Notes under the pieces: model-generated
Database searches by the model: none
What the model was told of the DNA's origin: nothing
The model's input: only the letters and a program-made list of their open reading frames with translations
NCBI GenBank assembly: GCA_043814055.1
Contig: JBDRKL010000010.1
Coordinates: forward strand, 20,685 to 84,684
DNA: 64,000 bases
Direction: 5' to 3'
Source of the DNA: an archaeon
Lineage (GTDB): Archaea; Undinarchaeota; Undinarchaeia; Undinarchaeales; JBDRKL01
Shown here: positions 1-64,000 of the stretch, in pieces
Position numbering within the stretch: position 1 is the stretch's first letter
How the letters are laid out: each line of letters starts with the position of its first letter
Program-made: the position numbers and the translations under genes

Positions 1-56
1 AGTTAGAAGTTTTCCGCCCACTGTTGGGTTTAAATGAATCTGCAATCAAGAAAGCT

Positions 57-797
57 TTAGGAATACTCCACTAAGCTTGTCTTAAAAATTCTTTCTATAT
101 CCCGTACAATGCTCTTATTGTCAATGCTGTTCGCGAGCCTCTGGGTTTTCCTGTAAATTTCAGCAGCTTCTTCCAGCTTTCCGAGCCGCTCAAGGCACTT
201 CCCTTTCAGGTACATATTCTGCGCGAGAATGTTTTTTATTTCAACTCCATACTTCTCTCGTATTTCTTTTTGAGGATCTTCTTCCACCCTATTGCTAATA
301 TCTTCTGCGCTTGCGCTTATTGCCCTGTAAATTTTGTAGGCTTCAGTATACTTTTTATCTGTGTACGCTTTAGTAGCTCTTGCCTTCAAATGCTCCACGC
401 TCTGCTTCCAGTTCTCCATCAAATCCCTGTAAAGTTCATCAAAATCAGCGAATCCAAGGCCACCAAACTCTGTTTTCACAATATCCTTAATTGCAGCCGC
501 GCCCAACAAAAGTGGAAAGTATCTCTTTAGTGTGAATATGTTTTTTAGCTCGCCAGCGCGTTTTTGCTCTCTTTTAATATAATCCTTTACAGTATCAAGC
601 GTTTTCATGTATTCAATTGGTTCATTGTTCTTGCAAAAAATTATGGCTCTCACGTGCTCTTTTATAGCCTCAAAATAATCAGAATCATCCTCCCTGCGCT
701 TTGCCTCGTATAGTGCGTAACTCGGAGTTTTCTTGAGATTGTCAAGTGTCTCAAGCAATTTCTCAGTTGGTGTTTTTTTCTTTGGTCTCTGCGCCAT
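57..797 (-). CDS. hypothetical protein, alpha-helical/TPR-like
   Basis: 246-aa ORF from the track. It has a helical-repeat-like C-terminus (YLKGKCLERLGKLEEAAEIYRK). No catalytic motif was recognised. Confidence 0.5.
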   Translation of the reverse strand: MAQRPKKKTPTEKLLETLDNLKKTPSYALYEAKRREDDSDYFEAIKEHVRAIIFCKNNEPIEYMKTLDTVKDYIKREQKRAGELKNIFTLKRYFPLLLGAAAIKDIVKTEFGGLGFADFDELYRDLMENWKQSVEHLKARATKAYTDKKYTEAYKIYRAISASAEDISNRVEEDPQKEIREKYGVEIKNILAQNMYLKGKCLERLGKLEEAAEIYRKTQRLANSIDNKSIVRDIERIFKTSLVEYS

Positions 798-846
798 TAG
801 TCCTCGCGTTATCTTGAACTAAAACATATAAAACATTTCCCATTGC

Positions 847-1278
847 CTACTTCTTCTTTGCTACCAGATTCACGTTCTTCTCAATCTGGATGGTTGGAAG
901 CTGCATCGGGGCAGGAAGCTTCATTTCCTTTGAAAGTACCAGAGCCTGTATTACAGAATTTCTGAGCGCCACGTTGCTGACCTCACTAAAAGCACCCTCA
1001 TTAAACGTTACTTTTTTCTTTTCCTCTTTGATGTGCTTCTTCAGATCCTTATCGTGGAAAATTGCTCTGCCTTCTATGATAATGCTGCCTATCTCTGGCT
1101 CATATTTTGCTTTGTACTCAAAACTGGCTACAACCACGTCTCCAAGCCCTGGGAGCTTCTCTTTCTTGATTCCTGTAAGCCCAAAGTTGCTGGAAACCTT
1201 TACGCCTTCCTTTACCTTTATATCCTTCATGTTTCGCTCTGTTGCGAGCTTGTCGTATATTAAATCAATTACTGGCAT
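847..1278 (-). CDS. hypothetical protein
   Basis: 143-aa Lys-rich ORF co-directional with its neighbours. The overlapping + strand ORFs 890..1324 and 1033..1263 look like antisense shadows. Confidence 0.45.
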   Translation of the reverse strand: MPVIDLIYDKLATERNMKDIKVKEGVKVSSNFGLTGIKKEKLPGLGDVVVASFEYKAKYEPEIGSIIIEGRAIFHDKDLKKHIKEEKKKVTFNEGAFSEVSNVALRNSVIQALVLSKEMKLPAPMQLPTIQIEKNVNLVAKKK

Positions 1279-1320
1279 TTTAACACCTCGTGTGGTGCGC
1301 TTATTTGTATTGAGCAGTAT

Positions 1321-3081
1321 TTAAGCGTAGTGCTTATCGTAAAACGCTTTAATCTCCTCAACACTCGGCAGTTTGCAATTCTTCCAGACTTCTCGCACTG
1401 CCTTTAGCTTGTCATAACCTTCCTGCCCCTTGAACACTTCCTCAAGGAATTCCGTCCGTTCCTTTATGTCCCGCTTTGCAAATTCAAGAATTTCATCAGC
1501 TGTATAATAGTTCAACAGGTTGAACCGCTTTTTAAAATCCTTCATTCCGTGCACGTCCTCAAGCTCTTTTGGTTCAGGGATTAAATAGCCATAGACAGGA
1601 TGCTTAACCCAGTTCTTTATCTTGCGGTGCTCAATCAGGTCAATGAGTCTTTTTGAATCTTCAACCTTGATTTTCTCACCTTTTTTCTGCTGGTCTCCAT
1701 CTAATTTGGAATCTCCTACAAAGCCAGCGTTGTTTATAAAGAACATCAGCTTGTCCTCAAGACCCAAATCATTGTACATCTTAAGTTTGAGAAGCGCCTG
1801 TTCTGACTGTTCCCTGGACATAAAATCAGTTGCAGCATACGATCTTACCCGCGTCCCTGCCTTGCGCCCAGCCACTGCGCTCGTGATGATTGACTCGCAT
1901 GCGCTGTCCAGTGCAACTGCCATAATGGGGTTAGTGACTCTGAAAGCAGGCTCAAGCACATCAAAGCGCTTGAAGCTCAGAGTAATGGTTTTGAGCAGTT
2001 TCTTTTCTTTTCTCTTATTCCAGCCAGGGTTTACCTCATTGAATCCAAATATGAATCTGCCATTCGTGGTGCCGCTCTTTTCATATTGAGTACACTGCAA
2101 ATGTCCTGCTTCTCCTCGCGGAATTTTAACATCATCTTCAACAACATACTCAACTCCTTCACAATCAATATTCTGCGCAAGCACGATTGTTTTGCCGTCC
2201 TTTGATTTCATCAAGCCAACCCACTCTGGGCTCTTCTCGTCAAGCCCCTGTGACTTTGCATAGCTCGCAGCTTCCAGACCAATCAGCTCAACACCTACAA
2301 TCTTTTCACCCTCATAAATCGGCTTGCCCAGGCAAGCATCGTCCTGCTCCAGCTTAGGTCCTACAGTGAGCGTGGTCTTCCCGGTTCCGCTCAGGCCTTT
2401 CAAAATTCTGTCTTTCGTGCAGCCGGCGTGATATGAAATGAATCCTTCTGCCTCTCCGCGGTTCCAGACCATTGTGAGGTTTGGCTTCTTGAACGCTCCG
2501 CCAAAGTAGTCAACACCAAGCCCAAGCACTCTGCGCTTGTCTTGGTCTTCTTCAGTAAAATCGTAAAGCGTGAGCGGCTCATCTGCGTCATATTCAGACC
2601 AGACTGCCTTGATTTTTTTAACATACTCATCAGGCAAGCGCTCAGGAATTTGGTAGTTCCAGCAGTGAATATGCATATTGTTCTTCGGCGGAAATATCAT
2701 TTTCTTGCCCATCCACACGATGTACGCGGACTGCGGGCGCTCTATGCTCAAAATTACCCGAACTCCAGTTTCATAACTTGCCTCGCCCTGCATGCCCTCA
2801 AGAACTATGACTTTTACTTCTTTCAAATAGCGTAGCGCGATTTCAAAAATCTTTTTTCCAATTTCAACATCAAATTCTTTCTGCTTGTATCCAAGCTTAT
2901 GCCCTTCTGGAGCCATGTGAAACACCCGGTCCGGCCGTCGCCCCGGCTGTTTTGAGCCAAAGAGGTACTGCCCATCCGCTGTCTTGACATAATAATCCTT
3001 TAAAAAATCCCTGTAAAAATCATCATTAGGGTTGTGCGTGATGTTCTCATCCTTGAGCTCGTAACCCTTTTCTATCTCCAT
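1321..3081 (-). CDS. ATP-dependent phosphoenolpyruvate carboxykinase-like protein (divergent)
   Basis: Kinase-1a motif GLSGTGKTTL. YFGGAFKKPNLTMVW resembles the PEPCK-ATP GGEMKKG block, LEQDDACLGKP aligns with the IGDDEH block, and EAASYAKSQG aligns with GGCYAK. Confidence 0.7.
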   Translation of the reverse strand: MEIEKGYELKDENITHNPNDDFYRDFLKDYYVKTADGQYLFGSKQPGRRPDRVFHMAPEGHKLGYKQKEFDVEIGKKIFEIALRYLKEVKVIVLEGMQGEASYETGVRVILSIERPQSAYIVWMGKKMIFPPKNNMHIHCWNYQIPERLPDEYVKKIKAVWSEYDADEPLTLYDFTEEDQDKRRVLGLGVDYFGGAFKKPNLTMVWNRGEAEGFISYHAGCTKDRILKGLSGTGKTTLTVGPKLEQDDACLGKPIYEGEKIVGVELIGLEAASYAKSQGLDEKSPEWVGLMKSKDGKTIVLAQNIDCEGVEYVVEDDVKIPRGEAGHLQCTQYEKSGTTNGRFIFGFNEVNPGWNKRKEKKLLKTITLSFKRFDVLEPAFRVTNPIMAVALDSACESIITSAVAGRKAGTRVRSYAATDFMSREQSEQALLKLKMYNDLGLEDKLMFFINNAGFVGDSKLDGDQQKKGEKIKVEDSKRLIDLIEHRKIKNWVKHPVYGYLIPEPKELEDVHGMKDFKKRFNLLNYYTADEILEFAKRDIKERTEFLEEVFKGQEGYDKLKAVREVWKNCKLPSVEEIKAFYDKHYA

Positions 3082-3153
3082 GTTTCAACATATGCACAAG
3101 TGCCTTAAATATTTTCACAAATCTATTTAAGCAAGCTGAATTTATCTCAGCGC

Positions 3154-4329
3154 ATGAAAATACAAGAACGCGCGTCAAATATCAGTTATGCTATACGCGA
3201 TTTAGCTGTTCCTGCAAGGGAGATTGAGGCGCAAGGCCACAAAGTTTTGAAGCTCAACATAGGCGACCCTGATGTTTACGATTTTGACGCTCCTTCTTTT
3301 ATAGCAGACGCTGCTGTGCGCGCAATAAAGGGCAAGAAAAATTTTTACAGCCCGTCAGAGGGAATACCTGAAGTGCGGGACGCGATAGCAAAGCGCGAGT
3401 GCAAGTACAGAAAAGTCAATGTAACTGGCGATGACATACTTCCAACTGCAGGCGGCTCTGAAGCAATAAGCTTCCTACTTGGCTCTCTCACTGGCAACGG
3501 GGGCGAAGTCCTTATGCCTAATCCAGTGTATCCGCTCTACGCTTCCAAAACAAAGTATTACGGAGGCAAACCTGTTCTTTACAAATGCATTGAAGAAGAC
3601 GCGTGGCAGCCTGACCTTGATGATATTCGCAAAAAAATCAGTAGCAGGACAAATGCAGTAGTCCTAATAAATCCAAATAATCCAACTGGTGCGGTCTATT
3701 CAAGAAAAATTATTAAGGGCATTGTTGACATCTGCGCTGAGAATAATGTCCCATTAATCAGCGATGAGGTGTATGACCTTTTAACATTTGACAAGGAATT
3801 CGTGAGCGCAGGCTCAGTTGCAAAAGACGCGTGCGTAATGCTGCTCGGCAGCCTGTCCAAGGTTTACTTCGCACCGGGCTGGCGCGCCGGCTACATAACT
3901 TTTCTAGGCGCTGGCACTGAAGAGCTAAAGGATGTATGCAGGAGGATGAGCCGCCTCAGGCTGAGCATAAACACGCCGGCTGAATACGCAATGAAGGCAG
4001 CGATGCTCTCAGACCACAAGTTCCTTAAGGCTAAACTGAATAAACTGCGCAGGCGCAGGGACTACTCATACAAGCGAATTTGCGAAATCCCCGGGCTGTC
4101 TGTTTCAAAGCCTGAGGGTGCGATGTATACGTTCCCCAAGATTGAGAATAACCCCTACAAGACGGACAAGGAATGGGTGCTTGGGCTCCTTCGGCAGAAG
4201 CACGTGCTGGTTGTGCACGGCTCAGGCTTTGGCGGGGTTGATGACGGGCACTTCAGAACTGTGTTCCTGCCTAATATGGAAACTCTTGAGACGGCGTTTG
4301 AAAGGATTGAGGAGTTTGTGAAAGGGTAA
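3154..4329 (+). CDS. class I/II PLP-dependent aminotransferase (aspartate/alanine type)
   Basis: 391 aa. Carries NPNNPTG, the SLSKVYFAPGWRAGY PLP-lysine block, and a C-terminal HFRTVFLP block typical of AspC/AlaA-like enzymes. Confidence 0.85.
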   Translation: MKIQERASNISYAIRDLAVPAREIEAQGHKVLKLNIGDPDVYDFDAPSFIADAAVRAIKGKKNFYSPSEGIPEVRDAIAKRECKYRKVNVTGDDILPTAGGSEAISFLLGSLTGNGGEVLMPNPVYPLYASKTKYYGGKPVLYKCIEEDAWQPDLDDIRKKISSRTNAVVLINPNNPTGAVYSRKIIKGIVDICAENNVPLISDEVYDLLTFDKEFVSAGSVAKDACVMLLGSLSKVYFAPGWRAGYITFLGAGTEELKDVCRRMSRLRLSINTPAEYAMKAAMLSDHKFLKAKLNKLRRRRDYSYKRICEIPGLSVSKPEGAMYTFPKIENNPYKTDKEWVLGLLRQKHVLVVHGSGFGGVDDGHFRTVFLPNMETLETAFERIEEFVKG

Positions 4330-4361
4330 TCTCTATTAATGACCTCTCCCCTACTCACATT

Positions 4362-4820
4362 ATGAACTACAAGATAATCCTTAATTATTTGCGCGCTTTT
4401 GTCGCTTTTATTGAAAAAGAAAACCTCGAGGACAAGTTCACCTTTGAAGTAAGCATAAGCCTGAAAAAACCAAAATTGAACCGCTACAACCTGCCCTCTG
4501 GGTATAGCGTATACGACGATTCTAACAAACGCGGTAATATCGTTTATCTTCCTGCAGACGGCCGCACTCTCATACGCCTTGTCAAAAATTTGTTACACAT
4601 CGGTATGGCCCCTGTAATACTCCTAAAAGGAAAACAAGGCGTATTTTGCGAGGAGTGGGAAGTGTGCTTTTGGGACAGCAACACCGCGTGTGACGCCCTA
4701 AACTGCGGGCCTCCTGCTACCCCTTTACCAACTATGCCCAAAGGATGCACTCCAGACAAGTGGGGGTTATGCAAAAAGCTGAGCTCCAAACACCGGGAGT
4801 TGTGCGCTCTATACCACTAA
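4362..4820 (+). CDS. hypothetical protein with Cys-rich C-terminus
   Basis: 152-aa ORF. The C-terminal 60 aa contain 7 Cys. No family was recognised. Confidence 0.4.
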   Translation: MNYKIILNYLRAFVAFIEKENLEDKFTFEVSISLKKPKLNRYNLPSGYSVYDDSNKRGNIVYLPADGRTLIRLVKNLLHIGMAPVILLKGKQGVFCEEWEVCFWDSNTACDALNCGPPATPLPTMPKGCTPDKWGLCKKLSSKHRELCALYH

Positions 4821-4832
4821 TTGCAAAAAATA

Positions 4833-5702
4833 TTATTTCTCTTTCTCCCAATTCTTGTCAATCTGCGCCTGTATCTGCGCAATCTGCTCTTCTGAAAGGT
4901 GCTTGAACCTGCGCTTCTGCATAGCGAAATAATCAGCAATCGGCTTCTTCGGCTCCGGCGGCTTCACAGTTACCCTGCGCTCGCCGTTCTCCTGCTCCCA
5001 CATCTTCCACAGCCCGGTCTCAACAACCAGGCGCGAAATCTCAACAGTCTTGTTTGGAGCCAAGCCCCAGCCAGGCACGCACGGCGCGTAAACCAGTATG
5101 AATTTTGAGCCCTTGTGGGTCATAGCCTTCTTGATTTTTGCCTGGAAGTCAGGTAAATATCCGATTGAGGCAGTAGCTACGTAAGGAATCTCGTGCGCAG
5201 CCACTATATCCGCGATTGGCTTCTTAAACTCGGTCTTGCCTTTTATCTCACTGCCGACCGGCGAAGTGGTTGTCCACGCGCCGAACGGGGTTGAACCGGA
5301 GCGCTGGATTCCAGTGTTCATGTATGCCTCGTTGTCATAGCACAAATACAAAACATCCTCGTTGCGTTCAAGCATCCCTGAGAGCGCGCCGAACCCGATA
5401 TCATAAGTCGCACCGTCCCCTGCGATTACAGAAACTGTGGTGTGGTCGTTGCCCTGAGCGCGGAGCGAGTGCACGATTCCAGAAGCCACGGATGCAGTGT
5501 TCTCAAAGAGCGTGTGGATATAAGGGACATTGAAAGCGCTTCTTGGGTAGTTTGAGCTTATAATTTCTGAGCAGCCTGTTGCGTTAACTATGACTGTGTC
5601 TTTTCCTGTTGTCTTGATGAAGTGCTTTATCGCAATGGCCATACCGCAGCCTGCGCACGCGGTGTGCCCGGATTCAAAAAGCTTTTTCTCTTTAGCTGCC
5701 AT
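4833..5702 (-). CDS. porB: pyruvate:ferredoxin oxidoreductase, beta subunit (TPP-binding)
   Basis: 289 aa. N-terminal GHTACAGCGMAIA, GDGATYDIGFGAL TPP motif, operon context with porA/D/G. Confidence 0.9.
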   Translation of the reverse strand: MAAKEKKLFESGHTACAGCGMAIAIKHFIKTTGKDTVIVNATGCSEIISSNYPRSAFNVPYIHTLFENTASVASGIVHSLRAQGNDHTTVSVIAGDGATYDIGFGALSGMLERNEDVLYLCYDNEAYMNTGIQRSGSTPFGAWTTTSPVGSEIKGKTEFKKPIADIVAAHEIPYVATASIGYLPDFQAKIKKAMTHKGSKFILVYAPCVPGWGLAPNKTVEISRLVVETGLWKMWEQENGERRVTVKPPEPKKPIADYFAMQKRRFKHLSEEQIAQIQAQIDKNWEKEK

Positions 5703-5703
5703 T

Positions 5704-5832
5704 TCAATGCCTCACCGCTTTCATCAGCTTTGAACACAATGAATCTCCAGCAATATTATTTTTTACAGTCTCTGGAGTTTCATTGTGAATGAACGCGAAG
5801 CTGCTTGACAAATTTACTGCTTTGCGTCTCAT
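5704..5832 (-). repeat. intercistronic element, copy B (between porA and porB); contains a 42-codon mini-ORF
   Basis: The ATG (5832-5830) overlaps the porA TAA as TAATG. It stays open for 42 codons to TGA at 5706-5704, 1 nt before the porB ATG. It shares the sequence blocks ATGAGACGCAAAGCAG, AGCTTCGCGTTNATTC and CAAAGCTGATGAAA..TTGAAATG with 14242-14382. It has an internal 16-bp hairpin. Confidence 0.7.
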
Positions 5833-6953
5833 TATAGCCACCCCTGGTGCTCTTTTCCATCACTTATCTTTTTCATCAAGCTGTTAATATCTCTCTTGCG
5901 CACGTCCTTGCCGCCGAGTCCGCCAACAAAGCTTGACATCGCGACATCAGAATCTTTCATCGCGTTCGCAACATCGGAGTAAACCGGAGGCAGCGCTCCC
6001 ATGCTGTATGCTTTTTCAAACACCACAGCGCCTTTCTTGCCCTCGAGTGCCTTGGAGATTTCCTCGTATGGGAAAGGCCTGTATGAGCGTATCTTGAGTA
6101 TGCCGTACTTGCTGTCTGATTCCTCTACTGCGTCGCGCGCGGTTCCGATTGTTGAGCCCATGCTTATGAAAATATAATCCGAGTCGTCCATATTGTAGCC
6201 CTGGATAAGCCCGTCCCCGTAGCCGCGGTCGAACTGCTTCTCAAACTTCGCAGCCTCTTTCTTGATGTTCTCTTTTGCCTTGAGCAAATCCTTGTGAACA
6301 TCTTCTCTAAAGTTCTGGTAATCTGCAGGCATTGCGTAAGCGCCCATTGTCATTGGATTTTCAGTGTCAAGCTTGACATCCATCTTGAGCTTTGGCAGGT
6401 ATTTCCGAACGTCCTCAACTTCTGGAATCTCCACTGGCTCAACAACGTGCGTGAGTATGAATCCATCCATGCAGACCATTGCCGGGAGCATAACCTGCTC
6501 TGAAACTTTGAAAGCCTGAACCGTGTTGTCAATAGCCTCCTGCGAGCTCTCAGAGTAAAGCTGAATCCAGCCTGAGTCGCGCTCTGCAATTGAGTCCTGC
6601 CAGTCGTTCCAGATGTTCAACGGCGCGCTCAGCGCGCGATTTCCGACCACCATTGTAATCGGAAGTCTCATTCCAGCTGCACAGTAAACTGGCTCGTGCA
6701 TCAGCGCAAGCCCTTGTGAAGATGTTGCTGTGAAAGTCCTGCCGCCTGCGGCTGCAGCGCCTATGCAGGCGCTCATTGAGCTGAACTCCTGCTCAACCGC
6801 GATATAGCTCTTTATTCGGCCGTCTGCATGCAATTGAGCAAGATGCTCTGCAATGTGTGTGCTCGGCGTGATTGGATAGCACGCCACAACATCTGGCTCG
6901 CAATTTGCCACAACCTCTGCCACTGCCTCGGATGCCTCCATGGTAATTTTCAT
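5832..6953 (-). CDS. porA: pyruvate:ferredoxin oxidoreductase, alpha subunit
   Basis: 373 aa. N-terminal CYPITPST block typical of 2-oxoacid:ferredoxin oxidoreductase alpha subunits. Operon context. Confidence 0.9.
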   Translation of the reverse strand: MKITMEASEAVAEVVANCEPDVVACYPITPSTHIAEHLAQLHADGRIKSYIAVEQEFSSMSACIGAAAAGGRTFTATSSQGLALMHEPVYCAAGMRLPITMVVGNRALSAPLNIWNDWQDSIAERDSGWIQLYSESSQEAIDNTVQAFKVSEQVMLPAMVCMDGFILTHVVEPVEIPEVEDVRKYLPKLKMDVKLDTENPMTMGAYAMPADYQNFREDVHKDLLKAKENIKKEAAKFEKQFDRGYGDGLIQGYNMDDSDYIFISMGSTIGTARDAVEESDSKYGILKIRSYRPFPYEEISKALEGKKGAVVFEKAYSMGALPPVYSDVANAMKDSDVAMSSFVGGLGGKDVRKRDINSLMKKISDGKEHQGWL

Positions 6954-7390
6954 TTGTCCCTCTGATTCGGGTATACTTCTTCCCTCTTTTTTATATTTCT
7001 AACCAGCTTTCCGTTTTTATCTATCAAGTGAGGATCTTCGTCTGTTTTGCCATTAGAATTAATATCTGGTAATGAGATTAAGAGATAAGTAATACCGCCA
7101 GTTCTCTTATGTAGGTACCTCGCTTCCTCTTCTTTAACATCAAAGCTCATAAAAGCTGCAACAGAGTATTTTAATTTGCTTCTAGCTGATTGGGTTTCTT
7201 CCAATTTATCTAATCCGTCATCTTGCAAAATTTGTGGTGTGTAAGGTTGTGCCCTATATTTTTTTTCTGGTGTTGAACCCAGCAAGCGCTCCTCTTGTGG
7301 CGTAAGGTATTTCAAATTTGGCCTCACATTTGGTTTTATTTTTCCTAAAAGTTGAATATAGTCACTATCAACAAAATCAAGCCTACTCAT
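6950..7390 (-). CDS. orphan hypothetical protein inserted between porD and porA
   Basis: 146 aa counted from the internal ATG at 7390, which forms an ATGA overlap with the porD stop. Its TGA overlaps the porA ATG (ATGA). It has no Cys and no recognisable motif, and is visibly more AT-rich than the flanking por genes. The track ORF extension to 7441 overlaps porD and is rejected. Confidence 0.6.
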   Translation of the reverse strand: MSRLDFVDSDYIQLLGKIKPNVRPNLKYLTPQEERLLGSTPEKKYRAQPYTPQILQDDGLDKLEETQSARSKLKYSVAAFMSFDVKEEEARYLHKRTGGITYLLISLPDINSNGKTDEDPHLIDKNGKLVRNIKKREEVYPNQRDK

Positions 7391-7665
7391 TTCTCTTCCT
7401 CCTCCATTTTGATGCACTTCTTCGGGCATTCGTTCGCGCATATGCCGCAGCCCTTGCAGTAATCATAATTTATCTTTGGGAAAGTGCGCTCAGCTGGCTT
7501 TTTCTCCTGCTCAGAGCCACTGATGCAATCCTCAGGGCAGTACAAGTGGCAGATTCCGCACTTGATGCACTCTGGTTCGTTCACCACAGGCCTGTGGGTC
7601 CTCCAACTGCCAGTCTGGTTCTCTATGCTGGTTCCTGGTTTTGAGTTTGGTGCGTTTACGCTCAT
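7387..7665 (-). CDS. porD: pyruvate:ferredoxin oxidoreductase, delta subunit (2x[4Fe-4S] ferredoxin)
   Basis: 92 aa with two CxxCxxCxxxCP clusters (CIKCGICHLYCP, CKGCGICANECP). Confidence 0.9.
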   Translation of the reverse strand: MSVNAPNSKPGTSIENQTGSWRTHRPVVNEPECIKCGICHLYCPEDCISGSEQEKKPAERTFPKINYDYCKGCGICANECPKKCIKMEEEEK

Positions 7666-8195
7666 TTTATTGAATTATAACACGCCTCTATTGCTGCCAC
7701 GTTCTTCTTGCCGATTTCGCCTGGGAAGTGGTGCTCTATCGCGCGCTTCAGCGCGTCAAGCGGCACGAGTCCTGTAACTTTTGAAAATGCGCCGAGCAAA
7801 GCGGTGTTCACAATCGGCCTGCCAATGTGCTTCATTGCGATTGCGGTCGCGTCCACGTTGTGCACGTTCTTCGCCTTCAGGCAGAGTTCAGTGTTGTCTT
7901 TTGAGCTGTTGATTATAACAATTTCATCGCCTTTTAACCCATTGCACACGTCCACGTCCTTGATGAGCGTCGGATCCATAACAACAACTATGTCCGGCTC
8001 GTACACGTTCTCGTGCACGCGGATTGGCTTGTCGTCTATGCGGCAGAATGCCTGCACAGGGGCTCCGGTGCGCTCCACACCGAAGAATGGGAAAGCCTGA
8101 GACATTGCGCCGCCTTCTGCTGCTGCGATTGCGAGAAGCTCGGCTGCGGTAACAGCACCCTGGCCTCCTCTTCCATGAAAACGTATTTCCTTCAT
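7662..8195 (-). CDS. porG: pyruvate:ferredoxin oxidoreductase, gamma subunit
   Basis: 177 aa. N-terminal IRFHGRGGQGAVTAAELLA signature. Overlaps the porD start. Confidence 0.9.
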   Translation of the reverse strand: MKEIRFHGRGGQGAVTAAELLAIAAAEGGAMSQAFPFFGVERTGAPVQAFCRIDDKPIRVHENVYEPDIVVVMDPTLIKDVDVCNGLKGDEIVIINSSKDNTELCLKAKNVHNVDATAIAMKHIGRPIVNTALLGAFSKVTGLVPLDALKRAIEHHFPGEIGKKNVAAIEACYNSIK

Positions 8196-8234
8196 TGCAG
8201 TTGTTTAATCCTGTGTTCTATTTAAGTTTTGAGT

Positions 8235-8260
8235 TGGCGCCGGAGTCAGGATTCTCCGGC
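8235..8260 (-). other. tRNA-Ser-derived minihelix-like remnant (acceptor stem plus distal T-arm plus GCCA)
   Basis: The minus strand reads GCCGGAG-AATCCTGA-CTCCGGC-G-CCA. This is the 5' acceptor strand fused directly to the last 20 nt of tRNA-Ser. The 20-nt direct repeat 8234-8253 equals 8343-8362. Confidence 0.6.
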
Positions 8261-8343
8261 GAACTCCGGAGGAGAGTTAGGCGGCATTCAGCCTTCGGCT
8301 GAAGCCACCTTGCCGAGCTATTTGGTTTCCTTCTGTTAAGTTT

Positions 8344-8485
8344 TGGCGCCGGAGTCAGGATTTGAACCTGAAAGGGCCGAAGCCCATCCGCTTTCTAACT
8401 TTAAGAAGTTCGATTATAGTTTTTCACTATTGCTCACTTCTCAAAGTTTCGAGGCGGACGCGTTACCGGGTTCTGCCACTCCGGC
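8344..8485 (-). tRNA. tRNA-Ser(CGA), type II, with a ~55-nt intron at the canonical 37/38 site and encoded CCA
   Basis: Acceptor GCCGGAG/CTCCGGC, anticodon stem TCCGC/GCGGA with loop CUCGAAA, long variable arm GGGCTTCGGCCC, T-arm TCAGG-TTCAAAT-CCTGA, discriminator G plus CCA. The intron is about 8393-8447 and forms its own hairpin (ACTTTGAGAAG/CTTCTTAAAGT). Confidence 0.85.
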
Positions 8486-8489
8486 TATT

Positions 8490-9911
8490 TTATCCTCTCG
8501 GTATCGGTATGAATGATATCATGTACAGGCGATCCATCTCATGCGTGAGGTGCTGTTCATTGAGCATTTTCATGAAAGCTGAGCCGCCTGTGAATGCAAG
8601 TATCAGGTCAAACTCCTTACTTTTTATTATCTTCTTTACCTGCTCTGCAGTGTTCTCACCTGGCCAGAGCAGCTGGTTGACCGCATCGCCGTGCATGTAA
8701 AATATGGTCTTTCTAGTTAATTGTGCTTTACTTGTGTCCACGGCGTAGTAGAGTTTTGCCCGCATTCTCCTGAGTATTCCCTCTTCCCGGCTCACTGCGT
8801 GGCCTGGTGCTATCTTTGGCAGTTTCCTTAGCTTTTCAGTTGCAGCATAGGTCTGGTCCAGAATGTCCCTGCCAGTCATAACCCTGCCCTTAATTCCTTC
8901 CACAGTTATTTCTTCGCCTGTGCTGTTAAGCATTTCTGAAAAAGGCGAGTCCTTTGACACCACGTACCAAATCATTGGATAATCCGCTCCGCAGTATTTG
9001 ATAAGCTGTGGTATCATCTGAATATCAGTGTCTATCTGGCTTTCCTGCTTGTAGGTCTTGATTTCAATTGCTGCAGCTAACTTCCTGTCCGGCGCTGACA
9101 TATATAGGTCTGGGAAAAGGAATGTTGAGCCATTGCTGTCCTTTAGCTGTTCGCCCTCGTGAAGCATAATGTCCGGATTTACTGATTTCATGTATTTCCG
9201 AAGTATCTGCTTGTGAATTGCTTCGTTCTGGAGTGCTATGCCATTCTGGTAAATACCAAGCTCTAAGGTGGTCGCGTCGCCCAGGGCAGCCACGAGCATG
9301 TCATCAAACGTGACTTTAGTTCCTGTCTTCCGCCTCTTCATGCTTGTTGTCGGGTAGCCGAAAAAATTCTTTACAAAAGTCGGTTCCATTGTGAAGCCGT
9401 GAAGGCTCGCGAAGCGCAGGTAGTTTATGACCGCTGCGTGAGAATACTTCTCAAAGCTATCCAAGCCGGCCATTTTAAGCCTGCTGTGCGGGGTGTGCTT
9501 GTCTATCTGTCGCGCAGAAGTGAAATATAGCTCATCTCTTTTATACACCTGCAGTGCATCCTCAAACTCTGCAGAATTATTCTCAAATATTTTTTTAGTC
9601 TGTTTGCTTAGGTACTGGAGGCTGTATTCTTTAAACCATTCTAGATTGTAATACTTCTTGTCTTCTTTTATAAAATTCTCCACGCAAAGCATTCTGGGGC
9701 AGCAGCGTATAACATTTTTGCCATGTTTTAACAGGGTTTTTTCAATCTCCTGGGCTGCCTTTCTTTTCTTTCCGCGGAGCGGCTTACCGTCATAAGGGAT
9801 TCCAAGAAGCTCTCGCGCGGTCATAGCATTGTGCTGTAGCTGCTCATAAATTGGATTGGTGAGGTCGCTCAAATCACCAAGGTCTTCAATCTTTATTACA
9901 GGCTCTTCCAT
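8490..9911 (-). CDS. hypothetical protein with a putative PD-(D/E)xK nuclease core
   Basis: 473 aa. FPDLYMSAPDRKLAAAIEIKTYK fits a PD...(D/E)xK pattern (D, then E-I-K). No partner methyltransferase is nearby. Its stop lies 5 nt from the tRNA-Ser 5' end. Confidence 0.5.
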   Translation of the reverse strand: MEEPVIKIEDLGDLSDLTNPIYEQLQHNAMTARELLGIPYDGKPLRGKKRKAAQEIEKTLLKHGKNVIRCCPRMLCVENFIKEDKKYYNLEWFKEYSLQYLSKQTKKIFENNSAEFEDALQVYKRDELYFTSARQIDKHTPHSRLKMAGLDSFEKYSHAAVINYLRFASLHGFTMEPTFVKNFFGYPTTSMKRRKTGTKVTFDDMLVAALGDATTLELGIYQNGIALQNEAIHKQILRKYMKSVNPDIMLHEGEQLKDSNGSTFLFPDLYMSAPDRKLAAAIEIKTYKQESQIDTDIQMIPQLIKYCGADYPMIWYVVSKDSPFSEMLNSTGEEITVEGIKGRVMTGRDILDQTYAATEKLRKLPKIAPGHAVSREEGILRRMRAKLYYAVDTSKAQLTRKTIFYMHGDAVNQLLWPGENTAEQVKKIIKSKEFDLILAFTGGSAFMKMLNEQHLTHEMDRLYMISFIPIPRG

Positions 9912-9984
9912 AAATTTTCTATTGTTCTGTGGAGTAATAAACTCTTTGGAAACCCTTATATTCCTCCCTGCTATATCCTATATT

Positions 9985-10884
9985 ATGGATATCACTTTCC
10001 TTGGAACAACCGCAGGCAAGCCCACAAAGGACAGGGCGCACTCAGCCATAGCGCTCAAGCACAAGGGGGAAGTCCTGTTGTTTGACTGTGGGGAGAACAC
10101 GCAAAGGCAGCTGATGTTCGCAGGGATTTCTCCAATGAAGATAAACAAGGTATTCATTAACCACTGGCACGCGGACCATTTCGCAGGGCTCATTGGTTTT
10201 CTGCAGACAATGTCGCTCCAGGAGCGAACTGCAGAGCTTCACATTTACGGACCAAAGGGCACAAAGAAATTTGTCGGGATGATTGAGAAGCTCGGTTACT
10301 CGCGGGTGAATTATCCAATACGAGTAAAGGATATCTCTGGCGCGGAAATTGTGGCTGTTGAGCCAGGCTACACAGTATATTCATGCCCAACTGTCCACAG
10401 CGTTCCAACAATCGCCTACAAATTTGAGGAGAATGAGACAGCAGGTCATCTGAATGTTGAAAAAGCTAAAGCGCTCGGTGTGAATGAACTGCAGTTCAGG
10501 GAGCTGAAGAAAGGCAAGGCAGTTAAAACACAAAGCGGCAAGGTAAAGCCTGACCAAGTGCTTGGGCCAGAACAGACTGGAAAAAGCATAGTTTACTCAG
10601 GTGACACCGCGCCCTGCGACGGCTTGATTGAGTTCTCAAAGAACGCGGATTTGCTTATTCACGAGGCGACCTACACAGACGAGCTCAAGGACAAGGCTGA
10701 GAATAGGGAGCACAGCACAGCGCGACAGGCTGCGGAGATTGCGAAGAAAGCGAATGTCAAGCGATTAATTCTCACCCACATCAGTGGCAGGTACAAGGAA
10801 ACCACACAGCTCTTGAAAGAGGCGAGGGGCGTTTTCGAGAACACTGAGGTCGCTGAGGACTTGATGAAGATTGAGTTAAAGTAA
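9985..10884 (+). CDS. rnz: ribonuclease Z (tRNA 3' endonuclease)
   Basis: 299 aa from ATG 9985 (MDITFLGTTAGKPT). HxHxDH motif NHWHADHFAGL. C-terminal THISGRY block. The upstream ORF extension from 9856 is rejected. Confidence 0.85.
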   Translation: MDITFLGTTAGKPTKDRAHSAIALKHKGEVLLFDCGENTQRQLMFAGISPMKINKVFINHWHADHFAGLIGFLQTMSLQERTAELHIYGPKGTKKFVGMIEKLGYSRVNYPIRVKDISGAEIVAVEPGYTVYSCPTVHSVPTIAYKFEENETAGHLNVEKAKALGVNELQFRELKKGKAVKTQSGKVKPDQVLGPEQTGKSIVYSGDTAPCDGLIEFSKNADLLIHEATYTDELKDKAENREHSTARQAAEIAKKANVKRLILTHISGRYKETTQLLKEARGVFENTEVAEDLMKIELK

Positions 10885-10949
10885 CGGTTTTTTTTCCTGT
10901 GTTTTCCCTTTTGTGAACTGTTTTATACTTGTTTGTGCATTGTTTGTGT

Positions 10950-12071
10950 ATGGAGAAGAGGCCTGTTGTTGAGCCGGGTGAGCTGATTAGGGCGCCGGCG
11001 CTGACCGAGGACGAGTTGCTTTCTTTTAGGGAGACTTGGGAACGCCGAGAGAGGAAGCCGAAGGTGAAGGGCATTGAGCGCTACAAGACTATAGAAGGAA
11101 TGCTCGGTCTGAAGAAATCTTACATCAAGGTAATGCTGCAGATGCTCGAGGGGGACTTCCCGGACATAAGAAGCATGGAGCCTGAGAAAAAAGCAAAGGC
11201 ACTGCTGAATTTCTTAAAGCCGACTGAAATCATAAAAGGCGAGCTGACCGAAGAAAAATGGCAAGAATATGCGAAACAGCACGGCACTTGGATACTCAAA
11301 AAGCCCGTGGGCCACCTTGACAACCACCCCACACTCCTCGCGCTGCTCAGGACCGGCTGGGGCAACTGCATGGCACGCGCCCTATTCTTTAGGGTGCTCG
11401 CGCGGCACATAGGCCTTGACGACAAGACGCAAGGCACCAGATGCAGGGTTGCACTGATGCCAGAACACGCAGTAGTTTTCCTAACCATAAATGAGAAGAA
11501 AGTCCTCGCAGACCCGACGCACGGCGTGCTTGGCAAAGAGCCAGCCCATATGTATTACCCCCTGAAAGAGATGTACGACGAGGCCTTTGAAGTTGAGGAT
11601 GTTTACGCGGTTTATTGGCTGAAGGCGAGCCTTGCAGAAAAGCCAAAGATTGGCGTGAAGTACTACACCCTGTTCCACAAAAAATATCCAGACTATGCCG
11701 AGTGCCTGAACAACAGAGGCATCCTGTACAAGACTATAGGTGAGCTTGGCAAAGCACTCAACGACTACAACAAAGCCCTCCAATTAAAACCAAACGATGC
11801 CGAGTGCCTGAACAACAGAGGCAACCTGTACAAGACTATAGGTGAGCTTGGCAAAGCACTCAACGACTACAACAAATCCCTCCAATTAAAACCAGACTAT
11901 GCCGAGTGCCTGAACAACAGAGGCATCCTGTACAAGACTATAGGTGAGCTTGGCAAAGCACTTGCTGACTTGAAAAAGGCATTAGCCCTTTTCAAGGCGC
12001 GCGGGCAAGAGCAATATGCAGAAATCGCTGAACTAAACATTATGGGTGTAAAATCTAAAATGAAACAATGA
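10950..12071 (+). CDS. transglutaminase-like cysteine protease domain fused to TPR repeats
   Basis: GWGNCMARALFF (Cys), PEHAVVF (His) and LADPTHG (Asp) resemble a transglutaminase-core triad. The C-terminus carries three near-identical 34-aa TPR units. Start set at ATG 10950; the track ORF starts at TTG 10929. Confidence 0.6.
   Translation: MEKRPVVEPGELIRAPALTEDELLSFRETWERRERKPKVKGIERYKTIEGMLGLKKSYIKVMLQMLEGDFPDIRSMEPEKKAKALLNFLKPTEIIKGELTEEKWQEYAKQHGTWILKKPVGHLDNHPTLLALLRTGWGNCMARALFFRVLARHIGLDDKTQGTRCRVALMPEHAVVFLTINEKKVLADPTHGVLGKEPAHMYYPLKEMYDEAFEVEDVYAVYWLKASLAEKPKIGVKYYTLFHKKYPDYAECLNNRGILYKTIGELGKALNDYNKALQLKPNDAECLNNRGNLYKTIGELGKALNDYNKSLQLKPDYAECLNNRGILYKTIGELGKALADLKKALALFKARGQEQYAEIAELNIMGVKSKMKQ
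11691..11962 (+). repeat. 102-bp tandem repeat, about 2.7 copies (encodes TPR units)
   Basis: Units start at 11691, 11793 and 11895 (GAC/AAC-TAT/GAT-GCCGAGTGCCTGAACAACAGAGGC...). They are nearly identical at nucleotide level. Confidence 0.9.
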
Positions 12072-12973
12072 ATTCTGAACTAAAAGACCTTTTAACTTCT
12101 CAACAATACCGCGTTGTTGGCAACCACGCGGCTGTTAAAATTTGTCACTGGACAAAGGAGTCCCTGCGGAACAAAGGCTTTTGCTATAAACAGCAATTCT
12201 ACGGAGTTGACTCGCACCGATGCCTGCAGATGACTCCTTGTGCGGACGTGTGCAACCAGCGTTGTGTTTACTGCTGGCGACCTATGGAGGGTTCGCTGAA
12301 TTCTTTTCCAACTGCAGAAATTGACGAGCCTGATGAAATGATTGACAGGCTAATTGAACAGCAGCGCGCTCTTATTATGGGTTTCAAAGGTCATAGTGAA
12401 ATCGATATGAAAAAATTTGAGGAAGCGCTCGAGCCAAAGCACGCTGCAATCTCGCTCTCGGGTGAGCCAACCTTATATCCAAAGCTCGGCGGGCTCATTG
12501 AGTCTTTCCACAAGCGAGGATTGACAACTTTTCTGGTTACTAATGGCACTCGGCCCGATGTGCTTGAATCCATCCCGGAGCCAACCCAGCTCTACATTTC
12601 GCTTGACGCGCCAAATGAAGAAATGTACAAGAAAATCGATAATCCTCAAATTTCAGAAGGCTGGAAAGCAATACAGAAATCCCTTGAAATGCTCAAATCT
12701 TTCTCTTGCAGGACTGTAATTAGGCTCACATTAATGAGGCGGAATATGGTGCAGGCTTCTGATTTTGGCAAGCTCTTGGATGCTGTGGATCCGACTTGTA
12801 TCGAAGCCAAGGCGTATATGCACGTTGGCGCATCACAGGATCGCCTGCCTCACTCTGAAATGCCGCTCCACAGCGAAATAAAAGCCTTTTCAGAAGAGCT
12901 AAAAAACAATACAGGATTTAAGATTTTGGATGAGAAACCAGAATCTAGAGTGGTATTGCTAGGGAAGCGCTGA
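12068..12973 (+). CDS. taw1: tRNA 4-demethylwyosine synthase (radical SAM, Taw1/Tyw1 family)
   Basis: 301 aa. HAAVKICHWTKESL...CYKQQFYGVDSHRCLQMTP and the radical-SAM cluster CNQRCVYCWRP match the archaeal Taw1 pattern. Confidence 0.8.
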   Translation: MNSELKDLLTSQQYRVVGNHAAVKICHWTKESLRNKGFCYKQQFYGVDSHRCLQMTPCADVCNQRCVYCWRPMEGSLNSFPTAEIDEPDEMIDRLIEQQRALIMGFKGHSEIDMKKFEEALEPKHAAISLSGEPTLYPKLGGLIESFHKRGLTTFLVTNGTRPDVLESIPEPTQLYISLDAPNEEMYKKIDNPQISEGWKAIQKSLEMLKSFSCRTVIRLTLMRRNMVQASDFGKLLDAVDPTCIEAKAYMHVGASQDRLPHSEMPLHSEIKAFSEELKNNTGFKILDEKPESRVVLLGKR

Positions 12974-12984
12974 ACCTCGTATTG

Positions 12985-12992
12985 TTTTTTTT
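12985..12992 (+). terminator. oligo-T tract downstream of taw1
   Basis: T8 run 12 nt after the taw1 stop. Archaeal terminators are typically oligo-T. Confidence 0.4.
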
Positions 12993-13013
12993 GTCACTGC
13001 CGGAGCGTAACAA

Positions 13014-13025
13014 CTTATTTAAACC
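13014..13025 (+). promoter_or_regulatory. TATA-like box upstream of the ATPase operon
   Basis: CTTATTTAAACC about 50 nt upstream of ATG 13076, with an SD-like GAGGTG at 13062-13067. Confidence 0.35.
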
Positions 13026-13075
13026 CTTATCCTAACTTAATGCAGAAAACAATACAAAATTGAGGTGGTTTAAGA

Positions 13076-14245
13076 ATGCAGGAAAATCCTTTTTCAGATT
13101 CAGTGCCAACGCACTTTGCCATAGCGGCAACTGTCTACACAAAGCCGCTCACCGAGCTTTCAGACACGACTAAATCAAACAAGTCCAAGCTCATACTTGT
13201 TACAGGCGGATACGGCAACGGCAAATCCCACGCGCTTGAGCGGCTCAAGAACGACTTGAACATTAACGAGAAGAAAAAGCTCGCAATATACTGCTCAGCT
13301 TTCGCGACCAAGAGTTTGCAGACAATTTACGAGCAGGTATGCTCTGAGCTTTCAAGCGGAAAGCTGAATAAGTTCGCTTACACCACGGACGGACGCGCGT
13401 TTATGACTAACAAGGGCATTCCATCCAAGATTATAGACATATTCTACAACAAGGAGGCAATCCGACCTGCCGAGGATATCAAGGCAAACTTCACCTACGG
13501 CAAGATTGTCGCGTCATCCTCTGATGTTATTCATTTTTTCTGCGCTCTCTCTTTGCTCGTGGACCAGTTCGTGCTGCTCATGGACGACATAGAGGAAGCG
13601 ACTACGATGGAGCAGAACGAGCGCAAGATGTTCTTCGGGCACATCCGCGCCCTCTACGACGAGGCAGTTAGAAAGGAACTGAGCATGATAGTTGTGATGA
13701 CACTCACGCTTGACAAGCTTGAGCTGCTCAAGAATGACCGAATGGACCTCTACGAGCGAATGGACAAGGTAATTAAGTTTGACAAGCTCTCCCCTAAGGA
13801 ATTTGAAAATATTATTGAGAAGCGGCTTGAGATAAGCGCGCTTGATGACATCAAGGTTGACAAAAGCGTAATAAAACAAATTTGGGGCTATTCTGACAAC
13901 ATCCGCGGAATGCTGAACATACTCCGCGACCTTCTTGAAGAGGTCTACAACAAGGGTGAGAAGAAAATCACTACAGTTGTGCTTCCTGAAAAAACCGTGT
14001 CTCAGCTCATAGAGTCACAGAAGATACGGGACAGCTACAAGCCTGCTGATGATTTAATCCTCAACATTCTTGAATCTGAGGATGGCCTCTCTGCAGAGGC
14101 AATCATAGAGCGCTCAAAGAAGAGCGGCTCCTGGATACGGCACCGCCTCGCAGATTTGGTTAATGATGGCGTGCTGCTCAAGGAGCAGGTCGCTAGGAAC
14201 AGACCTGCAAAATACATACTAAGCAAGGTGGAGAAGAAACAATGA
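13076..14245 (+). CDS. P-loop NTPase with C-terminal winged-helix domain
   Basis: 389 aa. Walker A is LVTGGYGNGKSHAL and Walker B is FVLLMDDIEE. The C-terminal LSAEAIIERSKKSGSWIRHRLADLVNDGVLLKE looks like a wHTH. The layout resembles Orc1/Cdc6 or archaeal-ATPase proteins. Confidence 0.65.
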   Translation: MQENPFSDSVPTHFAIAATVYTKPLTELSDTTKSNKSKLILVTGGYGNGKSHALERLKNDLNINEKKKLAIYCSAFATKSLQTIYEQVCSELSSGKLNKFAYTTDGRAFMTNKGIPSKIIDIFYNKEAIRPAEDIKANFTYGKIVASSSDVIHFFCALSLLVDQFVLLMDDIEEATTMEQNERKMFFGHIRALYDEAVRKELSMIVVMTLTLDKLELLKNDRMDLYERMDKVIKFDKLSPKEFENIIEKRLEISALDDIKVDKSVIKQIWGYSDNIRGMLNILRDLLEEVYNKGEKKITTVVLPEKTVSQLIESQKIRDSYKPADDLILNILESEDGLSAEAIIERSKKSGSWIRHRLADLVNDGVLLKEQVARNRPAKYILSKVEKKQ

Positions 14246-14382
14246 GACGCAAAGCAGAGCTTCGCGTTAATTCCAAAGCTGATGAAATAGGAGAAACTTT
14301 GAAATCATACACAAAATCCCTAGAAATTGATGAGCTTTGTGTTGATTCCAAAGCTGATGAAATAGGAGAAACTTTGAAATGA
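14242..14382 (+). repeat. intercistronic element, copy A (between the ATPase and Zn-ribbon genes); contains a 46-codon mini-ORF and a 36-nt direct repeat
   Basis: The ATG at 14242 overlaps the upstream TGA (ATGA). The TGA at 14380-14382 overlaps the downstream ATG at 14379. A perfect 36-mer ATTCCAAAGCTGATGAAATAGGAGAAACTTTGAAAT occurs at 14270-14305 and 14345-14380. Homologous to 5704-5832(-). Confidence 0.7.
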
Positions 14383-15065
14383 GAGCAACGATTACCCTGA
14401 ATAAAAAACCAATGACTGAGAAGACCTACTGCAACCTGGTGAATGCATTCACCTCGGAAGGCTACACGCCAATTATTGACCCGCGCCAGTTTGACTCGCC
14501 AATTTCAATCAAGGCGAGGTTCAAGGCAAAGGAAGAAAAAGTGCGGTTCATAGAGTTCTCGCCGCAGATGGAGCTGAGCATAGAGCACGAGCTCACCAAG
14601 TCCAAGGCGGAGAAGCAGCTTGACGCGCTGAGCACAAAACTGGAGGAGCTTATGGTGGTTGGGGATGCAAAAGTTGAGGACTATGAGTTGGCTACTTTGC
14701 AGATGATATCCCAGCATAACATGCTCCAGAAGAACCCAGTGGTGTTTCCTGCAAACGAGGCCGAGGCAAAGCTCTTTGAGGGGCTTGAGCAGAAGAAAAT
14801 ATTTTCCAAGGCATTCGCGATAAAGTGCCCAAAATGCAATCGCGCGTTTATGGTTCCGCACAACAAGATAAAGCTTGAATCCGATAAGATGTTCTGCGTT
14901 GGCTGCGAGGCGTGGGTTTCTATACAGAATGAAACGCTTGCGTACATAGTCAACGAGGAATATATGGCAGTCATAGACACGGTCTGGGACAAAGTTCAGA
15001 AGCTAATTCGGGCGAGCTGGCGCGAAGTCATCAAGCGCGGAATACCAATAATAAAAGTGGAGTAG
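14379..15065 (+). CDS. hypothetical protein with a C-terminal zinc ribbon
   Basis: 228 aa with CPKCNRAF...(17 aa)...CVGCEAW. Translationally linked on both sides, with 1 nt before the purN ATG. Confidence 0.55.
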   Translation: MRATITLNKKPMTEKTYCNLVNAFTSEGYTPIIDPRQFDSPISIKARFKAKEEKVRFIEFSPQMELSIEHELTKSKAEKQLDALSTKLEELMVVGDAKVEDYELATLQMISQHNMLQKNPVVFPANEAEAKLFEGLEQKKIFSKAFAIKCPKCNRAFMVPHNKIKLESDKMFCVGCEAWVSIQNETLAYIVNEEYMAVIDTVWDKVQKLIRASWREVIKRGIPIIKVE

Positions 15066-15066
15066 A

Positions 15067-15675
15067 ATGAAAATAGGAGTTTTGGCATCAACACGCGGCA
15101 CTGACTTGCAGGCGATTATAGACGAGATTGAGGCAGGCAGTCTGGACGCTGAAATTTCCTGCGTGATAAGCAACAAGGAAAGTGCAGGAGCGCTGGACAA
15201 GGCGAGAGCGCACAGCATTGACGCAATTTTCATTGACCCTGATGACAAGAGCCGCGAGGAATTTGACGAGGAAATCGCAGCAGAGCTTGGCAAGCGCGGG
15301 GTTGAGCTGGTTTTGCTCATCGGTTACATGCGAATTCTTTCGCCTAGTTTTGTGCGCAAGTACGAGAACCGGATAATGAACGCGCATCCTTCGCTATTGC
15401 CGGCGTTTGCGGGCGGCATGGATACTAATGTGCACAGGGAAGTGCTTGAGTCCGGGGTTAAGGAGACTGGCTGCACGATTCATTTTGTAACTGAGGATGT
15501 TGACTCAGGACCGATAATACTCCAGAAAAAAGTTCTTGTTGAGAAGAACGACACTGAAGAAACACTCAAGGCGAAGGTTCAGGAACAGGAAAAAATCGCG
15601 TTCATAGAAGCGATTAATTTGTTTAAGGATGGGAAATTAAAAATTGAAGGCAGTACTGTTACTATACTAAAATGA
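15067..15675 (+). CDS. purN: phosphoribosylglycinamide formyltransferase
   Basis: 202 aa. MKIGVLASTRGTDLQAIID start and NAHPSLLPAFAG catalytic block. Confidence 0.85.
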   Translation: MKIGVLASTRGTDLQAIIDEIEAGSLDAEISCVISNKESAGALDKARAHSIDAIFIDPDDKSREEFDEEIAAELGKRGVELVLLIGYMRILSPSFVRKYENRIMNAHPSLLPAFAGGMDTNVHREVLESGVKETGCTIHFVTEDVDSGPIILQKKVLVEKNDTEETLKAKVQEQEKIAFIEAINLFKDGKLKIEGSTVTILK

Positions 15676-16841
15676 ATTCGGAAGAAGCAACAAATTACTT
15701 GCAGGACCTGCAGAAACATGGTATTCATCTGGGTCTTGACATAATTGAAGAGATTCTGAACGCTCTGGGCAATCCGCAGAATGATTACAAAACAGTCCAT
15801 ATTGCAGGTACTAATGGCAAAGGGTCTGTAGTGGCTATGGTTTCTGAGGCATTAAAGCTTTCAGGTTTTAAAACAGCGATATATACCTCGCCGCATCTCA
15901 TTAGTATCCAGGAGCGGTTCTTGATTAATGGTGAGCTTATATCACAAGAGAGGTTTTCTGAATTAGTTGGGCAGGTCAGGGAAGTTGTGGAATCTCTTGG
16001 CATAAAACCAACGTTCTTTGAATTTGTCACTGCAAGTGCGTTCAAGTACTTCTCAGACGAGAAAGTTGATTATGCAGTTTTTGAGACCGGCATGGGTGGA
16101 CGCCTGGATGCAACAAACATGATAACTCCTGAAATTTCAGTCATTACCAATATTGACCTTGAGCACACAAAGCACCTCGGCGATACAGTGGAAAAAATCG
16201 CTGAGGAGAAAGCAGGCATAATAAAACGCAGAGTTCCTGTTGTGACAGGTGCAATGCACGGAGCTCTTGAGTTCATAAGGCGGAAAGCTGTGGATATGGA
16301 GGCGCCACTTCACATAATTCATAAACCTTACACAGGAGAAGTTGGCCTAAATGGGGAGTTCCAAAAAGTAAACGCTGCAATTGCAGCAGAAGCACTCAGA
16401 GTTTTAGGTTTAAAGCCGGACATAATCTCAAAAGCAATCAAAACTGCAAAGTGGCCTGGTAGGATGCAGTTTGAGGGCAATATCCTGCTGGACGGCTCGC
16501 ACAACCCTGCTGGGTTCAAGGTTCTGATTGATGAGCTTAAGAAGCTGGACAAGCGATTCATATTCGTGACCGGCCTGAGCGAGGGCAAGGATTATGCCGC
16601 TATTTTCAAGCTCATAAACCCGATCGCGAATAAAATCATACTCACAAAGACCAAGGTTTCTCGGGCGGTTGACCCAAGCGAGTACTCAGAGCATGCGAAA
16701 GATCCGATTATAACAAGGAATGTTCCAGTTGCGCTTAAAAAAGCACAGGGGCTTGCCAAGGAAGGCGATTTAATTGTGGTAACCGGTGTTTTCACAGTCG
16801 GAGAAGCAATGGAATACCTGGGCATAACCCCGAGCTTTTAA
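15672..16841 (+). CDS. folC: folylpolyglutamate synthase/dihydrofolate synthase
   Basis: 389 aa. Mur-ligase P-loop HIAGTNGKGSV. ATGA overlap with purN. Confidence 0.8.
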   Translation: MNSEEATNYLQDLQKHGIHLGLDIIEEILNALGNPQNDYKTVHIAGTNGKGSVVAMVSEALKLSGFKTAIYTSPHLISIQERFLINGELISQERFSELVGQVREVVESLGIKPTFFEFVTASAFKYFSDEKVDYAVFETGMGGRLDATNMITPEISVITNIDLEHTKHLGDTVEKIAEEKAGIIKRRVPVVTGAMHGALEFIRRKAVDMEAPLHIIHKPYTGEVGLNGEFQKVNAAIAAEALRVLGLKPDIISKAIKTAKWPGRMQFEGNILLDGSHNPAGFKVLIDELKKLDKRFIFVTGLSEGKDYAAIFKLINPIANKIILTKTKVSRAVDPSEYSEHAKDPIITRNVPVALKKAQGLAKEGDLIVVTGVFTVGEAMEYLGITPSF

Positions 16842-16940
16842 TTGTAGGTAGTAGTTAGTAGTAAGTAGTTGGTAGTATGTAGTTAGTAATAACCACAAAC
16901 TACAGACTATGAACTACAAACCACAAACTAATAGCTACAA
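16842..16940. repeat. strand-skewed imperfect palindrome (GTAGT-rich arm followed by ACTAC-rich arm) between convergent genes
   Basis: The left arm gtaggtagtagttagtagtaagtagttggtagtatgtagttagt lacks C. The right arm aaccacaaactacagactatgaactacaaaccacaaactaatagctac lacks G. The segment is full of stop codons in all frames. Probably a bidirectional terminator or insulator. Confidence 0.6.
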
Positions 16941-17561
16941 CTATTTCTTAAGCCACTTAACCCCAAGATAGCAGAACGGGGTGTCAAGCGCTGCGAACAG
17001 GACTTTTACAATCCAGTAGGGTATTATGAGCGCAGTTATGAACGCAACGCCTGCGTATGGAGTAACTCCATAAAATGCGATGAACATGAATATCGTGGTG
17101 TCAATGAGCTGGCTCACTAGTGTTGACGCGTTGTTGCGGAGCCAGAGGTATTTTCCATTTGTCTTTTTCTTCCAGAAGTTGAACGCCCAGACATCGTGGG
17201 TTTGCGAGATTCCAAAAGCGATTATGCTAGCTATAAAAATTCTCAGGGATGCTGAAAAGACTTTGGTATACTCAGCTGGGAAAAAGTCCCGCGCTGCAGA
17301 AGGCAGGTAAACCGCGATTGCGGTTATTATGAGTACAAATACGAGTGATATTATGCCTGCGTTCACCAAGCTCTGGGCTCTTTCCCTGCCATGCACTTCC
17401 TCAATTATGTCTGTCACAAGGAAAGTTATTGGAAAAGCGAGTATGCCTGTGGAAGCGATGAAAATTCCAAAGTCAGCTATCTTCGTGCCCATCAGGTTTG
17501 CAGCGACTAGCGCGCCTATGAAAAGCGCGGAAAGGATTGTTGTTTTTTGTTCAATGTTCAT
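16941..17561 (-). CDS. yhhQ: queuosine-precursor transporter (YhhQ/VUT family, DUF165)
   Basis: 206-aa polytopic membrane protein. The N-terminal LFIGALVAANLMGTKI...AFPITFLVTDIIEEVHGRE matches the YhhQ family pattern. Confidence 0.7.
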   Translation of the reverse strand: MNIEQKTTILSALFIGALVAANLMGTKIADFGIFIASTGILAFPITFLVTDIIEEVHGRERAQSLVNAGIISLVFVLIITAIAVYLPSAARDFFPAEYTKVFSASLRIFIASIIAFGISQTHDVWAFNFWKKKTNGKYLWLRNNASTLVSQLIDTTIFMFIAFYGVTPYAGVAFITALIIPYWIVKVLFAALDTPFCYLGVKWLKK

Positions 17562-17603
17562 AATTCTGGGTTTTATGGGGGTGTAGTTTAAATGGTTTTT
17601 TGT

Positions 17604-19154
17604 TCACGCCTGCAAATACACGTCCGTTTGCCTCTCTATGCCAAGCTCTACTTCAAGTGCACTCACATGGTTCCAAAATTCATTGGCACTCTTTTGGTAG
17701 AGGTCTATGTCTTTTACTATATCCTTCAGGGTTTTTTCCCTGGGTGTATTTCCTTCCTGAGGGGTATTCTCTTTCAATTGGTCTGCTTTTTCCCGCAAGA
17801 AAATTGTTGCTACGTCTTCTGTGCGCACATCACTTCCGGCCTCTCTAAGCTTTTCTTGTTTTTCCTTCAATTTTTTGGCGAGCAACACACCCAATTCGGC
17901 AAGTGAAACTTTTTGTTTTTTCAGGCCTTTTGTATAATCCTCAGTCAAGCCTTTTATCGCCAGATTTTGCGCCTTCTGCCACACAAGTTTTGCTATTATC
18001 AAATTTGAAAGAAGCTTAAGTCGCAAATTAGGTTCATAGTCCGGCAGGCTGTCAAGTGGCTCGTAGCACTTTCTGGCAAGGCCCAAGTTAGCTTCAACCG
18101 CTGATGCCTCATTTTTTAAACTTTTATAAAGTTCAAGTATCCCATTTAAAATGTCGCCCTTTTTTGAAGGCCTTGCATTAGCAGTCCCTTTGCCGGCAGC
18201 CTCGTATTTTTTATTGGCGTCTTTCAGCATTGCCTCAAACTTAGCGTTCCCTAAATAAACCTCAAAGTGGGTGGCCTTGAGCATGAGGCAGTCGCCAACT
18301 CCTTCAATCGCTGTTGAGTGCTCATTTGATCTTGACACGCTTAGCTGCTCTACCTGACTGAACCTTTTAATTGCTGTATCAACCAGCCTGTGCTGGGGGT
18401 CATAGTTCTTAAATGCCTTTAGGAGGCATACTTGGCCAACGTAGAACGCTGAGCGTTTTATCAGTTCTGTATGCCCTTTCTGCGTTGCATATTCCAGGGC
18501 TTCCTTCAGTTCTGTATAGGCAGCCGTATAATTCTGCCTCTTGGTCTGCACTTTGCCGAGCTCAAGCTGAATCTCTGCAATCTTTAGCTTATTTTCGATC
18601 TCTACTGCGAGATTCTTTGCGCATTTAAGCGCCGTAACGGCCTTTTCATATTCCGGACATTCCCGCTTTGCAGAGGTGCCTTTTTCATCTCCGCGCAGAA
18701 CGTAGATTTTTGCCAGATATTTCTTTGCATCTATTTTCAGATCGATTTCTTCAGAGGCCCCAACTATCTCAAGATAAGTCACTGCAGTTCCTAATTGTAT
18801 TTTTGATTTATTCTTTCGCCCCTCCTCAAAGGACGAAATGCCAAGCATCAAGGCAATCGGCACGCGAATCTTGCGGCTAAACGGAGCGCTAGAATCCAGG
18901 CAGAGCATACAGTAGTCTATGGCTTCTCCATACTCTTTGGCTTCAAAAGAAACAACTGTAAGCCCGAGCAGTGCGCGGTATTTGTCGTCAGACCTATCAG
19001 GTGCAGCTTTGAGCGCTCTTCCAAAATTAGCTAAACCGCCCTCCAAATCTTTTTTTTCCAGGCTCTGTATCCCTTCTTTCAAGCCGTCAACTGCACCCTT
19101 GGCAATCTCTCCTTTTAGCCACTTTATCATGCCCCTTAGCTTGAACAAATTCAT
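17604..19154 (-). CDS. hypothetical all-alpha (TPR-like) protein
   Basis: 516-aa ORF with repeated helix-pair segments. No enzymatic motif. Confidence 0.5.
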   Translation of the reverse strand: MNLFKLRGMIKWLKGEIAKGAVDGLKEGIQSLEKKDLEGGLANFGRALKAAPDRSDDKYRALLGLTVVSFEAKEYGEAIDYCMLCLDSSAPFSRKIRVPIALMLGISSFEEGRKNKSKIQLGTAVTYLEIVGASEEIDLKIDAKKYLAKIYVLRGDEKGTSAKRECPEYEKAVTALKCAKNLAVEIENKLKIAEIQLELGKVQTKRQNYTAAYTELKEALEYATQKGHTELIKRSAFYVGQVCLLKAFKNYDPQHRLVDTAIKRFSQVEQLSVSRSNEHSTAIEGVGDCLMLKATHFEVYLGNAKFEAMLKDANKKYEAAGKGTANARPSKKGDILNGILELYKSLKNEASAVEANLGLARKCYEPLDSLPDYEPNLRLKLLSNLIIAKLVWQKAQNLAIKGLTEDYTKGLKKQKVSLAELGVLLAKKLKEKQEKLREAGSDVRTEDVATIFLREKADQLKENTPQEGNTPREKTLKDIVKDIDLYQKSANEFWNHVSALEVELGIERQTDVYLQA

Positions 19155-19169
19155 ATATAAAGATTAGTG

Positions 19170-19853
19170 CTATCGATTTCTCTTTAACATCTGCTTTATT
19201 TTTTCACTCTTCAGCTCCCTTATCGCGTCGTTCGCAATCCACTTTGCAGCTTTTGAATCAATCTTCTGAATTTCTTTTGCAACTTTAATAGCTTTTTTGT
19301 TCAGCGCCAAATTCCTTTTGCCAATCTGCCTAAGCGCCCAGTTCACAGCTTTCTTCACAAAGTTGCGCTCGTCTGTTGAATATTTTTTAATAATTGGCAA
19401 AAACTTCTTAAACTGCGCATCAGGTGCTTTCTTGTCGTGCACAGCAGAGGTTGCCATAAGCACAAACCCTGTCCGCTTTACAAATTCCTCGTCGCGCTTG
19501 GTCCATTCCACAGCTTTTCTGTAAACAAAAGGCGTCTTGTCAAACAGGTTGCTGCAGCACTGGTCCACGATGTCCCAGGAATTAAAATCCTTAACCCAGC
19601 GATCCATCTGTGCCTCTGTAACCTTGTCAACTTCATCAATGAGCGGCGCGAGTATTCTTGCCTCGTGGATTCCCGTGTCCCAAAGCTTCTGCGCAAGCGT
19701 GTGGCTCTTCCCAATCTGCTTTGCCATTTTGCGCACAACCGGCACTGACACTCCGAGCATTTTCCCGCCCTGAATTCCAAACCTCTGCATACCTTCAACG
19801 TTCTTCGGGTTTGCGTGCGACTGGAGCTGTTTGATTATTTCAGTCTTGTTCAT
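19170..19853 (-). CDS. DNA alkylation repair protein (AlkD-like HEAT-repeat family)
   Basis: 227 aa. The N-terminal LQSHANPKNVEGMQRFGI...LWDTGIHEARILA is typical of the DNA alkylation repair enzyme family. Confidence 0.7.
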   Translation of the reverse strand: MNKTEIIKQLQSHANPKNVEGMQRFGIQGGKMLGVSVPVVRKMAKQIGKSHTLAQKLWDTGIHEARILAPLIDEVDKVTEAQMDRWVKDFNSWDIVDQCCSNLFDKTPFVYRKAVEWTKRDEEFVKRTGFVLMATSAVHDKKAPDAQFKKFLPIIKKYSTDERNFVKKAVNWALRQIGKRNLALNKKAIKVAKEIQKIDSKAAKWIANDAIRELKSEKIKQMLKRNR

Positions 19854-19946
19854 ATTGGCTATTGGCGGTTAGCTGTTAGCCAACTGCCAACCCCCTGCTA
19901 ACTACTAATCCAAACCTTGATAAATACTTTAGCACTATATCCTGTT

Positions 19947-20792
19947 ATGACTGTCCAAATAATTGACGGCAAGGCAATCGCGGAGGAAATCCGCGGAAAG
20001 CTCAGGGATAAAATCACCGAGCTCAAGCTAACCCCTGGCCTCGCAGTGATTCAAGTTGGGAACAACTCTGCTTCTAAAATCTACGTGAGCAGCAAGCGCA
20101 AGGCGTGCGAAGAAACCGGCATCTACATCGACGTTCACAGGCTACCTGCAGGCACGAAAGAATCTGAAGTCATCGCGCTTGTCAAAAAGCTCAACAAGGA
20201 CTCTAAAATTCACGGCATTCTCGTCCAGCTCCCTCTGCCTGATAAGATTGACGAGCGCGCGGTTCTGGATACAATTAATTCTGAAAAGGATGTTGACGGT
20301 CTCACGAAGAAAAATCTCGGCGCGCTGTTCATAGGAAATCCTCGCATAATTCCCTGCACCCCGCGCGGCATTATGAAGCTCATCAAGAGCACAGGGGTAG
20401 AGCTTGAGGGGAAGCACGCGGTGGTCATCGGAAGGAGTATGCTTGTTGGAAAACCAATTGCGATGCTTCTCCAGCAGAAGAACTGCACAGTCACGATGTG
20501 CCATTCACGAACCAAGAATCTTGAAGAGCACACAAAGACTGCGGATATTTTGGTCTCCGCGGTTGGGGTCCCCCAACTAATTACAGGAGAAATGATAAAG
20601 GAAGGCGCGGTAGTGATTGATGTTGGAATAAACCGCTTGGATAACGGCAAGGTGGTCGGCGATGTTGATTTTAAATCTGCAAAAGAAAAAGCAGCGTTCA
20701 TAACCCCTGTGCCAGGCGGGGTCGGACCGATGACAGTCGTCTCATTGCTGGAGAATGTTGTGGAAGCCGCAGCGAGAATTGCAAACCCATAA
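19947..20792 (+). CDS. folD: bifunctional methylenetetrahydrofolate dehydrogenase/methenyl-THF cyclohydrolase
   Basis: Starts at ATG 19947 (MTVQIIDGKAIAEEIR). Carries VQLPLP, GRSMLVGKP and PVPGGVGPMT blocks. Confidence 0.9.
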   Translation: MTVQIIDGKAIAEEIRGKLRDKITELKLTPGLAVIQVGNNSASKIYVSSKRKACEETGIYIDVHRLPAGTKESEVIALVKKLNKDSKIHGILVQLPLPDKIDERAVLDTINSEKDVDGLTKKNLGALFIGNPRIIPCTPRGIMKLIKSTGVELEGKHAVVIGRSMLVGKPIAMLLQQKNCTVTMCHSRTKNLEEHTKTADILVSAVGVPQLITGEMIKEGAVVIDVGINRLDNGKVVGDVDFKSAKEKAAFITPVPGGVGPMTVVSLLENVVEAAARIANP

Positions 20793-20823
20793 TATTTATA
20801 CCAGTATTCTTTAAAACAATTCA

Positions 20824-21366
20824 ATGGGCGAAACTAAAAACAATAATCAAACTCTTCACCCGCCGCACAAGCAGATGACTTTTGGCGAGCGCGCGGCTGA
20901 CAAGCTTACTGTGATTGCAGGAAGCTGGACATTTATCATAAGTCTCCTAATCCTCCTCGCTATATGGGTAATGATAAATGCATATGCGCTGGGCATTCTG
21001 CACTGGGATCCCTATCCCTTCATACTTCTCAATTTAATCCTATCCTGCCTTGCAGCGTTTCAGGCGCCTGTTATCCTGATGAGCCAGAACAGGCAATCTA
21101 TTATTGACAGGCGCAGGTTTGAGTACGACTATGCTGTTAACAGAAAAGCAGAGCACGAGGTTGCGAACATGCAAAAAGATTTGGAAGACATCAAGGACTT
21201 AATCTGGACAGTTAAGCAGGATTACAAGCTCAACGTGAAGACTGACAAGAGTGTTGATCACTTGAAACAGCACATATCGGACATAAAGAAGACTCACACA
21301 GAAACCACAAAACACCTTGAAGGTATTAAGAAAGATTTGAGCCATTTAAAGAAAGGGATGAAATAA
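20824..21366 (+). CDS. DUF1003-family membrane protein
   Basis: 180 aa. FGERAADKLT, two TM helices, and a PFILLNL...FQAPVILMSQNRQ block. Confidence 0.65.
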   Translation: MGETKNNNQTLHPPHKQMTFGERAADKLTVIAGSWTFIISLLILLAIWVMINAYALGILHWDPYPFILLNLILSCLAAFQAPVILMSQNRQSIIDRRRFEYDYAVNRKAEHEVANMQKDLEDIKDLIWTVKQDYKLNVKTDKSVDHLKQHISDIKKTHTETTKHLEGIKKDLSHLKKGMK

Positions 21367-22413
21367 TTATACTTTGAACTTTCCATTTTCTAGAAGCACA
21401 GTGCCATTCTTTCTTTGCATGCCCTTTTTTATATTTCTATAAACAGTTATTGTTGGCTTGAGCAGTAGTCTGTCACGATGAGTTCCGCCTATGATCCTAC
21501 CCTGTAGTTCTTTGTTATTGCCAACTGCAAAGTGGCAGGTTTCAAATGCTTTTTCAGATTCAAGCATAGTTTCCACAACTTTTGCTTTTGGATTTATTCC
21601 AATACCAATCTCGCCTATTACTAGGTCGTCGTCGCACTTCACGTCATCCCAATACAGCTTCGGCGCGTCGCTTTCCTTGCGTATTATCCTGCCTTTGCAC
21701 ACAGTGAACTTCATCGGTTCCTTTGCTTCCCAGCGCGGCAGCATTGCATCAACAACCAGAGTGCCATTGTTATGCTCGCTGAACTCAAACGGCACAAAGA
21801 AAACCTCGCCGCCTGGCAGGTTCCCCATCTTGTTCTTGGCCTTGTAAATCTCGCCAAGATCCTTTGTCACGCTTTTCACGTCAATTGTTGTGAAATAGTC
21901 AGTTCCAGCAGGAGTTGTAATGTGCATACACCTGCTCTTTTTGAGTATTTCGTAAAGCTTGTCTGCGCGGGTCTTCATGTCACGCATTTGCATCGGCGCG
22001 AGGTCAAGTGGTTCTGTGAAAGAACGGTGCAGCAGCATTGGCATTGAGGCAAAGCAGGCCTTGTGCTGCATTGCGGGCTTTACGCTGATGGTGGTTGTGT
22101 ATGACACGCCTGATTCTGGTGAAGTTATGAGAAAAATCTTGGTTGGGTATTTTCCCCCTGGCGGCTTAACCAATGCATCGTGCACGTCCTTGTGCGGTAT
22201 TCTTTTCTCGCCATTTAGGGGCGGGCTGGTTGGCTTTATGAAAAGGAGAACACGATCAGGATCCTCGGTTAAATCTATAGCAGCATTTGCTATTTCCTGT
22301 GCAATTTTTGCAACAATCTCATTTTGTTTATCTGCGTAAATAAGAACAATATCTTTTGGATTAACATTCATGCAAAATTCAGTTGCGATTATTGTAGCCC
22401 TAGATGATACCAT
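21367..22413 (-). CDS. aminopeptidase, M29 (AmpS/PepS-like) family
   Basis: 348 aa with GNLPGGEVFFVP and GEIGIGINP blocks. Confidence 0.65.
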   Translation of the reverse strand: MVSSRATIIATEFCMNVNPKDIVLIYADKQNEIVAKIAQEIANAAIDLTEDPDRVLLFIKPTSPPLNGEKRIPHKDVHDALVKPPGGKYPTKIFLITSPESGVSYTTTISVKPAMQHKACFASMPMLLHRSFTEPLDLAPMQMRDMKTRADKLYEILKKSRCMHITTPAGTDYFTTIDVKSVTKDLGEIYKAKNKMGNLPGGEVFFVPFEFSEHNNGTLVVDAMLPRWEAKEPMKFTVCKGRIIRKESDAPKLYWDDVKCDDDLVIGEIGIGINPKAKVVETMLESEKAFETCHFAVGNNKELQGRIIGGTHRDRLLLKPTITVYRNIKKGMQRKNGTVLLENGKFKV

Positions 22414-22422
22414 ATAAGATAA

Positions 22423-23109
22423 CTAGAACTCTTTGTATTTATTCCTTACTTCTTCCATCTTGCCGCAGGTCTTTGAGCCTTCAGGGCACGGTCCATTCAG
22501 GCACCCAGGTCCGGCGTTTTCAAAAATATTAGGCGCAACTTTCTTAATTTCCTTGAGCATCAGGTCAGCCATTTCGTGAATCTCCCACTGAGCTCGGTTG
22601 CAGCAGCGCAATTGGAAAAAGTGCAAAAGTGCGCGCGCGTTCATTGTAATCACAATGTTCGTGTGCGCAGCGTTCGGGTAAACATAGCGGGCGTCCTCTG
22701 GAGCAATGCCTGAATCAATGAGCTCTTTGTATGAGTCCGCTGCTTTCTTGATTGCTGCATCATACTTCTCCTTCTTTGCAGGGTCTTTCTCAATCTCAGG
22801 CGGGGTAACATATTCAAGCTCGTCAAACTTGACATACCTCTGGCTCTGCTGGGTATAGCTTGCGATACGGTGTCGTACTAACTGATGTGAACAAGCGCGT
22901 GAAATGCCCTCTATGCTGAAAGTAAACGAAGCGTGCTCAACAACTGACTCGTGGCCGTATTCAATAACTTTCTTAAGAATTTTAATCGCTTTCTCACCTT
23001 CAGTCTTCTCATATAAATCAGAGTAACTGCCCTCTTGAGTTGAAACCAGCGCTGCAGTGCCGCAGACCTTTTCAGGATCTTTTGTGTATGCTATGAGTTT
23101 TATTTTCAT
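22423..23109 (-). CDS. thyX: flavin-dependent thymidylate synthase
   Basis: 228 aa with the ThyX signature RHRIASYTQQSQRY. Confidence 0.9.
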   Translation of the reverse strand: MKIKLIAYTKDPEKVCGTAALVSTQEGSYSDLYEKTEGEKAIKILKKVIEYGHESVVEHASFTFSIEGISRACSHQLVRHRIASYTQQSQRYVKFDELEYVTPPEIEKDPAKKEKYDAAIKKAADSYKELIDSGIAPEDARYVYPNAAHTNIVITMNARALLHFFQLRCCNRAQWEIHEMADLMLKEIKKVAPNIFENAGPGCLNGPCPEGSKTCGKMEEVRNKYKEF

Positions 23110-23253
23110 TATTTTTGATATTGGTTAAAGTTTGTAAGATGTAGTCCGTAGTTCATAGTATCTAGTTTACCACTTATTACCTACTACCAACAGTCTATTA
23201 TCCACTATTTATTTAGGGAACATAATATAAATAACTAATTATTATCACATCCC

Positions 23254-24399
23254 ATGGACATACTCCTGTCGCTTGCAATGCTGCTTTTCGCTGCCAAGAT
23301 TGGCGGTTTTATCAGCAAGAAGATAGGTCAGTCAGCGGTCCTTGGGGAAATTGTTGCTGGCGTCATAATAGGGCCGAGCGCCTTCGGTCTCTTCACATAT
23401 ACTGAGTTCTTCAGCACGTTCTCTGAGCTGGGCATAGTTTTTCTCATGTTTTTGGTCGGGCTGGAGCTAAACATCAAATCATTTGAGCACTTTTTGAAAA
23501 GGGGCGCCCTAATAGCCCTGGTCGGGGCTTTCCTGCCATACTTAGTTGGGATTGCAGTAGCATCCCTGCTGTTCCATTGGAGCGCCCTGCAGAGCTTTTT
23601 GTTTGGGGTCATACTCATGGCTTCCAGTGTCACCATAACAGCAGCAATCCTAAGGGATTTGAAGAAATTGAAAAGCCCGATCGGTCTCACGATACTTGAC
23701 GCGGCAGTTGTTGATGACGTGATTGGCATTACTATGCTGACCTTTTTGCTGGCTGTGACAAAAGCGACCACTTTCTCAATAATAGATTTTGGCGGCATAA
23801 TGCTAAAAGTTCTCGTATTCTTCATCGGCGTCTTCCTCGCAGGCCCGCAGCTCGCAAAGTATGTTATTGCGCTAGGGGAGCATCTTGACCTCAGGGTTGA
23901 GGAGGGGCATCTCTCAGTAATAATAATATTAATCCTAACCCTGGCCATACTTGCCAATGCTATCGGGCTCTCCATAGTGGTGGGGGCTTTCCTCGCAGGC
24001 ATGATTCTGGACAAGAGGCGCGTAAAAGCAGCCGGCCACGAAATATACAGCATGGCCTATGGGCTGTTCGTCCCTGTGTTCTTCGTGCTTATCGGGAGCT
24101 ACGTAGTAGTCGGTACCCTGTTGAGTAATCTGCCGCTAATATTCTTGATTGTGGCAATAGCAATAATCACAAAGCTGGTGGGCGCCGGGCTAGGTGCCAG
24201 GCTCTCCAAGATGAACTGGCGCCAATCCCTGATTATCGGCGTCGGGATGATACCCCGCTGTGAGGTCGCTCTCATCCTGGCACTTATGGGCACGACACTC
24301 CACATAATAGACACTGAGATATACTCCGTACTTGTCACTGCAATTGTCTTGACAGCCATAGTAACTCCAATATTGCTCAAGGCGGTCATGAGGGACTAA
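23254..24399 (+). CDS. cation:proton antiporter (CPA2, Kef/NapA-like)
   Basis: 381 aa with about 11 TM segments. N-terminal GQSAVLGEIVAGVIIGPS block. Confidence 0.85.
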   Translation: MDILLSLAMLLFAAKIGGFISKKIGQSAVLGEIVAGVIIGPSAFGLFTYTEFFSTFSELGIVFLMFLVGLELNIKSFEHFLKRGALIALVGAFLPYLVGIAVASLLFHWSALQSFLFGVILMASSVTITAAILRDLKKLKSPIGLTILDAAVVDDVIGITMLTFLLAVTKATTFSIIDFGGIMLKVLVFFIGVFLAGPQLAKYVIALGEHLDLRVEEGHLSVIIILILTLAILANAIGLSIVVGAFLAGMILDKRRVKAAGHEIYSMAYGLFVPVFFVLIGSYVVVGTLLSNLPLIFLIVAIAIITKLVGAGLGARLSKMNWRQSLIIGVGMIPRCEVALILALMGTTLHIIDTEIYSVLVTAIVLTAIVTPILLKAVMRD

Positions 24400-25067
24400 T
24401 GGTAAAATGGCATTCACTTTCTGAGGACGACACAATTGAAAAAATGAATTCAAGCAAAAGCGGCTTGGACTCAAAAGAAGCAGCCGAGCGGCTCAAGGTA
24501 TATGACCCAAACCTTCTTGAGGTCGGCGACAAAGTTCCTGCAGACGCGCGCATAATTGAGCAGAGCAACCTGCACCTTGACGAGGCAATGCTTACAGGCG
24601 AGTCAGTGCCGGTATGCAAGACTGCAAAGGCAATCAATAAAGAAAATGCAATCCTGGTCGAGCGCAAGAACATAGCCCATATGGGCACTGTGGTCACGAA
24701 CGGCTGCTGCGAAGCCGTTGTAATCGGCACGGGAATGAAAACAGAGATGGGCAAGATTGCAAAGCTGATACAGGATGTTGAGGAAATGCAGACGCCTCTC
24801 CAAGTTAAGCTTCGCGACCTTGGAAAACAGCTTGGCATTATAATACTTGGAATCTGCGCGGTTGTGTTCTTCTCAAACAAGTTCCTGCTGCTTGCAATTG
24901 CAGTGTCACCAATAGGCCAAATATTGATACTTTACGTGCCCATGTTCCAGTTGGCATTCCACACAATGGCAATGGGCTTGTACGACTGGCTGCTCATCAT
25001 AGCTGTTGCAAGCACTGGCTTCATCTATCTTGAAGCTTATAAAGCAATTAGTCTTAGGAGGAAGTGA
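24399..25067 (+). pseudogene. relic of a P-type (Ca2+/cation) ATPase reduced in frame to 222 aa
   Basis: It retains the Cation_ATPase_N-like start (WHSLSEDDTIEKM..GLDSKEAAERLKVYDPNLLE) and the A-domain block (GDKVPADARII...DEAMLTGESVPV...GTGMKTEMGKIA..TPLQ). It also retains one TM helix and the last TM region (YVPMFQLAFHTMAMGLYDWLL). It lacks TM1-2, DKTGT and the N/P domains. Confidence 0.75.
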
Positions 25068-25984
25068 GTAACTTGAACTCTCTAACTTTCATCTACTTTG
25101 CAATCGGCTTAGTTGCTCTTATCAAAGGCGCGGACATATTCACTAACAGCGCGTCAAAGATTGCAAGGCACTACGGCCTCTCCGAGCTCGTTATAGGGCT
25201 TACCCTGGTTGCATTTGCAACTTCCCTGCCTGAGCTTGCAGTATCCGCCACTGCATCATTTTTTCATTCCTATGAAATAGCACTTGGCAATGTAATCGGC
25301 TCAAACATCGCCAATGTTGGCCTTGTTATTGGGCTCTCTGCTCTGGCTTTTCCAATTGTCGCGCGGTCTGAGGAAATTTCAGAATGTCTTGTGATGATTG
25401 GCGTTCTTATGGTGGCTTCAATTTTATTCATCTTTGGCCTGGTATTCTGGGAAGGCATTCTGCTTGTGATGTTCCTTTTTGCCTATGTCTGGAGCGCGCT
25501 GCGTGAGCACAAGCGCATCCTAGGGAAGAAAATCAAGACTAACATGTCAAAAAACATTATTCTCTGCCTAATCGGCGTTGCAGGCGTGGTAGCTGGCAGC
25601 CGATTTGTTGTTATATCATCTGTTGAAATAGCCAGATGGGCTGGCATATCTGAAATGGTTATCGGGATGACACTTATCGCAATAGGGACGTCCCTGCCTG
25701 AGCTGGCAACCTCGTTTGTCGCCGCGTTCAGGGGTATGCGAGAGCTTGCATTGGGCAACATCATAGGCAGCAACGTGTTCAACATCTCAGCTGTTCTCGG
25801 CATTTCAGCGCTCTTAAACCCAATACCAGTTGCTTCAAGCGTTCTAATGTTTGACGTTCCAATAATGATTGCTTTCTCAGTTCTAATGCTAATTTTTATG
25901 TGGACGCGAAAGAAGATAGGCCGGATTGAAGGTGGAATCTTGCTCCTGCTTTACCTTGGGTTCTTGTGTATGAATTTCCTCTAA
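25064..25984 (+). CDS. Ca2+/Na+ antiporter (CaCA family, YrbG/NCX_Mj-like)
   Basis: 306 aa with two alpha-repeats, GNVIGSNIANVGLVIG and GNIIGSNVFNI. The GTG start overlaps the upstream stop (GTGA). Confidence 0.85.
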   Translation: MSNLNSLTFIYFAIGLVALIKGADIFTNSASKIARHYGLSELVIGLTLVAFATSLPELAVSATASFFHSYEIALGNVIGSNIANVGLVIGLSALAFPIVARSEEISECLVMIGVLMVASILFIFGLVFWEGILLVMFLFAYVWSALREHKRILGKKIKTNMSKNIILCLIGVAGVVAGSRFVVISSVEIARWAGISEMVIGMTLIAIGTSLPELATSFVAAFRGMRELALGNIIGSNVFNISAVLGISALLNPIPVASSVLMFDVPIMIAFSVLMLIFMWTRKKIGRIEGGILLLLYLGFLCMNFL

Positions 25985-26886
25985 AGCAGCGGCGTAACAT
26001 ACACTTCAATGTATGATCCAAATATTATCAGCGCAATCGCAAGCCCAAGCAGAAGCCCAACATCCATTATTACCCGCGTAAAATGTTTTGTCCTATAATG
26101 ACGCCTTACTATTGATGCTGAAAATATTCCTCCTGCAATTGCTCCGACAAAGTAGCCGAGCACTTCAAAGATTCCGTGCACAAAGAAAGAGAAGAAGCTG
26201 ATTGGGAAGCCAGTGAAGTATGTCGCGGTTTTCAGGAATATGGAAGCTGTTGCTCCAACCATTCCGCGAATTAGGTTGCCTATGGCAACTCCAACCACCG
26301 CAGCGTTCCAAGTGAGAAGAAGTATTGCGCCTGCGCCGAAGACAAAGGCGAACGCCATAAAGAGGAAGAGTAGCCTCAGGTTGTTGAGCATTATGAGCTT
26401 TAGCATCGTGCCCTTGTTCGCAAACATCGCAGTCACTGCCATTCCGCTGGTCCCTATCAAGCTCCCAACTATTGTGGTCCGCAGGCTCTGTATCCTGAGC
26501 ACCTCTGTTATCTGGTCTGAGAATAATACCTGGACTAAGTGGTAGGGTAGCACGGTGAACCAGAAAGAAACCGCGATTATCATTCCAAAGAACATGAACA
26601 TGTACAGAAATATGACATCTGTGTGCCGCCCAAGTAAAGTTCCCTTGTCCACGAGCATTTCTTTTTCCTCTCTCATTAAAACCCTGTTGAGCAGCTGAAC
26701 AAGCGCAAGCGAGGTCAGGAACAGGAACCACGCGTTTATGTGCCCTGGGAATATGTATGTCGGCAGCCACTTTGACATCAGAAATGCTATAAAGAGCGAT
26801 ATGGTTGAAACTACAAAGCCCCAGAGTACCATATCTATTGGATGTCTTTCTGCTTTTTCCGCCCCGAGTAAGTCTTCAAGTACCAT
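25981..26886 (-). CDS. polytopic membrane protein, SpoIIM/DUF95-like (paralog 2)
   Basis: 301 aa. Its N-terminus MVLEDLLGAEKAERHPIDMVLWGF parallels the upstream paralog. Family assignment is tentative. Confidence 0.5.
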   Translation of the reverse strand: MVLEDLLGAEKAERHPIDMVLWGFVVSTISLFIAFLMSKWLPTYIFPGHINAWFLFLTSLALVQLLNRVLMREEKEMLVDKGTLLGRHTDVIFLYMFMFFGMIIAVSFWFTVLPYHLVQVLFSDQITEVLRIQSLRTTIVGSLIGTSGMAVTAMFANKGTMLKLIMLNNLRLLFLFMAFAFVFGAGAILLLTWNAAVVGVAIGNLIRGMVGATASIFLKTATYFTGFPISFFSFFVHGIFEVLGYFVGAIAGGIFSASIVRRHYRTKHFTRVIMDVGLLLGLAIALIIFGSYIEVYVTPLL

Positions 26887-27639
26887 TTAAGCTCCTAGTA
26901 TGTACGCCTTCGCCAGCGCGCTTATCACGACGAGCACGACAGCAAAGAATATCATTATCATGACATCCAGCAATATGTGCGGAAATGCCTTAGTCTTGTA
27001 ATGCTTCCGGATTATCGCGGCGGAGAGCATTCCTCCTGCTATCGCGCCAAGGGAGTAGCCCATTATTTCAGGAATTTCATAAAGCAGGACTCCTCCAATA
27101 CTAACTCCAGCGTAGGACTTTCTGATTATGCTTCCTATGAGCGCTGCGGTTATGGATGCATCCCACGCGAGCAAAAGGATTGCGCCTGCGCCGAACACGA
27201 ACGCGATAAGTATGAATGCAGAAAGTATCTTGAGATTCGTAAGCAATGCCAAGCTTGGGTCAACCGTGGTTGTTAACAAAGCGAGCTGATTGTTGAACAA
27301 GATTGCCCGCACAGCGTCCGGCACGAACAGGAACCACGCGGTGAATGAGGTCAACATTCCAAAGAACAGGAACACGTAATCGCTTATGACGTCAGCGTGC
27401 CGCTTAAAAAGTGATTTTTCCTTTATGTCAAATTCTTCCTGCTCTTCCCTAACCAGCACTCTATGTATGAGCGGCGCGAGCGCGAGCGTTGTGAGAAATA
27501 TTGACCAGCTGCTGGAGCCATTTGGAAATATATAATAAGCCAGCCAGGTGCCAAGTGAGGATACGAACAGCCCGAGGATGAACATGTCCCAAGGATGCCT
27601 TCTTATCTCATTGCTTGTGAAGAGTGATTCAAGTACCAT
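26887..27639 (-). CDS. polytopic membrane protein, SpoIIM/DUF95-like (paralog 1)
   Basis: 250 aa. MVLESLFTSNEIRRHPWDMFILGLF and a C-terminal IRKHYKTKAF block are shared with the neighbouring gene. Confidence 0.5.
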   Translation of the reverse strand: MVLESLFTSNEIRRHPWDMFILGLFVSSLGTWLAYYIFPNGSSSWSIFLTTLALAPLIHRVLVREEQEEFDIKEKSLFKRHADVISDYVFLFFGMLTSFTAWFLFVPDAVRAILFNNQLALLTTTVDPSLALLTNLKILSAFILIAFVFGAGAILLLAWDASITAALIGSIIRKSYAGVSIGGVLLYEIPEIMGYSLGAIAGGMLSAAIIRKHYKTKAFPHILLDVMIMIFFAVVLVVISALAKAYILGA

Positions 27640-27783
27640 TTAGAGCACCGCAAATTTTATTATCACGTACGCGAGCGCAAGGGTGACAGCCCAGAATACG
27701 ACTTTCATGCTGGCTTTGAGCGCTTTGTACATGAAAAGCCCTCCAAAGCCAATTACTGCAAGGAATATCACGAGGTCAATCAT
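27640..27783 (-). CDS. 47-aa small membrane protein (below the ORF-track cutoff)
   Basis: MIDLVIFLAVIGFGGLFMYKALKASMKVVFWAVTLALAYVIIKFAVL. Its TAA directly abuts the ATG of the next gene (TAAATG). It has two hydrophobic helices. Confidence 0.45.
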   Translation of the reverse strand: MIDLVIFLAVIGFGGLFMYKALKASMKVVFWAVTLALAYVIIKFAVL

Positions 27784-27842
27784 ACAAGCGCTTTTAGGCA
27801 AAGAGCCTCATATATAAGTTTCGCTCCGTGGTATGCAGTGAT

Positions 27843-29804
27843 TTATTTGCCAACTAGCCTGTCGTGCTCAGCAACCAGCTTGTCCACAACACTTGGGTCT
27901 GCTAGCGTGCTTGTGTCCCCAATCTGGTCCTCTTCATTCGTTGCAATCTTGCGCAGGATTCTCCTCATAATCTTGCCACTACGCGTCTTCGGCAGTGACG
28001 GTGCGAACTGGATTACGTCCGGCTTTGCAATCGGTCCAATCTCTGTCCTGACGTGTCCTTGCAGCTCCTTTGCCAGCTCATCGCTCGGCTCCCTGCCAGT
28101 CTTCAGCGTGACATACGCGTAAATCGCCTCGCCCTTGATGTCGTGTGGCATTGGCACAACAGCGGCCTCTGCGACAGCGTCGTGCGAAACAAGCGCAGAT
28201 TCAACTTCTGCAGTTCCCATCCTATGTCCTGACACATTCATAACATCGTCAACGCGACCCATTAGCCAGTAATAACCGTCGTCATCCTTCCTTGCGCTGT
28301 CCCCTGTAAAATATAGCCCTGGGAACATCTTGAAGTATGTGTCCCTAAAGCGTTGTTTGTCCTTATAGACTGTGCGCATCATACTTGGCCACGGCTTCTT
28401 TATCATAAGGTAGCCGCTCTCATTTGCTGCAACTTCCTCGCCCTTGTCATTTATTACTATTGGCTCAATCCCTGGGAACGGGAATGTTGCTGAACCAGGC
28501 TTGAGCGGAGTTGCTCCAGGCAGCGGTGTTATGAGTATTCCGCCTGTCTCGGTCTGCCACCAGGTGTCCAAGATTGGGCATCGCTCCTTTCCAACGTGCT
28601 TGTAATACCAGCGCCACGCCTCTGGGTTTATCGGTTCTCCAACCGAGCCAAGTATCCTGAGTGTTTTCATCTCGTGCTTGTCCGGCCAGGTCTCTCCATC
28701 TTTCATAAGTGCCCTAATTGCTGTCGGCGCAGTGTAGAATACCGTGACACCATATTTCTCAACAATCTTCCAGGCTCTGTCAGGCTCTGGGTAATTTGGT
28801 ACTGACTCAAACATTATGCTTGTTGCGCCTGCACACAGCGGACCGTAAATAATGTAGCTGTGTCCTGTAATCCAGCCAATGTCTGCTGTGCACCAATAAA
28901 CATCATTGTCCTTGTGGTCAAAAATCCACTTGAACGTGAGCGTTGTGTAAAGCATGTAGCCGCCGGTTGTGTGCAGAACTCCTTTTGGCTTGCCTGTGCT
29001 TCCGCTCGTGTACAGTATGAACAATGGGTCTTCTGCGTCCATTTCCTCAGCAACGCACTCTTCGCTCTGCTCTGCAATTGCATCGTGCCACCAGACATCC
29101 TTCTCGCTCATCTCAACATCAAGCCCGTCTTCTATGCGCTTCGCGACAACAACTTTTTCAATTGAAGGGCAGTTCGCGACAGCTGTGTCAGCGATCTGCT
29201 TTGCGTTTATGACCTTGCCTGCGCGGTAGTATCCGTTCGCTGTGAGCAGGACTTTGCACTTGCTGTCATTTATCCTGTTTGAGAGGGATTCAGCGCTGAA
29301 CCCGCCGAAAACTATGTTGTGTATGGCTCCAATGCGGGCGCACGCGAGCATTCCTATAGCGAGCTCAGGAATCATCGGCATGTAAATTGCAACTCGATCG
29401 CCTTTCTGCACGCCCATTCCCTTGAGCGCGTTGGCGAACTTGCATACCTCCTTGTGAAGCTCCGCGTAAGTGTATTTCTTCTCTGCGCCTGCCTCAGGCT
29501 CCCAAATAATCGCTGTCTTGTCCTTGTTGGAACCCTCTAAGTGCTTGTCCAGGCAGTTGTATGCTGCGTTGAGCTTGCCGCCCTCAAACCATGTGCACTC
29601 TGCCGTGTCCGGATTCCAGGAGTGGACATTGTCCCATTTCTTGAACCAGTGCAGGGTTTCCCCTGCCTTTTCAGCCCAGAACTTCTCAGGATCTGCGATT
29701 GACTCATCATAAATCTTCTGATATTCCTCCATGCTCTTGATGTGCGCGTTTGCGCTCAGCTCAGCCGGGGGGTTGAATATTTTTTCATTTGTTTCTTCTG
29801 TCAT
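27843..29804 (-). CDS. acs: acetyl-CoA synthetase (AMP-forming)
   Basis: 653 aa. YTSGSTGKPKG AMP-binding motif and WWQTETGG block, with full-length Acs architecture. Confidence 0.9.
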   Translation of the reverse strand: MTEETNEKIFNPPAELSANAHIKSMEEYQKIYDESIADPEKFWAEKAGETLHWFKKWDNVHSWNPDTAECTWFEGGKLNAAYNCLDKHLEGSNKDKTAIIWEPEAGAEKKYTYAELHKEVCKFANALKGMGVQKGDRVAIYMPMIPELAIGMLACARIGAIHNIVFGGFSAESLSNRINDSKCKVLLTANGYYRAGKVINAKQIADTAVANCPSIEKVVVAKRIEDGLDVEMSEKDVWWHDAIAEQSEECVAEEMDAEDPLFILYTSGSTGKPKGVLHTTGGYMLYTTLTFKWIFDHKDNDVYWCTADIGWITGHSYIIYGPLCAGATSIMFESVPNYPEPDRAWKIVEKYGVTVFYTAPTAIRALMKDGETWPDKHEMKTLRILGSVGEPINPEAWRWYYKHVGKERCPILDTWWQTETGGILITPLPGATPLKPGSATFPFPGIEPIVINDKGEEVAANESGYLMIKKPWPSMMRTVYKDKQRFRDTYFKMFPGLYFTGDSARKDDDGYYWLMGRVDDVMNVSGHRMGTAEVESALVSHDAVAEAAVVPMPHDIKGEAIYAYVTLKTGREPSDELAKELQGHVRTEIGPIAKPDVIQFAPSLPKTRSGKIMRRILRKIATNEEDQIGDTSTLADPSVVDKLVAEHDRLVGK

Positions 29805-29869
29805 TTAATTATACCTCTAGATTGTGATTTTTATGTTTTTATTAAGAATAGTATAAATAAGTTGTGCGG

Positions 29870-30433
29870 TTACTTGACCAACTCGCTAATCTTTTTGAAC
29901 TCATCATTCCCAGCCTCTTTAATCAGCTGGAACAGAATCATTTCAGTTGAAGCAATAAAACATCCAGATTGTCGCATTCTTTCCAAAGCGATTTGCGTGT
30001 TCTCTGCAGTTCTTGAAGATGTTGCGTCTGCAATCACGTGAACTTCCTTTCCAAGCGCGAGCGCGTCCAGCGCGGTTTTTAAAACGCAAACGTGCGCTTC
30101 AACCCCGAACAAAACAAGCGTTTCAATCTCAGCGGGAATGCTTGTATCAATCTCCTCAAGCTTTTTAGAAAAGGAATCGCAGTCAAAGCAGGAGAAGGAG
30201 ATTTTTTCAATAACTTCCTGGTTCTCCGGTAGTTCAAGCACGGTTTTGCCCAGGCCTTTCGGGTACTGCTCGGTCACGATGAGCGGGATGTTCAGAATTT
30301 CAGAAGCTTTGATTAAAATCTCCGCGTTCTTCTTAATCTTTTCAAACTCGTTAATAACTGGCTCAAATTTCTCCTGAAGGTCAATCAGGACAAATGCGGT
30401 TTTCTCGCGTTTTAGGATTCCAATTTTACTCAT
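29870..30433 (-). CDS. isochorismatase-family hydrolase
   Basis: 187 aa. TAFVLIDLQEKF start and GVEAHVCV catalytic-Cys block. Confidence 0.75.
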   Translation of the reverse strand: MSKIGILKREKTAFVLIDLQEKFEPVINEFEKIKKNAEILIKASEILNIPLIVTEQYPKGLGKTVLELPENQEVIEKISFSCFDCDSFSKKLEEIDTSIPAEIETLVLFGVEAHVCVLKTALDALALGKEVHVIADATSSRTAENTQIALERMRQSGCFIASTEMILFQLIKEAGNDEFKKISELVK

Positions 30434-30472
30434 ACAACTAATCTAATCTTCAATCCTTAAATAATTCTCGCT

Positions 30473-30922
30473 TTACGCAGCCGGCACTATTCTTTCAATC
30501 CACTTCTTGTCCGCGTAGAACCGAACATCCAGCTCAACCCCTGAGTCAAGGTCTGCCTCGTCAATCTCTTCCGGGACAATGAGCTCGTAGGTTTCAAATG
30601 TCTCAAGGTTCATCAGCTGAACTCTTGCCAGCTCGTTCGGCACGTTCGGGTCGTTGTGCTTCACGCTTGGAATGACTGAAAGAACCTGCGCCCGCTCTTT
30701 TTCAATAACCGGCTTTTCCATTTCCTTGTGGCCTGAGTAGGTCACTTCGCCGCCGCTACCTGTGAGTAGGTTGTTATACATTATGCGCACTTTGGCGTGG
30801 CCGTGCTTGCCTGGGGCTGATGTGCTTAGGTTCTTCACCTTGAAGATTTCATCGCCCTGTCCCTCTAGTAGTATTAAATCGCCTGGTTTCAATCTTGTTG
30901 CTGGTACTCCGCTTGTTGTCAT
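30473..30922 (-). CDS. eif5a: translation initiation factor 5A
   Basis: 149 aa with the hypusination-site motif STSAPGKHGHAKV. Confidence 0.9.
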   Translation of the reverse strand: MTTSGVPATRLKPGDLILLEGQGDEIFKVKNLSTSAPGKHGHAKVRIMYNNLLTGSGGEVTYSGHKEMEKPVIEKERAQVLSVIPSVKHNDPNVPNELARVQLMNLETFETYELIVPEEIDEADLDSGVELDVRFYADKKWIERIVPAA

Positions 30923-30997
30923 AGTGGACTTTGATTTATCTCAGTGGTATAAAAAGGTTTAGGCGGATTTAAATATGCACTCAACTTAGTTCTGCTT

Positions 30998-31885
30998 ATG
31001 TGGATTTACTACGTGCTACTGGCAGTAATGATGTGGTCTGTGAGCGACACCATAGCCAAGATAATGATTGACCACTTTGTAAAGCACCCGTTTAACCTGC
31101 TTATGTTCATTGGTTTGACTGCAGGGGGCGTTTCCCTTGCAACTGGTATGGTGGCGGGCGGTTTCTCAGCCCCGTGGCCTGCCCCGGTTGCACTGGCTGG
31201 TGGCCTGCTATGGTTTCTTGGCTCAACAACCTATATGAAGGCGCTTGAAGTTGAGGAGCTTTCAAGAGTTGCTCCACTTATTTTCATAAAGCCAATAGTT
31301 GTGCTGGTAATTGCATACTTCCTGCTCGGCGAGGTGTTCACACTGCCAAAATACGCAGGCATCGCAGTCCTCTTAGTAGGTGCAGTGCTTCTGACACTCA
31401 GAAGAGAGGGGAATCTGCTCAAGAAAAGCTCTGCAATAAAATACGTCGCCGGATTCGTGCTTGCCTGGGGACTGCTTGACGTGTTCGCAAAATATTACCT
31501 TGACAATTACGTGTCTTTCCTGGGCTGGATAACCTACTTCCTGATGGGCATTGCGCTGAGCACTTCTGTGTTCTGGCTCTCAAAGGAAATGCGCGCAGGC
31601 TTTTTTGTCTCGTTCAGCCCGCCAAAAGTTTTCATTGCCGAGCTTGTTGGTGCGCTGTTCATAATGCTCGCGATGTTCCCGTTCGCATACGCGCTCACTC
31701 TTGGGCCTGTCACGCTCATCTCTGCTGCGAACGCGACCCAGACGCTTTTCACTGTTCTGCTGGCTAGCGCAGTGACACTTTTTATGCCGAAGATGCTCAG
31801 CGAGGGCATTGACAAAAAATCAATCCTGTTAAAGTTCATTGCAGTTGCATTGATAATCCTTGGAGTTTACCTGGTGAGCATATGA
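30998..31885 (+). CDS. EamA/DMT-family transporter
   Basis: 295 aa, about 10 TM segments, with the typical two-halves EamA architecture. Confidence 0.65.
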   Translation: MWIYYVLLAVMMWSVSDTIAKIMIDHFVKHPFNLLMFIGLTAGGVSLATGMVAGGFSAPWPAPVALAGGLLWFLGSTTYMKALEVEELSRVAPLIFIKPIVVLVIAYFLLGEVFTLPKYAGIAVLLVGAVLLTLRREGNLLKKSSAIKYVAGFVLAWGLLDVFAKYYLDNYVSFLGWITYFLMGIALSTSVFWLSKEMRAGFFVSFSPPKVFIAELVGALFIMLAMFPFAYALTLGPVTLISAANATQTLFTVLLASAVTLFMPKMLSEGIDKKSILLKFIAVALIILGVYLVSI

Positions 31886-32316
31886 AACTGGTGCTTGACG
31901 CCTCGGCGATCATAAATGGCTTCAGCGAAGAAGGCGAGCTAATGACCACGCTTGCGGTTTCAAAAGAAATAGGCGACCGAGATATCGGTGAGGTTGTAGT
32001 GCGGAACCCTAAAGAGGAATTCGTGCAAATTGTGGCTGAAAAAGTGAAAGAAAAGAACGACAACCTCTCAGAGCAGGACATCGGACTGCTCGCGCTCGCT
32101 CTTGAGTTCAAAGCGCAAGTAGTCACGGACGACTACGGCATACAGAACATCGCGAAGCTTTTAGGCATCAAGTTTATTCCAATTGCTCAGGAAGGAATCA
32201 AGGAAGTTCTCAAATGGCAATATTACTGCCCAGGGTGCAGAAAGCACTACAAACAAGACGGGGTTTGCGGGGTTTGCGGGACTGGGCTGAAGCGGAGAGC
32301 CAAGGAAAGTATATAA
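31882..32316 (+). CDS. nob1: Nob1-like endonuclease (PIN domain plus Zn ribbon)
   Basis: 144 aa. LVLDASAII PIN start, VVTDDYGIQN, and a C-terminal CPGCRKHY...CGVCG ribbon. Confidence 0.7.
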   Translation: MKLVLDASAIINGFSEEGELMTTLAVSKEIGDRDIGEVVVRNPKEEFVQIVAEKVKEKNDNLSEQDIGLLALALEFKAQVVTDDYGIQNIAKLLGIKFIPIAQEGIKEVLKWQYYCPGCRKHYKQDGVCGVCGTGLKRRAKESI

Positions 32317-32348
32317 ACAGTGGAGGTCATCTTTTTTTGGGAGCAAGA

Positions 32349-33026
32349 ATGGTCAAACTATGTAGTAATGCGTATGCTGGGTTTTTTCCCAGATTGCTAG
32401 GCATTTTAATGCTCTTTTCCCTGTTATTACAATTGCCGGTTCTAGCAGCTGATTCCCCTGCTGGCACTTCGCTTGAAGCATCCCCGGGCAATACCCTTGA
32501 TCTTAGCCTTAACTCTGTGCCATACACCCTAACTATTACAGAAGTTGATGTCAGCTCTGTCACATTGACAATTAGGTCAGAAACTACCAAGATGTTCGTG
32601 AAGTTTTTTGACAGCATAACGCTGGACATTGATGAGGACTCTGTGAACGACCTGAGCCTTGTGATAGAAAGCACCCAAGACGGCAAATCGCTCCTAAGAA
32701 TAGAGGAATTAAATCCCAGTATCACAGAGAGCAGCAGCTTAACCGGCTCTTTAACCCAATTAAGCAGAAAGGCCATAAATACCATCATCAAAAAAGTGGC
32801 AGTACCATTACAGGGCTTGGACACAGAAAGAAGCGAGAGGGTATTAAGTAATGGGCAAGCAGAAGCTGGCGCAGCGCACACCCCAACGGGCATGATATCT
32901 TTGCTTGGGCTAGGGTTGAGCGCAGGCGCAGTAATCGGCGCAGCGCTATTGATAGGGTTGCTGGTAGCGATGAGGGAAAAAAGTTTCAAGGAAACCAGAG
33001 AAGGCAGGACGGGGGGAGTTAAATGA
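32349..33026 (+). CDS. secreted protein with a C-terminal membrane anchor
   Basis: 225 aa from ATG 32349. Signal peptide LGILMLFSLLLQLPVLAADS. C-terminal PTGMISLLGLGLSAGAVIGAALLIGLLVAMREK. ATGA overlap with the next gene. The upstream extension to 32214 overlaps nob1 and is rejected. Confidence 0.6.
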   Translation: MVKLCSNAYAGFFPRLLGILMLFSLLLQLPVLAADSPAGTSLEASPGNTLDLSLNSVPYTLTITEVDVSSVTLTIRSETTKMFVKFFDSITLDIDEDSVNDLSLVIESTQDGKSLLRIEELNPSITESSSLTGSLTQLSRKAINTIIKKVAVPLQGLDTERSERVLSNGQAEAGAAHTPTGMISLLGLGLSAGAVIGAALLIGLLVAMREKSFKETREGRTGGVK

Positions 33027-35209
33027 GGCAGGAAGGCGCGCTACAGGTGCTACTTACGCTAATTGCCCTGATTTTTTTCAGCATGGTGGTTCAAGGCGCT
33101 TTTGCAGCTTCTTACACTGTTCGGGTTGAGGATGCCGCCCTCACTACTGATGTCTATAAGCAGCCTGGTGACTTTGTTAATATTGTAATATGGGCTTCTT
33201 CTTCTGGCTCGGCTTCGCTCTCATATAACAATGATTTGAAGCTGGTGGGCGGCGATTCCAATAGTGTATCTTTGTCTTTGGGCAGGAATGTACTGAAATT
33301 TTATATCCCTGAAGATGCGGATACCGGCTTTTATTCCGTGACTGTTGGCTCAACCACTGTGAGCTTTAAAGTCATTACAAATCCTTCGCTGATTATTATT
33401 ACACACCGCAACAGGCTTTTTCAGCGGTATGGTCAGAACTCAAACAGCCAGAGCGGCACTGTAATTTCTCTTTTGGCAAAGGCGTATGAAAAGGCCGACG
33501 ATGGCAACGGCATTGTGTATGACCTCGGCAATTTTGATTCCATGCCTGAATACCTCTGGAGCTCTTATTCCCAATATTCAGAGGAGCCGCTTTCCCCTGA
33601 AGAACTTGACAATTCCTATGCCGTAAGCGCAGGCATTTTCGTGCAGAGCAGGTGCAAGGCGCCAAACTGCGAGAACGTGCTGGTCCTTGGTGATGACTAT
33701 GTCGTCCCGTATTACAGGCGAAGCGTGACAATGACACAGGGCTGGCTGTGGAACCAAGGGGAAGCTACTGAAACAATTTACACAGACCTTTCATATATCC
33801 CAACAAAACGCATGTACTTTTCTGACCTGGACTCGCTTTTTCCCGGCTCCCAAGTGACGATTGTCACGCCGAGTTATGTAAGTTCCGAGTTGAATAACCA
33901 GATTAACGACCTAAAGAACGATCTTAAGTCAGAATACAATGTGGTTGTTAACATCAAGAGTTCTTACAACCTTGCCTGCAATTCCTACCTTGAACTTGGC
34001 GGCACGTTGGTTACAAAAAACCTGATTCTGATAGGTAATGCTGACAACAACAGGGCAATCGCCTGCCTGCCATGGGTTGAGAGCGGGGAGTCAACGATTT
34101 CAATCGAGCGGAACGTGTGGGGCAACAAGGGCAGTGCGATTGTCTTGGAGACCGACGGAAAAAGGCTGGACAGCATCCTAACGCTGAGGAAGCTGATGGC
34201 AGAGCAGGACAAAGATGAGTTTGATTTTGGGAGTGCTGTTGTTGCATGTTTATGGGACGGAAAGTTTGAGGGCGAGCACCCGATGATGCAGGAAGTCAGC
34301 TGCAATATGATTCCCATTGTCGAGCTTGCACCAGACTTCAGGGACTCAATAAAGTGCCTGCTGGAGTCTGAAAAAACAACCATTGATGAGTTTGTCTGTA
34401 AAGTAAACCACTTTGCAACCTTTTATGATCTTGCCGGATATGGGGCTGCTTTCGTCAGTTTTGGCGCTGGCGGGGTGGCTGCCGAGGTCGGAGATACTGG
34501 CGTTTCTGTCTTGAAGGTTGGCTTGAAGAACGCCGCAGAGGGAATTAATGACCCCAAGGTTTTGAAAGCTGCGGCTGATTCTTTCGATGGGTTGTCAATA
34601 ACAAAGAAGGTTAAGCATACTAGTAGCCTGGCGGATATTGTGTACAAGAACCCTGCGAAGTATGAGGAACTAACCGAATCTTGGATTAAAATAATTTCCA
34701 AAGGGGACGGTGTCACGACCACCACTTTTAAGGCAATTGATATTGACGTAGTGGATGTTAAGCATTTGATGCCGGACAAGTTCGCTGATTACGCAGAGGG
34801 CGTGAAAATTGCAGGCTATGCCGATCCTTTGACAGACGGCGCAGGGGTTCATAAAGTGGTGAAGGCATTTAATGCTCCCGGAGTAGTCACGAATGTCATT
34901 GATCCGGGCTCTGTCGTTGTTAAACAGATAGATGGGATGGCGATACTGAAACAAGGAGAGCATATAGGACCTAACAGTGGGTTTGGCCAGGTGCATATGG
35001 TGAAAGAAGGTCATTATGACCAAATTAAAAATGCGTTTGGCCTTGCGGATAATAACAAGGCAGTGGATGAATTCATCCAGGAGGGGTTGGAGAAAGGGAC
35101 GAAGTCAGGTAATACGATCACTTGGGATGTACCCAACAATGAACACAATCTGAAAATCATTTTAAGTGACACGTCTCCCGGCAGCATTCAAATAGCTCGT
35201 CCCGATTAA
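33023..35209 (+). CDS. secreted 728-aa protein of unknown function
   Basis: Signal peptide LLTLIALIFFSMVVQGAFA. A middle region (IIITHRNRLF...VLVLGDDYVVPYY) is reminiscent of gingipain/C25-type non-catalytic subdomains. There is a Gly/Ala hydrophobic stretch near aa 470 and a distinct C-terminal ~230 aa. Confidence 0.6.
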   Translation: MRQEGALQVLLTLIALIFFSMVVQGAFAASYTVRVEDAALTTDVYKQPGDFVNIVIWASSSGSASLSYNNDLKLVGGDSNSVSLSLGRNVLKFYIPEDADTGFYSVTVGSTTVSFKVITNPSLIIITHRNRLFQRYGQNSNSQSGTVISLLAKAYEKADDGNGIVYDLGNFDSMPEYLWSSYSQYSEEPLSPEELDNSYAVSAGIFVQSRCKAPNCENVLVLGDDYVVPYYRRSVTMTQGWLWNQGEATETIYTDLSYIPTKRMYFSDLDSLFPGSQVTIVTPSYVSSELNNQINDLKNDLKSEYNVVVNIKSSYNLACNSYLELGGTLVTKNLILIGNADNNRAIACLPWVESGESTISIERNVWGNKGSAIVLETDGKRLDSILTLRKLMAEQDKDEFDFGSAVVACLWDGKFEGEHPMMQEVSCNMIPIVELAPDFRDSIKCLLESEKTTIDEFVCKVNHFATFYDLAGYGAAFVSFGAGGVAAEVGDTGVSVLKVGLKNAAEGINDPKVLKAAADSFDGLSITKKVKHTSSLADIVYKNPAKYEELTESWIKIISKGDGVTTTTFKAIDIDVVDVKHLMPDKFADYAEGVKIAGYADPLTDGAGVHKVVKAFNAPGVVTNVIDPGSVVVKQIDGMAILKQGEHIGPNSGFGQVHMVKEGHYDQIKNAFGLADNNKAVDEFIQEGLEKGTKSGNTITWDVPNNEHNLKIILSDTSPGSIQIARPD

Positions 35210-35222
35210 GCCTTAGCAATCC

Positions 35223-35693
35223 ATGAAAAACACATACAACACTCAAATATTGGATATAATTCCTTCGACAGTAGATGAAGGGAAAGGGCGGATTATAGAT
35301 GGTTATGTAAAATTAAAAATAAATGACATTGAATTTTGGGCTTTTGCTTTAGAGGATTGGAGAACAGGCAAATGGTCTCTGTCTATGAAGGGCTCCAATT
35401 TATCATTAAAACTTAGTTTTTTGAATCTAAACATACAAGCATCTGAAAAAAAGATTAAACAAATAGTTCCAATACCAAATCAGAAAAAACCCTGTGATTA
35501 CATAATTTATGGCGAAGTTGTTGATAAAGTGCCTTCGTCAAAACTTCCTGATAAATATGAGCGACTTCAGGTTGGATGTGGCTTTGTAGTAGGTGGTGTC
35601 AGTGTAGCTAAGAATCAATTCAAAATCGGCGACTACATCCAGGCAGAAGGCCGCTTGGACGCTTACCGCGTGAAGGAGGCAGATGAACTCTAA
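35223..35693 (+). CDS. hypothetical cytoplasmic protein (AT-rich gene)
   Basis: 156 aa with no signal peptide. It lies 13 nt after the upstream stop and overlaps the giant gene start by 11 nt. Confidence 0.5.
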   Translation: MKNTYNTQILDIIPSTVDEGKGRIIDGYVKLKINDIEFWAFALEDWRTGKWSLSMKGSNLSLKLSFLNLNIQASEKKIKQIVPIPNQKKPCDYIIYGEVVDKVPSSKLPDKYERLQVGCGFVVGGVSVAKNQFKIGDYIQAEGRLDAYRVKEADEL

Positions 35694-38600
35694 CCTAAAA
35701 CCCCCACTGCTCGCAGCACTTATCATAGCCCTGCTCTTGGTAGTCCCAGCTCTTGCACTTGAGCCTGACTATGAGTCCGCTGCAGTTGGCCGCATTGTCG
35801 GCGACACCGCAACGGAGATGGCATCTGTGCTGGACTCAGGCGATTTCTCCTTCCAGCACGCCACATTTTACTCAAATAACGGTCTGCCTTACTCGCCTGC
35901 CATGGACACAAAATATGTCCTTGGCGCGTATTTCCCCTCCCAGCTCACGTCCCAAATAAACGGCTGGAGCTGGTCTGACGTCAGCAGCAGCATGTCCTCG
36001 TGGAAGAATAACGAAATGTTCATTGTTGAGGCGGACAGCATGTTCAGCAGTGGCGACTTAAAGGTTAAGGACAGCCCCTATTATGGAACTTCTTACTTAG
36101 AGGCCTCAGATGTTTCTGGCTGGAAGTCCAGTTTTAGCGCAAAAGACCCTTTGTTTGTGTTTGATGCTGAATACGCAGGCCTGTACCTGCCAAAGAGCTT
36201 TGACTCAACGGACTCTTTTGTTGGTCAGCTTGGCCAGGACTCCAGCATAATTGCCCCAACTGCTGTGCCAAGCGATGAGTTTGTCAAGTCCCTGGTGTGC
36301 TCCATGTATTATTCTGACGGTTCTCTTGGGACTGCTTTCAGGGACGCAAGGAATTCCTACTATAGGAATGCTGAGAACTATGGGGAGCTGCCTGGCCTGT
36401 CCCTGATGTCCTATGAGCTGTACGGCGACCCAAGCGCCTCATTTTCCATGCCAGGGTCGCCAAGCCCGTCTGCAGTTGACCAGTATTGTTACCCCTACAC
36501 AGAGGGCGGCACAGTAAACGTGCCAATGGAGATTGATATTACCAAGAAAGGCGCTGTAGCTGATGACGAGGTCTGGAAGGTCCAGCTGAGCGTTGGCAAC
36601 ATAAAAAATCTCAGGGTCAAGCTAAGCTGGGCGCAGACCAATGCAAACCTTGACCTGACTTTAGTTGACCCGAATGGCAAATCTTATTCCCCTAGTTCTA
36701 CAGGCTCCTCAAACGAGGAAGTCACTGTATGGAACTTCGCCAGTAACCTGCGAAACAAGCCTTGGATAGTAAAGGTAACAGGGACAAATGTCCCGAGCAG
36801 CATTGGTTATGCAAAGTTTGATGTTCTAGCCACTTCTCCTTCTGATGAATCAGGCGGCGGGGGTGGTGGAGGCGGAGGTGGCGGCGGAGGCGGTGCAGGT
36901 GGCGTAAATCTCACATCCATAAGCCTCAATTACCTCTCAGCGTGCTCCCCTGAAAATGGTCTGACTTTTGTAATCAAGGGGACAAAGGCAGGCGAGGGGG
37001 ATGAAATCATAGTAAACCCGGACCAGGCAGCAGGGGAAGCCTTGAAGTATTTCAAGACCGGTCTTGTGATACCAAATTATGCGCAGTGGATTACAATGGA
37101 CTTCAAGCCAGGGCACTTGGACTGGGACAACTGCGGAACTGTTGAAAGAGTTGACCCTATCTTCAGGCAGACTGAGGTCGCCCGCGTCATGTTCGACGCC
37201 GACGTGAAATTAAAGTTTGATGAGTTCGGCTCTGTTTCCGAGACTCTCCAAAAAGAGATGCGGCAGTATTGGATTGATGACATACAAGCAGGGCCGTATT
37301 GGAGCGAACTGTCTGCCAAAGGCTTCAATGAATTCCCTGATTACAAAAGGCGCGCATATATTCATCCAGCGGCATTTGAGGTAAATGGAAGCGGCTGTAA
37401 TATATTCATATCCGAGGCAAAGATGAATGTAACGCATGTGTTTGACTGGGTTGTCCTGGATACTGCGAGATATAGCCTAAGCCCTGAGGTACAGGCCTAT
37501 TTGGACCAGCGCCTTGAGAACTGGGAAAATGTTTTCCAGATGCGGCAGGAAACTGAGCTTGTTTCCAAGCATCTTGAGTCATTAAACAACGATCCAAAGT
37601 ATGCAGAAATGAGGCGGGTCTACACCGCATTGGCGCTTGTACAATGGTACAAACAACAGGACAGGAGCAAGATACCATTTGGAGATATCATTGACTCAAA
37701 CAACATAAGCGGCTTGGAGTCAGACCCCCTATTTGACCAGAGCTATTGGGATGCGCAGGCTTGTCAATTCATGTTCACGACTCCAATGCCATGCGGCTTC
37801 TATGGCGGAACCTGCAACTGGGACTTCGGCGGAGGGGTCTCTCTTGGCTCTGTCCCGCCGGACGTGCTCGGCGAGCTTGACGGGCAGATAAGTGAGCTGA
37901 TGTCAGAGGCAATCACTGCGCCGTATGTGCAGGAGGGGAACGATTATTATTTTGGCGGGGAGATTGTGGCAAACGAGCCTGACCTAAAGCCTGTTGGCAT
38001 GGGCTTTTCCGAGCTATCTCCTGCCACGCAGGAAACCATCAACATAACTGCGGATCTAGCCAATACAGGGCGCACTGGTTCAGCCGGATTCACAGCAAGG
38101 TTCTATGACAAGTACACGTATCCAAATGGTCATGTGGCTGCGTATTTGATTGGGGATGCTAGCGCTCCGCCGCTTGATGCAGGCGCTTCTGAAGCAGTAT
38201 CAGTCAGCTGGAGCACCGGGGATCTCCTGGGTACACATGAAATTTACGTGAAGGTAGACTACAATGGCGAGGTTGATGAATCCAATGAGCTGAACAACCT
38301 GTTAATCAAGGAACTTGCTGTGGTTGACCCTAACCCAACAGCAATGATAATGTATCCTAAAAACGGGGCTGGTTTTTCACAAGGGAGCATTGTGGCTTTA
38401 TCTGGCATAGGAAGTGATGAGCAGGACGGTTTCCTCCCAGAGTCCTCAATTGGGTGGAGCTCAAGCATTGATGGTGGGCTGGGCACAGGATTCCGCCTGG
38501 AGCTTTCCAACTTGTCAGCAGGAACTCATACTATAACCCTGACTGTAACTGACAGCACGGGATTGCGGGATTCAAAGCAGGTGGCATTAACTATCTACAA

Positions 38601-41600
38601 GCCTGATTATCCCCGGGTTTTATTGAGCTCGCCAACAGAAGGGCAGAAGTTTGCAGAGGGTGAGCTAGTATATTTCACTGGCTCTGCTTTTGACCCTGAG
38701 GACGGCGTACTGCCTGATTCTTCACTTGCCTGGAGCTCCAGCATTGATGGCGAATTAGGAACGGGAAAATCAATAATGAGTACAGGCCTGTCAGTTGGTA
38801 CTCACATCATAACTCTCTCAGCCACGGACAGTAGCAGCTTAACATCAACTGCTAACACCAGCATAGTGGTAGAGGAAGGCAGCCCGGTTGCAAGCATTGC
38901 CTCTCCTGCGAGCGGCAACAAGTACTTTCAGGAGAAAGACATATCATTCAACGGCTCTGGCTCTGACCTGCAGGACGGCTCACTGCCAGGAAGCTCCCTT
39001 TCATGGTTATCCAGTAGTGACGGATATCTTGGTCTGGGAGCTACAATCTCCAAAGCTCTGACAAGCGGCACGCATGTAATCACACTCACTGCCACTGACA
39101 GCCACGGCCTTACTGGCACAAGCCAGGCAACCATCGAGGTGCTCCCGCCTGGCTACGCATACTCCTCTATAATGTCGCCGCGCAGCGGACAGGAGTTCAT
39201 ACATGGAAGCACTATAACATTCACAGCAAGCGGAGAGGGTGCGCAGGGGTCTTTACCAAGTTCTGCATTCGCATGGTCCTCAAGCATTGACGGCGCGATT
39301 GGAACAGGCAATTCATTTAATTTTGACTCAACCACCCTGAGCGTGGGAGAGCATGAGATAACGCTCACGGTCAACAGCAGTGGCGGACTGGTTAGCGCGC
39401 TGAAGACTGACATAAATATAACCCCTGCGCCGCCGGTCGCAAGCATTGTATCGCCATCAGCCGGTCAGGCATTTGCTGCAGGCGAAGATACCATATTATT
39501 CAACGGGTCAGCAGTTGACCTAGAAGACGGCGTTCTTGGCGGGGATTCACTCGTATGGTCCTCAAGCATTGAGGGGGGAATTGGGACCGGCGCCTTGTTC
39601 AACAGGACTAACCTGTCCGTAGGGACGCACAAAATAACGCTCACAGCCACTGACAGCGATGGAAAACAAGGCACCGCAGAAGCCAATGTTGTTGTGGTTG
39701 GAATTGGTGAAGCAACGCTAATCATATTCTCCGACGGCTCTGCAGTGAAGAACTTTACATTCTCATCAGCTGGGAGCCAGGTCGCTTCTTTGAAGATCCC
39801 GAAAGAGGGGGATGTAACTTATGCAACAGTGCAGATTGAGGGCAAAACTGCTGGGGGCTATTATGGCGGAGGGAGCCCCAACTTAGTTTCTTACTTTAAA
39901 TTTGAGGAGAGCTCTGGGCAAACCGCAATTGACAGCAGCACCTACCAGAATCATGGGCAGCTTGGATCTACAAATGGGACAGATTCCAGCGATCCAACTC
40001 GGGTAAACGGTCTTATTGGAAAAGCGCTGGAATTTGACAGGTCTGATGATTTCGTCAGTGTGCCTGATGATGACTCACTTGATTTCGGGACAGGAAGCTT
40101 TACTGTAGAGTTCTGGATGAAGCACAATACAATTGTCAGGTCCAGCGAAGCCGGGGACGAGGAGTATGCAGTCATCAAGATGAATTTCGGCAACCACGAG
40201 GGCTTTTATATCAGGATGGACCCGTACCAAAGCACAGCAGGTCAATTGGTTTTTCGAGTCAGGGATACCATACCCAGTACCACAGATCTCCATTCTCAGG
40301 TAGCACTTGACGACAATAAGTGGCATTATATCGCCTGTGTCAAAAATGGCACTTCATCACAGAAGATATACGTGGACGGGGTGGAGAAAGCCTCAGGTAC
40401 GCCACCGGCTGGCAGCACATCCCACAATCAGGATTTGTTCATCGGAAGCAGCCTCCAAGCCAACAGGGTTTGGGGTGGAATTATTGATGAGGTCCGCATA
40501 TCTAATGTAGCCCTGAGCGCTTCTGAGATTAGCGGGCATTATGCCCATGCTGTAAATTGGATTGGCTACTGGAATTTTGACGAGGGGAGCGGACAAATCG
40601 TGGGAGACAAGAGCAACAACAATCATAATGGAATGCTGGGGGCTTCAGAGAATATTGATAACGATGATCCTTTATGGGTGGGTGGGATTTCAGAAAGTGC
40701 ATTGGAATTCGACGGAAACAATGATATTGCTAAAATTTCAGCCGGAACCTGGGATGATTTTGGCAGCAATAGTTTTACAGTAGGATTCTGGGCAAAAACA
40801 AACGAATTATTTACAGACAGTATACATCTCTTGGTCCATAATATGCAGTATTCAGGGGGTCCAAATGCCCTTGGCTGGGACATTGGCATCCTAAAGAATG
40901 GGAGCGTGCTTTTGGATATCCGTGATGGGCACGACGAAGCCCAGGCGTATTCAAATTCAGTGATCAGTGATGGGACATGGCATTATATTGTTGGCGTTCG
41001 AGATGGGTCTTCTATAAAAATATATATTGATGGGAAAAAAGAAGCCACATCGGATTGTTCCAATGTAGACTCAACCAGCAATAGTGACCCCATAAGAATA
41101 GGGGGCAGATACCCGTCTGAAAGCTATTACTTCTATAAAGGTGCTATAGACGAAGTTATGCTTTGGGACTATGCGCTTTCTGATGTGGAAATCCAAGAGC
41201 TATATCCTGGCTCCTCTTTATCATACCCGTTAAACCCCAGCCTGGACGCTGGCTCGGACGGCAATTCTGAGTGGAGCTATGCAGGAGCTTTTGGTGCAAA
41301 GGAAACAACGCAGGACTTTCATAGCGAACTGAACGAGCACCTGCTGGCGTGCACGCCTGTAAACAACATGTGTACAATCCCACTAAAAGTGTCTTCCAAA
41401 TCGGCAGGCATCCTGGAGCTTTCCAACATCAGTATCCAATATTCTATAGTAGACAAGTATCCGCCTGTAATCCACAGCATAGTCATCATACAGAACACCT
41501 ACAAGCCAGGCGAGCTGCTAAAGATTAAGGCCAATGTGTCAGACAACGTTGAAGTGCAGCGGGTTGAGACGGCGCTCAGCAATTCAATAGTACAATTGGC

Positions 41601-44600
41601 TTATAATGAGGTGACTGGGCTGTATGAGGGCAACATGACCGCGCCGCAAAGCGGAAATTACATTGCCAACATAACTGCATTTGACTCTGTCGGGCTGAGC
41701 AGCCAGGCCAATATTTCCATAGAGATAAACTCAGTTAAGCCGGACCTGAGCATAAGCCCGGGCGATATCGTGTACGCGCCGGCTGAGCCAAAGGACGGCA
41801 GTATTGTTGTTGTAAATGCCACGATTTACAACTTCGGCGAGACTGCAGCAAATAACTTTGGGCTGGAGCTGCTCATTGACGGGGTTTCAAGCGAGGCAAA
41901 AATTATTTCAGTCCCAGCAATGTCTGCCACGATGGTGCAATTTGAGTGGGCTGCTGCCTACGGTCAGCACGAAGTTAAAGTGCGCGCTGACTACACCAAT
42001 GCCCTAGATGAGTGGGATGAGTCAAATAATGAGGCTGGGTTCACCTTAACTGTGATAGACGCTGTGCCTCCAACAATACACAGCATATCGGTTGAGCCTA
42101 TGATAGTGCATGAGGGGGACATTGTCTATGTCAGTGCCAATGTTACTGACAACGTTGAAGTGAAGCAGGTCAAGGCAGAAGTTGGCACTGCCAGCAAGGT
42201 ACTTATGTATAACAACGAGTCTGGGCTATATGAGGGCACGATAACAGCGCCTTTTAAGGGATTCTACCATGTCGTGGTTACTGCAACTGACAGGGATGGC
42301 CTGGTAAGCTCCAGGCAGGCAGGGCTCAATGTGAATAGCAATAAGATAGACCTTGTAGTGGGCACTGCTGACATCGCCTTCCTCCCAGCAAGCCCGAGAG
42401 ATGGTGAGTTTGTTAATATTAAGGCGACCATCCACAATACTGGTGCTGCAGACGCAGACAACTTTATAGCAGAGTTCCTGGTTGATGGCAATTCGCATGA
42501 AACTGTCAATGTTTCTGTTCCAGCAAAATCCCAGGCACTGGCAGAATTCACCTGGGTTGCCAGCTATGGCACGCACACGCTTTCAATCAATGCAGATTCA
42601 GAAAATATCATTGCAGAGGTTAATGAAACCAATAACCTGGCTGGGAAGGTTCTGCTGGTTCCGGATACTATTCCGCCGACAATAGAGAGCATAACCAATA
42701 GCCCCGAAATAGTCCACGAGAGCAACCTTGTCACAATAGAAGCTGTTGTTACAGATAACCGCGGCATAGATGTGGTAATTGCAGAATTAAATGGTGCAAA
42801 CATAAGTCTTTCGCCTGATTCAGGCGCATATACAGGTGTGCTAACCGCTCCTGCTGAAGGGAAATATAACGTCAAGGTAACTGCTTTTGATGACAGCAGC
42901 TTGTCCAGCACGCGGCAGGAGCCGCTTGCTGTGCATAGCATTAAGCCGGATATCCAGATAAGAGAGGAAAATGTCACCTTTGTCCCAGAGAATCCTGTTG
43001 ATGAGTCTGTGCTGAGGATAAGCGTTGTGCTGTATAACACAGGTGCAAGCAGCACGGGCAGTTTTGAGGCAGGGCTTATTATAGATAACAAGGCAGTGCA
43101 AAGCAATACTATTTCAGTGGAAGCAGGTTCTAATGTGAGCACAGAATTTTCTTGGAATGCCACTTATGGCAACCACACCCTGAAGATAAAGGCAGACACC
43201 AAGAATGATGTAGCTGAGATAAATGAGTCAAATAACGAGTACACAAAAGAACTATTTATCCCTGACATTACCCCGCCGGACTCTCCAGTGGTTAGCGCAG
43301 ACCCCAGCAGCTGGGCCGCAGACAGCACGCACAAAATATCCTGGGGCAAGATACAAGACCGCAACGGCATAGACCGCTATGAGTACCAGATTGATTATGG
43401 TGAGTGGCATAGTGTCGGGGCTTCTGATAGTTTCAAGACACCAGAGCAGGCAGAGGGAATCCATACTATTTATGTCAGGGCAGTTGATGGGGCCGGCTTG
43501 GCCGGCAAGCCCGGGAATACCAGCATTTACATAGACCAGAGCGCGCCAAACACACCTGTTACAAAGGAATGGCACAGCGGGAAAAGCTGGAGCGCACACG
43601 ATACGCCCTATTACGCTTGGTCTGACCCAGGGGATTTAGGAAGCGGAGTAGCCAGCTATTTGGTAAGTGTTGACAACCAAACGCCAGTCAGCGTAGGGAA
43701 TACGTCCTACCACCCAACATTAGGAACCGGTATGCATACTTTCAAAGTCAAGGCAGTTGATGCGCTTGGGCATGAAAGCGCTTGGTCTGATATAATAACA
43801 GTTTATATAGACACAACATCACCGAGGGTACTAGATGTGGGCTCTCCAACCCACCCGGATCAAGAAACAGTCTACATGGATAATATGCCTTACTTCAATT
43901 GGACTGAACCAAGTGACAACTCAGGAATTTATGGCTATTACTATCTTATAGACAATCTTGAGGGCACAATCCCAACTGAACTGTACTCCTGGGCTCCTGA
44001 ACCTTTTGTAAACTTTACAGGATTTGGCAATCAGGTATATTCAGGCGCAACAAAGAAAGAGATGGGCTTGCCTGATGGCACATGGTACTTCCATGTAAGG
44101 GCAATAGACGTGGTTGGAAATCTTGGGGCAGCCACTCACTACAAGGTAAACATCCTGACGAACGACCCGCCTGAGATTACTTTGTTGCAGCCAAATGGCG
44201 GTGAAATGTGGAGTGGGGTGAAAGAGATAGCTTGGAACGCTTCTGACCCTGATGGTAATTTGCTTGAGTTTAGCGTTTCATACAGCACGGATGGGCTCGT
44301 TTATACCGAGATTGGTAACACAACTGAATTAAGTTATGGGTGGGACACTTCCACAGTAGAGGATATAGACACCTACACGATAAAAGTCGTTGCGAGCGAT
44401 GGCAATGCAACTAGCGAAGACACTTCCGATATAAACTTCCTGATAGACAACACCAAGCCGGAAACAACAGACAATCACGACGAAGCGTGGCACACCCAGG
44501 AGGTAACAATAGAACTGGATGCAAACGATTCTTTCTCTGGTATTGCCGATACCTATTACATCATATACCAGGATGAAACGCCGCAGGAAACAAAGACAGT

Positions 44601-45366
44601 TAGCAGTGATGGCCAGCCGGTTGTGTCTTATGAGGATGATGACAACTGGGTTGAGTACTGGAGCATGGACAAAGCAGGGAACGAAGAGGGGCACAAGTTC
44701 GCCAAGAATATCAAACTCGACAAAACCGCACCCAGCGTGAACATCTGGCTCGACCCAGCTCAAGAAGAGTACCCGAACACAGAACCACTCCCAGTACAAC
44801 ACTCAGCAACAGACCCGCAAGTCCAAGGCACGCCAAGCGGCATCGTGCAGACAACCTTTGACATAGACAGCACTCAGATTGAAGACCCAGCGAACATCTA
44901 CAACTGGCTCGGAACACACACAATAACACTGACAGCGACAGACATCGCAGGGAACATCAACGCTGCGCAGGTAGGATTCAACGTATACCTGCAGCTAATT
45001 GGCGAGGGACAAATAAAAATAACGCCAGAAGTTCTGAAAGTCAACCCAGGACTTCTAACCGCGCACACAACATTCCCAGAACCATACACAGGAGCTGAAA
45101 TACTCAGCGCAACCTGCGACTACGCCACACACGACCAAATCGCAGACACGAACATCAAATTCAGACGCGAGGATGTTGAAACGGCGCTTGCTACGCGGGG
45201 AGAGGTACTTGACACACACTTTGAAGTAGAAGGAACATTTGAGCACAATGACAATGTCTACAAGTTCAAGGGAAGCGATGATATAAGTAAAATAGTCAGT
45301 GCGGAAGAAACTGAGACTGGAGAAATAGCCAGTGAAGAAGGAATAGGGGAAGAGGCGATACAATAG
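35683..45366 (+). CDS. giant (3227-aa) secreted multidomain surface protein
   Basis: Signal peptide. The N-terminal domain ends in YELYGDPS. A PPC-like block (NLDLTLVDPNGK) and a run of about 14 Gly follow. Then come CARDB-like modules, 5 Ig-like repeats, 2 LamG/ConA-like domains and alternating Ig/CARDB pairs. The C-terminal part has Fn3-like modules and an acidic tail. Confidence 0.85.
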   Translation: MNSNLKPPLLAALIIALLLVVPALALEPDYESAAVGRIVGDTATEMASVLDSGDFSFQHATFYSNNGLPYSPAMDTKYVLGAYFPSQLTSQINGWSWSDVSSSMSSWKNNEMFIVEADSMFSSGDLKVKDSPYYGTSYLEASDVSGWKSSFSAKDPLFVFDAEYAGLYLPKSFDSTDSFVGQLGQDSSIIAPTAVPSDEFVKSLVCSMYYSDGSLGTAFRDARNSYYRNAENYGELPGLSLMSYELYGDPSASFSMPGSPSPSAVDQYCYPYTEGGTVNVPMEIDITKKGAVADDEVWKVQLSVGNIKNLRVKLSWAQTNANLDLTLVDPNGKSYSPSSTGSSNEEVTVWNFASNLRNKPWIVKVTGTNVPSSIGYAKFDVLATSPSDESGGGGGGGGGGGGGGAGGVNLTSISLNYLSACSPENGLTFVIKGTKAGEGDEIIVNPDQAAGEALKYFKTGLVIPNYAQWITMDFKPGHLDWDNCGTVERVDPIFRQTEVARVMFDADVKLKFDEFGSVSETLQKEMRQYWIDDIQAGPYWSELSAKGFNEFPDYKRRAYIHPAAFEVNGSGCNIFISEAKMNVTHVFDWVVLDTARYSLSPEVQAYLDQRLENWENVFQMRQETELVSKHLESLNNDPKYAEMRRVYTALALVQWYKQQDRSKIPFGDIIDSNNISGLESDPLFDQSYWDAQACQFMFTTPMPCGFYGGTCNWDFGGGVSLGSVPPDVLGELDGQISELMSEAITAPYVQEGNDYYFGGEIVANEPDLKPVGMGFSELSPATQETINITADLANTGRTGSAGFTARFYDKYTYPNGHVAAYLIGDASAPPLDAGASEAVSVSWSTGDLLGTHEIYVKVDYNGEVDESNELNNLLIKELAVVDPNPTAMIMYPKNGAGFSQGSIVALSGIGSDEQDGFLPESSIGWSSSIDGGLGTGFRLELSNLSAGTHTITLTVTDSTGLRDSKQVALTIYKPDYPRVLLSSPTEGQKFAEGELVYFTGSAFDPEDGVLPDSSLAWSSSIDGELGTGKSIMSTGLSVGTHIITLSATDSSSLTSTANTSIVVEEGSPVASIASPASGNKYFQEKDISFNGSGSDLQDGSLPGSSLSWLSSSDGYLGLGATISKALTSGTHVITLTATDSHGLTGTSQATIEVLPPGYAYSSIMSPRSGQEFIHGSTITFTASGEGAQGSLPSSAFAWSSSIDGAIGTGNSFNFDSTTLSVGEHEITLTVNSSGGLVSALKTDINITPAPPVASIVSPSAGQAFAAGEDTILFNGSAVDLEDGVLGGDSLVWSSSIEGGIGTGALFNRTNLSVGTHKITLTATDSDGKQGTAEANVVVVGIGEATLIIFSDGSAVKNFTFSSAGSQVASLKIPKEGDVTYATVQIEGKTAGGYYGGGSPNLVSYFKFEESSGQTAIDSSTYQNHGQLGSTNGTDSSDPTRVNGLIGKALEFDRSDDFVSVPDDDSLDFGTGSFTVEFWMKHNTIVRSSEAGDEEYAVIKMNFGNHEGFYIRMDPYQSTAGQLVFRVRDTIPSTTDLHSQVALDDNKWHYIACVKNGTSSQKIYVDGVEKASGTPPAGSTSHNQDLFIGSSLQANRVWGGIIDEVRISNVALSASEISGHYAHAVNWIGYWNFDEGSGQIVGDKSNNNHNGMLGASENIDNDDPLWVGGISESALEFDGNNDIAKISAGTWDDFGSNSFTVGFWAKTNELFTDSIHLLVHNMQYSGGPNALGWDIGILKNGSVLLDIRDGHDEAQAYSNSVISDGTWHYIVGVRDGSSIKIYIDGKKEATSDCSNVDSTSNSDPIRIGGRYPSESYYFYKGAIDEVMLWDYALSDVEIQELYPGSSLSYPLNPSLDAGSDGNSEWSYAGAFGAKETTQDFHSELNEHLLACTPVNNMCTIPLKVSSKSAGILELSNISIQYSIVDKYPPVIHSIVIIQNTYKPGELLKIKANVSDNVEVQRVETALSNSIVQLAYNEVTGLYEGNMTAPQSGNYIANITAFDSVGLSSQANISIEINSVKPDLSISPGDIVYAPAEPKDGSIVVVNATIYNFGETAANNFGLELLIDGVSSEAKIISVPAMSATMVQFEWAAAYGQHEVKVRADYTNALDEWDESNNEAGFTLTVIDAVPPTIHSISVEPMIVHEGDIVYVSANVTDNVEVKQVKAEVGTASKVLMYNNESGLYEGTITAPFKGFYHVVVTATDRDGLVSSRQAGLNVNSNKIDLVVGTADIAFLPASPRDGEFVNIKATIHNTGAADADNFIAEFLVDGNSHETVNVSVPAKSQALAEFTWVASYGTHTLSINADSENIIAEVNETNNLAGKVLLVPDTIPPTIESITNSPEIVHESNLVTIEAVVTDNRGIDVVIAELNGANISLSPDSGAYTGVLTAPAEGKYNVKVTAFDDSSLSSTRQEPLAVHSIKPDIQIREENVTFVPENPVDESVLRISVVLYNTGASSTGSFEAGLIIDNKAVQSNTISVEAGSNVSTEFSWNATYGNHTLKIKADTKNDVAEINESNNEYTKELFIPDITPPDSPVVSADPSSWAADSTHKISWGKIQDRNGIDRYEYQIDYGEWHSVGASDSFKTPEQAEGIHTIYVRAVDGAGLAGKPGNTSIYIDQSAPNTPVTKEWHSGKSWSAHDTPYYAWSDPGDLGSGVASYLVSVDNQTPVSVGNTSYHPTLGTGMHTFKVKAVDALGHESAWSDIITVYIDTTSPRVLDVGSPTHPDQETVYMDNMPYFNWTEPSDNSGIYGYYYLIDNLEGTIPTELYSWAPEPFVNFTGFGNQVYSGATKKEMGLPDGTWYFHVRAIDVVGNLGAATHYKVNILTNDPPEITLLQPNGGEMWSGVKEIAWNASDPDGNLLEFSVSYSTDGLVYTEIGNTTELSYGWDTSTVEDIDTYTIKVVASDGNATSEDTSDINFLIDNTKPETTDNHDEAWHTQEVTIELDANDSFSGIADTYYIIYQDETPQETKTVSSDGQPVVSYEDDDNWVEYWSMDKAGNEEGHKFAKNIKLDKTAPSVNIWLDPAQEEYPNTEPLPVQHSATDPQVQGTPSGIVQTTFDIDSTQIEDPANIYNWLGTHTITLTATDIAGNINAAQVGFNVYLQLIGEGQIKITPEVLKVNPGLLTAHTTFPEPYTGAEILSATCDYATHDQIADTNIKFRREDVETALATRGEVLDTHFEVEGTFEHNDNVYKFKGSDDISKIVSAEETETGEIASEEGIGEEAIQ
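38326..39705 (+). repeat. five tandem ~92-aa Ig-like repeats inside the giant gene
   Basis: Recurrent pattern P..G..F..G..I.F.G...D.(E/Q)DG.LP.SSL.WSSSIDG.LGTG...L..GTH.ITLTATDS.GL. Confidence 0.8.
39880..41215 (+). other. two LamG/concanavalin-A-like lectin domains inside the giant gene
   Basis: The paired starts are LVSYFKFEESSGQTAIDSS..NHGQL and IGYWNFDEGSGQIVGDKS..HNGML. Each is followed by ALEFDG..D, FT(V/E)FW(A/M)K, WH(Y)I..V..G and IDEV..(S/W) blocks. Confidence 0.75.
41455..43260 (+). repeat. three tandem [Ig-like + CARDB-like] module pairs inside the giant gene
   Basis: PP(V/T)I(H/E)SI...TDNV(E/G)V...G.YEG..TAP followed by KPDL.(I/V)....I.(F/Y).P..P.DG....(I/V).A.I.N.G...A.NF........ESNNE, repeated three times. 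Confidence 0.75.
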
Positions 45367-45489
45367 CTTAGACTAGTGGGTTTTGCGGGACTACCCTAAA
45401 GTGGCAGATTGTTCAGGCATTCCGTCCTTTCCGTGAACGCTGTTAAAAAATCTTTATAAAGGTGGAACTACACTTTTATTTAGATAAAG

Positions 45490-48400
45490 ATGGCTTTAAA
45501 ATCTCAGCTTAAATCTAGATTTCTTATAATCTCCATTATTTTTTTCCTGCTCTTCGGGGCTGTGGCGGTTTTTGCAGTTTATACCCCAACACCATCCGCG
45601 CCAATGCTTTGCACTCCTGATGTTGCGCACGACAAAGTAAGTTGCAGGGTTGGCGGAGACGGCAACAGGGACCCGTCTTTCTCCTGGCGCGACGGAATAA
45701 ACATAGACCCAGTCAGCCAGTATTGGTCTGGGGACAACCCTGGCATGCGAATTGTTGGCCTTGATATTCCAAACAAATGCAAGATAGACCTCAGAATAGA
45801 AGGCATTTTGTGCAACCGGCTAGACCCTTTTCCCTCATTTGAAGTGCACAAGGAGGGCACAGTCAGCGGTAATGCGTGCTTTATGGACATGGTTGACTTG
45901 CCTTTTGGGGTGGGTGGGATTTGGAACGGGTGCACAGACGTTAATGCCCCGCCTTTTGTTAACGGGGGAGTGACCTATTATTATGAAGAGCCAGCACCAG
46001 TATGCAATGATGAGTGCAGTACAGGCCAATATTCCTGTAATGGCAGTGCGCGAATTGAGTGCGGCAACTTTGACGGGGATTCCTGTCTTGAGTGGGGCAA
46101 TAAGATTGATTGTGAGTATGGATGTGCGCTTGGGGTTTGCGAAGAGCCAGAACCCTTATTATATAATATTTCAGAAAAGCTTTATTTCCAGGCAGAGCCT
46201 TATCTGGAAAATACCTATGTTAATATGGAAGATGAGTGGCAAAAAATAAGCCTCTCTCAATACCAGAAGGTCACCGCCACCGAGCCGTCATTTTTCTTTA
46301 TGCAGGTTGATGAGAACACACGAACCTTTGCGTATGATTATCCCTCTGCTTCTCTGGGTGTAAGCGACAGCTGGGCTGAGCGAAAAGCGAAAATATACGT
46401 TGAGCATCCAAAGGGCTATTCTATGAGTGGAGCATCGGTTTACACAAGCATACCTGTTAGCGATACTATTTCAATATGTGTTGGTAACGCGGTCAATGAC
46501 AAGATAAACAACCTGCCAATAGAAGTTTTTGAGACACTTGGCAAAAAAGCCATTGAAGAAGCAGCCAAAGAAGGGGTTATCTGGGCTTCAGGAGTTGGCA
46601 TACTCCTCGAGTCAAAGAAAGCGATGGATGTTGCAAAATTTGTTGCCTGTACTCAGGAAGATGAGAATAATTATGTTTATATTGGCACGACAAACGAGGA
46701 CGGCTATGCAGAGGTCTGGCTTAGGGAAGGTCAGGATACAGAGATGATGGCTCGTTGGTATGATCTTAACACGCTCTACGGCGGGGTTTCTGTTGTGAAT
46801 CAATACGGATTCCAGGGCTCAAAGAACGTGAAAATTGAAGAATGGATGGGTGGAGTTCCTGAATTCACGATAAGCACAAAGGGCAAGGCGCGTGTAATAA
46901 CTATTCGCGACGAGACTCAGAAGGATATCGACGAAGAGTTAGAGCAAATTTCCAGCTTCTTTGAGAACGAATACGGCATTGAAGTGAATCACTGGACTGC
47001 TGATGACTGGGCTTACGCTCCAAAACCGCCTGTTGGCGGGGATGGTACTGACTTGAAAATTTACCTTGCACGCCTGGATTCCCTGCCTGGTGGTTCGCCA
47101 AATAATATTGGAGTGAACTTCCAGAACTACAATCCAACCCTAGTTTATGAGGGTGTTGCGTGGCAGGTTTTTGATGGCACTAATTGGTATGAAGGTGATG
47201 TTTTTGGACTGGTTGCTGCCGAATCAAGCTTAAAGAAATTTTTAATAGCTGGCCTTGGTAAAAACGGATTTGAAACTGCTGTTGACGCATTCACATCAAA
47301 AGAAATGAACAAGGTCGTCAAGTGGACAGATCCTGTGCAATATGAAACTCTCAAATCGCACGTTTATCAGATTAAAGGCGCAAGCACAGTAGATATCTGG
47401 GAAGCAAAAGTTTGTATTTCAGGCCCTAAAGACGATTGCAAAAACACAAACTCAAATGGAATTGCAGATTTTGGAAAAGTTCCAACAGGAACTTACACAA
47501 TCAGTGTTGAAAAGAAAGGTTATTCAGTTGATTCAACAACTCCTTCTCCACGCCAAGTTGATTTAAACAGCCCAGGCTCAACCCAGTGGGTGAACTTTGG
47601 GATGACTGCTAACGAGTGGAATTACGAAATGCCAGAAGAAGTCCGAGTAAGTGAGCGATTCTATGTATACACCAACTTCACAAACGTGGGTGACGAGCTT
47701 GTTGAGTTCTCCTACAGCACAGAGCTTCGCGGCGCAAAGTTCACGCGGCTTATGCTTCAAGGAACAACAGTCTTCCTTGCTCCTGGAAATTCAGAGCGCG
47801 CCCGATGGGAATTCAGCGCAGACCAGGAAGGCGAAGGAACGCTATGGATAATCAAGGGCAATCAGGAAATAAATACAGGCAAGAAAATCAAGGTCGGTCC
47901 ACTGCCTGATTTGGTTGCTTACATCCAGAAAATAGATGTGTGGGACTACGGCGGGCGAGTGGGGACTGATTTCCAGGTGAGTGTGGAGGTTAGGAACCGG
48001 GAGAACTACTCCGTCAACATTACAGTTGAAATGGTAAACAAGAGCAATAACGCTGTTCTCGAAAAACATAGTTTGATACAGGTGCCCTATGGGTGGAGCA
48101 TATACGGTTTTCAGGTTTGGCGCGAGGCAAATCCAGTTGATTACGTGTTCAATGTACGGTATGACGGCGCGGTAATTGACAGCAAGGACTTTACAGCTCA
48201 GGCAGGCACACAGGTTAATGTGCCTCCTGCGCCAACCAGCATAGGAGGCGGCTCTCCAAGCGTTAGAAGCCCAGCGCCTGCGAACTTGCCAGCAGATGCA
48301 CCAATCGCAGGTGATAGCTCAAGTGGATCTCAAAACGCACTGCCTTCAATGCCACGCAATATCCAGCAAGATACATTTTCTACACCTGCTCAAAATGGGC

Positions 48401-48498
48401 CAACTGGAATGATTTCAGCAATAAGCAGCTTTCCAGCCCATATTGTTAATGTTTTGAACAATGCCTGGAGCTTTATTATAGGATTATTTAGCTGGTGA
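45490..48498 (+). CDS. secreted/anchored 1002-aa protein with a Cys-rich module
   Basis: N-terminal TM or signal segment FLIISIIFFLLFGAVAVFAVY. Cys-rich CNDECSTGQYSCNGSARIECGNFDGDSCLEWGNKIDCEYGCALGVC. C-terminal Pro/Ser-rich linker, then PTGMISAISSF...FIIGLFSW. Confidence 0.7.
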   Translation: MALKSQLKSRFLIISIIFFLLFGAVAVFAVYTPTPSAPMLCTPDVAHDKVSCRVGGDGNRDPSFSWRDGINIDPVSQYWSGDNPGMRIVGLDIPNKCKIDLRIEGILCNRLDPFPSFEVHKEGTVSGNACFMDMVDLPFGVGGIWNGCTDVNAPPFVNGGVTYYYEEPAPVCNDECSTGQYSCNGSARIECGNFDGDSCLEWGNKIDCEYGCALGVCEEPEPLLYNISEKLYFQAEPYLENTYVNMEDEWQKISLSQYQKVTATEPSFFFMQVDENTRTFAYDYPSASLGVSDSWAERKAKIYVEHPKGYSMSGASVYTSIPVSDTISICVGNAVNDKINNLPIEVFETLGKKAIEEAAKEGVIWASGVGILLESKKAMDVAKFVACTQEDENNYVYIGTTNEDGYAEVWLREGQDTEMMARWYDLNTLYGGVSVVNQYGFQGSKNVKIEEWMGGVPEFTISTKGKARVITIRDETQKDIDEELEQISSFFENEYGIEVNHWTADDWAYAPKPPVGGDGTDLKIYLARLDSLPGGSPNNIGVNFQNYNPTLVYEGVAWQVFDGTNWYEGDVFGLVAAESSLKKFLIAGLGKNGFETAVDAFTSKEMNKVVKWTDPVQYETLKSHVYQIKGASTVDIWEAKVCISGPKDDCKNTNSNGIADFGKVPTGTYTISVEKKGYSVDSTTPSPRQVDLNSPGSTQWVNFGMTANEWNYEMPEEVRVSERFYVYTNFTNVGDELVEFSYSTELRGAKFTRLMLQGTTVFLAPGNSERARWEFSADQEGEGTLWIIKGNQEINTGKKIKVGPLPDLVAYIQKIDVWDYGGRVGTDFQVSVEVRNRENYSVNITVEMVNKSNNAVLEKHSLIQVPYGWSIYGFQVWREANPVDYVFNVRYDGAVIDSKDFTAQAGTQVNVPPAPTSIGGGSPSVRSPAPANLPADAPIAGDSSSGSQNALPSMPRNIQQDTFSTPAQNGPTGMISAISSFPAHIVNVLNNAWSFIIGLFSW

Positions 48499-48499
48499 G

Positions 48500-48835
48500 C
48501 TAAATAACAATCTCCAGGTCGTTGACGCTTTTGCGTCCAAGGGCAGTTGCGAGAGCTTGCTTCTTTTCCTGCAGGTCCAGAACTGACATATTTGGAAGGC
48601 TTACAATCACAATCGGCTTGCCCAGCTCATCCTCGCCAATTGTAATATCCTGCAGTTTTAGCTGAACGTCCGCAATGCTGTTCACACGCTCAATAAAAGT
48701 CCTGAACTTGCTGGGTTTTGTGAGCATAGTGCTCTTCTGTTCCAGCAGATTGCGCTCGGTGTAGCCTTCAAGCAGCCTAAATTTTACATTTATCATGCTT
48801 CTAATCGCCATATTAACATCCTCAGAAATGCTCAA
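48500..48835 (-). CDS. hypothetical protein
   Basis: 111 aa. Overlaps the stop of the upstream transporter gene by 14 nt. Confidence 0.45.
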   Translation of the reverse strand: MSISEDVNMAIRSMINVKFRLLEGYTERNLLEQKSTMLTKPSKFRTFIERVNSIADVQLKLQDITIGEDELGKPIVIVSLPNMSVLDLQEKKQALATALGRKSVNDLEIVI

Positions 48836-49880
48836 TAAGCTCTCTTAGTATGTGCCGTTTCTCAACATAGAGCTGAAGTATTGCCTGGGCGAGTCCTAGC
48901 ACTAAAGGTCCAATGACTATGCCCTTCATGCCCATTATGAGCGGCCCGCATATGAATCCCAGAATTATAAGCATTGGATGTATCTCAGAGCCAATCATTA
49001 CCAGCTTCGGCCTTATGTAAAAGTCCGGGATGAGTGTCAAAACTATTGCGCCGAATGCCAGAAACACAAGCCCGCCTGTTGGGTCACCTAGGAACATTAT
49101 GTGCCAGAGCCCCAGCGGGACATACATGAACCACGGTCCAATCAGCGGCAGGAATGCTATGATAAACATCATTATTGTTAGCAGTCCCAGGAATAGCATA
49201 TCAGGCCTGAATATTGCCCAGTACCCTGCCCCGAACAAGAGCGCTATTATCACTGACGTGAAAAAGTGCCCGACAAACAGGCCATAGCATATCTTGTGGA
49301 ACGACATCATTAGTTCTTGTATGAATTTTTCGCGCTTTGGAATCTGTGTGTCTAGGAATTTCTTGACAAGCGGAGCCTCAAATACGAAATAGAACGCTGA
49401 TATGAAGAAAATCGCGAATTTAAGGAATATTTCTATGAGCCAGGTCGGATGGAGCACATTGGCCCCTATGCCGTTTGTGAAACTTATGAGAAGTTTTCCA
49501 ACTTCAGAAGCAATCCGCTCGCTTACAATGCTAAGCCCTGCTGCGTCCAGCCCAATCTTGAGGTCAGACAGGAACCTGCCGGACTGGATGTGCTGCATGT
49601 TATTTATGAACCAGTGGAGCATATAGTTGATGCCGTACACTGTGGCGAGTATCAATGGCACCATTACGATTATGACAGCAGTGAGCGAGGCCATTAGCCA
49701 GCGCATACGCGGTTCAGTCTTGCCCTTGTTGAGCTTCTTAGCTACTGGGAATGTAATGTACGCAAGCGCAAGCCCAAATAAAAGAACATCCAAGAATCGC
49801 CATATTACAACCAGAGACATTGCAAGTATGAGTATTAATAGGGCTAATCCAAAAAATTTCCAGCTTCTAGTTTGTGTCAT
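48822..49880 (-). CDS. AI-2E/PerM (UPF0118) family membrane transporter
   Basis: 352 aa, 7-8 TM segments, with a family-like topology and conserved Pro/Gly-rich C-terminal helices. Confidence 0.55.
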   Translation of the reverse strand: MTQTRSWKFFGLALLILILAMSLVVIWRFLDVLLFGLALAYITFPVAKKLNKGKTEPRMRWLMASLTAVIIVMVPLILATVYGINYMLHWFINNMQHIQSGRFLSDLKIGLDAAGLSIVSERIASEVGKLLISFTNGIGANVLHPTWLIEIFLKFAIFFISAFYFVFEAPLVKKFLDTQIPKREKFIQELMMSFHKICYGLFVGHFFTSVIIALLFGAGYWAIFRPDMLFLGLLTIMMFIIAFLPLIGPWFMYVPLGLWHIMFLGDPTGGLVFLAFGAIVLTLIPDFYIRPKLVMIGSEIHPMLIILGFICGPLIMGMKGIVIGPLVLGLAQAILQLYVEKRHILRELIEHF

Positions 49881-49963
49881 CTATCTCCCGGTTCTTGTAT
49901 TGCGTATTTAGGTATTTAAAGGTAGTGATAATGCTTTTATACCTGAAATCTTTATACACAGTT

Positions 49964-50473
49964 ATGGATAAAGACACAATTCATTTTATATTAACTGGTG
50001 GAACTATTGATAGTTACTTGGATGGTAAAAAAGATGCAATAGTTACTCTGAAAAAATCATTTTTACCAGAGTATCTGAACTCATTATCTCTCTATATTAA
50101 ATTCAAGTTCACTGAGCTTTTTATGAAGGACAGCCGGCAGATAACCGAAGCTGACTTAAAATTAATCAAAAAAACTATAGATGGGTCTGAATACAAAAAA
50201 ATTATTCTCACACACGGAACTTACACAATGGCAGATACTGCAAGATATTTGAAGGCAAATCTAAAACGAAAAGATCAAGTAGTAGTTTTAATGGGTTCAT
50301 TCTTGCCTCTGAAAGAATTCCCTCTTTCTGATGGTGCATTTAACTTGGGTTTTGCAATAGCAAAAGCGCAAACCTTGAAACCCGGGGTTTACATCTTTAT
50401 GAACGGTAAGGAATTCGAGGCAGACGAAGCTGCAAAATTAGTAAGTGAAGGTCGATTTATATCGGTTAAGTGA
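49964..50473 (+). CDS. single-domain L-asparaginase-like protein
   Basis: 169 aa from ATG 49964. TGGTIDS (catalytic Thr motif) and ILTHGTYTM (HGTDT-like second motif). It lacks the C-terminal domain of classical asparaginases. Confidence 0.6.
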   Translation: MDKDTIHFILTGGTIDSYLDGKKDAIVTLKKSFLPEYLNSLSLYIKFKFTELFMKDSRQITEADLKLIKKTIDGSEYKKIILTHGTYTMADTARYLKANLKRKDQVVVLMGSFLPLKEFPLSDGAFNLGFAIAKAQTLKPGVYIFMNGKEFEADEAAKLVSEGRFISVK

Positions 50474-51571
50474 TTACCCTTCAACTTTAAACCGCAAAAT
50501 CGCTGCGTACCCACCGAACTGTGAAATTTGCTGTCCTTCGCGGGTCTCGTTTGAAATGATTTGAACTTCTGTTGCAGTCTGCTGTGCAGTCTCAGTCAAT
50601 TCTTCAATCTTTTCCTCGTCCAAATCCTCTGAAAGCATTAAAACTTCAATCGCGCCCATCGCAAGCGCCTTGCGCACATCCTCTTCGCCGTATGTAGCGA
50701 GCCCGGTGTCCTTGCCCAAATGCCCAAGGAACTTGTCCACAAGATGCTTCTCCTTCATCACCGCGGCTTCCTTGAGAATGTCATCTGACTTCTCTATGAG
50801 CTCGCGGAGCCCTTGCTCGCCTGTGTAGCCGATATCCAGAATGCCGAGCACTTTCTCACGCAAGTCAGTGTGTATGTGCTCTTTGTCCATCAATTCAGTT
50901 TTTGTAGGCCCTGGCCCGCCAACAATAATTCCTTTTAAGTTCTCCTCTTTCTTGAATATGGTGTTCGCTGCTTCGCTCACTTCCTTGTAAAAGTCATTCG
51001 CCATTCCCTCAATCATCCTAGCGAACCTCTGCGCTGACTGCCCGCCTGCCCTGAACTTGCCAGGGATTAGCGAGTCAAAGCTCTCTACAATGTCAAGCCG
51101 TGTGCCTTTCAGGAACGCGATGTCCGCATGCTGTCTTTCAATAACTATGAGCCCGTAGGTCTCGCGGCTCTCAAGCATGTCCTCCAGTGGCTCAAGCACG
51201 AACTTCTGCGAGCAGCGGTAAAGGTTCATATTGAGCGGCTTTGGCGGGGTAATGCTCTCCATCAGGAAGTCATCGCGGCCCTCGTTCTCCGAGACATTGC
51301 CGCAGAACACCGCGAGCCCGTTCTTCGGGGTCTGCTTAAACTGCTTGAAATGCTGTAGAATTTTAGTCAGCGCTGTGCCAACGTTCTTGCGCGTTGTCGC
51401 GCTCTTGATGTTTGACGCAGTGCCCTGCTCCTCAAACAAGCGCCCGGCTGCCTTGTCCAGGTTGTAGCCGTCTGCGATGTAAACTGTGATTAGCTCAGTG
51501 TGCCTGCCACGCTTTGACCTGAGCTCGCGGAGCTTTTTCTTCAGTTCGTGGAGTTGTTGTTCGTCGGTCAT
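50474..51571 (-). CDS. prf1: peptide chain release factor aRF1
   Basis: 365 aa with a NIKS motif (TASNIKSATTRKNV) and a GGQ motif (RAGGQSAQRFARM). Confidence 0.85.
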   Translation of the reverse strand: MTDEQQLHELKKKLRELRSKRGRHTELITVYIADGYNLDKAAGRLFEEQGTASNIKSATTRKNVGTALTKILQHFKQFKQTPKNGLAVFCGNVSENEGRDDFLMESITPPKPLNMNLYRCSQKFVLEPLEDMLESRETYGLIVIERQHADIAFLKGTRLDIVESFDSLIPGKFRAGGQSAQRFARMIEGMANDFYKEVSEAANTIFKKEENLKGIIVGGPGPTKTELMDKEHIHTDLREKVLGILDIGYTGEQGLRELIEKSDDILKEAAVMKEKHLVDKFLGHLGKDTGLATYGEEDVRKALAMGAIEVLMLSEDLDEEKIEELTETAQQTATEVQIISNETREGQQISQFGGYAAILRFKVEG

Positions 51572-51900
51572 CCCAGCTTGTCGCCCTCCTTAACTTCCTG
51601 CTCCGGCTGCATTAGCACAACGCCCTGGTCTGAATACGTGCCTAGCACGAGAACTTCAGACATGAAATTGCCAATTTGCTTTGGGGGAAAATTCACAACA
51701 GCCATAACTTGTTTTCCCACCAAATCTTCTGGCTTGTAAAGCTCTGTGAGTTGTGCGCTTGTTTTTTTTATTCCCATATGACCAAAGTCAATCTCCATTT
51801 TGTATGCGGGTACTTTTGCACCTTCAAACGACTCTGCTTTCAGCACTTTGCCTACCCTAATATCAACCTTCATGAAATCCGCGAATGTTATCTCAGGCAT
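51568..51900 (-). CDS. csaA: tRNA-binding protein (CsaA/Trbp111, EMAP-fold)
   Basis: 110 aa. ITFADFMKVDIRVGKVLKAE start and the NFPPKQIGNFMSEVLVLG block. Confidence 0.8.
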   Translation of the reverse strand: MPEITFADFMKVDIRVGKVLKAESFEGAKVPAYKMEIDFGHMGIKKTSAQLTELYKPEDLVGKQVMAVVNFPPKQIGNFMSEVLVLGTYSDQGVVLMQPEQEVKEGDKLG

Positions 51901-54289
51901 CCAAACTCACCTTCAGCCCTTCCCCTTCCTTAATCACAACTTCTTCAGCCCGCGCAGTGCCTTTTATGTCAAGTTCCAGCAACCCAAGCAACTTCTTGTT
52001 GCCTTCAATCGTGACTGTCTTAACCTCAGCTCCGAGCGATATGCTCTTCTCCTGCTTTGCCTGCCGCACTCCAGCCACAACCTGCAGGAGAAGCTCGCCA
52101 GCTTCCTTTGCCTCTGCATCAATCCATTCTTCCTTAACTTCAGGCCACTTTGAAGTGTGAATGCTCTTCTCTTTCTCTCTCTTTGCGTAGCTCCAGCTGA
52201 AAATTTCCTCAGTTATGAACGGCATAATCGGCGCCATCATCTTCAAACATGAAAGCAGAACGTGATAAAGCGTGTACTGCGCGCCTTCCTTGCCCTCAGG
52301 GTACTTGTCCGGGTTGTACAGCCTGTCCTTAACAATTTCCAGATAATTGTCGCAAAGAATGTGCCAGAAGAAATTCTCCACATTCATCTTGGTTTTTGAA
52401 TACTCATATTTCTCAAAGAAATCAGTTGATTCCTGCACTATATCATTCAATTTTGCAAGAATCCACTTGTCCACAACCCTGAGCTTCTCTTCCCCAGTCG
52501 GCTTGTAGCCCTCTAGGTGCATCTGTACGAACTTTGACGCATTGAATAGCTTGGTCGCGAACTTCATTCCGGTCTGCAGGTCTTTTTCCTGGAACGGCAT
52601 ATCCTCGCCGAGCGTTGAGCCAGCTGCCCAGAAGCGCAGCGCGTCCGCGGAGTATTTCTCAATTGTTGCCTGCGGCTCAACCACGTTGCCCTTTGACTTT
52701 GACATCTTCTTGCCTTTTGGGTCAAGCGCCCAGCCGCTAATCATTATGTCCTTCCACGGCGGCTTGTTGTAGTACAGTTTTGATTTTACCACAGTATTGA
52801 AGAGCCAGAACGTAATTATGTCGTGCGCCTGTGGTCTGAGGCTCATCGGGAAGAGCTTGTCAAACAGTTCAGGGTATAGCCCGGCTGCAATCTGCGGTGT
52901 ATGAGAGCTGGTCATCCAGGTGTCAAACACGTCCTTCTCAGGCTCAAAGTCGCTTGAGCCGCACTTGCACTTCTGCTTTGGCTTGTCCTTGAGCGGGTCA
53001 ACAGGCAATTGCGACTCGTCAGCAATAATTGATTCCCCGCACTTTTTGCAATACCACACTGGAAGCGGAACTCCGAAGTGCCTCTGCCGCGAGATGCACC
53101 AGTCCCACTTAAGCCCGTCAATCCAGTTGTCATACCTGTGCTTCATGTACGCTGGGAACCAGTTCATCTCTCCCCCTGCGCCGAGGAAGTCAGCTTTCAG
53201 GTCCATGTAGCGGATGAACCACTGCTCAGTCATCAGAATTTCAAGGTCTGTTCCGCACTTGTCGTGCGTATTCACAACGTGCTTCATCGGCTCTGCTTTC
53301 TCAAGCCGTCCATCCTTTTCCAGGTCCTGGGTGATTGCGTCGCGCGCCTCTTTCATCTTCAAGCCTTTGTACTGACCAGCTTTCTCATTGAGCGTGCCGT
53401 CCTTGTTAAGTATTTCAATCGGGGTTATGCCAAAGTCCTCAACCCACTGAACATCGTCCATATCTCCAAATGTGCAGTGATACACAGCTCCAGTTCCGAA
53501 CTCAGGATCAGCGTCTTTGTTAGCATAAATCTCAACTTCCCTGTCAAAACCAAGTGGTAGAATCGCTTTTTTACCCACAAATTCCTTGTAGCGCTTGTCA
53601 TTTGGGTGCACGAAAACTGCAACGCAGGCTGGCAAAAGCTCAGGCCTTGTTGTTGCGATTGTGATTGGCTTTCCCTCAGTTGTGTCCATTTTGAAGTAAA
53701 CGAATTTTGATTCGCGCTCCTCGTCCTTCATCTCCACCTGCGCAATCGCGGTCTGGCACTCCGGGCACCACATGAATGGGCTCCGCTTGCGATAAACGCG
53801 GTTTATCTTGTGCAAATCCAGGAAAGATTTCTGCGCTATTTTCTGGCAGTGCTCATTGATTGTTGTGTAAGTAACATTAAAATCAGCAGAAGTTCCGATG
53901 CGCTTCCAGTCCTCAATATACTGCGGTCTAAGCTCTTTCTCAAGTGTTTCAAGGCAGAGCTTGACGAAATCAGCGCGCTCCATCCGGGTTGATTTGACTT
54001 TCTTCATCTTCTCAATCAAGCGCTCAGTAGGGAGTCCGTTGTCGTCAGTTCCGAAAGGGTAGAAGAGGTTGTAGCCGCGCATTCGCTTGTACCGCGCGAC
54101 AAAGTCCATTTGAGAGTATGAAAAAGCGTGTCCTATGTGCATTTTGCCTGAGACAGTTGGTGGCGGAGTGTCTATTGAATAAATAGGCGCATTGCTCTTT
54201 GGGTCAAAGGCGTAAGTTTTGTCCTTGTCCCAAGTGTCGCGCCACTTCTTCTCGGCTTCCTTTGCGTTATAGTGCTTGGATGGGTCCAT
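51893..54289 (-). CDS. valS: valyl-tRNA synthetase
   Basis: 798 aa. TPPPTVSGKMHIGHAF (HIGH) and KMSKSKGN (KMSKS). Class Ia editing-type architecture. Confidence 0.8.
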   Translation of the reverse strand: MDPSKHYNAKEAEKKWRDTWDKDKTYAFDPKSNAPIYSIDTPPPTVSGKMHIGHAFSYSQMDFVARYKRMRGYNLFYPFGTDDNGLPTERLIEKMKKVKSTRMERADFVKLCLETLEKELRPQYIEDWKRIGTSADFNVTYTTINEHCQKIAQKSFLDLHKINRVYRKRSPFMWCPECQTAIAQVEMKDEERESKFVYFKMDTTEGKPITIATTRPELLPACVAVFVHPNDKRYKEFVGKKAILPLGFDREVEIYANKDADPEFGTGAVYHCTFGDMDDVQWVEDFGITPIEILNKDGTLNEKAGQYKGLKMKEARDAITQDLEKDGRLEKAEPMKHVVNTHDKCGTDLEILMTEQWFIRYMDLKADFLGAGGEMNWFPAYMKHRYDNWIDGLKWDWCISRQRHFGVPLPVWYCKKCGESIIADESQLPVDPLKDKPKQKCKCGSSDFEPEKDVFDTWMTSSHTPQIAAGLYPELFDKLFPMSLRPQAHDIITFWLFNTVVKSKLYYNKPPWKDIMISGWALDPKGKKMSKSKGNVVEPQATIEKYSADALRFWAAGSTLGEDMPFQEKDLQTGMKFATKLFNASKFVQMHLEGYKPTGEEKLRVVDKWILAKLNDIVQESTDFFEKYEYSKTKMNVENFFWHILCDNYLEIVKDRLYNPDKYPEGKEGAQYTLYHVLLSCLKMMAPIMPFITEEIFSWSYAKREKEKSIHTSKWPEVKEEWIDAEAKEAGELLLQVVAGVRQAKQEKSISLGAEVKTVTIEGNKKLLGLLELDIKGTARAEEVVIKEGEGLKVSLDA

Positions 54290-54397
54290 TTTAAGATTTT
54301 AAAAGAATATGAGCCGGGCTAAACCCGATGTTCAAACTACAACAACTGAAGAGTTGCTCATAAGGAGAGTATTGAGTGCTGGGTATAAAAAGGTTAC

Positions 54398-55195
54398 TTA
54401 AAAACTCCCCAGCGTGCTCTGCGCAATCTCGTCCAAGCTTACGCGTTGCCCGTCCTTTGCCGCGATTGTCCTGACTCCAGTTTCATCCTGAATCTTGCTG
54501 GCTTCGTGCTCCGGTCCTGCCTCAAGACTCTTCATTCCGAAATGAGTTAGAACGCAGAGCTTCGGCCTGACTTCATTGAGTATGTTCACAACGTCCTCGC
54601 TGCACAAATGCCATTTTATCCTCTCATTACCTGATCTGAGCAGGCCGATTATCAAAATATCAATATCTTTATACTCTTCTGCAAGCCCTTCAAAATACTC
54701 TGTGTCGCTTGTGTAAGCAATCTTTTTCCCATCATATTCAAGCACAAAGCCGAACGTGCTCGGGTCCTTGTGCTGTGCTTTTGTTGCCCTGAACTTGACA
54801 CTGCCGAGCTCATACTCATCACCTGGCTTAACCAGGTGCTTTTCTGCGAGATTCTCAGCGTGGAAACTGGATATGCAGGGCTCAATGTCCTCAACCCCGC
54901 TCAGGACGGACTCTGAAGCAAGAAGAACGCCGCGCTTTTTCGTGGCGCTGCTGGTCATTGCCTCAATCATCACGTTCATATCAGTGCAGTGGTCTGGGTG
55001 GCCGTGGGTTGTGATTAAATGCGTAACTTTGCTCGCCCACTCCTGACTCTGCCTGCACCGAACTAATGCGCCCGGCCCAGGGTCTGCGTGGATTACAGTA
55101 TCACCCAAGTTGAAGCGGATGCCTCCTGTTGCGCGCTTTTGCGTAAGCATCACAAACCTGCCGCCGCCGGTGCCGAGGAATACTATGGTGTCCAT
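54398..55195 (-). CDS. MBL-fold metallo-hydrolase
   Basis: 265 aa with THGHPDH (HxHxDH) and a downstream His/Asp pattern. Confidence 0.7.
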   Translation of the reverse strand: MDTIVFLGTGGGRFVMLTQKRATGGIRFNLGDTVIHADPGPGALVRCRQSQEWASKVTHLITTHGHPDHCTDMNVMIEAMTSSATKKRGVLLASESVLSGVEDIEPCISSFHAENLAEKHLVKPGDEYELGSVKFRATKAQHKDPSTFGFVLEYDGKKIAYTSDTEYFEGLAEEYKDIDILIIGLLRSGNERIKWHLCSEDVVNILNEVRPKLCVLTHFGMKSLEAGPEHEASKIQDETGVRTIAAKDGQRVSLDEIAQSTLGSF

Positions 55196-55263
55196 TAGAG
55201 CTTTGAGTTGCTTTTTCGCATTAATAAAAGTAACTATAAATATTACGAGACCAACTATATACT

Positions 55264-57156
55264 ATGGGCTTTTTCAGCAAGAAGAAAACGTGCTTGAACT
55301 GCGGAGCAAAATATTCTGAAGACGAGTTTTATTGCCCTAAGTGCGGCAATGCCAATTTGCAAGGGAGCAAGCGCAAGAAGCTGAAACCTAGGGTTCATAA
55401 ACTAACTGGAAAGTCAATGCCTAAAGACACTAGGCTAAGTCCAGTACCTCCAAAAAGGCCGAAAGGCCAGCACGGCAAGAAGCCTACAAAGCCAAAAAAG
55501 ACTCTGGTAGAACCTATACCTCCTGCAGTTGCAAAGATGGGGCCTTACGACACTACTGGTATGGGCAAGGAAGAATATTTGGATTCTCTTGACACGATAC
55601 TAAGGGATGAGTACAAATTCCCAGATTCTGATGTATCCAAAATTGTAACTATTCTAGATGAGGAGATAAAAGCGGGCCGTTCAAACCGGACTGCTGCGGA
55701 AAAGCTGAGTGAAATAGTTCCAAAGAAGCAGGCTAAAGCGGTCAGGGAAACAATGGGCAAGCTTCCTCCGATTGCGAACATAGGCAAACCTCCTGAAGAG
55801 AATCCTCTTTTTATTGAAGCCCAGAAAGCGTTTGACAAAGGTGATTTCGGCGAGGTTATTACCCTAATTAACCAACTTGCTGAGAAAGGGCATTTTAGTG
55901 GAACTATTGAAGCCTTGCGGTTAAGGGCTGAAGCTCGTTTGCGATTAAAAGCTATACATCTATCCGACCTTCCGCCTAAGGAGAAAAAGCAAAATTTTGC
56001 AGCTGAAATTGAATCCGTTGACTCGGCGATTCAAGAGCTTGAGTTTGCGCTTGAGGGTGAGAGAGGGATGACAGAGCTTGAGGCTGAGTTGGAAGCTGAA
56101 CTTGACTCTCTGGAAGATGAGCTTGAAGCTAGCCTTGAGGATGAGCTGGAAGCGGAGCTTGAAGATAGCTCTAAACAACAAAATGTTTTCAGACTGATGG
56201 TTAGGAAAATACCTAATCCTGAGTTTTTCTTCAAGATTTACAAAGGCAAACCGCACGATGCTGATGTCGCAGTACTGCGTCCAATTACAATGAAGCGCCA
56301 TGGCATAGAATTCGGCGACACGTTAAAGCTTGCAATTTATAAGAGCAAACAGTCTAAATCAGGGGGGACTCCTCTCTCGCAATTAAAGGCAAAGAGCTTC
56401 AAGGTTGTCGGGAAGAAATACTTAGATGAAATGAAAAAAGTTCGTGATACTGCGGTTGACCAAACGCTGGGTCGCGAGAGCATTTACTTGTTGCCTAGCA
56501 GGCTCAGGCAAGATGGCTTTGTTGAGGGCAAGTTTGTTAATGTTAAATTGGTTAAAGGGGGTATGCGGGCACAGTCTCCGTGGAAAAACCGTGGAAAATT
56601 AGACCGCTTATTTAGTAAAGAAATGCCACCTAGTGGAAATCCTAGCTTAGATGCAATTTTTAAAAAAATTAGTTCATATCGCTCATATTCCAATGGCGGG
56701 TATAAGCTAAAATTAGCTCTTAAAGAAGCTAATACCGCTTTACAACATTATCCAATGCATAGGGAGCGGATATTAGCTCAGCGATCTATACTGTATCATA
56801 AAATGGAGAATTACACTAAGGCTCTTAAGGATTATAATGAGTTATTGTCTATTGATCCTAATTGTCCAGCGTATATGGTGAACCGCGGACTTTTGTATCG
56901 AAATATAGGGGAGTATCACCTTGCACTAGATGACCTTAACCGAGCATTAGAACTTTTTAAAAAGAAGGGTGAAATGCGTTGTGCAAGTCAGGTTGAACAT
57001 GAACTTTTTACCTTGTTAGTGAATGAGGGTGCACACTGCTCCACATGTTCGGAGCTTCTTGACCCCTCTAAATTAACTAAATTAAAAGCCGGCGAAAAAG
57101 CTGAGGTAATATGCAAAAAATGTGGTGCTAAAAACTGGATAGAAATGTTTAACTAA
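55264..57156 (+). CDS. Zn-ribbon / acidic coiled-coil / TPR protein
   Basis: 630 aa. N-terminal CLNCGAKY..CPKCGN. Basic linker. Acidic repeat ELEAELEAELDSLEDELEASLEDELEAELED. A CDC48-N/AbrB-like segment (LRPITMKRHGIEFGDTLKL). C-terminal TPR and a second ribbon CSTCSE...CKKCGA. Confidence 0.6.
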   Translation: MGFFSKKKTCLNCGAKYSEDEFYCPKCGNANLQGSKRKKLKPRVHKLTGKSMPKDTRLSPVPPKRPKGQHGKKPTKPKKTLVEPIPPAVAKMGPYDTTGMGKEEYLDSLDTILRDEYKFPDSDVSKIVTILDEEIKAGRSNRTAAEKLSEIVPKKQAKAVRETMGKLPPIANIGKPPEENPLFIEAQKAFDKGDFGEVITLINQLAEKGHFSGTIEALRLRAEARLRLKAIHLSDLPPKEKKQNFAAEIESVDSAIQELEFALEGERGMTELEAELEAELDSLEDELEASLEDELEAELEDSSKQQNVFRLMVRKIPNPEFFFKIYKGKPHDADVAVLRPITMKRHGIEFGDTLKLAIYKSKQSKSGGTPLSQLKAKSFKVVGKKYLDEMKKVRDTAVDQTLGRESIYLLPSRLRQDGFVEGKFVNVKLVKGGMRAQSPWKNRGKLDRLFSKEMPPSGNPSLDAIFKKISSYRSYSNGGYKLKLALKEANTALQHYPMHRERILAQRSILYHKMENYTKALKDYNELLSIDPNCPAYMVNRGLLYRNIGEYHLALDDLNRALELFKKKGEMRCASQVEHELFTLLVNEGAHCSTCSELLDPSKLTKLKAGEKAEVICKKCGAKNWIEMFN

Positions 57157-57211
57157 GTTATACAGCTAGACGTGTTAATCTACTACATTCACTATTTATT
57201 TTCTCTAAAAC

Positions 57212-57249
57212 GGGCCCGTTGCCTAGCTTGATACGCGTGTCTTCGCACC
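57212..57249 (+). pseudogene. degenerate tRNA-Ala(CGC) 5'-half-like fragment
   Basis: GGGCCCGTTGCCTAGCTTGATACGCGTGTCTTCGCACC aligns with the first ~38 nt of tRNA-Ala at 58000, including GGGCCCGT and the TTCGCA anticodon loop. It has no T-arm or 3' acceptor strand. Confidence 0.45.
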
Positions 57250-57315
57250 TGATACAACTGACTCTCTAATAAAGATATTTAAGCAACCTGCTCTTAATTT
57301 TTCTGAGGTGATTTT

Positions 57316-57822
57316 ATGAATCTTGGTTTTATGAAAGGTAAGCTGGATGTTTCGCTTGAAAACGTCAACTTCTCACCCGGCGATACCATAGCAGGGACTG
57401 TAAAGCTTGAGCTTAAAAAGCCGGTCAAGGCAAGAAAGCTTGTTGTTGCATTTATCGGCGAAAAGACCGTGAGCCAGGCGTCTGTCTCCATAGGGATGGG
57501 GAGTTCACGCCACAAGCCCCAGAACAGGAAGATTTGCATACACAAGTTTGAGATGACGCTGGACGGCGAGAAAGACTACACAATGGGCGAATACCCGTTT
57601 CAGATTGCCGTGCCGAGCGACTTGCTCAGCAGGAACCCGCAGGTGGAAGGCGCGCTCGGCTCAGTAGTGAAAGCCGTGCAGGTGCTTGGCGGCGGCTATT
57701 CAAGGGTGAATTGGTTCGTAACCGCATACCTTGACGTGCCCTTTGGCGTTAATGTCAGCAAGACTGTGCAGGTGAACATAAGCGAGGGCGCAGTCCAGGG
57801 CGGAAGTGTCATAAAGGGCTAG
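57316..57822 (+). CDS. arrestin-N/Spo0M-like beta-sandwich protein
   Basis: 168 aa. The N-terminal pattern FSPGDTIAGTVKLELKKPVKARKLVVAFIGE is typical of arrestin-like/Spo0M proteins. Confidence 0.45.
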   Translation: MNLGFMKGKLDVSLENVNFSPGDTIAGTVKLELKKPVKARKLVVAFIGEKTVSQASVSIGMGSSRHKPQNRKICIHKFEMTLDGEKDYTMGEYPFQIAVPSDLLSRNPQVEGALGSVVKAVQVLGGGYSRVNWFVTAYLDVPFGVNVSKTVQVNISEGAVQGGSVIKG

Positions 57823-57845
57823 TCTTTATTGTGTTTCGTTAAAGT

Positions 57846-57977
57846 GGGCCCGTGGAGCTCTCCGCCTGGCCGCGGAGGATGGCCAGGCCGCATCACTCAA
57901 CACACGTGAAACGTGTGTGCATGAATCACCGCTTTGCGGTGATCCATGTTTGTGATGCTGCGGCCTTACCGGGCTCG
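57846..57977 (+). ncRNA. 132-nt GC-rich structured RNA with a tRNA-like acceptor stem but no T-arm (identity unknown)
   Basis: 5' GGGCCCG pairs with 3' CGGGCTC. Internal helices are CTCCGC/GCGGAG, GGCCGCATCAC/GTGATGC(T)GCGGCC, CACACG/CGTGTG and GATCACCGC/GCGGTGATC. It shares the TAAAGTG-GGGCCCGT 5' context with tRNA-Ala 22 nt downstream. Confidence 0.5.
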
Positions 57978-57999
57978 TTAGCTGGAAGCCAAATAAAGT

Positions 58000-58152
58000 G
58001 GGCCCGTAGCTCAGTCTGGTAGATCGCATCCTTCGCAAGTCAGAACCTAACGGTTCCGACACCTCCCTTGCGGCTTCGCTGCTAAGAGGTAAACGTTCGC
58101 AGGAATGTTTCGAAACAGGATGAGGCCTCGAGTTCAAATCTCGACGGGTCCA
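58000..58152 (+). tRNA. tRNA-Ala(CGC) with a 79-nt intron at 37/38; no encoded CCA
   Basis: Acceptor GGGCCCG/CGGGTCC with the G3:U70 Ala identity pair. Anticodon stem CATCC/GGATG with loop TTCGCAA. T-arm TCGAG-TTCAAAT-CTCGA. Discriminator A. The intron at 58038-58116 contains CTTGCG, complementary to the CGCAAG of the anticodon loop. Confidence 0.85.
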
Positions 58153-58202
58153 TTCTTTTCCAAATCCAAACTATTTTATAATCTCTTAACTTATCTAAAT
58201 CT

Positions 58203-60044
58203 ATGAGGAGATGGCTTGTACTTATCATATTACTTGCATTAATGCCCCTAGCCCAGGCTCAAGAAATCGGCACAGCAGAAATCAGCGTCCCGGCAGTAAG
58301 TATAAACGGCACAGGGGTTATGACTTCTTTGGAAGTTGAGATAATCGAAGGCAAAGGCCGGGTTCTTCTGAGTGCCGAACCCTTGACAGGCCTGCAGACC
58401 CAGAACTCTGAGAGAATTGCAACCGCAATTGCAGAGGAAAAAACTAATGTTGATTTTTCAAAAGTTGATGTAATTTACATGTTTTTTATTCAGGATGCAA
58501 ACGCGATTGAAGGTCCGAGCGCGGGCGCTGCGATGACTGTGGCGACCATTGCCGCTGCTGAGAACAAGGAAGTGCGGAAGGACGCGAGCATCACTGGCAC
58601 AATTCAGAGCGACGGCACAATCGGCGAGGTCGGCGGAGTGATTGAGAAAGCACAAGCTGCGGCAGAAGCCGGGCACAATTACTTCCTGATTCCATACGGC
58701 ACCGAGCTCCAGCCGTACTTTGTTGAAAAAGTTGAGCACCCAGCACCTGGTTGGACAACAACAAGCATTGAGATTGAATACCGCAATATTACAAAGTACG
58801 CAGCAGAGGAGTGGGGCTTGACCATAATCCAAGTGCAGGACATAGATGATGCAGTTGAGATAATGCTTGAGGGCAAGAACTACACAACTGCTAAATTGCC
58901 AAAACTTGAAGATGCTTTAAGCGAATTTTTAACAGTTTCAATTTCTGAAGAGCTTGAGCCAATGAAACAACTCGCTGCGGATTCGCTGGATAAAGCTGCT
59001 GTTGATTTGAACGAAGCGAATGAAGTTTTTGCAGAATATAATGTTAACCCTGACCTGCAGGAAATGCTCGCAATAATACTAGGCAACGCAGAGGATGAAC
59101 TTGCCCTTGGCAAAAAAGCCCTTATGAAAGGTCATCTCTACGGCGCGGCTAACCACGGTTTCAGGGCAAGTGTTGACGCAAAATTTGTCCGGGACTCCAT
59201 TCTCTATAGGGCAAAGGGCGAAAGCGAGCGAACTAAATTTCTGGGCGAACGAATAAGTGAGGTTGATGGACTGCTCACTTCAACCCAGGACAAATTCTCT
59301 GATGCGGAAAAGCTATTGAGCGACACAGGCGCGTTTGAATGGGCTCTTGGCGCTGAAGAGCGGCTGGCACAGGCAGAGGAAGAGCTTTCTGAGAAAGCGA
59401 ACGAGAGCAGCGAGATATTATATTCGCTTGAAATTGCTGAGGCTTGGATTCTAATTGCAGATGATTTCTATGACATTGCACAAGACCAGACGAGCGGCGA
59501 GCACAAGGACCTTGGTGTTTTTGAAAATTTGAGTATTGAGAAAATGCAGAAGCTCAATGCGGAACTTGGGCAATTTCCCAGCGAAGGCGCCTATGGGCCT
59601 GAGTGGCGGTACAGCGTTGCTGTGCGGATGTATGAGAAGGGCTGGTACACTGCGTCATACGTAACTGCAAGTTCTGCGATAAACCGGCTTGAAACCTCAA
59701 GAGAATTCAATTTTAGGTCAAAGGAAGGCATTGTTAATTATGTTGAGCGCGAGATTGGTTCTGTTGAAAAAACTTCAATCTGGGGTTCAATGTACCTTGA
59801 TTATGCTGAGCTTCTTACTTATTACGCAAAGGAAGACCAGAGCTTGGTCCAACTGAACAATGCGCTGATTTACGCGCGGAGCGCGGAAGTTTATAATGAA
59901 GCAAGTGTTATCGCAAGCGAAGCTCCGGATAAGTTTGTTGCGGATAATAATGATTTTGAACTGGTTGTGGTAGTTATCAGTCTGTTTGTAGTTGCATTTG
60001 CGCTTAGATTAAGGCGTTCAAAAAGAAATTTTAAAAGAAATTAG
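58203..60044 (+). CDS. membrane-anchored secreted protein with a Lon-type (S16) protease domain
   Basis: 613 aa. Signal peptide LVLIILLALMPLAQA. IEGPSAGAAMTVATIAA (catalytic Ser block) and ITGTIQSDGTIGEVGGVIEK (Lys block). Long helical C-terminal region and TM anchor VVVVISLFVVAFAL. Confidence 0.7.
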   Translation: MRRWLVLIILLALMPLAQAQEIGTAEISVPAVSINGTGVMTSLEVEIIEGKGRVLLSAEPLTGLQTQNSERIATAIAEEKTNVDFSKVDVIYMFFIQDANAIEGPSAGAAMTVATIAAAENKEVRKDASITGTIQSDGTIGEVGGVIEKAQAAAEAGHNYFLIPYGTELQPYFVEKVEHPAPGWTTTSIEIEYRNITKYAAEEWGLTIIQVQDIDDAVEIMLEGKNYTTAKLPKLEDALSEFLTVSISEELEPMKQLAADSLDKAAVDLNEANEVFAEYNVNPDLQEMLAIILGNAEDELALGKKALMKGHLYGAANHGFRASVDAKFVRDSILYRAKGESERTKFLGERISEVDGLLTSTQDKFSDAEKLLSDTGAFEWALGAEERLAQAEEELSEKANESSEILYSLEIAEAWILIADDFYDIAQDQTSGEHKDLGVFENLSIEKMQKLNAELGQFPSEGAYGPEWRYSVAVRMYEKGWYTASYVTASSAINRLETSREFNFRSKEGIVNYVEREIGSVEKTSIWGSMYLDYAELLTYYAKEDQSLVQLNNALIYARSAEVYNEASVIASEAPDKFVADNNDFELVVVVISLFVVAFALRLRRSKRNFKRN

Positions 60045-60045
60045 A

Positions 60046-60074
60046 AAAGGACGGCTCCTTGAGCCGCCCTTTGA
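60046..60074. terminator. hairpin between convergent genes (Lon-like gene and metK)
   Basis: GGACGGCTC-CTT-GAGCCGCCC: a 9-bp stem with 1 mismatch, flanked by AAAA/TTT and followed by a T-run. Confidence 0.5.
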
Positions 60075-60081
60075 GTTTTTA

Positions 60082-61242
60082 TTAAATTCCAGCGTCTTTC
60101 TTGAGCGCTTCTGCCTTGTCAGTCTTTTCCCAGGTAAAGTCCGGGTCTTCGCGACCGAAGTGGCCGTAAGATGCAGTCTTCCTGTAGATTGGCCTGAGCA
60201 GGTCAAGTGTCTCTATGATGCCTGCCGGGTTCAGCTTAAAGTGCTTTCTGACAAGCTCAACGATTTTCTCATCGTCTATCTTGCCCGTGCCCTTGGTGTC
60301 TATGTGCACCGAGACAGGCTCAGCAATGCCGATTGCGTACGCAAGCTGAAGTTCGCACTTATCCGCAAGCCCTGCTGCCACGATGTTCTTTGCAACGTAT
60401 CTTGCCATGTAAGCTGCACTGCGATCCACTTTTGTCGGGCACTTTCCTGAGAAAGCTCCGCCGCCGTGTGCGCCCATTCCACCATAAGTGTCCACAATAA
60501 TCTTGCGGCCAGTCAATCCAGAGTCTGCAGGCGGTCCGCCTATAACGAATCTTCCTGTTGGGTTCACGTGAATGACTGTGTCATCGTTAATATAGTCGCC
60601 GCAAACCGGCTTGATGACTTTTTCCGTGATTGTCTCGCGGATTTCGTCAAGCTCAACTGTGTCAGCGTGCTGGGTTGAAATAACAACAGTTGTAACGTGC
60701 GTTGGCTTGCCGTTCTCGTACTCAACTGAGACCTGGGACTTGCCGTCTGTGCGAATCCAGGGGATTTCCTTGTTCTTCCGCACTTCAGCGAGCTTCATTG
60801 TGAGCTTGTGCGCCAAGCTGATTGGAAGCGGCATAAGCTCAGGAGTTTCATTGCATGCGTAGCCGAACATCATTCCCTGGTCGCCTGCGCCCTGCTCCTT
60901 GTGCAGACCCTTGTCTGCCTCAACGCCCTGTGCTATGTCCGGGCTCTGCTCGTGCAAAGACACGAGAACCGAGCACTGGTCATAGTCAAAGCCAACATCC
61001 GGCGAGTCATATCCAGCTTCAAATATTACCTTGCGCGCGGTCTTTTGCACGTCAACGTAGCCGGTTGTCTTAACCTCGCCTGCTACAAGAACCAAGCCTG
61101 TGGTGGCCAAGGTCTCAACTGCAACGTGCGAGTTCTTGTCCTGCCTAAGCAGTTCGTCTACTATCGCGTCTGAAATCTGGTCGCAGAGCTTGTCCGGGTG
61201 ACCCTCTGTGACTGATTCTGACGTAAATATTGTTTTTGCCAT
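60082..61242 (-). CDS. metK: S-adenosylmethionine synthetase, bacterial/eukaryal type
   Basis: 386 aa with [34 protein letters not shown] and GGGAFSGK blocks. Confidence 0.9.
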
Positions 61243-61318
61243 ATTGTATCACCTTCTTTACGAGGAGAACGACCGGAAGGTATAAATAATTTATGGATTA
61301 TAATATTCTGATTGGAAT

Positions 61319-61960
61319 ATGGATGCACAAAAAAGAAACAACATAATGATAGCCTTTGGCGGGGTATTTATGATGCTAGGAGCTGCATTGTTCACCCCGT
61401 CGCCGCTCAAGATATTTGCAGTGGTTTTTTTTCTCTTGGGTACAATTACCATAGTTGCGCGTATACTTACTGAAAATTATGGTGAAATAAGTCCTGACCA
61501 AGCATTCATTAAAGAGCCGTCTGAAAAAACAGCAGGTTACTTTCTTGGCATAGGCATAATAAGCATATTGGGAATCCTCTTGATGATTTCCATGATACTC
61601 GGCAACCGCATAGAACTCCAAGCGAATGGGACCTTTTCATACCCTTATGCGAGTATAGTAAAACCATTATTTTATACATCATTCCCTCTTTTTGTCATTA
61701 GTATTATCGTATTTGCAATCTCTCAAAGAAGGCGAATAGTTGGGCACGGATTTCTGCTACACCTCCCATTTTTGGGACCGTGGGGTGAGAAAACAGGAAG
61801 GTTTCTGTTCAGGGTATACGGCCTGATAAGCGTAATAGCCGGGTCTGCTGCAATTGCACTAGCAGCCCTGCAAAAACTCCCAGTTACTAGTTATCCACTC
61901 GGGGGCATTATGGTACTGTTCGGCTTGGCATTATTTTTGTATGGGGGGTACAAAGAATAA
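61319..61960 (+). CDS. hypothetical polytopic membrane protein
   Basis: 213 aa with about 6 hydrophobic helices. No family recognised. Confidence 0.5.
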   Translation: MDAQKRNNIMIAFGGVFMMLGAALFTPSPLKIFAVVFFLLGTITIVARILTENYGEISPDQAFIKEPSEKTAGYFLGIGIISILGILLMISMILGNRIELQANGTFSYPYASIVKPLFYTSFPLFVISIIVFAISQRRRIVGHGFLLHLPFLGPWGEKTGRFLFRVYGLISVIAGSAAIALAALQKLPVTSYPLGGIMVLFGLALFLYGGYKE

Positions 61961-61962
61961 AA

Positions 61963-62499
61963 ATGTTGCTTGAAAACATTCAAAAGCGCAGAAAAGCCAT
62001 AGGGCTCACCCAGAGCGAACTCTCACGGCTGAGTGGAGTTTCCCAGAGCACCATAGCGAAAATAGAGAGCAACAAAATCAGCCCGAGTTATCAAATTGCA
62101 AAGGCCATCTTTGATGCGCTGGACGCGCAGGAGCACGAGACATCTGCAAAGGCCGCGGACATAATGACGCGGAAGGTTATCACAATAGACTCAAATGACA
62201 CTGTTCAAACCGCTGGAAAAATAATGAGGGAAAAAGGTATATCTCAGCTTCCTGTGTTTGAGAAAGACCATTTAGTTGGGATTATTTCCGAGCGGATTAT
62301 AGTTGAAAACTTTGACAAGCCCAGCTTGAAGCAGAAGCGAATCAGCGAAATAATGAGCGAGGCGCCGCCCACGATTGCGGAGAACGCCCCAATCAAGCTG
62401 GTCTCAGAGCTGTTAAAATATAGTTCACTCATTGCGGTTTACCACAAATCTGAGTTCAAAGGCATAATAACCAAGTCGGATTTGCTTGGAGTGATATAA
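61963..62499 (+). CDS. XRE-family HTH regulator fused to a CBS-domain pair
   Basis: 178 aa. N-terminal RRKAIGLTQSELSRLSGVSQSTIAKIE HTH. CBS-like IMTRKVITI...GISQLPVF and IMSEAPPTI...GIITKSDLL. Confidence 0.75.
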   Translation: MLLENIQKRRKAIGLTQSELSRLSGVSQSTIAKIESNKISPSYQIAKAIFDALDAQEHETSAKAADIMTRKVITIDSNDTVQTAGKIMREKGISQLPVFEKDHLVGIISERIIVENFDKPSLKQKRISEIMSEAPPTIAENAPIKLVSELLKYSSLIAVYHKSEFKGIITKSDLLGVI

Positions 62500-62679
62500 G
62501 AAATCTTTTTATAAGTGAGAGATGATTAAGAGACGATAAAGTTTGACCAAAGGCAATCAAATTGCTCAGTAGTGCTGCAGCATAACCAATTTGATGCAGC
62601 ACCTCAAGACACATGCGAAGCATGTGTTTGCCTCACGCGCTTTGCGCGTGAAGTTTGATCAAACTTTTCATAAAAGTTT

Positions 62680-62756
62680 GGGCCCGTAGCTTAGTCTGGT
62701 GGAGCGTTCGACTGATAATCGAGAGGTCCTGTGTTCGAATCACAGCGGGCCCACCA
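62680..62756 (+). tRNA. tRNA-Ile(GAU), intron-less, CCA encoded
   Basis: GGGCCCG-TA-GCTT-AGTCTGGTG-GAGC-G-TTCGA-CTGATAA-TCGAG-AGGTC-CTGTG-TTCGAAT-CACAG-CGGGCCC-A-CCA. Confidence 0.9.
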
Positions 62757-62917
62757 CAACCTTTTTCCGGCTTTCGGCCGCAAAAAGCTTGACCAAAAAG
62801 TCTCGCTTCGCTCGTTATTAAGGGCTTCAGCGCAGCTGAACGCCCTTGCTTTACCTCCTCAAGCAGGCGGAGTGATCAAAATCTCGCTGTCGCTCGTATT
62901 TAAAGTTCCCACCACTT

Positions 62918-63406
62918 TTAATAATCCCCTTCACCAAACCACCTGTAATTATCAAAGAAATACTGCTCATTGCTCGGATGATATCGTTTCGTGTTCACAA
63001 TCAATTTGTCGTCGTAATTATACCCCTCAACCCAGGTCGCTTTCACTTCAGGGAAGACCTTGTAAACCACGCCGACCCAGTAGAAGCTCTCCACGCTCGG
63101 GTCTGCCGCGCTGTAAGTGTAATTCAAATGCCCAATACCTTTCTCGTCAATTGTGAAAGAGCGCACGCGGCTCGTGACATTCGCAAAGTCCTCAACCGGA
63201 TGCGCTGCAAGGTATTCAACAATCAAGTCCTCATTGGTTTGGGGTCTCTCGACAACTTCAAGAATAACATTGGCTTTTTGCTCGGGTTGAATTTCAATAA
63301 TCGGGATTATCTCACCAACAATCGGGGTCTGTGCAACCTGCAGAAGCGAGAACAATAACAGAGCTGTTACAGTCCACATTAAAACATTGATGCCACCTTT
63401 TTCCAT
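62918..63406 (-). CDS. secreted or anchored hypothetical protein
   Basis: 162 aa with an N-terminal hydrophobic segment VLMWTVTALLLFSLLQVAQT. The overlapping + ORF 62731..63156 is rejected. Confidence 0.5.
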   Translation of the reverse strand: MEKGGINVLMWTVTALLLFSLLQVAQTPIVGEIIPIIEIQPEQKANVILEVVERPQTNEDLIVEYLAAHPVEDFANVTSRVRSFTIDEKGIGHLNYTYSAADPSVESFYWVGVVYKVFPEVKATWVEGYNYDDKLIVNTKRYHPSNEQYFFDNYRWFGEGDY

Positions 63407-63457
63407 AGTGCAAAAATGTCATCAAAATTATATATACTTAACCCCTAATGCTTAATT

Positions 63458-64000
63458 ATGGGTCAAGATAAAAGCAGTGAATACGTGCCGCGCGACCGAA
63501 AAGTGGTGAAATCGTGGTCAACTTTTCTTAATGCATTAAAAGGGAAAATCACAAGGGATCGAGCCAATGAAATACTTAAAAACTTAGACTTGGAGACGCT
63601 CATAAACGCTTTTGAAGGGCATTTTGGGGATACGCCAAATTTGATAAGATTTTATTTTTTTAAGGTCCATTCCGAAGATGTTCTATGGGCAGTTAAGCCA
63701 AATGAATTTCTTAAACATTTCAATGCCAATGATACAATAAAAGAGCATGGTTTAAAGCTAGACAGTACTGTGCCTATGCATAATGCCTTAGCTAACAGGT
63801 CTTTCAAGTCAATGCAGCACGTTAGCTGGTCAAATATCATAGAAGAGGTGATTGGTACGAATTATACAATAGGTAGTTCTGGAGGTAAGGGAAACAGACC
63901 TATATTCTATGATACAAACGAAATATACTTGCGGGTTTTAAAGGAGGGCGAATGTTTTGACTCGCCTAGGGTAAAATATTATAGAAGATCTCATGATATT
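63458..64000 (+). CDS. hypothetical protein, 5' partial view (ORF runs off the window)
   Basis: ATG at 63458, then 181 codons open to the window end (MGQDKSSEYVPRDRKVVKSW...). It is absent from the ORF track because no stop is reached. AT-rich. Confidence 0.45.
   Translation, partial: MGQDKSSEYVPRDRKVVKSWSTFLNALKGKITRDRANEILKNLDLETLINAFEGHFGDTPNLIRFYFFKVHSEDVLWAVKPNEFLKHFNANDTIKEHGLKLDSTVPMHNALANRSFKSMQHVSWSNIIEEVIGTNYTIGSSGGKGNRPIFYDTNEIYLRVLKEGECFDSPRVKYYRRSHDI

Follow-up and report, generated by a model that had tools for sequence, protein, structure and literature searches.

A putative lineage-specific intercistronic repeat with the layout of a translational coupler at the porA–porB junction of a compact archaeal genome

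Introduction

Several families of short bacterial repeats, among them REP/BIME, ERIC, Correia/CREE and BOX/RUP, are 35–150 nt long and reside in transcribed operon spacers, where their hairpins can affect the stability or processing of the mRNA. These intercistronic repeats are either palindromic over their full length or bounded by terminal inverted repeats, and we know of none that supplies a bridging ORF together with a replacement ribosome-binding site. The element described here differs from them in being archaeal and in having no terminal repeats. Elements of the IS200/IS605 type insert 3' of a specific target, so that a tetranucleotide on the left flank that matches the end of the element is expected.

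A second group of comparable elements is found in Rickettsia felis, which has 728 Rickettsia palindromic elements (RPEs), 85 of them within ORFs (PMC1166351). The element studied here would resemble RPEs as a short, hairpin-forming selfish repeat in a reduced and gene-dense genome, surviving in DNA that is both transcribed and translated by keeping reading frames open. RPEs, however, insert inside genes, become part of the host protein and occur in hundreds of copies, whereas the present element lies exactly between genes, carries its own start codon, stop codon and ribosome-binding site, is known in three copies and has no sequence similarity to RPEs.

The spacing of neighbouring genes matters for their translation. 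Archaeal termination–reinitiation coupling requires overlaps or very short gaps, according to the passage of PMC12548453 that cites Huber 2019 and 2023. Archaeal C/D-box sRNAs are built from a box C (RUGAUGA), a box D (CUGA), a terminal stem, internal D' and C' boxes and guides of ~12 nt.

Here we analyse the spacer between porA and porB in a 64-kb stretch of archaeal DNA, called the window below. We consider it moderately probable, from comparison of the DNA, that this spacer is one copy of a lineage-specific, low-copy and non-autonomous repeat with a core of ~65 nt, inserted precisely where the first of two co-transcribed genes stops and the second starts, and preserving their translational coupling through a bridging ORF.

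Results and Discussion

The Spacer Between porA and porB

The por operon and the element within it are arranged as follows:

7662–8195, minus strand: porG
7387–7665, minus strand: porD
6950–7390, minus strand: ORF146 (146 codons), an extra ORF between porD and porA
5832–6953, minus strand: porA (POR_N and PFOR_II)
5700–5832, minus strand: copy B of the element, 133 nt, from the ATG overlapping the porA TAA through the porB ATG; the spacer is absent in relatives
5704–5832, minus strand: bridging ORF-B, 42 codons plus TGA, annotated by NCBI as hypothetical protein MFH1424725.1 (ABIG20_03520)
5792–5828, minus strand: hairpin 1 of copy B (5' module), with stems identical to those of copy A
5735–5787, minus strand: palindrome of 53 nt specific to copies B and C, with 16-nt arms (15/16 paired), a 21-nt A-rich loop and TT on both flanks
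5700–5732, minus strand: 3' module of copy B, with CAAAGCTGATGAAA, the Shine-Dalgarno sequence GGTGAGG, TTGA (containing the ORF-B stop) and the porB ATG; predicted to be unstructured
4833–5702, minus strand: porB (TPP_enzyme_C)

The first-pass annotation had described the 129 nt between porA and porB as filled entirely by a repeated cassette that breaks an otherwise compact operon. The spacer (5703–5831) is indeed occupied by the element over its whole length, and the comparison with relatives given below supports the view that the operon was interrupted. The reading frame was also located correctly. The ATG of the element (5832–5830) shares its A with the porA stop codon (TAATG) and opens a frame of 42 codons, of which the TGA (5706–5704) ends 1 nt ahead of the porB ATG. 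Its translation is MRRKAVNLSSSFAFIHNETPETVKNNIAGDSLCSKLMKAVRH. This is the sole open frame of the three, and shuffled interiors were open in 4.4% of trials.

The 16-bp hairpin with one mismatch and a 21-nt loop that had been noted in the transcript sense is present, with arms at 5735–5750 and 5772–5787 in which 15 of the 16 positions pair. By itself, the hairpin of copy B folds at −19.6 kcal/mol (z = −6.9; 0/200 shuffles fold as well), and it is the top local inverted repeat in the whole window. Upstream of it, a 14-nt insert (5803–5816) lies within the loop of hairpin 1.

Copies of the Repeat and Core Anatomy

At least three loci of the repeat are known (A, B and C), all within one MAG, and A and B are both inside the window. 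The features of copy A are:

14242–14381, plus strand: copy A, 140 nt, between a STAND/P-loop ATPase gene (13076–14245) and the 228-aa gene P0125 (14379–15065); in relatives the two genes have a 4-nt overlap
within copy A, plus strand: bridging ORF-A, 46 codons, NCBI MFH1424735.1 (ABIG20_03575)
14246–14268, plus strand: hairpin 1 of copy A, 9 bp, −9.6 kcal/mol, z −2.45
14257–14380, plus strand: in-frame 75-nt tandem duplication, with units 14257–14305 and 14332–14380 (94% identical) and a 26-nt filler (14306–14331)
14349–14381, plus strand: 3' module of copy A, with CAAAGCTGATGAAA, TAG, AGGAG and TTGAAATGA with the ATGA overlap, adjoining the start codon; a duplicate lies at 14274–14305

Copy C was recovered by exact protein look-up as a 42-aa ORF, MFH1424856.1 (ABIG20_04240), which clusters with ORF-B and lies on another contig of 32.7 kb in the same MAG. 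Copies A and B are known as DNA and copy C from its protein sequence, which differs from that of ORF-B at two residues (S11N and H42L). The PorB cluster has a single member and the next PorB is 69% identical, which means that copy C does not stem from the por locus of a second strain. The copies fall into two subtypes, with B and C both of the B-type. B and C are nearly identical, their non-conserved inserts included, which looks like recent copying.

Copies A and B share four collinear blocks, namely ATGAGACGCAAAGCAG (16/16), AGCTTCGCGTT, CAAAGCTGATGAAA (14/14) and ..GG.GA..C.TTGAAATG. When the two B-specific inserts are taken out (14 nt in the loop of the 5' hairpin, and the 53-nt palindrome with its flanking TT), a core of 64 nt remains that has 86% identity to the first unit of A. 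This core consists of three modules. Firstly, the 5' module contains the ATG that overlaps the upstream stop and the 9-bp hairpin. Secondly, the middle module is variable; in B and C it holds the 53-nt palindrome plus the 14-nt loop insert, and in A the in-frame 75-nt tandem duplication. Lastly, the 3' module, which is predicted to be unstructured (z ~0), provides stop codons, a Shine-Dalgarno sequence and an ATG for the displaced gene.

A sensitive BLAST search with A and B against the 64 kb of the window found no further copies. An exact-pattern scan of 596 Gb of GTDB genomes, a collection that does not include the source MAG, gave 69 matches to CAAAGCTGATGAAANNGGNGA, all of them single chance matches in unrelated bacteria. 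In JGI metagenomes the pattern CAAAGCTGATGAAAN{5,15}TTGAAAT had 69 matches, and none extended past the pattern. Among IMG/VR viral contigs the 5' hairpin and the palindrome had 0 matches each and the 3' block had two, both chance matches within coding sequence. A profile of the small ORFs recovered only the three known ORFs among 5.8 billion proteins. Spread of the repeat outside this lineage is thus undocumented. A 15/16 match within metK (60838–60853) was judged to be due to chance and not an extra copy.

Junctions in Relatives

The spacer is missing from the por operons of relatives that were checked. Three sets of these operons have porA–porB gaps of −10, +4 and 0 nt, so that an ordinary spacer of unrelated sequence in all relatives, which the first-pass annotation had named as the competing outcome, is not what they contain. 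The nearest por operons are compact, their PorB proteins are 63–69% identical to PorB of the window, and the neighbouring matches bear DPANN-type names (Micrarchaeota, Iainarchaeota). One of them, L143, has the same gene order as the window (tRNase Z, porGDAB, aminotransferase, PEPCK). Its porA–porB junction TTTAAATGGCGGCC (also given as GGGTTTAAATGGCGGCC) matches the inferred pre-insertion junction TATAATGGCAGCT (GGCTATAATGGCAGCT).

For locus A, the inferred pre-insertion junction between the ATPase gene and P0125 is ACAATGAGAGCAACG. The relatives L150/L151 and L152 have 4-nt overlaps at this place, GTGA and ATGA respectively, and L150 is syntenic with the window across >12 kb. The same 4-nt overlaps with the upstream ATPase gene are seen for the P0125 homologues P0140 (62%; GTGA) and P0142 (48%; ATGA). 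Because syntenic relatives have tight junctions at both loci (a 0-nt gap and a 4-nt overlap), A and B are, by this comparison, insertions.

Both elements are located at tight stop/start junctions of the relatives and are flanked as AATG...AATG. The repeats at the junctions of these two insertion sites are AATG for B and AATGAGA for A. AATG at both ends would also result from any other insertion by which a start codon is recreated, and this arrangement is therefore weak evidence for target duplication.

Genomic Context and Layout of the Coupling Signals

The genome is very compact, with most same-strand gaps between −4 and +15 nt. The GC content of the elements (0.36–0.39) is below that of the flanking genes (0.47–0.52). 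GC skew, considered for replication direction, tracks gene orientation only and is uninformative in this respect. On the sense strand of A and B we found no TATA-like hexamer, whereas all 9 other long spacers of the window have TATA-like boxes, and no run of ≥5 T. The elements thus lack the signals of an archaeal promoter or terminator spacer, for which a TATA/BRE box about 25–35 nt ahead of the start or an oligo-T terminator would be expected. Since both motifs are absent, the elements are intercistronic and presumably co-transcribed with their neighbours.

In both copies the sole open frame is that beginning at the overlapping ATG (3–4% of shuffles remain open); the open frames could partly reflect common ancestry, and the duplication in A is in frame, which leaves only ~21 independent codons in that copy. 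A and B use different frames across the 3' block, and both frames stop within 4 nt of the downstream ATG. In the frame that is used by B, the block contains TAG in A and GCG in B.

The Shine-Dalgarno sequences show a corresponding arrangement. The ATG of the element inherits GGGGTGG in B and GGTGGAG in A, and the 3' module places a Shine-Dalgarno sequence 7–10 nt ahead of the downstream ATG. In copy B this is GGUGAGG at 7 nt upstream of the porB AUG, and stop and start are arranged as UGA-A-AUG. Copy A has (C)AATGA at its start, AUGA at its end and AGGAG 10 nt upstream. In layout, both copies thus have what characterizes a translational coupler: the start of a leader on the upstream stop, a stop within a few nt of the next start, and a Shine-Dalgarno sequence inside the leader. 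The same features are found in termination–reinitiation coupling and in synthetic 'bicistronic design' couplers, where a short leader ORF starts on the previous stop, contains the Shine-Dalgarno sequence of the next gene and has its stop abutting the next start. The difference is that the coupler would here be a piece of repeated, inserted DNA and not a native gene junction or an engineered part, with translation of the leader predicted from its layout.

A bare spacer of 129 nt would be expected to break the coupling between porA and porB, because overlaps or very short gaps are needed in archaea as stated in the cited part of PMC12548453. We propose that the element avoids this in the following way. 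Its ATG on the upstream stop would take over the Shine-Dalgarno sequence that formerly served the downstream gene, and ribosomes that end porA would restart at the overlapping AUG. They would then read the 42-codon bridging frame, melting the hairpins on the way, and terminate at its UGA; the porB AUG, 1 nt farther on, would be their next site of restart, aided by GGUGAGG 7 nt upstream. In this manner, one long gap that breaks coupling would be converted into two tight junctions, and the insert could be tolerated within an essential operon. With its tight junctions and bridging ORF, the element is therefore read as a tolerated, probably selfish and coupler-like insert.

Alternative Explanations

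The conserved parts of the element could also point to a cis-regulatory RNA module, for example an operator bound by a protein or an sRNA, or a site of processing or stabilization, that was recruited before porB, P0125 and a third gene for post-transcriptional co-regulation, with the 5' hairpin and the CAAAGCUGAUGAAA block as the recognition elements. This would agree with the full identity of the blocks between copies (16/16 and 14/14) next to differing middles, with the placement of the 14-nt insert of B in the loop of hairpin 1, where the stem is not disturbed, with the repeated alternative pairings CAAAGC/GCUUYG, and with the position of the conserved block directly beside the ribosome-binding site.

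For such a module the structure of the long hairpin is of interest, as its arms had been reported to differ between the copies by mutually complementary changes. This was not borne out, since the middles of the two copies are not homologous. Local alignment of the middles of A (75 nt) and B (54 nt) found no significant similarity (388/2000 shuffles were as good, p~0.19). The imperfect stem described for copy A is present, between CAAAGCTGATGAAAT (14274–14288) and ATTGATGAGCTTTG (14327–14340), and its pairing is only imperfect, with two G.G mismatches. Because the middle of A is a 75-nt duplication of the 3' block plus the 26-nt filler, the supposed 5' arm is a duplicate of the conserved 3' block; in B the same block lies outside the hairpin. 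In the A/B alignment, the columns of the B hairpin contain one pair with a change on either side, where 0.5 would be expected, and 247/500 shuffles reach that number in this comparison of two sequences, which has very low power. When both copies were folded with RNAalifold, the consensus consisted of the 5' hairpin only (9 pairs, all invariant, covariation term 0) and the long hairpin was lost. As the core remains, 86% identical to the first unit of A, once the B inserts are removed, the long hairpin is, on this alignment, a secondary palindromic insert of the B/C subtype and not a conserved RNA fold. No new conserved RNA structure is revealed.

Apart from the covariation that was not found in these two sequences, several other observations argue against an RNA module. 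The 3' block is unstructured and there is no match to an Rfam family. The sequence is missing at the orthologous junctions of all relatives examined, and it had no match in the large genome, metagenome and viral collections that were searched. In addition, S11N in copy C implies that the top pair of hairpin 1 is broken, and the near-identity of B and C, which extends to non-conserved inserts, looks like recent copying and not like selection on a motif. It seems therefore unlikely that the element is a cis-regulatory RNA module.

The elements could instead be decayed and internally deleted remnants of a family of small genes at operon junctions, possibly the ORF146 family, of which the start and end of the gene were kept since they couple the neighbours. 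ORF146 (6950–7390) is itself an insert in this operon; it overlaps its neighbour by ATGA on either side and has a low GC content (0.38). ORF-A resembles the C-terminus of the family member P0130 in the same frame (IGE..K...KS..IDE...DS(K/R), 35/49 nt identical), with a BLAST E of 3.8e-4 in a 93-kb database and a protein shuffle p = 0.007 that is uncorrected for multiple tests. An HMM of the ORF146 family, however, had no significant match to the ORFs of the element and gave ORF-A only 1.5 bits (E = 25), and there is no similarity between ORF-A and the ORF146 of this genome (p = 0.61). Three independent decays to the same ~65-nt core are unlikely, and the members of the ORF146 family seem to be functional partners of TPP enzymes rather than selfish genes. 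Support from these comparisons for an origin in the ORF146 family is marginal, and we regard decay from such genes as improbable.

The 42- to 46-codon frames might also be genuine small-protein genes, as which NCBI annotated them. The frames are open, their start codon follows a Shine-Dalgarno sequence, they are annotated as hypothetical proteins, and the B and C proteins are 95% identical. Against this, ORF-A and ORF-B have only 29% amino-acid identity despite their identical DNA blocks, ORF-A and ORF-B pass through the conserved 3' block in different frames, no homologue was found among 5.8 billion proteins, and both differences between B and C are non-synonymous. What is conserved is the DNA, without a common frame, which makes a true small protein very unlikely. 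This would mean that MFH1424725.1, MFH1424735.1 and MFH1424856.1 are probably not protein genes.

Lastly, it had been speculated that CUGAUGA close to UUGAAAUG marks a site for an L7Ae-type protein, in the form of a k-turn or a C/D-box sRNA adjoining the porB start codon. The two motifs do exist, 13 nt apart, and in every copy CUGAUGA precedes UUGA by 13 nt, but they do not form a unit that can be recognised as a k-turn or C/D box. The likeness to L7Ae k-turn operators and archaeal C/D-box sRNAs lies in a UGAUGA heptamer beside the ribosome-binding site and in the small amount of intrinsic structure (PMC6298567, PMC5539422). Known L7Ae operators in 5'-UTRs are likewise unstructured when free of protein and are located beside the Shine-Dalgarno sequence (PMC6298567). 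For this reason we enumerated all k-turn drawings, requiring a 3-nt bulge, tandem GA pairs, a C-helix of ≥3 bp and ≥1 NC pair (definition from PMC6298567). The full enumeration in A and B gave no drawing that joins CUGAUGA with UUGA. The number of drawings was not above chance (9 in A against 4.6±3.0 in shuffles and 2 in B against 5.7±3.3), none was common to both copies, and A and B have no corresponding place that allows a partner GA strand with C-helix. Inspection of CUGAUGA-N13-UUGA showed that the C-helix is missing, with CAAA opposite AAUG and two turn-proximal pairs mismatched.

The pieces of a C/D-box sRNA are also lacking. Each unit consists of CUGAUGA-N13-UUGA only, box D (CUGA) is missing, and C'/D' are missing in B and C; copy B has neither a second UGAUGA nor a terminal stem. 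The Rfam family sR12 matched copy A weakly, at 12.2 bits where the gathering score is 38, and did not match copy B; searches of Rfam at the gathering threshold and at E ≤ 10 returned noise only. The element thus differs from L7Ae and C/D systems in that their defining pieces (a 3-nt bulge and tandem G:A pairs between the C and NC helices, box D CUGA, a terminal stem and C'/D') are missing or not common to the copies. No new L7Ae regulon is revealed, and binding of this kind next to porB is highly improbable.

Significance and Possible Mode of Spread

From the sequence comparisons, the best-supported description of the element would be that of a lineage-specific intercistronic repeat that is akin to known intergenic repeats and unusual for its coupling-preserving design. 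If this is true, it shows a way for repeats to persist in a genome that is very compact and probably of DPANN type, where hardly any base is non-coding and the genes of operons overlap, namely by landing exactly on gene junctions and rebuilding the translational hand-over. The element would then be a candidate engineering part, as a naturally tested design for a portable archaeal translational coupler. Furthermore, presence or absence of the insert could mark strains of this lineage.

How such a repeat would move can be considered from its ends. The ends of the element gave no sign of terminal inverted repeats: matching the first 40 nt to the reverse complement of the final 40 nt gave p = 0.14 in A and p = 0.31 in B, and inverted arms are present only in the inner 53-nt palindrome of B. 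A Pfam scan of the ~55 ORFs in the 64-kb window found no transposase or integrase domain. As is typical for MITEs, the copies are short (133–140 nt), non-coding and placed at several unrelated loci (three loci on two contigs, at low copy number); the terminal inverted repeats of MITEs are lacking. An integron attC-like core (GTTRRRY) was by eye a poor fit. A BHB intron was ruled out, also by eye, as the two junctions are direct repeats and not complementary.

The repeat would probably spread by a copy mechanism that targets AATG, with either a 4-nt target duplication or an insertion 3' of AATG in the manner of IS200/IS605 or REP elements. What the two insertion sites show with respect to an IS200/IS605 or REP/RAYT type is a 5' hairpin in both copies, AATG both to the left of the element and as its right end, and no significant hairpin at the 3' end. 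With non-autonomous elements derived from IS200/IS605 (PATEs) and with REP/RAYT systems, the element has in common the lack of terminal inverted repeats, a sub-terminal hairpin near the left end, and an AATG on the left flank that equals its last four bases. It differs from them in that there is no Y1 transposase in the 64-kb window, the right-end hairpin is weak and the distances from hairpin to end are unlike those of IS608.

A more far-reaching proposal, which we put forward tentatively and regard as possible, not probable, is that the repeat is junction-homing selfish DNA that targets AATG stop/start overlaps in operons. It would neutralize its own polarity through the bridging ORF, the stops in other frames and the replacement ribosome-binding site, and so act as a natural mobile bicistronic coupler, possibly descended from the ORF146 gene family, which is likewise found at operon junctions beside TPP enzymes. 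As to the insertion geometry, it fits a 4-nt target duplication and insertion of the IS200/IS605 type equally well.

A Probable Small Protein Family beside TPP-Dependent Enzymes

The minus-strand por operon (pyruvate oxidoreductase) contains an additional gene at the porD-porA junction:

6950-7390, - strand: ORF146 (P0124), 146 aa, between porD and porA; GC 0.38

ORF146 has ATGA overlaps with both neighbours, on the porD side and on the porA side. It had no match in Pfam, PHROG or NCBIfam, and 13 remote homologues were found among 1.84 billion representative proteins. The related locus L146 has a homologue placed between porD and porA as in the window, L145 encodes tandem homologues directly upstream of porA and in L147 the homologue lies directly upstream of a split transketolase. 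The por operons of three other relatives lack ORF146. The conserved motifs of the family are LTPQE..L.GS.P..Y and G.T..DP..VDE.G. The ORF146 family looks like a group of uncharacterised small proteins that travel with TPP-dependent enzymes.

The middle of copy A of the repeat element (14286-14340) matches the 3' end of P0130, the family member just upstream of porA in L146 (877-925), at 35 of 49 nt with a shared reading frame. Two 10-mers, AATAGGAGAA and AATTGATGAG, are identical and equally spaced in both, and BLAST gave an E-value of 3.8e-4 against a small database. The ORF146-family HMM scored 1.5 bits, which leaves homology unsupported; the similarity may be due to chance.

Candidate Acquired or Degraded Genes

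Several other genes may be of foreign origin or degraded:

60082-61242, - strand: S-adenosylmethionine synthetase, matching S-AdoMet_synt_N, _M and _C (three-domain MetK families)
24399-25067, + strand: 222-aa ORF with P-type cation ATPase fragments only (N-terminus, E1-E2 and C-terminus pieces)
35223-35693, + strand: low-GC ORF (0.37)
49874-50473, + strand: low-GC ORF (0.34), asparaginase-domain protein

The three-domain MetK is of the bacterial/eukaryotic type and not the usual archaeal MAT, which suggests that horizontal acquisition is possible. The 222-aa ORF, flanked by genes for an Na/H and an Na/Ca exchanger, may be a truncated or minimal P-type ATPase remnant. Both ORFs with markedly low GC may be recent acquisitions (window GC about 0.47).

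tRNA Loci and Repeat-Bearing Genes

Two loci matched the full-length Rfam tRNA model:

8347-8485, - strand: match spanning 139 nt
58000-58152, + strand: match spanning 153 nt

Since the full model is stretched over these lengths, long introns are implied at both loci. The only tRNA that ARAGORN reported in the window was an intron-less tRNA-Ile (62680-62756).

Repeats occur within two protein-coding genes:

35683-45366, + strand: 3227-aa ORF with repeat units of about 276 nt
11662-11980, + strand: three tandem 102-nt repeats (83-86% identical) within the TPR-repeat protein gene 10929-12071

The former, presumably a giant surface protein, has direct-repeat families D2 and D3 at roughly 38.4-39.7 kb and more units near 41.5-44.9 kb; its neighbours (33023-35209 and 45490-48498) had no Pfam match.

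Follow-up and report, generated by a model that had tools for sequence, protein, structure and literature searches.

Mycobacterial interspersed repetitive units (MIRUs; Supply et al. 1997, as presented in PMC3184786 and PMC12548453) are short repeats located between the cistrons of operons, oriented in the sense of the genes and co-transcribed with them. Units of 40-100 bp are dispersed in 40-50 copies, often as tandem duplications or arrays of the unit, and filled and empty sites are found among relatives, the filled ones with tetranucleotide direct repeats. The ends of the internal ORF overlap the neighboring genes' stop and start codons, and insertion takes place at start codons, thereby coupling the ORF to the target gene; the mechanism of mobilization is unknown (PMC3184786, PMC12548453).

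In this study, we analyzed a 64-kb window (the whole stretch of DNA considered here) of the MAG of an uncultured archaeon, which contains two copies of an intercistronic element, A and B. By analogy, its layout is functionally equivalent to that of MIRUs, and the first-pass annotation is therefore wrong in that it assigned such a layout to no described class of elements. An archaeal report of a MIRU-like layout was not found in the literature. The likeness refers to the layout as described, and the archaeal copies are AT-rich (36-39% GC); with this base composition and an archaeal host instead of Mycobacterium, sequence homology to the MIRU family is very unlikely.

Copy A is located on the plus strand between the ATPase ORF (13076-14245, with the stop codon TGA at 14243-14245 as re-read from the sequence) and the Zn-ribbon gene, and copy B on the minus strand between porA (5832-6953) and porB (4833-5702). 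Like MIRUs, both are inserted in sense orientation, while their net lengths of 137 nt (A) and 130 nt (B) exceed those of MIRU units. As in MIRUs, an internal ORF ends at the stop and start codons of the neighbors. In copy A, the ATG of this mini-ORF overlaps the ATPase stop and its TGA overlaps the Zn-ribbon ATG (14379-14381), in both cases as ATGA; every coordinate given before for this layout, including the 46 codons, was verified. In copy B, the upstream stop TAA shares one base with the ATG (TAATG), and the TGA stands 1 nt ahead of the porB ATG (TGAAATG, i.e. TGAnATG), not at -4 as in MIRUs. Of the "same layout" formerly assigned to copy B, location and sequence blocks were verified, while the overlap with the porB start codon is absent. 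The perfect 36-nt repeat noted earlier in copy A (14270-14305 = 14345-14380) is real and represents the final 36 nt of a 49-nt direct repeat with a spacing of 75 nt (Table 1). Since 75 nt correspond to 25 codons, this duplication is frame-preserving. Copy A comprises 1.65 copies of the 75-nt unit, and because this is less than two full units no array was reported by TRF; this duplication of the unit may be a further trait shared with MIRUs.

Table 1. Features of the element copies A and B in the window (coordinates in nt).
Feature	Position	Strand	Remarks
Copy A, with start codon handed to the Zn-ribbon gene	14242-14381	+	full-length homology to copy B
Relay mini-ORF A, 46 codons, ABIG20_03575	14242-14382	+	sole open sense frame
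Left direct repeat AATGAGA (core AATG), captured original start codon and ATPase stop (ATGA)	14241-14247	+	
Conserved 5' hairpin of copy A, arms ACGCAAAGC / GCTTCGCGT, loop AGA	14247-14267	+	arms same as in copy B
Internal repeat unit 1 of copy A, 49 nt	14257-14305	+	
Internal repeat unit 2 of copy A, 49 nt, 94% identity to unit 1	14332-14380	+	
Element-borne SD-like GGAG, 10 nt 5' of the ATG at 14379	14365-14368	+	
Right direct repeat AATGAGA (core AATG), current Zn-ribbon start and mini-ORF A stop (ATGA)	14378-14384	+	
Copy B, with start codon handed to porB	5700-5832	-	full-length homology to copy A
Relay mini-ORF B, 42 codons, ABIG20_03520	5704-5832	-	sole open sense frame
Left direct repeat AATG, captured start overlapping the porA stop (TAATG)	5830-5833	-	
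Conserved 5' hairpin of copy B, arms as in copy A, 17-nt loop with 14-nt indel (5816-5803)	5793-5827	-	
Long hairpin specific to copy B, 16-bp stem with one mismatch, 21-nt A/T-rich loop	5735-5787	-	
Element-borne SD-like GGTGAGG, 7 nt 5' of the porB ATG	5710-5716	-	
Right direct repeat AATG, including the porB start codon	5700-5703	-	

The two copies are homologous end to end and collinear, with nhmmer E-values in the 64-kb window of 2.2e-6 (query A) and 4.4e-5 (query B). All shared blocks of the first-pass annotation were found as stated: ATGAGACGCAAAGCAG is identical in A and B at 16/16 positions, AGCTTCGCGTT[A/C]ATTC matches at 15/16, and the 3' block TTGTGTT..CAAAGCTGATGAAA..GG.GA..C.TTGAAATG is present in both copies, where it ends with an SD-like motif (GGAG in A, GGTGAGG in B) and the ATG of the downstream gene. 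An exact 16-mer by itself is insignificant in 64 kb. Conservation is strongest in the 5' hairpin region, with 31/32 identical positions versus 59/87 (68%) in the remaining aligned element (binomial P about 5e-5, calculated with 32/33, i.e. including the shared A ahead of the ATG). The 14-nt indel TAAATTTGTCAAGC is indeed located within the loop between the hairpin arms ACGCAAAGC and GCTTCGCGT, and as a consequence the peptides of A and B are in different frames past MRRKA, i.e. after codon 5; the frames differ again in the 3' block. The GC content of the element is 36-39% versus 47% window-wide.

The orthologous junctions of relatives were inspected. At the ATPase/Zn-ribbon junction, the relative loci L001-L005 and a JGI contig are empty, and the genes overlap by 4 nt (NTGA). 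This set comprises, from the closest relative, four contigs (Zn-ribbon protein identity 62%), together with one relative at 48% and the JGI one at 52% identity; for the latter, the junction was taken from the gene table. The porA/porB junction is empty in L001 and L002, where the genes abut as TAAATG, and the window is syntenic with L001 across about 20 kb. Filled and empty sites were judged from the protein ends, as a MAFFT nucleotide alignment misplaced the gaps at such divergence; ATPase and PorA end, and Zn-ribbon protein and PorB begin, at exactly the residues expected from collinearity with the orthologues. Direct repeats delimit the inserts (AATG for copy B, AATGAGA for copy A), and thus, like filled MIRU sites, both copies are flanked by a tetranucleotide repeat. 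Empty junctions in relatives with collinear gene ends are likewise a MIRU trait. Co-directional genes of the window are typically joined with a spacing of -4 to +2 nt. Both copies are insertions with exact boundaries, and the claim of a portable unit placed in sense orientation into two unrelated operons is supported by the empty junctions of syntenic relatives.

A third copy (C) is known from its peptide, the 42-aa protein ABIG20_04240, which clusters with mini-ORF B and whose gene lies on a different contig of this MAG (32.7 kb). The MAG thus contains at least three known copies, A and B being read as DNA and C as peptide, compared with the 40-50 of MIRUs. The peptides of B and C are 40/42 identical (about 95%), and both differences are non-synonymous. 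PorA and PorB each belong to a single-member 90% cluster, i.e. they have no close paralogue; therefore, copy C does not result from duplication of the por operon, and the element itself was copied. Searches of the window with nhmmer (query A, query B, and an A+B profile) and blastn (word size 7) returned nothing beyond A and B, and the loci L001-L005 contain no copy. The exact two-arm pattern AGACGCAAAGC-N(1-31)-GCTTCGCGTT gave no real copy in 185,579 species-representative genomes or in JGI metagenome contigs: the 10 and 14 matches, respectively, are all unrelated, mainly GC-rich, with the wrong context and without the 3' block. In IMG/VR viral contigs, exact 5' and 3' patterns alike had 0 matches. 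Look-ups of identical proteins for PorB, PorD, the Zn-ribbon protein, P0001, P0007 and both mini-ORFs had no match. The source MAG is not part of these genome, metagenome and viral collections, so that the negative results are silent on its remaining contigs. The haloarchaeal matches to the two-arm pattern represent a double-hairpin repeat overlapping Rfam sot0042.

Other readings of the inserts were dropped. An integron attC/cassette was discarded, since the genes on either side match the syntenic neighbors present in the relatives. On inspection, the junctions proved to be direct repeats and not complementary, as opposed to those of a bulge-helix-bulge intron. A long target-site duplication was considered because at each site the native SD region is similar to the variable portion of the 3' block; however, copy C at another site retains the version of B (peptide ...KAVRL), and hence this part belongs to the element.

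Both mini-ORFs are carried as hypothetical proteins in the NCBI MAG, and together with SD-like motifs 5' of their start codons and the similarity of the peptides of B and C this would fit two families of ordinary small-protein genes of about 45 residues that were acquired into operons. We consider this highly improbable, given that A and B are homologous as DNA yet read in different frames, the best-conserved stretch is the hairpin, in which the frame differs between the copies, and both changes between B and C alter the peptide. In addition, searches of 5.8 billion proteins and 1.84 billion representatives returned self-matches only. The different frames and the orphan status of both peptides bear out the former conclusion that the nucleic acid and not the protein is conserved.

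What is common to A and B at the level of translation is a single open frame. The other sense frames of each copy contain 2-8 stops, and only the frame starting at the captured ATG is open. In dinucleotide shuffles, the probability of an open frame was 0.023 for A and 0.11 for B; the joint chance of both relay frames being open is about 0.003, which is suggestive but not overwhelming. SD-like 4-mers precede 19/53 genes of the window versus a background of 13%, and the spacing of the SD-like motif in copy A is rather long. The longest sense-strand T-run in the elements is 3, i.e. oligo-T is absent. In Haloferax and E. coli, genes spaced by more than about 30 nt are no longer coupled, and polarity acts on archaeal RNA that is not translated (PMC12548453). 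From the sequence, we infer that the relay ORFs are translated.

The stem of the 5' hairpin consists of 8 Watson-Crick pairs and one A.C mismatch on the sense strand. Its identical arms despite the 14-nt loop indel, as well as two alternative partners for GCTTCGCG read from the sequence (upstream ACGCAAAGC or downstream CAAAGCT), would be compatible with a cis-acting RNA module for processing, stability or attenuation, comparable to REP/ERIC, that tunes the flanking cistrons and for which the open frame is secondary. Copy B as a whole also folds better than shuffles (z = -3.16). Against such a module, the sense-strand 5' hairpin reaches only z of about -1.0 to -1.2 and is more stable on the antisense strand, while copy A is marginal (z = -1.95). 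The long hairpin of copy B is absent from copy A and therefore not a family feature. At the Rfam gathering threshold, tRNAs alone were matched and no family covered the element. Furthermore, no common regulatory logic is obvious for the two host operons (POR; ATPase/Zn-ribbon/PurN/FolC-like), and the relatives function without the element. Altogether, we regard a primary RNA function as improbable. Of the translational-coupling or regulatory cassette proposed by the first-pass annotation, the coupling part fits the layout, with one open frame, an SD-like motif plus ATG, and no oligo-T; an RNA-regulatory role is conjectural, with a sense 5' hairpin that is no more stable than shuffles and whose arms, being identical in A and B, offer no substitutions in which covariation could be seen.

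Archaeal C/D-box sRNAs carry the boxes C (RUGAUGA), D', C' and D (CUGA), and their guide spacers are about 12 nt long. In all three occurrences, the 3' block reads CUGAUGA, 13 variable nt, and UUGA, so that a C/D-box sRNA or another small RNA hitch-hiking in operons could be imagined, with CUGAUGA as C box, UUGA as D box and the variable spacer as guide; copy A also gave a weak full-length match to sR12 (12.2 bits, E = 2.6). The gathering score, at 38 bits, is far higher than this value, and copy B has no snoRNA match. The canonical C-D'-C'-D order is missing in both copies even with one mismatch per box, the D-like box is UUGA and not CUGA, a terminal stem flanking the boxes is absent, and the window contains 109 such half-mers by the same relaxed rule. 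With the box architecture missing and a sub-threshold score in copy A only, C/D-box identity was rejected, and we consider a hitch-hiking small RNA hardly credible.

The observations are probably best explained by a low-copy, non-autonomous, start-codon-targeting element that has the layout of MIRUs and keeps translational coupling by means of a relay ORF. Such an element would insert at the downstream cistron's start codon in a tight stop/start junction and duplicate (A)ATG. The original Shine-Dalgarno sequence and ATG, still overlapping the upstream stop, would then open an ORF of 42-46 codons spanning the element. This relay ORF would end at or beside the new ATG at the 3' end of the element, which in turn would follow the element-borne SD-like motif (GGAG or GGTGAGG). 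Two steps of termination-reinitiation could thereby relay the ribosomes, with translation of the inserted RNA being maintained, so that an insertion of 130 nt in a coupled junction would be nearly harmless to the operon; the peptide sequence itself would be irrelevant. As regards the presumed mobility, copying of the element most likely requires the near-invariant 5' hairpin region as a cis-acting site.

Alternatively, rare illegitimate or microhomology recombination or ectopic gene conversion could have copied a junction spacer via AATG(AGA) and SD-like microhomology, without any dedicated machinery, and selection would have spared only the copies keeping a bridging ORF. Microhomology is compatible with the 7-nt sequence AATGAGA shared by the two ends of copy A, and, with gaps allowed, the 5' end of the element is similar to the initial 13 nt of the Zn-ribbon gene. 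Also in line with recombination are the small number of three known copies, the lack of inverted terminal repeats, the lack of relatives of the element elsewhere in the searched collections, and the result that no transposase, integrase or TnpB-like gene was found among the 50 Pfam-scanned ORFs of the 64-kb window (the scan did not extend to the ORF of 3227 aa or to a few short ones at 61-64 kb). On the other hand, three independent precise events at start codons in one orientation are hard to obtain without targeting, and the much stronger conservation of the 5' hairpin region than of the remaining element points to a cis-acting site. Moreover, B and C, on different contigs, are about 95% identical, whereas for A the identity outside the conserved blocks is about 68%, which indicates at least two rounds of copying over time and counts against recombination. 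We therefore judge this origin unlikely.

Besides MIRUs, several other classes share single traits with the start-codon-targeting element. MITEs, including archaeal ones, are similarly small, of non-coding size and non-autonomous, with several copies, a short flanking direct repeat, and filled and empty sites; in contrast to them, A and B lie strictly in sense orientation at a start codon, and no related transposase was seen among the scanned ORFs of the window. A classical MITE was rejected since terminal inverted repeats were not seen in A or B on inspection, the inverted repeats being internal hairpins only. Palindrome-associated elements derived from IS200/IS605 and REP/BIME elements are substrates of Y1 transposases or RAYTs, and imperfect hairpins near either end of such elements are recognized as single-stranded DNA. 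They resemble the archaeal element in that an imperfect near-end hairpin is the best-conserved part, AATG is fixed at the insertion point, and hairpin stability is strand-asymmetric; REPs are in addition often located between operon genes. However, no conserved 3' hairpin was found in A and B, their hairpin begins only 2 nt from the junction, and the scanned ORFs of the window include no TnpA, TnpB or RAYT gene; REPs moreover are about 35 bp long and have no bridging ORFs. Rickettsia palindromic elements (RPEs) are likewise short repeats tolerated in expressed regions with frames kept open, but they insert in-frame within genes and join the protein, whereas the archaeal element is intercistronic with a relay ORF of its own. 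The strongly conserved 5' hairpin also distinguishes the archaeal element from MIRUs.

If confirmed, the coupling-preserving element would mean that the MIRU strategy, i.e. insertion at a start codon with a relay ORF that leaves coupling and polarity undisturbed, is not a mycobacterial curiosity, and that small selfish or neutral elements reached the same solution independently in Archaea. It would also offer a natural test case for archaeal termination-reinitiation, with two relay steps across 130 nt compared with a coupling limit of about 30 nt, and a compact portable part for bicistronic designs. For annotation, hypothetical proteins of 42-46 codons at such junctions would have to be regarded as by-products of the element and not as protein families. 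These considerations apply to one MAG with a low known copy number, at the level of sequence.

A more specific and only tentative version of this reading is that of a family of mobile elements which home to start codons and evolved independently in archaea, in which a putative enzyme recognizes the strand-specific 5' hairpin next to a fixed AATG, perhaps on single-stranded DNA, and the relay is built in as captured ATG, frame-agnostic ORF, SD and new ATG. With such homing, the element may be able to colonize the most constrained positions of a compact genome. Between porD and porA, the window contains a 146-aa orphan gene with ATGA overlaps at both ends, which under start-codon homing could reflect the same insertion route carrying cargo.

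Copies A and B of the repeated element were recovered in the window with the coordinates and features reported in the first-pass annotation (see table). The frame spanning copy A (mini-ORF A) has 46 open codons; it starts at an ATG that shares bases with the TGA of the gene before it (ATGA), and its closing TGA overlaps the downstream ATG. Copy B lies in the operon of the four-subunit pyruvate:ferredoxin oxidoreductase (por). Both copies contain ATGAGACGCAAAGCAG (16/16 identical), AGCTTCGCGTTMATTC (15/16) and CAAAGCTGATGAAA..GG.GA..C.TTGAAATG, and the hairpin ACGCAAAGC/GCTTCGCGT accommodates in its loop the 14-nt indel by which A and B differ. The 16-mer match by itself is unremarkable for 64 kb; A and B are collinear along their entire length (nhmmer E 2e-6 and 4e-5). 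Using nhmmer and blastn, no third copy was detected within the 64-kb window. The GC content of the elements is 36–39% compared to 47% for the host window.

Coordinates of the element copies, their neighboring genes and further features of the window
Feature	Position	Strand	Remark
Copy A	14242-14382	+	between NTPase gene and Zn-ribbon gene
STAND/KAP-like P-loop NTPase gene	13076-14245	+	upstream of copy A
Zn-ribbon gene	14379-15065	+	downstream of copy A; 228 aa, weak CxxC zinc-finger signature
Direct repeat in copy A	14257-14305 and 14332-14380		49 nt, 94% identical, 75-nt spacing, last 36 nt identical
Copy B	5832-5704	-	between porA and porB
Native SD region vs 3' block, site A	14222-14244 vs 14363-14381		GGAGAAGAAAC vs GGAGAAAC
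Native SD region vs 3' block, site B	5852-5830 vs 5718-5700		GGTGGC vs GGTGAGGC
ABIG20_03530	6950-7390	-	146-aa orphan ORF between porD and porA, ATGA overlap at each end
tRNA gene	8347-8485	-	139 nt
tRNA gene	58000-58152	+	153 nt
Tandem repeats	11662-11980	+	three of 102 nt, 83-86% identical, within TPR-repeat protein gene
P-type ATPase-like ORF	24399-25067	+	222 aa
Repeat-containing ORF	35683-45366	+	3227 aa, internal repeats of ~276 nt
Following ORF	45490-48498	+	1002 aa
S-adenosylmethionine synthetase gene	60082-61242	-	bacterial/eukaryotic type

The window is part of a 149-kb contig of an NCBI archaeal MAG (locus tags ABIG20_...). Among 5.8 billion proteins searched, only three relatives of the Zn-ribbon protein were found (62%, 52% and 48% identity). 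The contigs of relatives are syntenic with the window, sharing genes for an aminotransferase, porBADG, an RNase Z-like protein, Taw1, the NTPase, the Zn-ribbon protein and PurN, and further a FolC-like protein, Vut_1, FolD, DUF1003, ThyX and a Na/H exchanger. In every relative the NTPase/Zn-ribbon junction is empty, with a 4-nt overlap (GTGA or ATGA), and in two of the contigs (L001 and L002) porA and porB abut as TAAATG. The gene ends of window and relative are collinear to the residue, both at the C-termini up to the stop (NTPase, ...KVEKKQ/...VEEKEK; PorA, ...HQGWL/...QEGWV) and at the N-termini (Zn-ribbon protein, MRATITLN/VRTTVNLN; PorB, MAAKEKKLF/MAAEKKHLF). Thus, each insert (137 nt in A, 130 nt in B) extends exactly from stop to start, and flanking codons were neither gained nor lost. 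Both inserts are bordered by an AATG direct repeat, which is lengthened to AATGAGA in copy A because the second codon of the Zn-ribbon gene happens to match. These junctions show that copies A and B are insertions.

The por operon also carries ABIG20_03530, a second lineage-specific insertion with the same junction style; in L001, porD and porA overlap directly (TAATG). The ORF is the sole member of its cluster, without a match in Pfam, NCBIfam or PHROG and without nucleotide similarity to the 130-nt element.

Mini-ORF B (ABIG20_03520) forms one 90% cluster with the 42-aa ABIG20_04240 (copy C, read at the protein level), which is encoded elsewhere in the MAG, on a contig of 32.7 kb; the two proteins differ in two residues (S11N, H42L). 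PorA, PorB and the NTPase are each in a single-member cluster, so copy C is neither a by-product of a recent por operon duplication nor derived from a co-binned strain variant of this operon. The element itself was thus copied. Copies B and C are recent; copy A, at ~68% identity outside the conserved blocks, is older or diverges faster.

Conservation is uneven, with 31/32 identical positions between A and B in the 5′ hairpin region and 59/87 over the other aligned positions (P ≈ 5e-5). Past MRRKA the two peptides are in different frames, a further frame difference occurs in the 3′ block, and neither peptide has a homologue among 5.8 billion and 1.84 billion proteins searched. Each copy has a single open sense frame, that of the captured ATG (the original start of the downstream gene), and the other two contain 2–8 stops; in dinucleotide shuffles, the probability of an open frame was 0.023 (A) and 0.11 (B). 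In copy A the frame is kept since the internal duplication has a period of 25 codons. The 3′ block places a Shine-Dalgarno (SD)-like motif upstream of the current ATG of the downstream gene (GGAG at 10 nt in A, GGTGAGG at 7 nt in B). In the window, SD-like motifs precede 36% of the genes vs 13% background, and the commonest spacing of co-directional genes is -4 to +2 nt. T-runs on the sense strand do not exceed 3 in A or B, so no archaeal-type terminator is brought in. At both sites, the variable part of the 3′ block is similar to the native SD region directly preceding the insertion; since copy C has a different location and still retains B's version, the similarity is probably no more than SD-like convergence.

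Coupling by termination-reinitiation falls to nothing past ~30–40 nt spacing in Haloferax and E. coli, and FttA-dependent polarity acts on untranslated archaeal RNA (PMC12548453). Hence, an untranslated 130-nt insert would damage these junctions; heteromeric subunits such as PorA/PorB belong to the kind of gene pair that depends on such coupling (PMC12548453). In the proposed mechanism, the original SD and ATG, overlapping the upstream stop as before, would open the relay ORF, which would stop at (A, -4) or beside (B, +1) the new ATG that follows the SD carried by the element. Two of three frames meet a stop in the conserved terminus TTGAAATG(A) and the third runs directly into the ATG, so A and B can function despite their differing frames. 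The element sequence would be filtered, or designed, so that operon translation stays intact. Since this relay layout avoids an untranslated insert, we read the element as a putative near-neutral, non-autonomous insertion element.

As cis site for copying, the best candidate is the near-invariant hairpin beside the fixed AATG. Its stability is higher on the antisense strand, in which G.T replaces the A.C mismatch (z -2.5 and -2.7; sense strand, -1.2 and -1.0); such an asymmetry would fit, but does not prove, recognition in single-stranded form. No transposase gene was found among the 50 ORFs of the window scanned with Pfam. The main alternative, copying through illegitimate recombination without dedicated machinery, is considered unlikely.

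Among known classes, the mycobacterial MIRUs (40–100 bp, 40–50 copies) reside in operon intergenic regions with polycistronic transcription, show filled and empty sites with tetranucleotide direct repeats, and contain internal ORFs that overlap the neighboring genes at either end (PMC3184786; PMC12548453). Our element shares four defining features with them: sense-oriented placement between co-directional genes, an ORF bridging the two neighbors, filled/empty sites and the 4-nt repeat. As to copy number and tandem arrays, three copies are known here, and copy A holds 1.65 copies of a 75-nt unit, with no array called by TRF. It is probably an archaeal variant of a MIRU-like insertion element, an assessment drawn from three copies in one MAG. 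Given the archaeal host and AT-rich composition, a meaningful sequence relationship to MIRUs is very improbable, and the likeness appears to be convergence. The first-pass annotation had described a portable coupling cassette conserved at the nucleotide level, which largely holds in view of the empty sites, copy C and the differing frames; the coupling we infer. It knew of no described class with this layout, but the MIRUs are one, and its claim of novelty was too strong. Full-text searches within the literature covered yielded no description of a MIRU-like element in archaea. Three other classes were rejected: MITEs (no terminal inverted repeats), C/D-box sRNAs (no C-D'-C'-D arrangement in A or B with up to one mismatch per box) and a small-protein family (orphan peptides, differing frames). 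The element would lend itself to studying translational coupling of archaea in a natural setting.

Further features of the window were noted. Both tRNA genes were detected by Rfam and missed by ARAGORN and presumably contain long introns. The S-adenosylmethionine synthetase (PF00438/PF02772/PF02773) is of bacterial/eukaryotic type in an archaeal genome, which suggests horizontal acquisition. The similarity of the 222-aa ORF to P-type ATPases is confined to the N-terminal part, the actuator and the extreme C-terminus; it is apparently a remnant with an internal deletion or a minimal derivative. The 3227-aa ORF and the 1002-aa ORF, the latter with only a weak CarboxypepD_reg match in Pfam, probably encode large surface proteins. 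The tandem 102-nt repeats are recently duplicated 34-residue TPR units. By chance, the hairpin pattern search matched an unrelated conserved double-hairpin repeat, GACGAGACGCAAAGCGTCTCGT...GAAAACGCTTCGCGTTTTC, in several Halobacteria (loci L006, L009, L010, L012, L015, L019 and L025, from haloarchaeal genomes and metagenome contigs); at L015 it falls inside Rfam RF02656 sot0042.

Follow-up and report, generated by a model that had tools for sequence, protein, structure and literature searches.

A candidate archaeal polymorphic toxin cassette coupled to a giant adhesin with a pseudo-caspase head in Undinarchaeota

Three adjacent genes of the Undinarchaeota archaeon JBDRKL01, encoding a secreted 728-aa protein (gene 2), a cytoplasmic 156-aa protein (gene 3) and a 3227-aa surface protein (gene 4), probably work together as a single cassette, an archaeal polymorphic toxin system dependent on Sec in which a toxin-immunity pair is genetically coupled to a pseudo-caspase-headed adhesin; this reading is given a probability of roughly 65%. 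The genes are the middle members of five + strand ORFs of 225 (or 270), 728, 156, 3227 and 1002 aa in the analysed window, a stretch of 64,000 nt (positions 20,685-84,684, forward strand, of contig JBDRKL010000010.1, assembly GCA_043814055.1; Table 1). The first-pass annotation had suggested that the five may be a dedicated adhesion or interaction apparatus rather than a lone adhesin. A conserved multi-gene module was indeed recovered, but its logic appears to be toxin-immunity plus adhesin and not adhesion alone, since the C-terminus of the gene 2 family is exchangeable and the next small cytoplasmic gene co-varies with it.

Re-reading of the sequence gave the ORFs, lengths and junctions exactly as first described, with a 4-nt ATGA overlap between genes 1 and 2, a 13-nt gap between genes 2 and 3, an 11-nt overlap placing the start of gene 4 within the end of gene 3, and a 123-nt gap before gene 5. 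The assignment of signal peptides or anchors to four of the five proteins also held, as the N-termini of genes 1, 2, 4 and 5 are strongly hydrophobic (Kyte-Doolittle 19-aa means of 2.4-3.0); by the same scale no hydrophobic N-terminus or segment was found in gene 3, and gene 1 alone of the five proteins has a C-terminal TM helix. The start of gene 1 is more likely ATG 32349 than 32214, because the 270-aa ORF would run over 103 nt of the upstream PIN/Zn-ribbon gene and ATG 32349 is preceded, at a distance of 39 nt, by a TATATAAA box at 32310. Gene 1 is probably co-transcribed with the cassette of genes 2-4, and gene 5 is probably transcribed from its own promoter, as read from its upstream TATA box.

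Table 1. Features of the five-gene region (positions in the window)
Feature	Position	Strand	Basis
TATATAAA box, candidate archaeal promoter of genes 1-4	32310..32317	+	read from sequence; 39 nt 5' of ATG 32349
Gene 1, type-I membrane protein, 225 aa	32349..33026 (270 aa from 32214)	+	ORF
Gene 2, 728-aa secreted polymorphic-toxin-like protein, unannotated family	33023..35209	+	ORF; family comparison
Gene 2 constant core, Ig-like domain (residues 30-121) and alpha/beta domain (122-395)	33110..34207	+	AF2 model
Gene 2 pre-toxin region, Cys-rich block, Gly-rich segment and helical region to ~residue 600	34214..34822	+	
Gene 2 exchangeable C-terminal domain, type A, motif GEHIGPN.G(W/F)G..H	34823..35206	+	
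Gene 3, 156-aa cytoplasmic protein, candidate cognate immunity protein	35223..35693	+	
Gene 4, 3227-aa giant surface protein (adhesin)	35683..45366	+	ORF; domain searches
Gene 4 N-terminal domain (residues 27-262), caspase-like (clan CD) fold	35761..36468	+	AF2 and Foldseek
Gene 4 poly-Gly linker (residues 391-407)	36853..36903	+	
Gene 4 CARDB (residues 766-874), then about five PKD/Big_7-type Ig repeats (880-1340)	37978..39702	+	
Gene 4 two Laminin_G_3 (concanavalin-like lectin) domains	40039..41142	+	
Gene 4 three CARDB alternating with Big_7-type Ig domains	41737..43242	+	
Gene 4 three OmpL47-type beta-barrel domains	44497..44982	+	NF047446, E 1.4e-17
TTTATAAA box after A-run, candidate own promoter of gene 5	45453..45460	+	read from sequence; 37 nt 5' of ATG 45490
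Gene 5, 1002-aa secreted ORFan	45490..48498	+	ORF; homology searches

Only the middle three of the five genes travel together elsewhere. A fixed order, consisting of a gene 2 homologue, one to six small genes lacking signal peptides and a surface protein that opens with the ~260-aa N-terminal domain of gene 4, was observed in all 13 related loci with sufficient sequence, spanning at least three archaeal phyla. It is seen in the window, L007, L008 as a decayed copy, L009, L010, L011 from a Nanoarchaeota SAG, L013, L014, L015/L016, L019, L022 (G035) and L023 (G053). Three of 201 archaeal genomes contain the gene 4 head, and these three also carry the alpha/beta core of gene 2, in every case within 3 kb and on the same strand. 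In addition, L018 contains an orphan cassette of a tip and an immunity-like gene and L008 a decayed second module; no orphan cassette or additional copy was found within the window.

The proposed five-gene unit was thus reduced to genes 2-4, for which synteny was found, whereas homologues of genes 1 and 5 are missing from the related loci and gene 5 is preceded by a TATA box of its own. Besides its signal peptide, gene 1 has a single beta-rich ectodomain, the motif PTGMIS, and a TM helix with a basic tail; hydrophobic peaks lie at residues 4-39 and 178-213, and the only sequences resembling the ectodomain are stretches inside further large surface proteins encoded by this genome. For gene 5, no full-length homologue was found among 5.8 billion proteins or 61 genomes; only its Cys-rich module (residues 146-222) has relatives, a weak CarboxypepD_reg match was obtained, and its C-terminal PTGMIS motif is followed by no TM-grade segment. 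Both are lineage-specific surface proteins that happen to lie beside the cassette, outside the conserved module.

Gene 2 had been described as C25-like, a label that could not be retained, as family matches were absent in Pfam, NCBIfam and PDB sequences and a clan CD fold was located instead at the N-terminus of gene 4. The protein belongs to a family of 236 clusters, for which no Pfam or NCBIfam model was found, in which the N-terminal part stays constant and the last ~130-250 aa are exchangeable; alignments are conserved to about residue 600 and then pass into unrelated C-termini. The constant core is kept in all homologues, many of which are fused to long N-terminal extensions; its AF2 model reached pLDDT values of 80-94 for residues 30-180 and of about 60-90 from there to residue 390, and the Foldseek matches fell on the Ig part only. 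The following pre-toxin region, modelled by AF2 at low confidence, contains a Cys-rich block with residues invariant in the homologue alignment (ACLWDGKF...CNMIP.VELAPD.RDS.KC) and the Gly-rich segment YDLAGYGAAFVSFGAGGVAAEVGD, which is marginally hydrophobic (Kyte-Doolittle mean 1.1-1.5, under the usual TM threshold). This module is also the C-terminal end of ~350-aa lipoprotein-like proteins in same-order relatives.

The type A tip of the window is shared with L008up, L015/L016, L019 and P0007; in P0007 it is 48% identical and sits on an unrelated N-terminal scaffold, for which no match to the gene 2 core profile was obtained even at E 10. No known family was found for this domain and its activity is not assignable from matches, the PDB giving one weak match to a hypothetical protein (6n7m, E 0.014) and AF2 a poor model in the window (pLDDT 30-50). 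Other tails among the 236 clusters include HExxH and PD-(D/E)xK-like motifs, a Scabin-like/NarE ADP-ribosyltransferase (Pfam, E 1e-5) and a BECR-nuclease-like tail (PBECR1, E 7e-4).

Gene 3 gave no family match and has no known immunity fold, and its homologues are confined to the position immediately following a type-A tip, with identities of 48% in L018 (E 7e-56), 36% in L019 and 31% in L015/L016 and a weak relationship in L008. The gene 3 family accompanies type-A tips (E 7e-56 to 4e-17), a family of 189-239 aa accompanies PD-(D/E)xK-like tips (L007, the L018 orphan and L022), and related Zn-ribbon proteins accompany HEHxH tips (L009 and L011); none of the small partners has a signal peptide, and several of them are Cys4 Zn-ribbons. 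The strict pairing between a tip and its downstream signal-peptide-less gene, together with the occurrence of the same tip on an unrelated scaffold, represents the hallmarks of toxin-immunity systems.

Domain searches confirmed that gene 4, from an archaeal genome of ~1 Mb, is a surface protein built of several lectin, Ig and CARDB modules; they detected four CARDB (E 2.5e-62), two Laminin_G_3 (E 3.9e-50 and 3e-53) and PKD, Big_7 and K319L-like Ig repeats. LamG, CARDB and Ig modules had been predicted correctly, but the PPC-like and Fn3-like modules named with them gave no Pfam matches. The orthologue in L007 is 40% identical over 1391 aa. In the window, the tail of gene 4 is acidic and has no TM anchor; such an anchor closes the C-terminus of the homologues of L009, L010 and L013, so that the head is membrane-distal there.

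The head itself, a conserved genetic partner of the gene 2 core whose homologues open the downstream gene in all related loci, adopts a caspase-like fold in its AF2 model (pLDDT 74.6, pTM 0.74), with Foldseek matches (TM 0.40-0.45) to SAVED-CHAT (E 3.6e-7), MALT1, Csx29, caspases, metacaspases and separase, and also to the CHAT domain of the transmembrane anti-sigma factor DdvA. The His/Cys dyad is missing, as the positions after beta3 and beta4 are neither His/Cys nor conserved, and no Peptidase_C25, C13, C14 or other clan CD Pfam match was found. No relationship between gene 2 and gene 4 was found by hhalign, and the sole fusion-like evidence for the two is a 209-aa fragment, P0151.

The strict genetic coupling of the head with gene 2 would also suit an active, unconventional peptidase that cuts gene 2 to free the toxin instead of serving as a passive docking head, and caspase-like releasing peptidases are common among polymorphic toxins (PMC3482391). 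In spite of the shared fold, this is very improbable, as neither His nor Cys is conserved at the canonical positions or close by, different homologues carry E, D, H, K or A in place of the Cys, and the sole invariant Cys residues, C206 and C269, fall within a helix and beyond the domain. A transmembrane surveillance or signalling device would require the Gly-rich segment to be a real TM helix, so that the gene 2 ectodomain and gene 4 sense an outside cue, for example a cell, virus or damage, and the cytoplasmic tip enzyme, restrained by its small partner, is released for self-directed action, for example abortive-infection-like suicide or regulation. The module at the end of the lipoprotein-like proteins, where the Cys-rich and hydrophobic parts precede a basic tail, is anchor-like, the partners are signal-peptide-less and include several Cys4 Zn-ribbons, a typically cytoplasmic kind of protein, and the DdvA match fits such a role. 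However, the hydrophobicity of the segment falls far below the 2.4-3.0 of true anchors in the same operon, exported toxins acting in the target cytoplasm equally predict cytoplasmic immunity proteins, and tip exchange across unrelated exported scaffolds together with orphan cassettes is typical of inter-cellular toxins (PMC3482391), so that this device is judged unlikely.

An adhesion or host-interaction apparatus of all five genes without toxin function, with the variable gene 2 tips as binding or surface-remodelling enzyme modules and the small proteins as chaperones or assembly factors, accounts for five co-directional, close-packed genes, four of them exported, for the wealth of adhesion modules in gene 4 and for a type A domain lacking a recognisable toxin fold; DPANN giants with PKD, CARDB and LamG have likewise been discussed as host-interaction devices (PMC5498576; PMC10266531). 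It is nevertheless improbable, given that genes 1 and 5 are missing from all related loci, that the homologous tips (Scabin-like ADP-ribosyltransferase, BECR-type nuclease, PD-(D/E)xK and HExxH) are typical cytoplasm-acting toxins, and that tips pair strictly with their downstream genes and the type A tip recurs on an unrelated scaffold.

Several features are shared with the polymorphic toxin systems of bacteria (Zhang, Aravind et al. 2012, PMC3482391), namely a trafficking part that stays constant at the N-terminus and a toxin domain that is exchanged at the C-terminus, a tip-co-varying immunity gene immediately downstream, single tips on unrelated scaffolds, orphan tip/immunity cassettes in relatives, and nuclease, ADP-ribosyltransferase and metallopeptidase tips. 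Different from those systems, the constant core of the present cassette is an unannotated family, the cassette lacks RHS, LXG, PAAR, filamentous-haemagglutinin and HINT elements, it always closes with a separate adhesin gene bearing an inactive caspase-like head, and export appears to be Sec-only in a single-membrane organism. A long surface filament or adhesin, a toxin tip, an immunity gene and presumed contact-dependent delivery are common to CdiB/CdiA/CdiI; in contrast, toxin and adhesin are two polypeptides here with the immunity gene between them, a CdiB-type transporter and the VENN motif are absent, and the toxin protein of the window is small, although many relatives carry long extensions. 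The head has the fold of clan CD peptidases (caspase, gingipain C25, CHAT and MALT1) without their catalytic residues or sequence-level matches. Polymorphic toxins also contain caspase-like domains, some of which lack catalytic residues and were proposed to be peptide binders (PMC3482391), whereas the present head is N-terminal on a separate adhesin and not just upstream of a toxin domain.

Among archaea, polymorphic toxin systems were predicted by Makarova et al. 2019 (mBio), as far as related in PMC8416519 and PMC6393860. The DPANN giants of Micrarchaeota Mia14 (PMC5498576) and the nanohaloarchaeal SPEARE type (PMC10266531) are similarly very large, Sec-exported Ig/PKD/CARDB/lectin proteins of ~1 Mb genomes with proposed host contact, but were reported without a coupled toxin-immunity pair or caspase-like head, and the VirB4/TraG-like ATPase of SPEARE giants is absent here. 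VARTIG of Thermococcales (Makarova et al. 2021, PMC8416519) is likewise a hypervariable archaeal locus with Ig-domain surface proteins, co-varying downstream genes and polymorphic-toxin-like organisation; in VARTIG no toxin domains were found, whereas several gene 2-family tips are recognisable toxin types, and no sequence relationship between the two was detected.

Under the favoured toxin-immunity reading, gene 2 would be an exported effector built from a signal peptide, the Ig and alpha/beta core, the pre-toxin region and the exchangeable tip, and gene 3 its cognate cytoplasmic immunity protein, which would neutralise the toxin and shield the producer. The catalytically dead head of the gene 4 adhesin may be the constant partner of the gene 2 core, capturing or displaying the effector, which is secreted on its own, at the tip of the stalk; the lectin/Ig/CARDB stalk would attach to a neighbouring cell, either host or competitor, and the Gly-rich segment may aid passage of the C-terminal domain through the target membrane during delivery. 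By analogy, genes 2-4 look like an archaeal counterpart of the contact-dependent toxin weapons of bacteria and not a mere adhesion operon.

Genes 2 to 4 of the block form the conserved unit: a secreted protein with an exchangeable C-terminal tip, a small partner gene that co-varies with this tip, and a giant adhesin-like protein headed by a dead caspase-like domain. Wherever flanking DNA sufficed (the related loci L007-L011, L013, L014, L015/L016 and L019, and G035 and G053, two genomes from other phyla; L011 is a Nanoarchaeota single-cell genome), the gene order is constant, with a gene 2 homologue followed by one to six small genes lacking a signal peptide and then by a gene for a secreted protein that, over its first ~260 residues, is homologous to the giant's N-terminus. 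In most cases, the window included, the head-bearing gene begins before the small gene ahead of it has ended. Synteny of all five genes, which the first-pass annotation had named as a check, holds for genes 2-4 and fails for genes 1 and 5; the latter two have no counterpart in any related locus, and the conserved unit is therefore restricted to genes 2-4.

The N-terminal domain of the giant is present in 3 out of 201 archaeal genomes; these three are also the genomes with the gene 2 alpha/beta core, which lies next to the head gene in each. The window's phylum is represented by just 17 species genomes in the compared set, and the other 16 all lack both the gene 4 head and the alpha/beta core of gene 2. 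The distribution is therefore patchy, and on this count (0/16) vertical inheritance within the phylum was rejected. The 'Methanosarcinales' labels of the metagenome-assembled genomes carrying L012 and L013 may stem from binning instead of true taxonomy.

The junctions between the five genes are as first described (an ATGA overlap, a 13-nt gap, an 11-nt overlap and a 123-nt gap), and the assignment of signal peptides or anchors to four of the five proteins was likewise confirmed, with hydrophobic N-termini of signal-peptide strength in genes 1, 2, 4 and 5. Gene 3 has no N-terminal hydrophobic region of that strength, and gene 1 alone among the five has a C-terminal transmembrane (TM) helix. ATG 32349 is the plausible start of gene 1, giving a 225-aa form that is favoured because the longer frame would run into the PIN/Zn-ribbon gene lying upstream and because of a TATATAAA box. 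The 3' end of this Nob1-like gene includes the proposed gene 1 TATA box. The neighbours of the block are usual archaeal housekeeping genes (aIF5A, aRF1, ValRS and acetyl-CoA synthetase) in a source genome of 0.98 Mb on 14 contigs, 82% complete.

Positions of the five genes and of associated features in the window
Feature	Position	Strand	Description
PIN (PIN_5/PIN_6) + C-terminal Zn-ribbon protein, Nob1-like	31882-32316		directly upstream of the block
TATATAAA box	32310		
Gene 1	32349-33026 (longer frame from 32214)	+	ORF
PTGMIS of gene 1	32883-32900		encoded by CCAACGGGCATGATATCT
Gene 2, 728 aa	33023-35209	+	ORF
Gene 3, 156 aa	35223-35693	+	ORF
Gene 4, 3227 aa	35683-45366	+	ORF
Gene 4 residues 408-745	36904-37917		~340 aa after a poly-Gly linker
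A-run and TTTATAAA box	37 nt upstream of gene 5 ATG		candidate promoter
Gene 5, 1002 aa	45490-48498	+	ORF
Gene 5 Cys-rich module (residues 146-222)	45925-46155		~75 aa, CNDECSTGQYSCNG...CEYGCALGVC
PTGMIS of gene 5	48400-48417		encoded by CCAACTGGAATGATTTCA

Homologues of the 728-aa protein are few in a 90%-clustered collection, and a profile search of 1.84 billion representatives returned 236 clusters, 193 of them at E<=1e-10. Neither Pfam nor NCBIfam gave a match for genes 1, 2, 3 or 5, and Pfam searches with sub-regions and with all 12 gene 2 family members gave nothing significant. Judged from these searches, the effector family appears to be unannotated, as its 236 clusters have no Pfam/NCBIfam model, and it may already be listed by Makarova et al. 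2019. The label 'C25-like' for this protein was not borne out by any Pfam, NCBIfam or PDB sequence match, and Foldseek with the full-length model returned Ig-like folds only. PDB sequence/profile searches with the gene 2 core, gene 5 and the type-A tip (the window's own tip) had a hypothetical protein, 6n7m, as their sole match (E 0.014). The idea that the gene 2 core and the gene 4 head are homologous halves of one C25-like enzyme was discarded, as hhalign found no relation between them (probability 0.8%).

The alignment of 12 gene 2 homologues is conserved to about residue 600, covering the Ig-like domain, the alpha/beta domain, a Cys-rich block and a Gly-rich segment with a helical region. 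The Gly-rich segment, at residues 465-495, is marginally hydrophobic, with Kyte-Doolittle values of 1.1-1.5 versus 2.4-3.0 for true anchors. In two loci (L009:5137-9999 and L010:1-4275) the Ig-like domain, gene 2 residues 33-171, closes the giant protein encoded just ahead, which carries Peptidase_S8 in L009, and the gene after that giant begins at the alpha/beta domain; compared with the window, genes have been either split or fused here. Loci L004, L005 and L006, from genomes of the window's order (G012, G008 and G004), encode ~350-aa lipoprotein-like proteins ending in the Cys-rich and hydrophobic module of gene 2 (A1 positions 227-315, E ~1e-10) and then a basic tail; no toxin tip follows the module, and the three genomes have no caspase-like head gene.

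Beyond about residue 600, both alignments and C-terminal BLAST clusters split the gene 2 homologues into unrelated C-terminal types. The type-A tip (GEHIGPN.GWG..H) is found in the window, in the upstream copy of L008, and in L015/L016 and L019; a PD-(D/E)xK-like tip occurs in L007 and L022, one HExxH type in L009/L011 and another in L010/L013, and further types in L014 and L023. The tails of 30 gene 2 family members add extra HExxH and PD-(D/E)xK-like variants, one tail matching Scabin-like/NarE ADP-ribosyltransferases (E 1e-5) and one matching PBECR1 (E 7e-4), while the type-A tip of the window matched no known family or toxin class. A type-A tip (48% identity) also ends P0007, a secreted protein of 1173 aa, whose N-terminal part is Cys-rich/CarboxypepD_reg and is not hit by the gene 2 core profile even at E 10.

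Four tip types are each paired with their own downstream protein family. Homologues of gene 3 were found after type-A tips only, including behind the unrelated scaffold P0007, with instances in L018 (48% identity, E 7e-56), L019, L015/L016 and, weakly, L008. PD-(D/E)xK-like tips are followed by a separate partner family of 189-239 aa, and HEHxH tips by related Zn-ribbon proteins. Varying C-termini, a co-varying downstream gene and a tip on an unrelated scaffold are the features by which polymorphic toxin-immunity systems are recognized (Zhang et al. 2012, PMC3482391), and on sequence grounds genes 2 and 3 are accordingly predicted to be such a pair.

Orphan or decayed copies were seen in two related loci. 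L018 carries a type-A toxin/gene 3-like pair whose scaffold is unrelated. Downstream of this pair, at L018:4546-6110, an orphan ORF of 178 aa contains hydrophobic helices and a PD-(D/E)xK-like motif (EIDILLKNDDIIEAKNFDW), and the ORF behind it, of 201 aa, is homologous to the putative L007/L022 immunity proteins. At L008:2-4221, upstream of an intact module, lies a second, decayed copy. It comprises an incomplete gene 2 homologue bearing a type-A tip, a gene 3-like ORF of 174 aa, a CARDB/PKD fragment of 392 aa and a caspase-like head split into ORFs of 100 and 292 aa. No orphan tip/immunity cassette array was found in the window or the rest of the 82%-complete genome.

The adhesin-like build ascribed to the giant stood up, with a signal peptide and arrays of CARDB, PKD/Ig and concanavalin-like lectin modules (CARDB x4, Laminin_G_3 x2, a run of PKD/Big_7-type Ig repeats and three OmpL47-type barrels); the 'PPC-like' and 'Fn3-like' modules first described had no Pfam support. 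The parts that would matter for docking are the gene 2 core at residues 30-395, the gene 4 head at residues 27-262 and a conserved N-terminal peptide, YESAAVGRIVGD. PDB sequence/profile searches with the head gave nothing usable. An AlphaFold2 model of gene 4 residues 1-300, built with eight homologues (pLDDT 74.6, pTM 0.74), has the caspase/haemoglobinase alpha/beta fold, with 29 Foldseek matches in the PDB at E<=1e-3, nearly all of clan CD, including SAVED-CHAT, MALT1, Csx29, caspases 3/6/8, metacaspases and separase; the TM-scores are modest (0.40-0.45) and the fold assignment is consistent. The window has IVEADS where the canonical His (after beta3) would stand and VFDAEYAG where the canonical Cys (after beta4) would, in a register set by the order of secondary structures and not by residue-level structural alignment. 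The clan CD catalytic dyad was not found in the head, as the Cys position is E/D/H/K/A across the 8 homologues and no conserved His lies nearby. Because the catalytic positions vary and neither His nor Cys is conserved, the modelled head is best read as a pseudo-protease.

Giant homologues in L009, L010 and L013 end in a C-terminal TM anchor, which places the head at the membrane-distal end. The giant of the window has no such anchor and terminates in an acidic tail. The region following the poly-Gly linker (residues 408-745) matched no family and is conserved only in the L007 orthologue, within an alignment of 40% identity spanning 1391 aa; the other giant homologues have a different second domain behind the head.

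Gene 5 is an ORFan save for its Cys-rich module, which is common to three distant archaeal genomes and also matches the segment right before the Ig-like domain in the upstream giant of L009; many gene 2 homologues have similar C-x-C-rich stretches ahead of the core. Gene 1 as a member of a small anchor-partner family was rejected, as its only similarity is to domains lying inside other large surface proteins encoded by this genome. The motif PTGMIS occurs in both genes with different codons, followed in gene 1 by a TM helix and a basic tail, and in gene 5 without a TM-grade segment. Two further proteins of the genome have comparable ends: a 1208-aa protein (contig C12:5250-8876, - strand) with GGPTGLAV, a TM helix and a basic tail, and a 2012-aa protein (contig C4:4915-10953, - strand) ending in ...ASGLATLG, a TM helix and RKKG. 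Such C-termini look like a sorting signal, and no exosortase/archaeosortase (PF09721) was matched in the 82%-complete genome.

How the three genes might work together can be sketched as follows. Gene 2 would be exported by Sec and its constant core held by the head of the adhesin, which would bind a neighbouring cell via its lectin, Ig and CARDB modules; the Gly-rich segment of gene 2 would then insert into the target membrane, and the tip would act in the target cytoplasm while gene 3 guards the producer. On the most far-reaching reading, small-genome archaea would possess a two-piece contact-dependent delivery device that needs Sec alone: a stalk of lectin, Ig and CARDB modules, fixed at its C-terminus in some members, would bear the dead caspase-like head at its distal end, and this head would grip the core of a separately secreted effector. 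The warhead with its antidote could then be swapped by recombination and the adhesin could diversify, each independently. This most far-reaching reading is tentative, with a probability of about 0.3. The sole fusion-like hint for docking comes from P0151, a 209-aa fragment in the representatives library, in which the gene 2 Ig-like domain comes straight after a signal peptide and the conserved N-terminal motif of the head (ETSSVSRIVGESPTEM); the fragment may be a recombinant, or it may hint that the two are functionally linked.

Other readings of the cassette were weighed as well. An apparatus serving adhesion alone, as the architecture of the giant might suggest, is unlikely because of the toxin-type tips and their pairing with partners. 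The head could instead be an active, unconventional peptidase that releases the effector, which is also unlikely because its catalytic residues are not conserved. A transmembrane sensor with a cytoplasmic effector is possible, as a related Cys-rich and hydrophobic module ends small lipoprotein-like proteins in an anchor-like manner in relatives of the same order.

The cassette would work like bacterial polymorphic toxin systems and is similar in spirit to contact-dependent inhibition (CDI; CdiA/CdiB/CdiI). In CDI, however, the toxin lies at the C-terminus of a filamentous adhesin exported by TpsB, whereas here the tip is on gene 2 and not on the giant gene 4, and no transporter gene lies within the five-gene block. 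The cassette further differs from both in that its constant core belongs to an unannotated family, its putative toxin and its adhesin are made as two polypeptides whose genes flank the candidate immunity gene, its adhesin bears a pseudo-caspase head, and no dedicated secretion machinery is nearby. Polymorphic toxins were deemed rare in archaea by Zhang et al. 2012 (PMC3482391). Bacterial systems of this sort are well studied; the archaeal ones have been predicted only, with no experimental tests (PMC8416519). Makarova et al. 2019, as cited in PMC8416519 and PMC6393860, predicted archaeal polymorphic toxins that were not characterised.

The tip of ~130 aa, at gene 2 residues ~600-728, and its 156-aa partner constitute a small, directly testable candidate for an archaeal toxin-immunity pair, with an unusual obligate partner in the form of a giant adhesin topped by an inactive caspase-like domain. 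If the device is real and operates in an episymbiont, its target could be the host cell, which would mean host manipulation rather than killing of competitors. If the docking model is true, it would explain how organisms with genomes of ~1 Mb deliver effectors to neighbours without specialised secretion machines, and some of the large 'dark' surface proteome of DPANN-type archaea would gain a function.

Follow-up and report, generated by a model that had tools for sequence, protein, structure and literature searches.

Partial copies of tRNA genes (attL/attR) are known from the integration sites of integrase-bearing elements of 9-23 kb, where usually the 3' part of the tRNA is duplicated (van der Gulik et al. 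2023, PMC9897764). Prokaryotes also contain small non-autonomous repeats such as MITEs and the palindromic REP/BIME elements (reviewed in PMC3184786), and a MITE-like sRNA element was described in Pyrobaculum calidifontis (PMC6009581). MITEs possess terminal inverted repeats, and their cognate transposase generates a target duplication that is short and constant in length, while REP elements rely on RAYT/Y1 transposases and produce no duplication. Transposed tRNA introns were reportedly found in Thermoproteales by Fujishima et al. in 2010; these are said to be bounded by bulge-helix-bulge motifs and to lie inside the tRNA genes. In Haloferax volcanii, t-elements have a role at the 5S rRNA. They are tRNA-like processing signals (mentioned in PMC4326828 and PMC4946936).

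In this study we analysed a 132-nt segment at positions 57846-57977 of a window of 64,000 nt (C10:20685-84684; positions without a contig name refer to the window). The window belongs to G000, a DPANN archaeal genome of ~0.98 Mb in 14 contigs which is 82% complete. The segment lies directly upstream of tRNA-Ala(CGC), and the first-pass annotation had read it as a tRNA-like structured RNA. With a probability of about 0.8 we consider it an element inserted with duplication of its target, which probably forms the leader of the pre-tRNA-Ala transcript and is removed by RNase P. The inserted cassette resembles the fragments at integration sites in that a partial copy may pass for a tRNA-like gene. 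However, it measures ~135 nt, carries no gene, duplicates the 5' end of the tRNA together with its flank and also duplicates ends of protein genes, and no tyrosine recombinase (PF00589) was found in the genome. Similar to MITEs, REPs and BIMEs the cassette is short, gene-less, hairpin-forming, multi-copy, intergenic, modular and restricted to some lineages of its clade. Nevertheless, it has neither the termini nor the fixed-length duplication of a MITE, no Y1 transposase (PF01797) was detected in its genome, and in contrast to both groups its duplications are long and variable (12-48 nt), always located at a gene end and of fixed polarity. The family lacks the defining features of both integration-site tRNA copies and MITE/REP elements. 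As with t-elements, a tRNA-like structure stands beside an RNA gene and could be a substrate of RNase P or tRNase Z. Yet a t-element is defined by a cleavage that has been demonstrated and retains a tRNA-like fold in which one part resembles a T-arm, whereas the body of the segment is a repeat cassette without a T-arm. With the introns of Thermoproteales it has in common that related short structured sequences occur at several tRNA genes of one genome; unlike them, it is located outside the gene, shows no bulge-helix-bulge and is accompanied by a target duplication on both sides.

Structure of the segment and comparison with known RNAs

The segment begins with the heptamer GGGCCCG (57846-57852), which also opens tRNA-Ala (58000) and tRNA-Ile (62680), as had been annotated. 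The 5' flank described as common to all three is shared with tRNA-Ala as TAAAGT, the last G of the annotated TAAAGTG being base 1 of the gene, and does not occur at tRNA-Ile, which has ATAAAAGTTT. Towards the 3' end, CGGGCTC (57970-57976) forms seven of seven pairs with the heptamer, including one G-U pair (G2-U71). Between these strands we found the hairpin CTCCGC-CTGGCC-GCGGAG (57860-57877), an 11-bp helix GGCC-GCATCAC / GTGATGC-(TGC)-GGCC (57886-57896 and 57952-57965) with a 3-nt bulge instead of the 1-nt bulge given before, and two inner hairpins (57900-57918 and 57919-57948). Neither a T-arm (GTTCRA; loop GTTCRANYC) nor a 7-nt anticodon loop was present in the sequence or fold of 57846-57977, in agreement with the first-pass annotation. 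RNAfold yielded -71.8 kcal/mol for the segment (z = -5.99), and none of 200 shuffles was equally stable. This stability is far above chance and its source is the hairpins of the repeat family described below. A K-turn or C/D box geometry in GTGATGC was considered by eye and rejected, the helix being plain Watson-Crick and the bulge lying on the wrong side of the GA.

ARAGORN with introns allowed made no call on 57846-57977 at the default setting or at thresholds lowered to 80%. Rfam gave no match on the segment at the gathering score or at E <= 10, the tRNA model RF00005 included; this covers SRP RNA, RNase P RNA, 5S rRNA and C/D sRNA, for which a lack of fit had been noted, as well as H/ACA sRNA. 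The identity pair of tRNA-Ala, G3-U70, is present in the real gene at 58000-58152 and not in the segment (G3-C70, G2-U71). The archaeal tRNA intron motif, a bulge-helix-bulge with a 3-nt bulge, a 4-bp helix and a 3-nt bulge, was not found around the 51-nt stretch that holds the inner hairpins, where the predicted fold has a 7-bp helix leading into a multiloop, in which 3 and 2 bases are unpaired. The 7-bp acceptor-like stem GGGCCCG / CGGGCTC is complete, yet within the chance expectation of 0.09-0.18. The 132-nt segment is not a tRNA-like gene.

A dispersed family of hairpin cassettes

BLAST comparison of the segment with G000 revealed a paralogue at C12:102352-102454 (segment positions 15-118, 82% identity), a second one at C12:18851-18927 (positions 1-52 and 104-128, without the central 51 nt) and many further matches confined to positions 15-39. 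Eight aligned copies follow one architecture, namely the hairpin module hpA, a 7-nt linker, the module hpB with the consensus arms NNCCGCATCAC / GTGATGCTGCGGNN and a short loop, TAYC and a variable tail; hpB and the TAYC tail of the segment align with the seven other copies. At our locus, where all features are on the plus strand, hpA extends over 57860..57884, hpB over 57885..57966 with the arms AGGCCGCATCAC (57885-96) and GTGATGCTGCGGCCT (57952-66), and the tail, TTACC followed by GGGCTCGTTAGCTGGAAGCCAAA, over 57966..57993. The same hpB arms with a covarying outer stem were also found in copies beside tRNA-Gly, tRNA-Pro, tRNA-Cys and elsewhere. The hpB loop of the segment contains an optional insert of 51 nt with two hairpins (57898..57948). 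This insert is present in the C12:102352 copy, which follows tRNA-Pro and has no tRNA-Ala ends, and absent from the C12:18896 copy upstream of tRNA-Ala(UGC), which is otherwise collinear with the segment. The C12:102352 copy is 92% identical to the segment over 51 nt comprising the second inner hairpin and the hpB 3' arm, and the insert alone is 89% identical over 38 nt. A tail of the form TACC-GGG(C/T)..GTT is common to the segment, C12:18896 and C10:18850 beside tRNA-Cys.

The hairpins of the first-pass annotation are real, and their assignment to parts of a tRNA is not upheld: the "D-arm" is hpA, the "extended anticodon stem" is hpB, and the hairpins at the supposed intron position are the optional insert in the hpB loop. 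The blocks CTGG, GCATC, GATGC and GGCCT, which had been taken as collinear with tRNA-Ala, all lie inside family-consensus modules.

The consensus of hpA, CTCCGCCTGNNCGCGGAG, is matched exactly at 57860-57877. In a pattern search it occurred 30 times in G000 compared to a single match of the reversed control, and 4-6 times in each of the relatives G002, G006 and G010, all three from a different family within the same order. Elsewhere in the order we detected no match or isolated matches with one mismatch (two in G003, one in G009). Over 25-26 nt, hpA and linker show 100% identity in G006 and G010 despite an identity of only ~40% for an orthologous protein, so that the core of the cassette is almost the same in lineages with strongly diverged proteins.

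The hpA stem (57860-65 / 57872-77 in the segment) is paired to 98.5% across 34 copies. In addition, loop bases 9-12 are complementary to linker bases 22-25, which in the segment corresponds to GGCC 57868-71 and GGCC 57881-84, and they pair in 96% of cells in the same 34 copies. This second helix showed 47 double changes and a covariation score of 0.94, whereas shuffles scored 0.35 and slid controls 0.21 at most. From the covariation between loop and linker it follows that folding of a single strand is under selection, possibly at the level of RNA. The stem and the loop-linker helix can form an H-type pseudoknot or alternative structures; for the copy in the segment RNAfold favours the loop-linker helix, extended to GCCTGGCC / GGCCAGGC. 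Among the cassette copies G-U pairs were not in excess over A-C (5 vs 2) and the folding energy was equal between the strands. Therefore, these data give no reason to prefer RNA over DNA as the folded molecule, and they fit palindromes acting at the DNA level. The hairpin repeat family is unusual and seems not to have been described previously. The reading as a "tRNA-like structured RNA" has for the most part lost its basis, but the element behind it is still unusual.

Modules of the cassette were also found inside tRNA introns of the same genome. In the intron of tRNA-Ala (58038-58116) the first hairpin (CAGAACCTAACGGTTCCGACACCTCCC) copies a module that is repeated in 90-nt tandem units at two contig ends (G000:C13:47454-47651 and G000:C12:153159-153184), and each of these units bears a spare tRNA-Met 3' end.

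Duplicated gene ends flank the cassette

At the segment, TAAAGT followed by GGGCCCGT is present twice, as a left copy at 57840..57853 and as a right copy at 57994..58007. The repeat, TAAAGTGGGCCCGT, comprises 14 identical bases, six of the flank and positions 1-8 of tRNA-Ala. The right copy runs on into the intact tRNA-Ala(CGC) gene (58000..58152, with a 79-nt intron at 58038-58116), which was identified by Rfam (RF00005, 42 bits) and by ARAGORN with introns. The left copy is followed by GG and then by AGCT (57856-57859), which equals tRNA positions 9-12; the duplicated pair reads TAAAGTGGGCCCGTGG / TAAAGTGGGCCCGTAG and is loosely extended by this AGCT to position 12. Regarding the proposed origin from a tRNA, the 5' end of the segment does duplicate the start of the downstream tRNA-Ala, and its interior consists of dispersed repeat modules.

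Similar duplications accompany most copies of the family. A direct repeat of the left flank with at least 12 identical bases was found after the cassette in 25 of 35 copies and in none of the controls, for which left flanks were taken 500 nt away. The lengths of the duplications ranged from 12 to 48 nt. Approximately 15 of the 40 tRNAs called by ARAGORN, about one third of the tRNA genes of this genome, bear, at a distance of 65-250 nt, a spare copy of their 5' end upstream or of their 3' end downstream. The polarity is constant, with the spare copy first, then hpA through to the tail and then the intact gene end. Consequently, the cassettes are in sense orientation at tRNA 5' ends (Ala twice, Asn and Tyr, as well as Tyr and Thr in G010) and antisense at tRNA 3' ends (Glu-CUC, Leu twice, Tyr, Val, Pro and Ile). 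Upstream of tRNA-Tyr and tRNA-Thr of G010 the spare starts match the local tRNA sequence. The family also adjoins the ends of protein genes. At the start of a GAPDH gene (Pfam Gp_dh_C, 98 bits) a cassette of the same polarity is preceded by a spare ribosome-binding site, ATG and first codons. This identical arrangement indicates that the likeness to a tRNA derives from the target and not from the cassette.

The units at tRNA-Ala(CGC) and tRNA-Ala(UGC) have an odd spare sequence in common, GTGGAGCT, where the gene itself reads GTAGCT. Therefore, the two tRNA-Ala copies are not simple independent target duplications. Moreover, both units are collinear from the spare start through the tail and show a similar AAATAAA(A)GT before the real gene, which suggests a copying of the complete unit from one tRNA-Ala gene to the other and not two independent insertions.

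Further arrangements were observed at other tRNA genes. tRNA-Ile(GAU) has cassettes of the same family on both sides (62540-62679 and 62757-62910), with reverse-oriented hpB and tail upstream, reverse-oriented hpA/hpB downstream and a duplicated CCCACCAC. Upstream of tRNA-Glu(UUC), at G000:C12:18400-18600 on the minus strand, there are two tandem units of ~88 nt which start with TAAAGTT and the first 13 nt of the tRNA, hold a T-rich hairpin and TTGAC..AAAAGAAAAG, and each end in a 6/7 complement of the acceptor strand. Upstream of our segment, a degenerate copy (~70% identity) of the tRNA-Ala(CGC) 5' exon, positions 1-38, is located at 57213-57250 and stops at the intron position. Between this copy and the spare start lies an ORF (57316-57822, arrestin-N-like, Pfam 34 bits) without a homologue among the other 12 genomes of the order, which makes it useless for synteny. 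The ORF may be part of an older insertion bracketed by partial tRNA-Ala copies.

The locus in related genomes

The Lon-C-domain gene downstream of tRNA-Ala has orthologues in nine of 12 genomes of the order (35-42% identity). In G001 and G005 tRNA-Ala(CGC) is located directly upstream of the Lon-like gene, in the same order as here, and in G006 and G010 downstream of it. In all four genomes tRNA-Ala(CGC) has neither a cassette nor an intron, and an A/T-rich promoter region lies directly before the gene. The element is not a conserved partner of tRNA-Ala, with the reservation that the four relatives compared are distant. The first-pass annotation had named absence in close relatives as an argument against its reading, and such an absence was found in part, in these distant genomes. 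An empty-site allele of the exact locus was not found, the nearest relatives belonging to other families. In an exact-pattern scan of genome contigs the junction of the spare copy and hpA gave only chance matches in GC-rich bacteria. In metagenomes the tRNA-Ala 3' end with its trailer was not matched, and hpA with its linker retrieved only the known G006 and G010 copies and chance bacterial matches. In G001 two short hairpins and a GTTGACAAA motif lie between tRNA-Ala(CGC) and the Lon-like gene (G001:C28, 1322-1500), which suggests a different type of cassette in the family of G001.

Proposed transcription and origin

Cassette-free tRNA genes of G000 have an A/T-rich box ~25-40 nt upstream. 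A candidate TATA-like box, CATAAAGG, is located at 57810..57817 on the plus strand, 29-36 nt upstream of the spare tRNA start (-36 to -29), and the real tRNA-Ala has CCTTACCGGGCTCGTT at that distance and no such box. An RNase P RNA is encoded in the same genome (C12:3873-4205, 141 bits).

We propose that a small protein-less modular element, consisting of hpA, hpB with the nested 51-nt insert and the tail, was placed at the 5' boundary of tRNA-Ala(CGC) by an insertion at the DNA level, which would have involved some enzyme or a route of recombination or repair. The element sits between two target copies, the upstream spare supplying a genuine tRNA start and the hairpins of the element itself imitating a D-arm and an anticodon stem. 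The cassette would now part tRNA-Ala from the likely promoter near 57810. Because of this position between promoter and gene, transcription would begin before the spare copy and cross the cassette, yielding a structured 5' leader of ~150 nt which RNase P would cut off. The segment may well be contained in the pre-tRNA-Ala transcript. If this holds true, many tRNAs of the organism would arise from transcripts with long structured leaders and require RNase P, and the cassettes would hint at a so far undescribed way in which DNA is inserted or gene ends are replaced. For the annotation of small DPANN genomes it means that a stable, tRNA-looking structure beside a tRNA can be the by-product of a repeat insertion.

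The family combines a fixed-polarity duplication of tRNA and protein gene ends with a strongly covarying core and no recognisable mobility enzyme. Profile searches of the 82%-complete genome with PF01797 (Y1 transposase) gave no match. The same was true for PF00589 (tyrosine recombinase, XerA-type included), which matched in all 14 control genomes, and its absence in G000 could reflect the completeness of 82%. A more far-reaching reading is a mobile or copy-and-replace element of a new kind, in which a pseudoknot-like module and a hairpin spread by duplicating or swapping gene ends without a known transposase. The duplicated acceptor strand and the cassette would then form a tRNA-mimicking leader that is handled by the tRNA-processing machinery, and the whole unit would move between isoacceptor genes by homology, as the collinear units at tRNA-Ala(CGC) and tRNA-Ala(UGC) would indicate. 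We regard this combination as rather unlikely.

Seven tRNA genes (Thr-GGU, Thr-CGU, Thr-UGU, Leu-UAG, Ser-GCU and Asn-GUU on C12, Pro-CGG on C13) have an immediate 5' flank TGTCAAC(T)...GCAGTT in common. In five of the seven this flank is preceded by a reverse-oriented hpB of the GCAGCATNAC type, and in Thr-CGU and Pro-CGG (C13) by other hairpins. None of the seven has an A/T-rich box at -25 to -40. The cassette itself may carry a transcription signal.

The acceptor-like strand and alternative explanations

The annotated 3' strand CGGGCTC (57970-57976) comprises the last C of TTACC and the six leading bases of the tail. The tail begins with GGGCTCGTT in the segment and with GGGTCAGTT in the tRNA-Ala(UGC) copy. 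The copy at the side of tRNA-Cys has a TACC-GGGTCAGTT tail as well, and nothing there is complementary to it. Therefore, the supposed acceptor strand is the tail of the cassette: the pairing that had been pointed out exists, its interpretation does not hold. The chance of a 7/7 complement (G-U allowed) anywhere in the cassette was 0.18 for shuffled sequences and 0.09 (8.6%) for pairs of non-cognate heptamers and cassettes, and three of 12 cognate cases reached 7/7, one of them in hpA rather than at the 3' end. The acceptor-like complement is not significant, and the complementarity of the tail start to GGGCCCG is fortuitous. At other tRNA genes the closure varied. The paralogue upstream of tRNA-Ala(UGC) forms 6/7 pairs, the cassette upstream of tRNA-Ser(UGA) 7/7 (with C4-G69 where the gene has A4-U69) and the one upstream of tRNA-Glu(UUC) 6/7. 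Cassettes at the 5' ends of Asn, Tyr, Glu-CUC and G010 Thr have no closing 3' strand, and the only 7/7 pairing in the G010 Tyr cassette is with a heptamer at the hpA 3' arm and linker (position 34 of 107), which is non-closing. The closures at tRNA-Ser(UGA) and tRNA-Glu(UUC) keep descent from a whole tRNA alive as a minority reading.

These closures also bear on the idea of a functional tRNA-mimic, the leading one of the first-pass annotation, in which the acceptor-like stem closes a body of several hairpins and would serve as a recognition site for RNase P, tRNase Z or the CCA-adding enzyme, giving rise to a stable small RNA with a role of its own in processing, in regulation or as a decoy, resembling the haloarchaeal t-elements. 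The complete closing stem and the very stable fold of the segment would be expected of such an RNA, as would the canonical spacing between the likely promoter and the spare start, the pairs retained at tRNA-Ala(UGC), tRNA-Ser(UGA) and tRNA-Glu(UUC) and the covariation of hpA. However, the T-arm is the main recognition element of RNase P and tRNase Z, and the segment has none. Its 3' strand is a family tail that stands beside tRNA-Cys too, with a complementarity within chance and no counterpart in the non-closing cassettes listed above. Moreover, the cassette also occurs antisense at tRNA 3' ends and at the ends of protein genes, is missing at tRNA-Ala(CGC) of the relatives and shows no enrichment of G-U pairs. 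Accounting for all of this by a tRNA-mimic appears improbable to us.

The segment might also be a gutted pseudogene, a second complete tRNA-Ala whose interior (~13-65) was replaced by the cassette and in which both acceptor strands stem from the tRNA. In its favour, CGGGCTC in the segment and CGGGTCA in the C12 paralogue resemble CGGGTCC, the 3' strand of tRNA-Ala, the spare at tRNA-Ser(UGA) has a matched C4-G69 unlike the resident gene, and the degenerate exon copy at 57213-57250 shows that partial duplication happened repeatedly at this locus. On the other hand, the TACC-GGGYNNGTT tail is found in a copy with no tRNA-Ala nearby, no trace of a T-arm, variable loop or anticodon is left, only one tRNA-Ala(CGC) is present at the syntenic site of the relatives, and target duplication explains the 25 of 35 flank repeats more simply. 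This origin is hence quite unlikely, and insertion with target duplication remains our preferred reading. Finally, an aberrant functional tRNA with multiple or non-canonical introns or with split or permuted parts is scarcely credible even in a genome with scanner-missed or mis-called tRNAs containing long or odd introns, such as tRNA-Ala(UGC) at C12:18696-18808 and a tRNA-Pro with an insert in the T-loop, as no T-arm sequence exists in or near the segment, a 7-nt anticodon loop is absent, the 51-nt insert has no bulge-helix-bulge geometry, the Rfam tRNA model (E <= 10) and ARAGORN with introns at 80% of the threshold remained silent, and the alanine identity pair G3-U70 is replaced by G3-C70.

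The two tRNA genes just named deserve a brief description. An apparent tRNA-Pro(UGG) at G000:C12:~102250-102351 on the plus strand carries a ~39-nt insert in the T-loop (GTTCAAA[...]ATCTGGG) and is missed by ARAGORN; a cassette directly abuts its CCA end without duplication. The gene at G000:C12:18696-18808 on the minus strand is called tRNA-Ser(cga) by ARAGORN and appears by eye to be tRNA-Ala(UGC) with a ~36-nt intron at the non-canonical position ~33/34.
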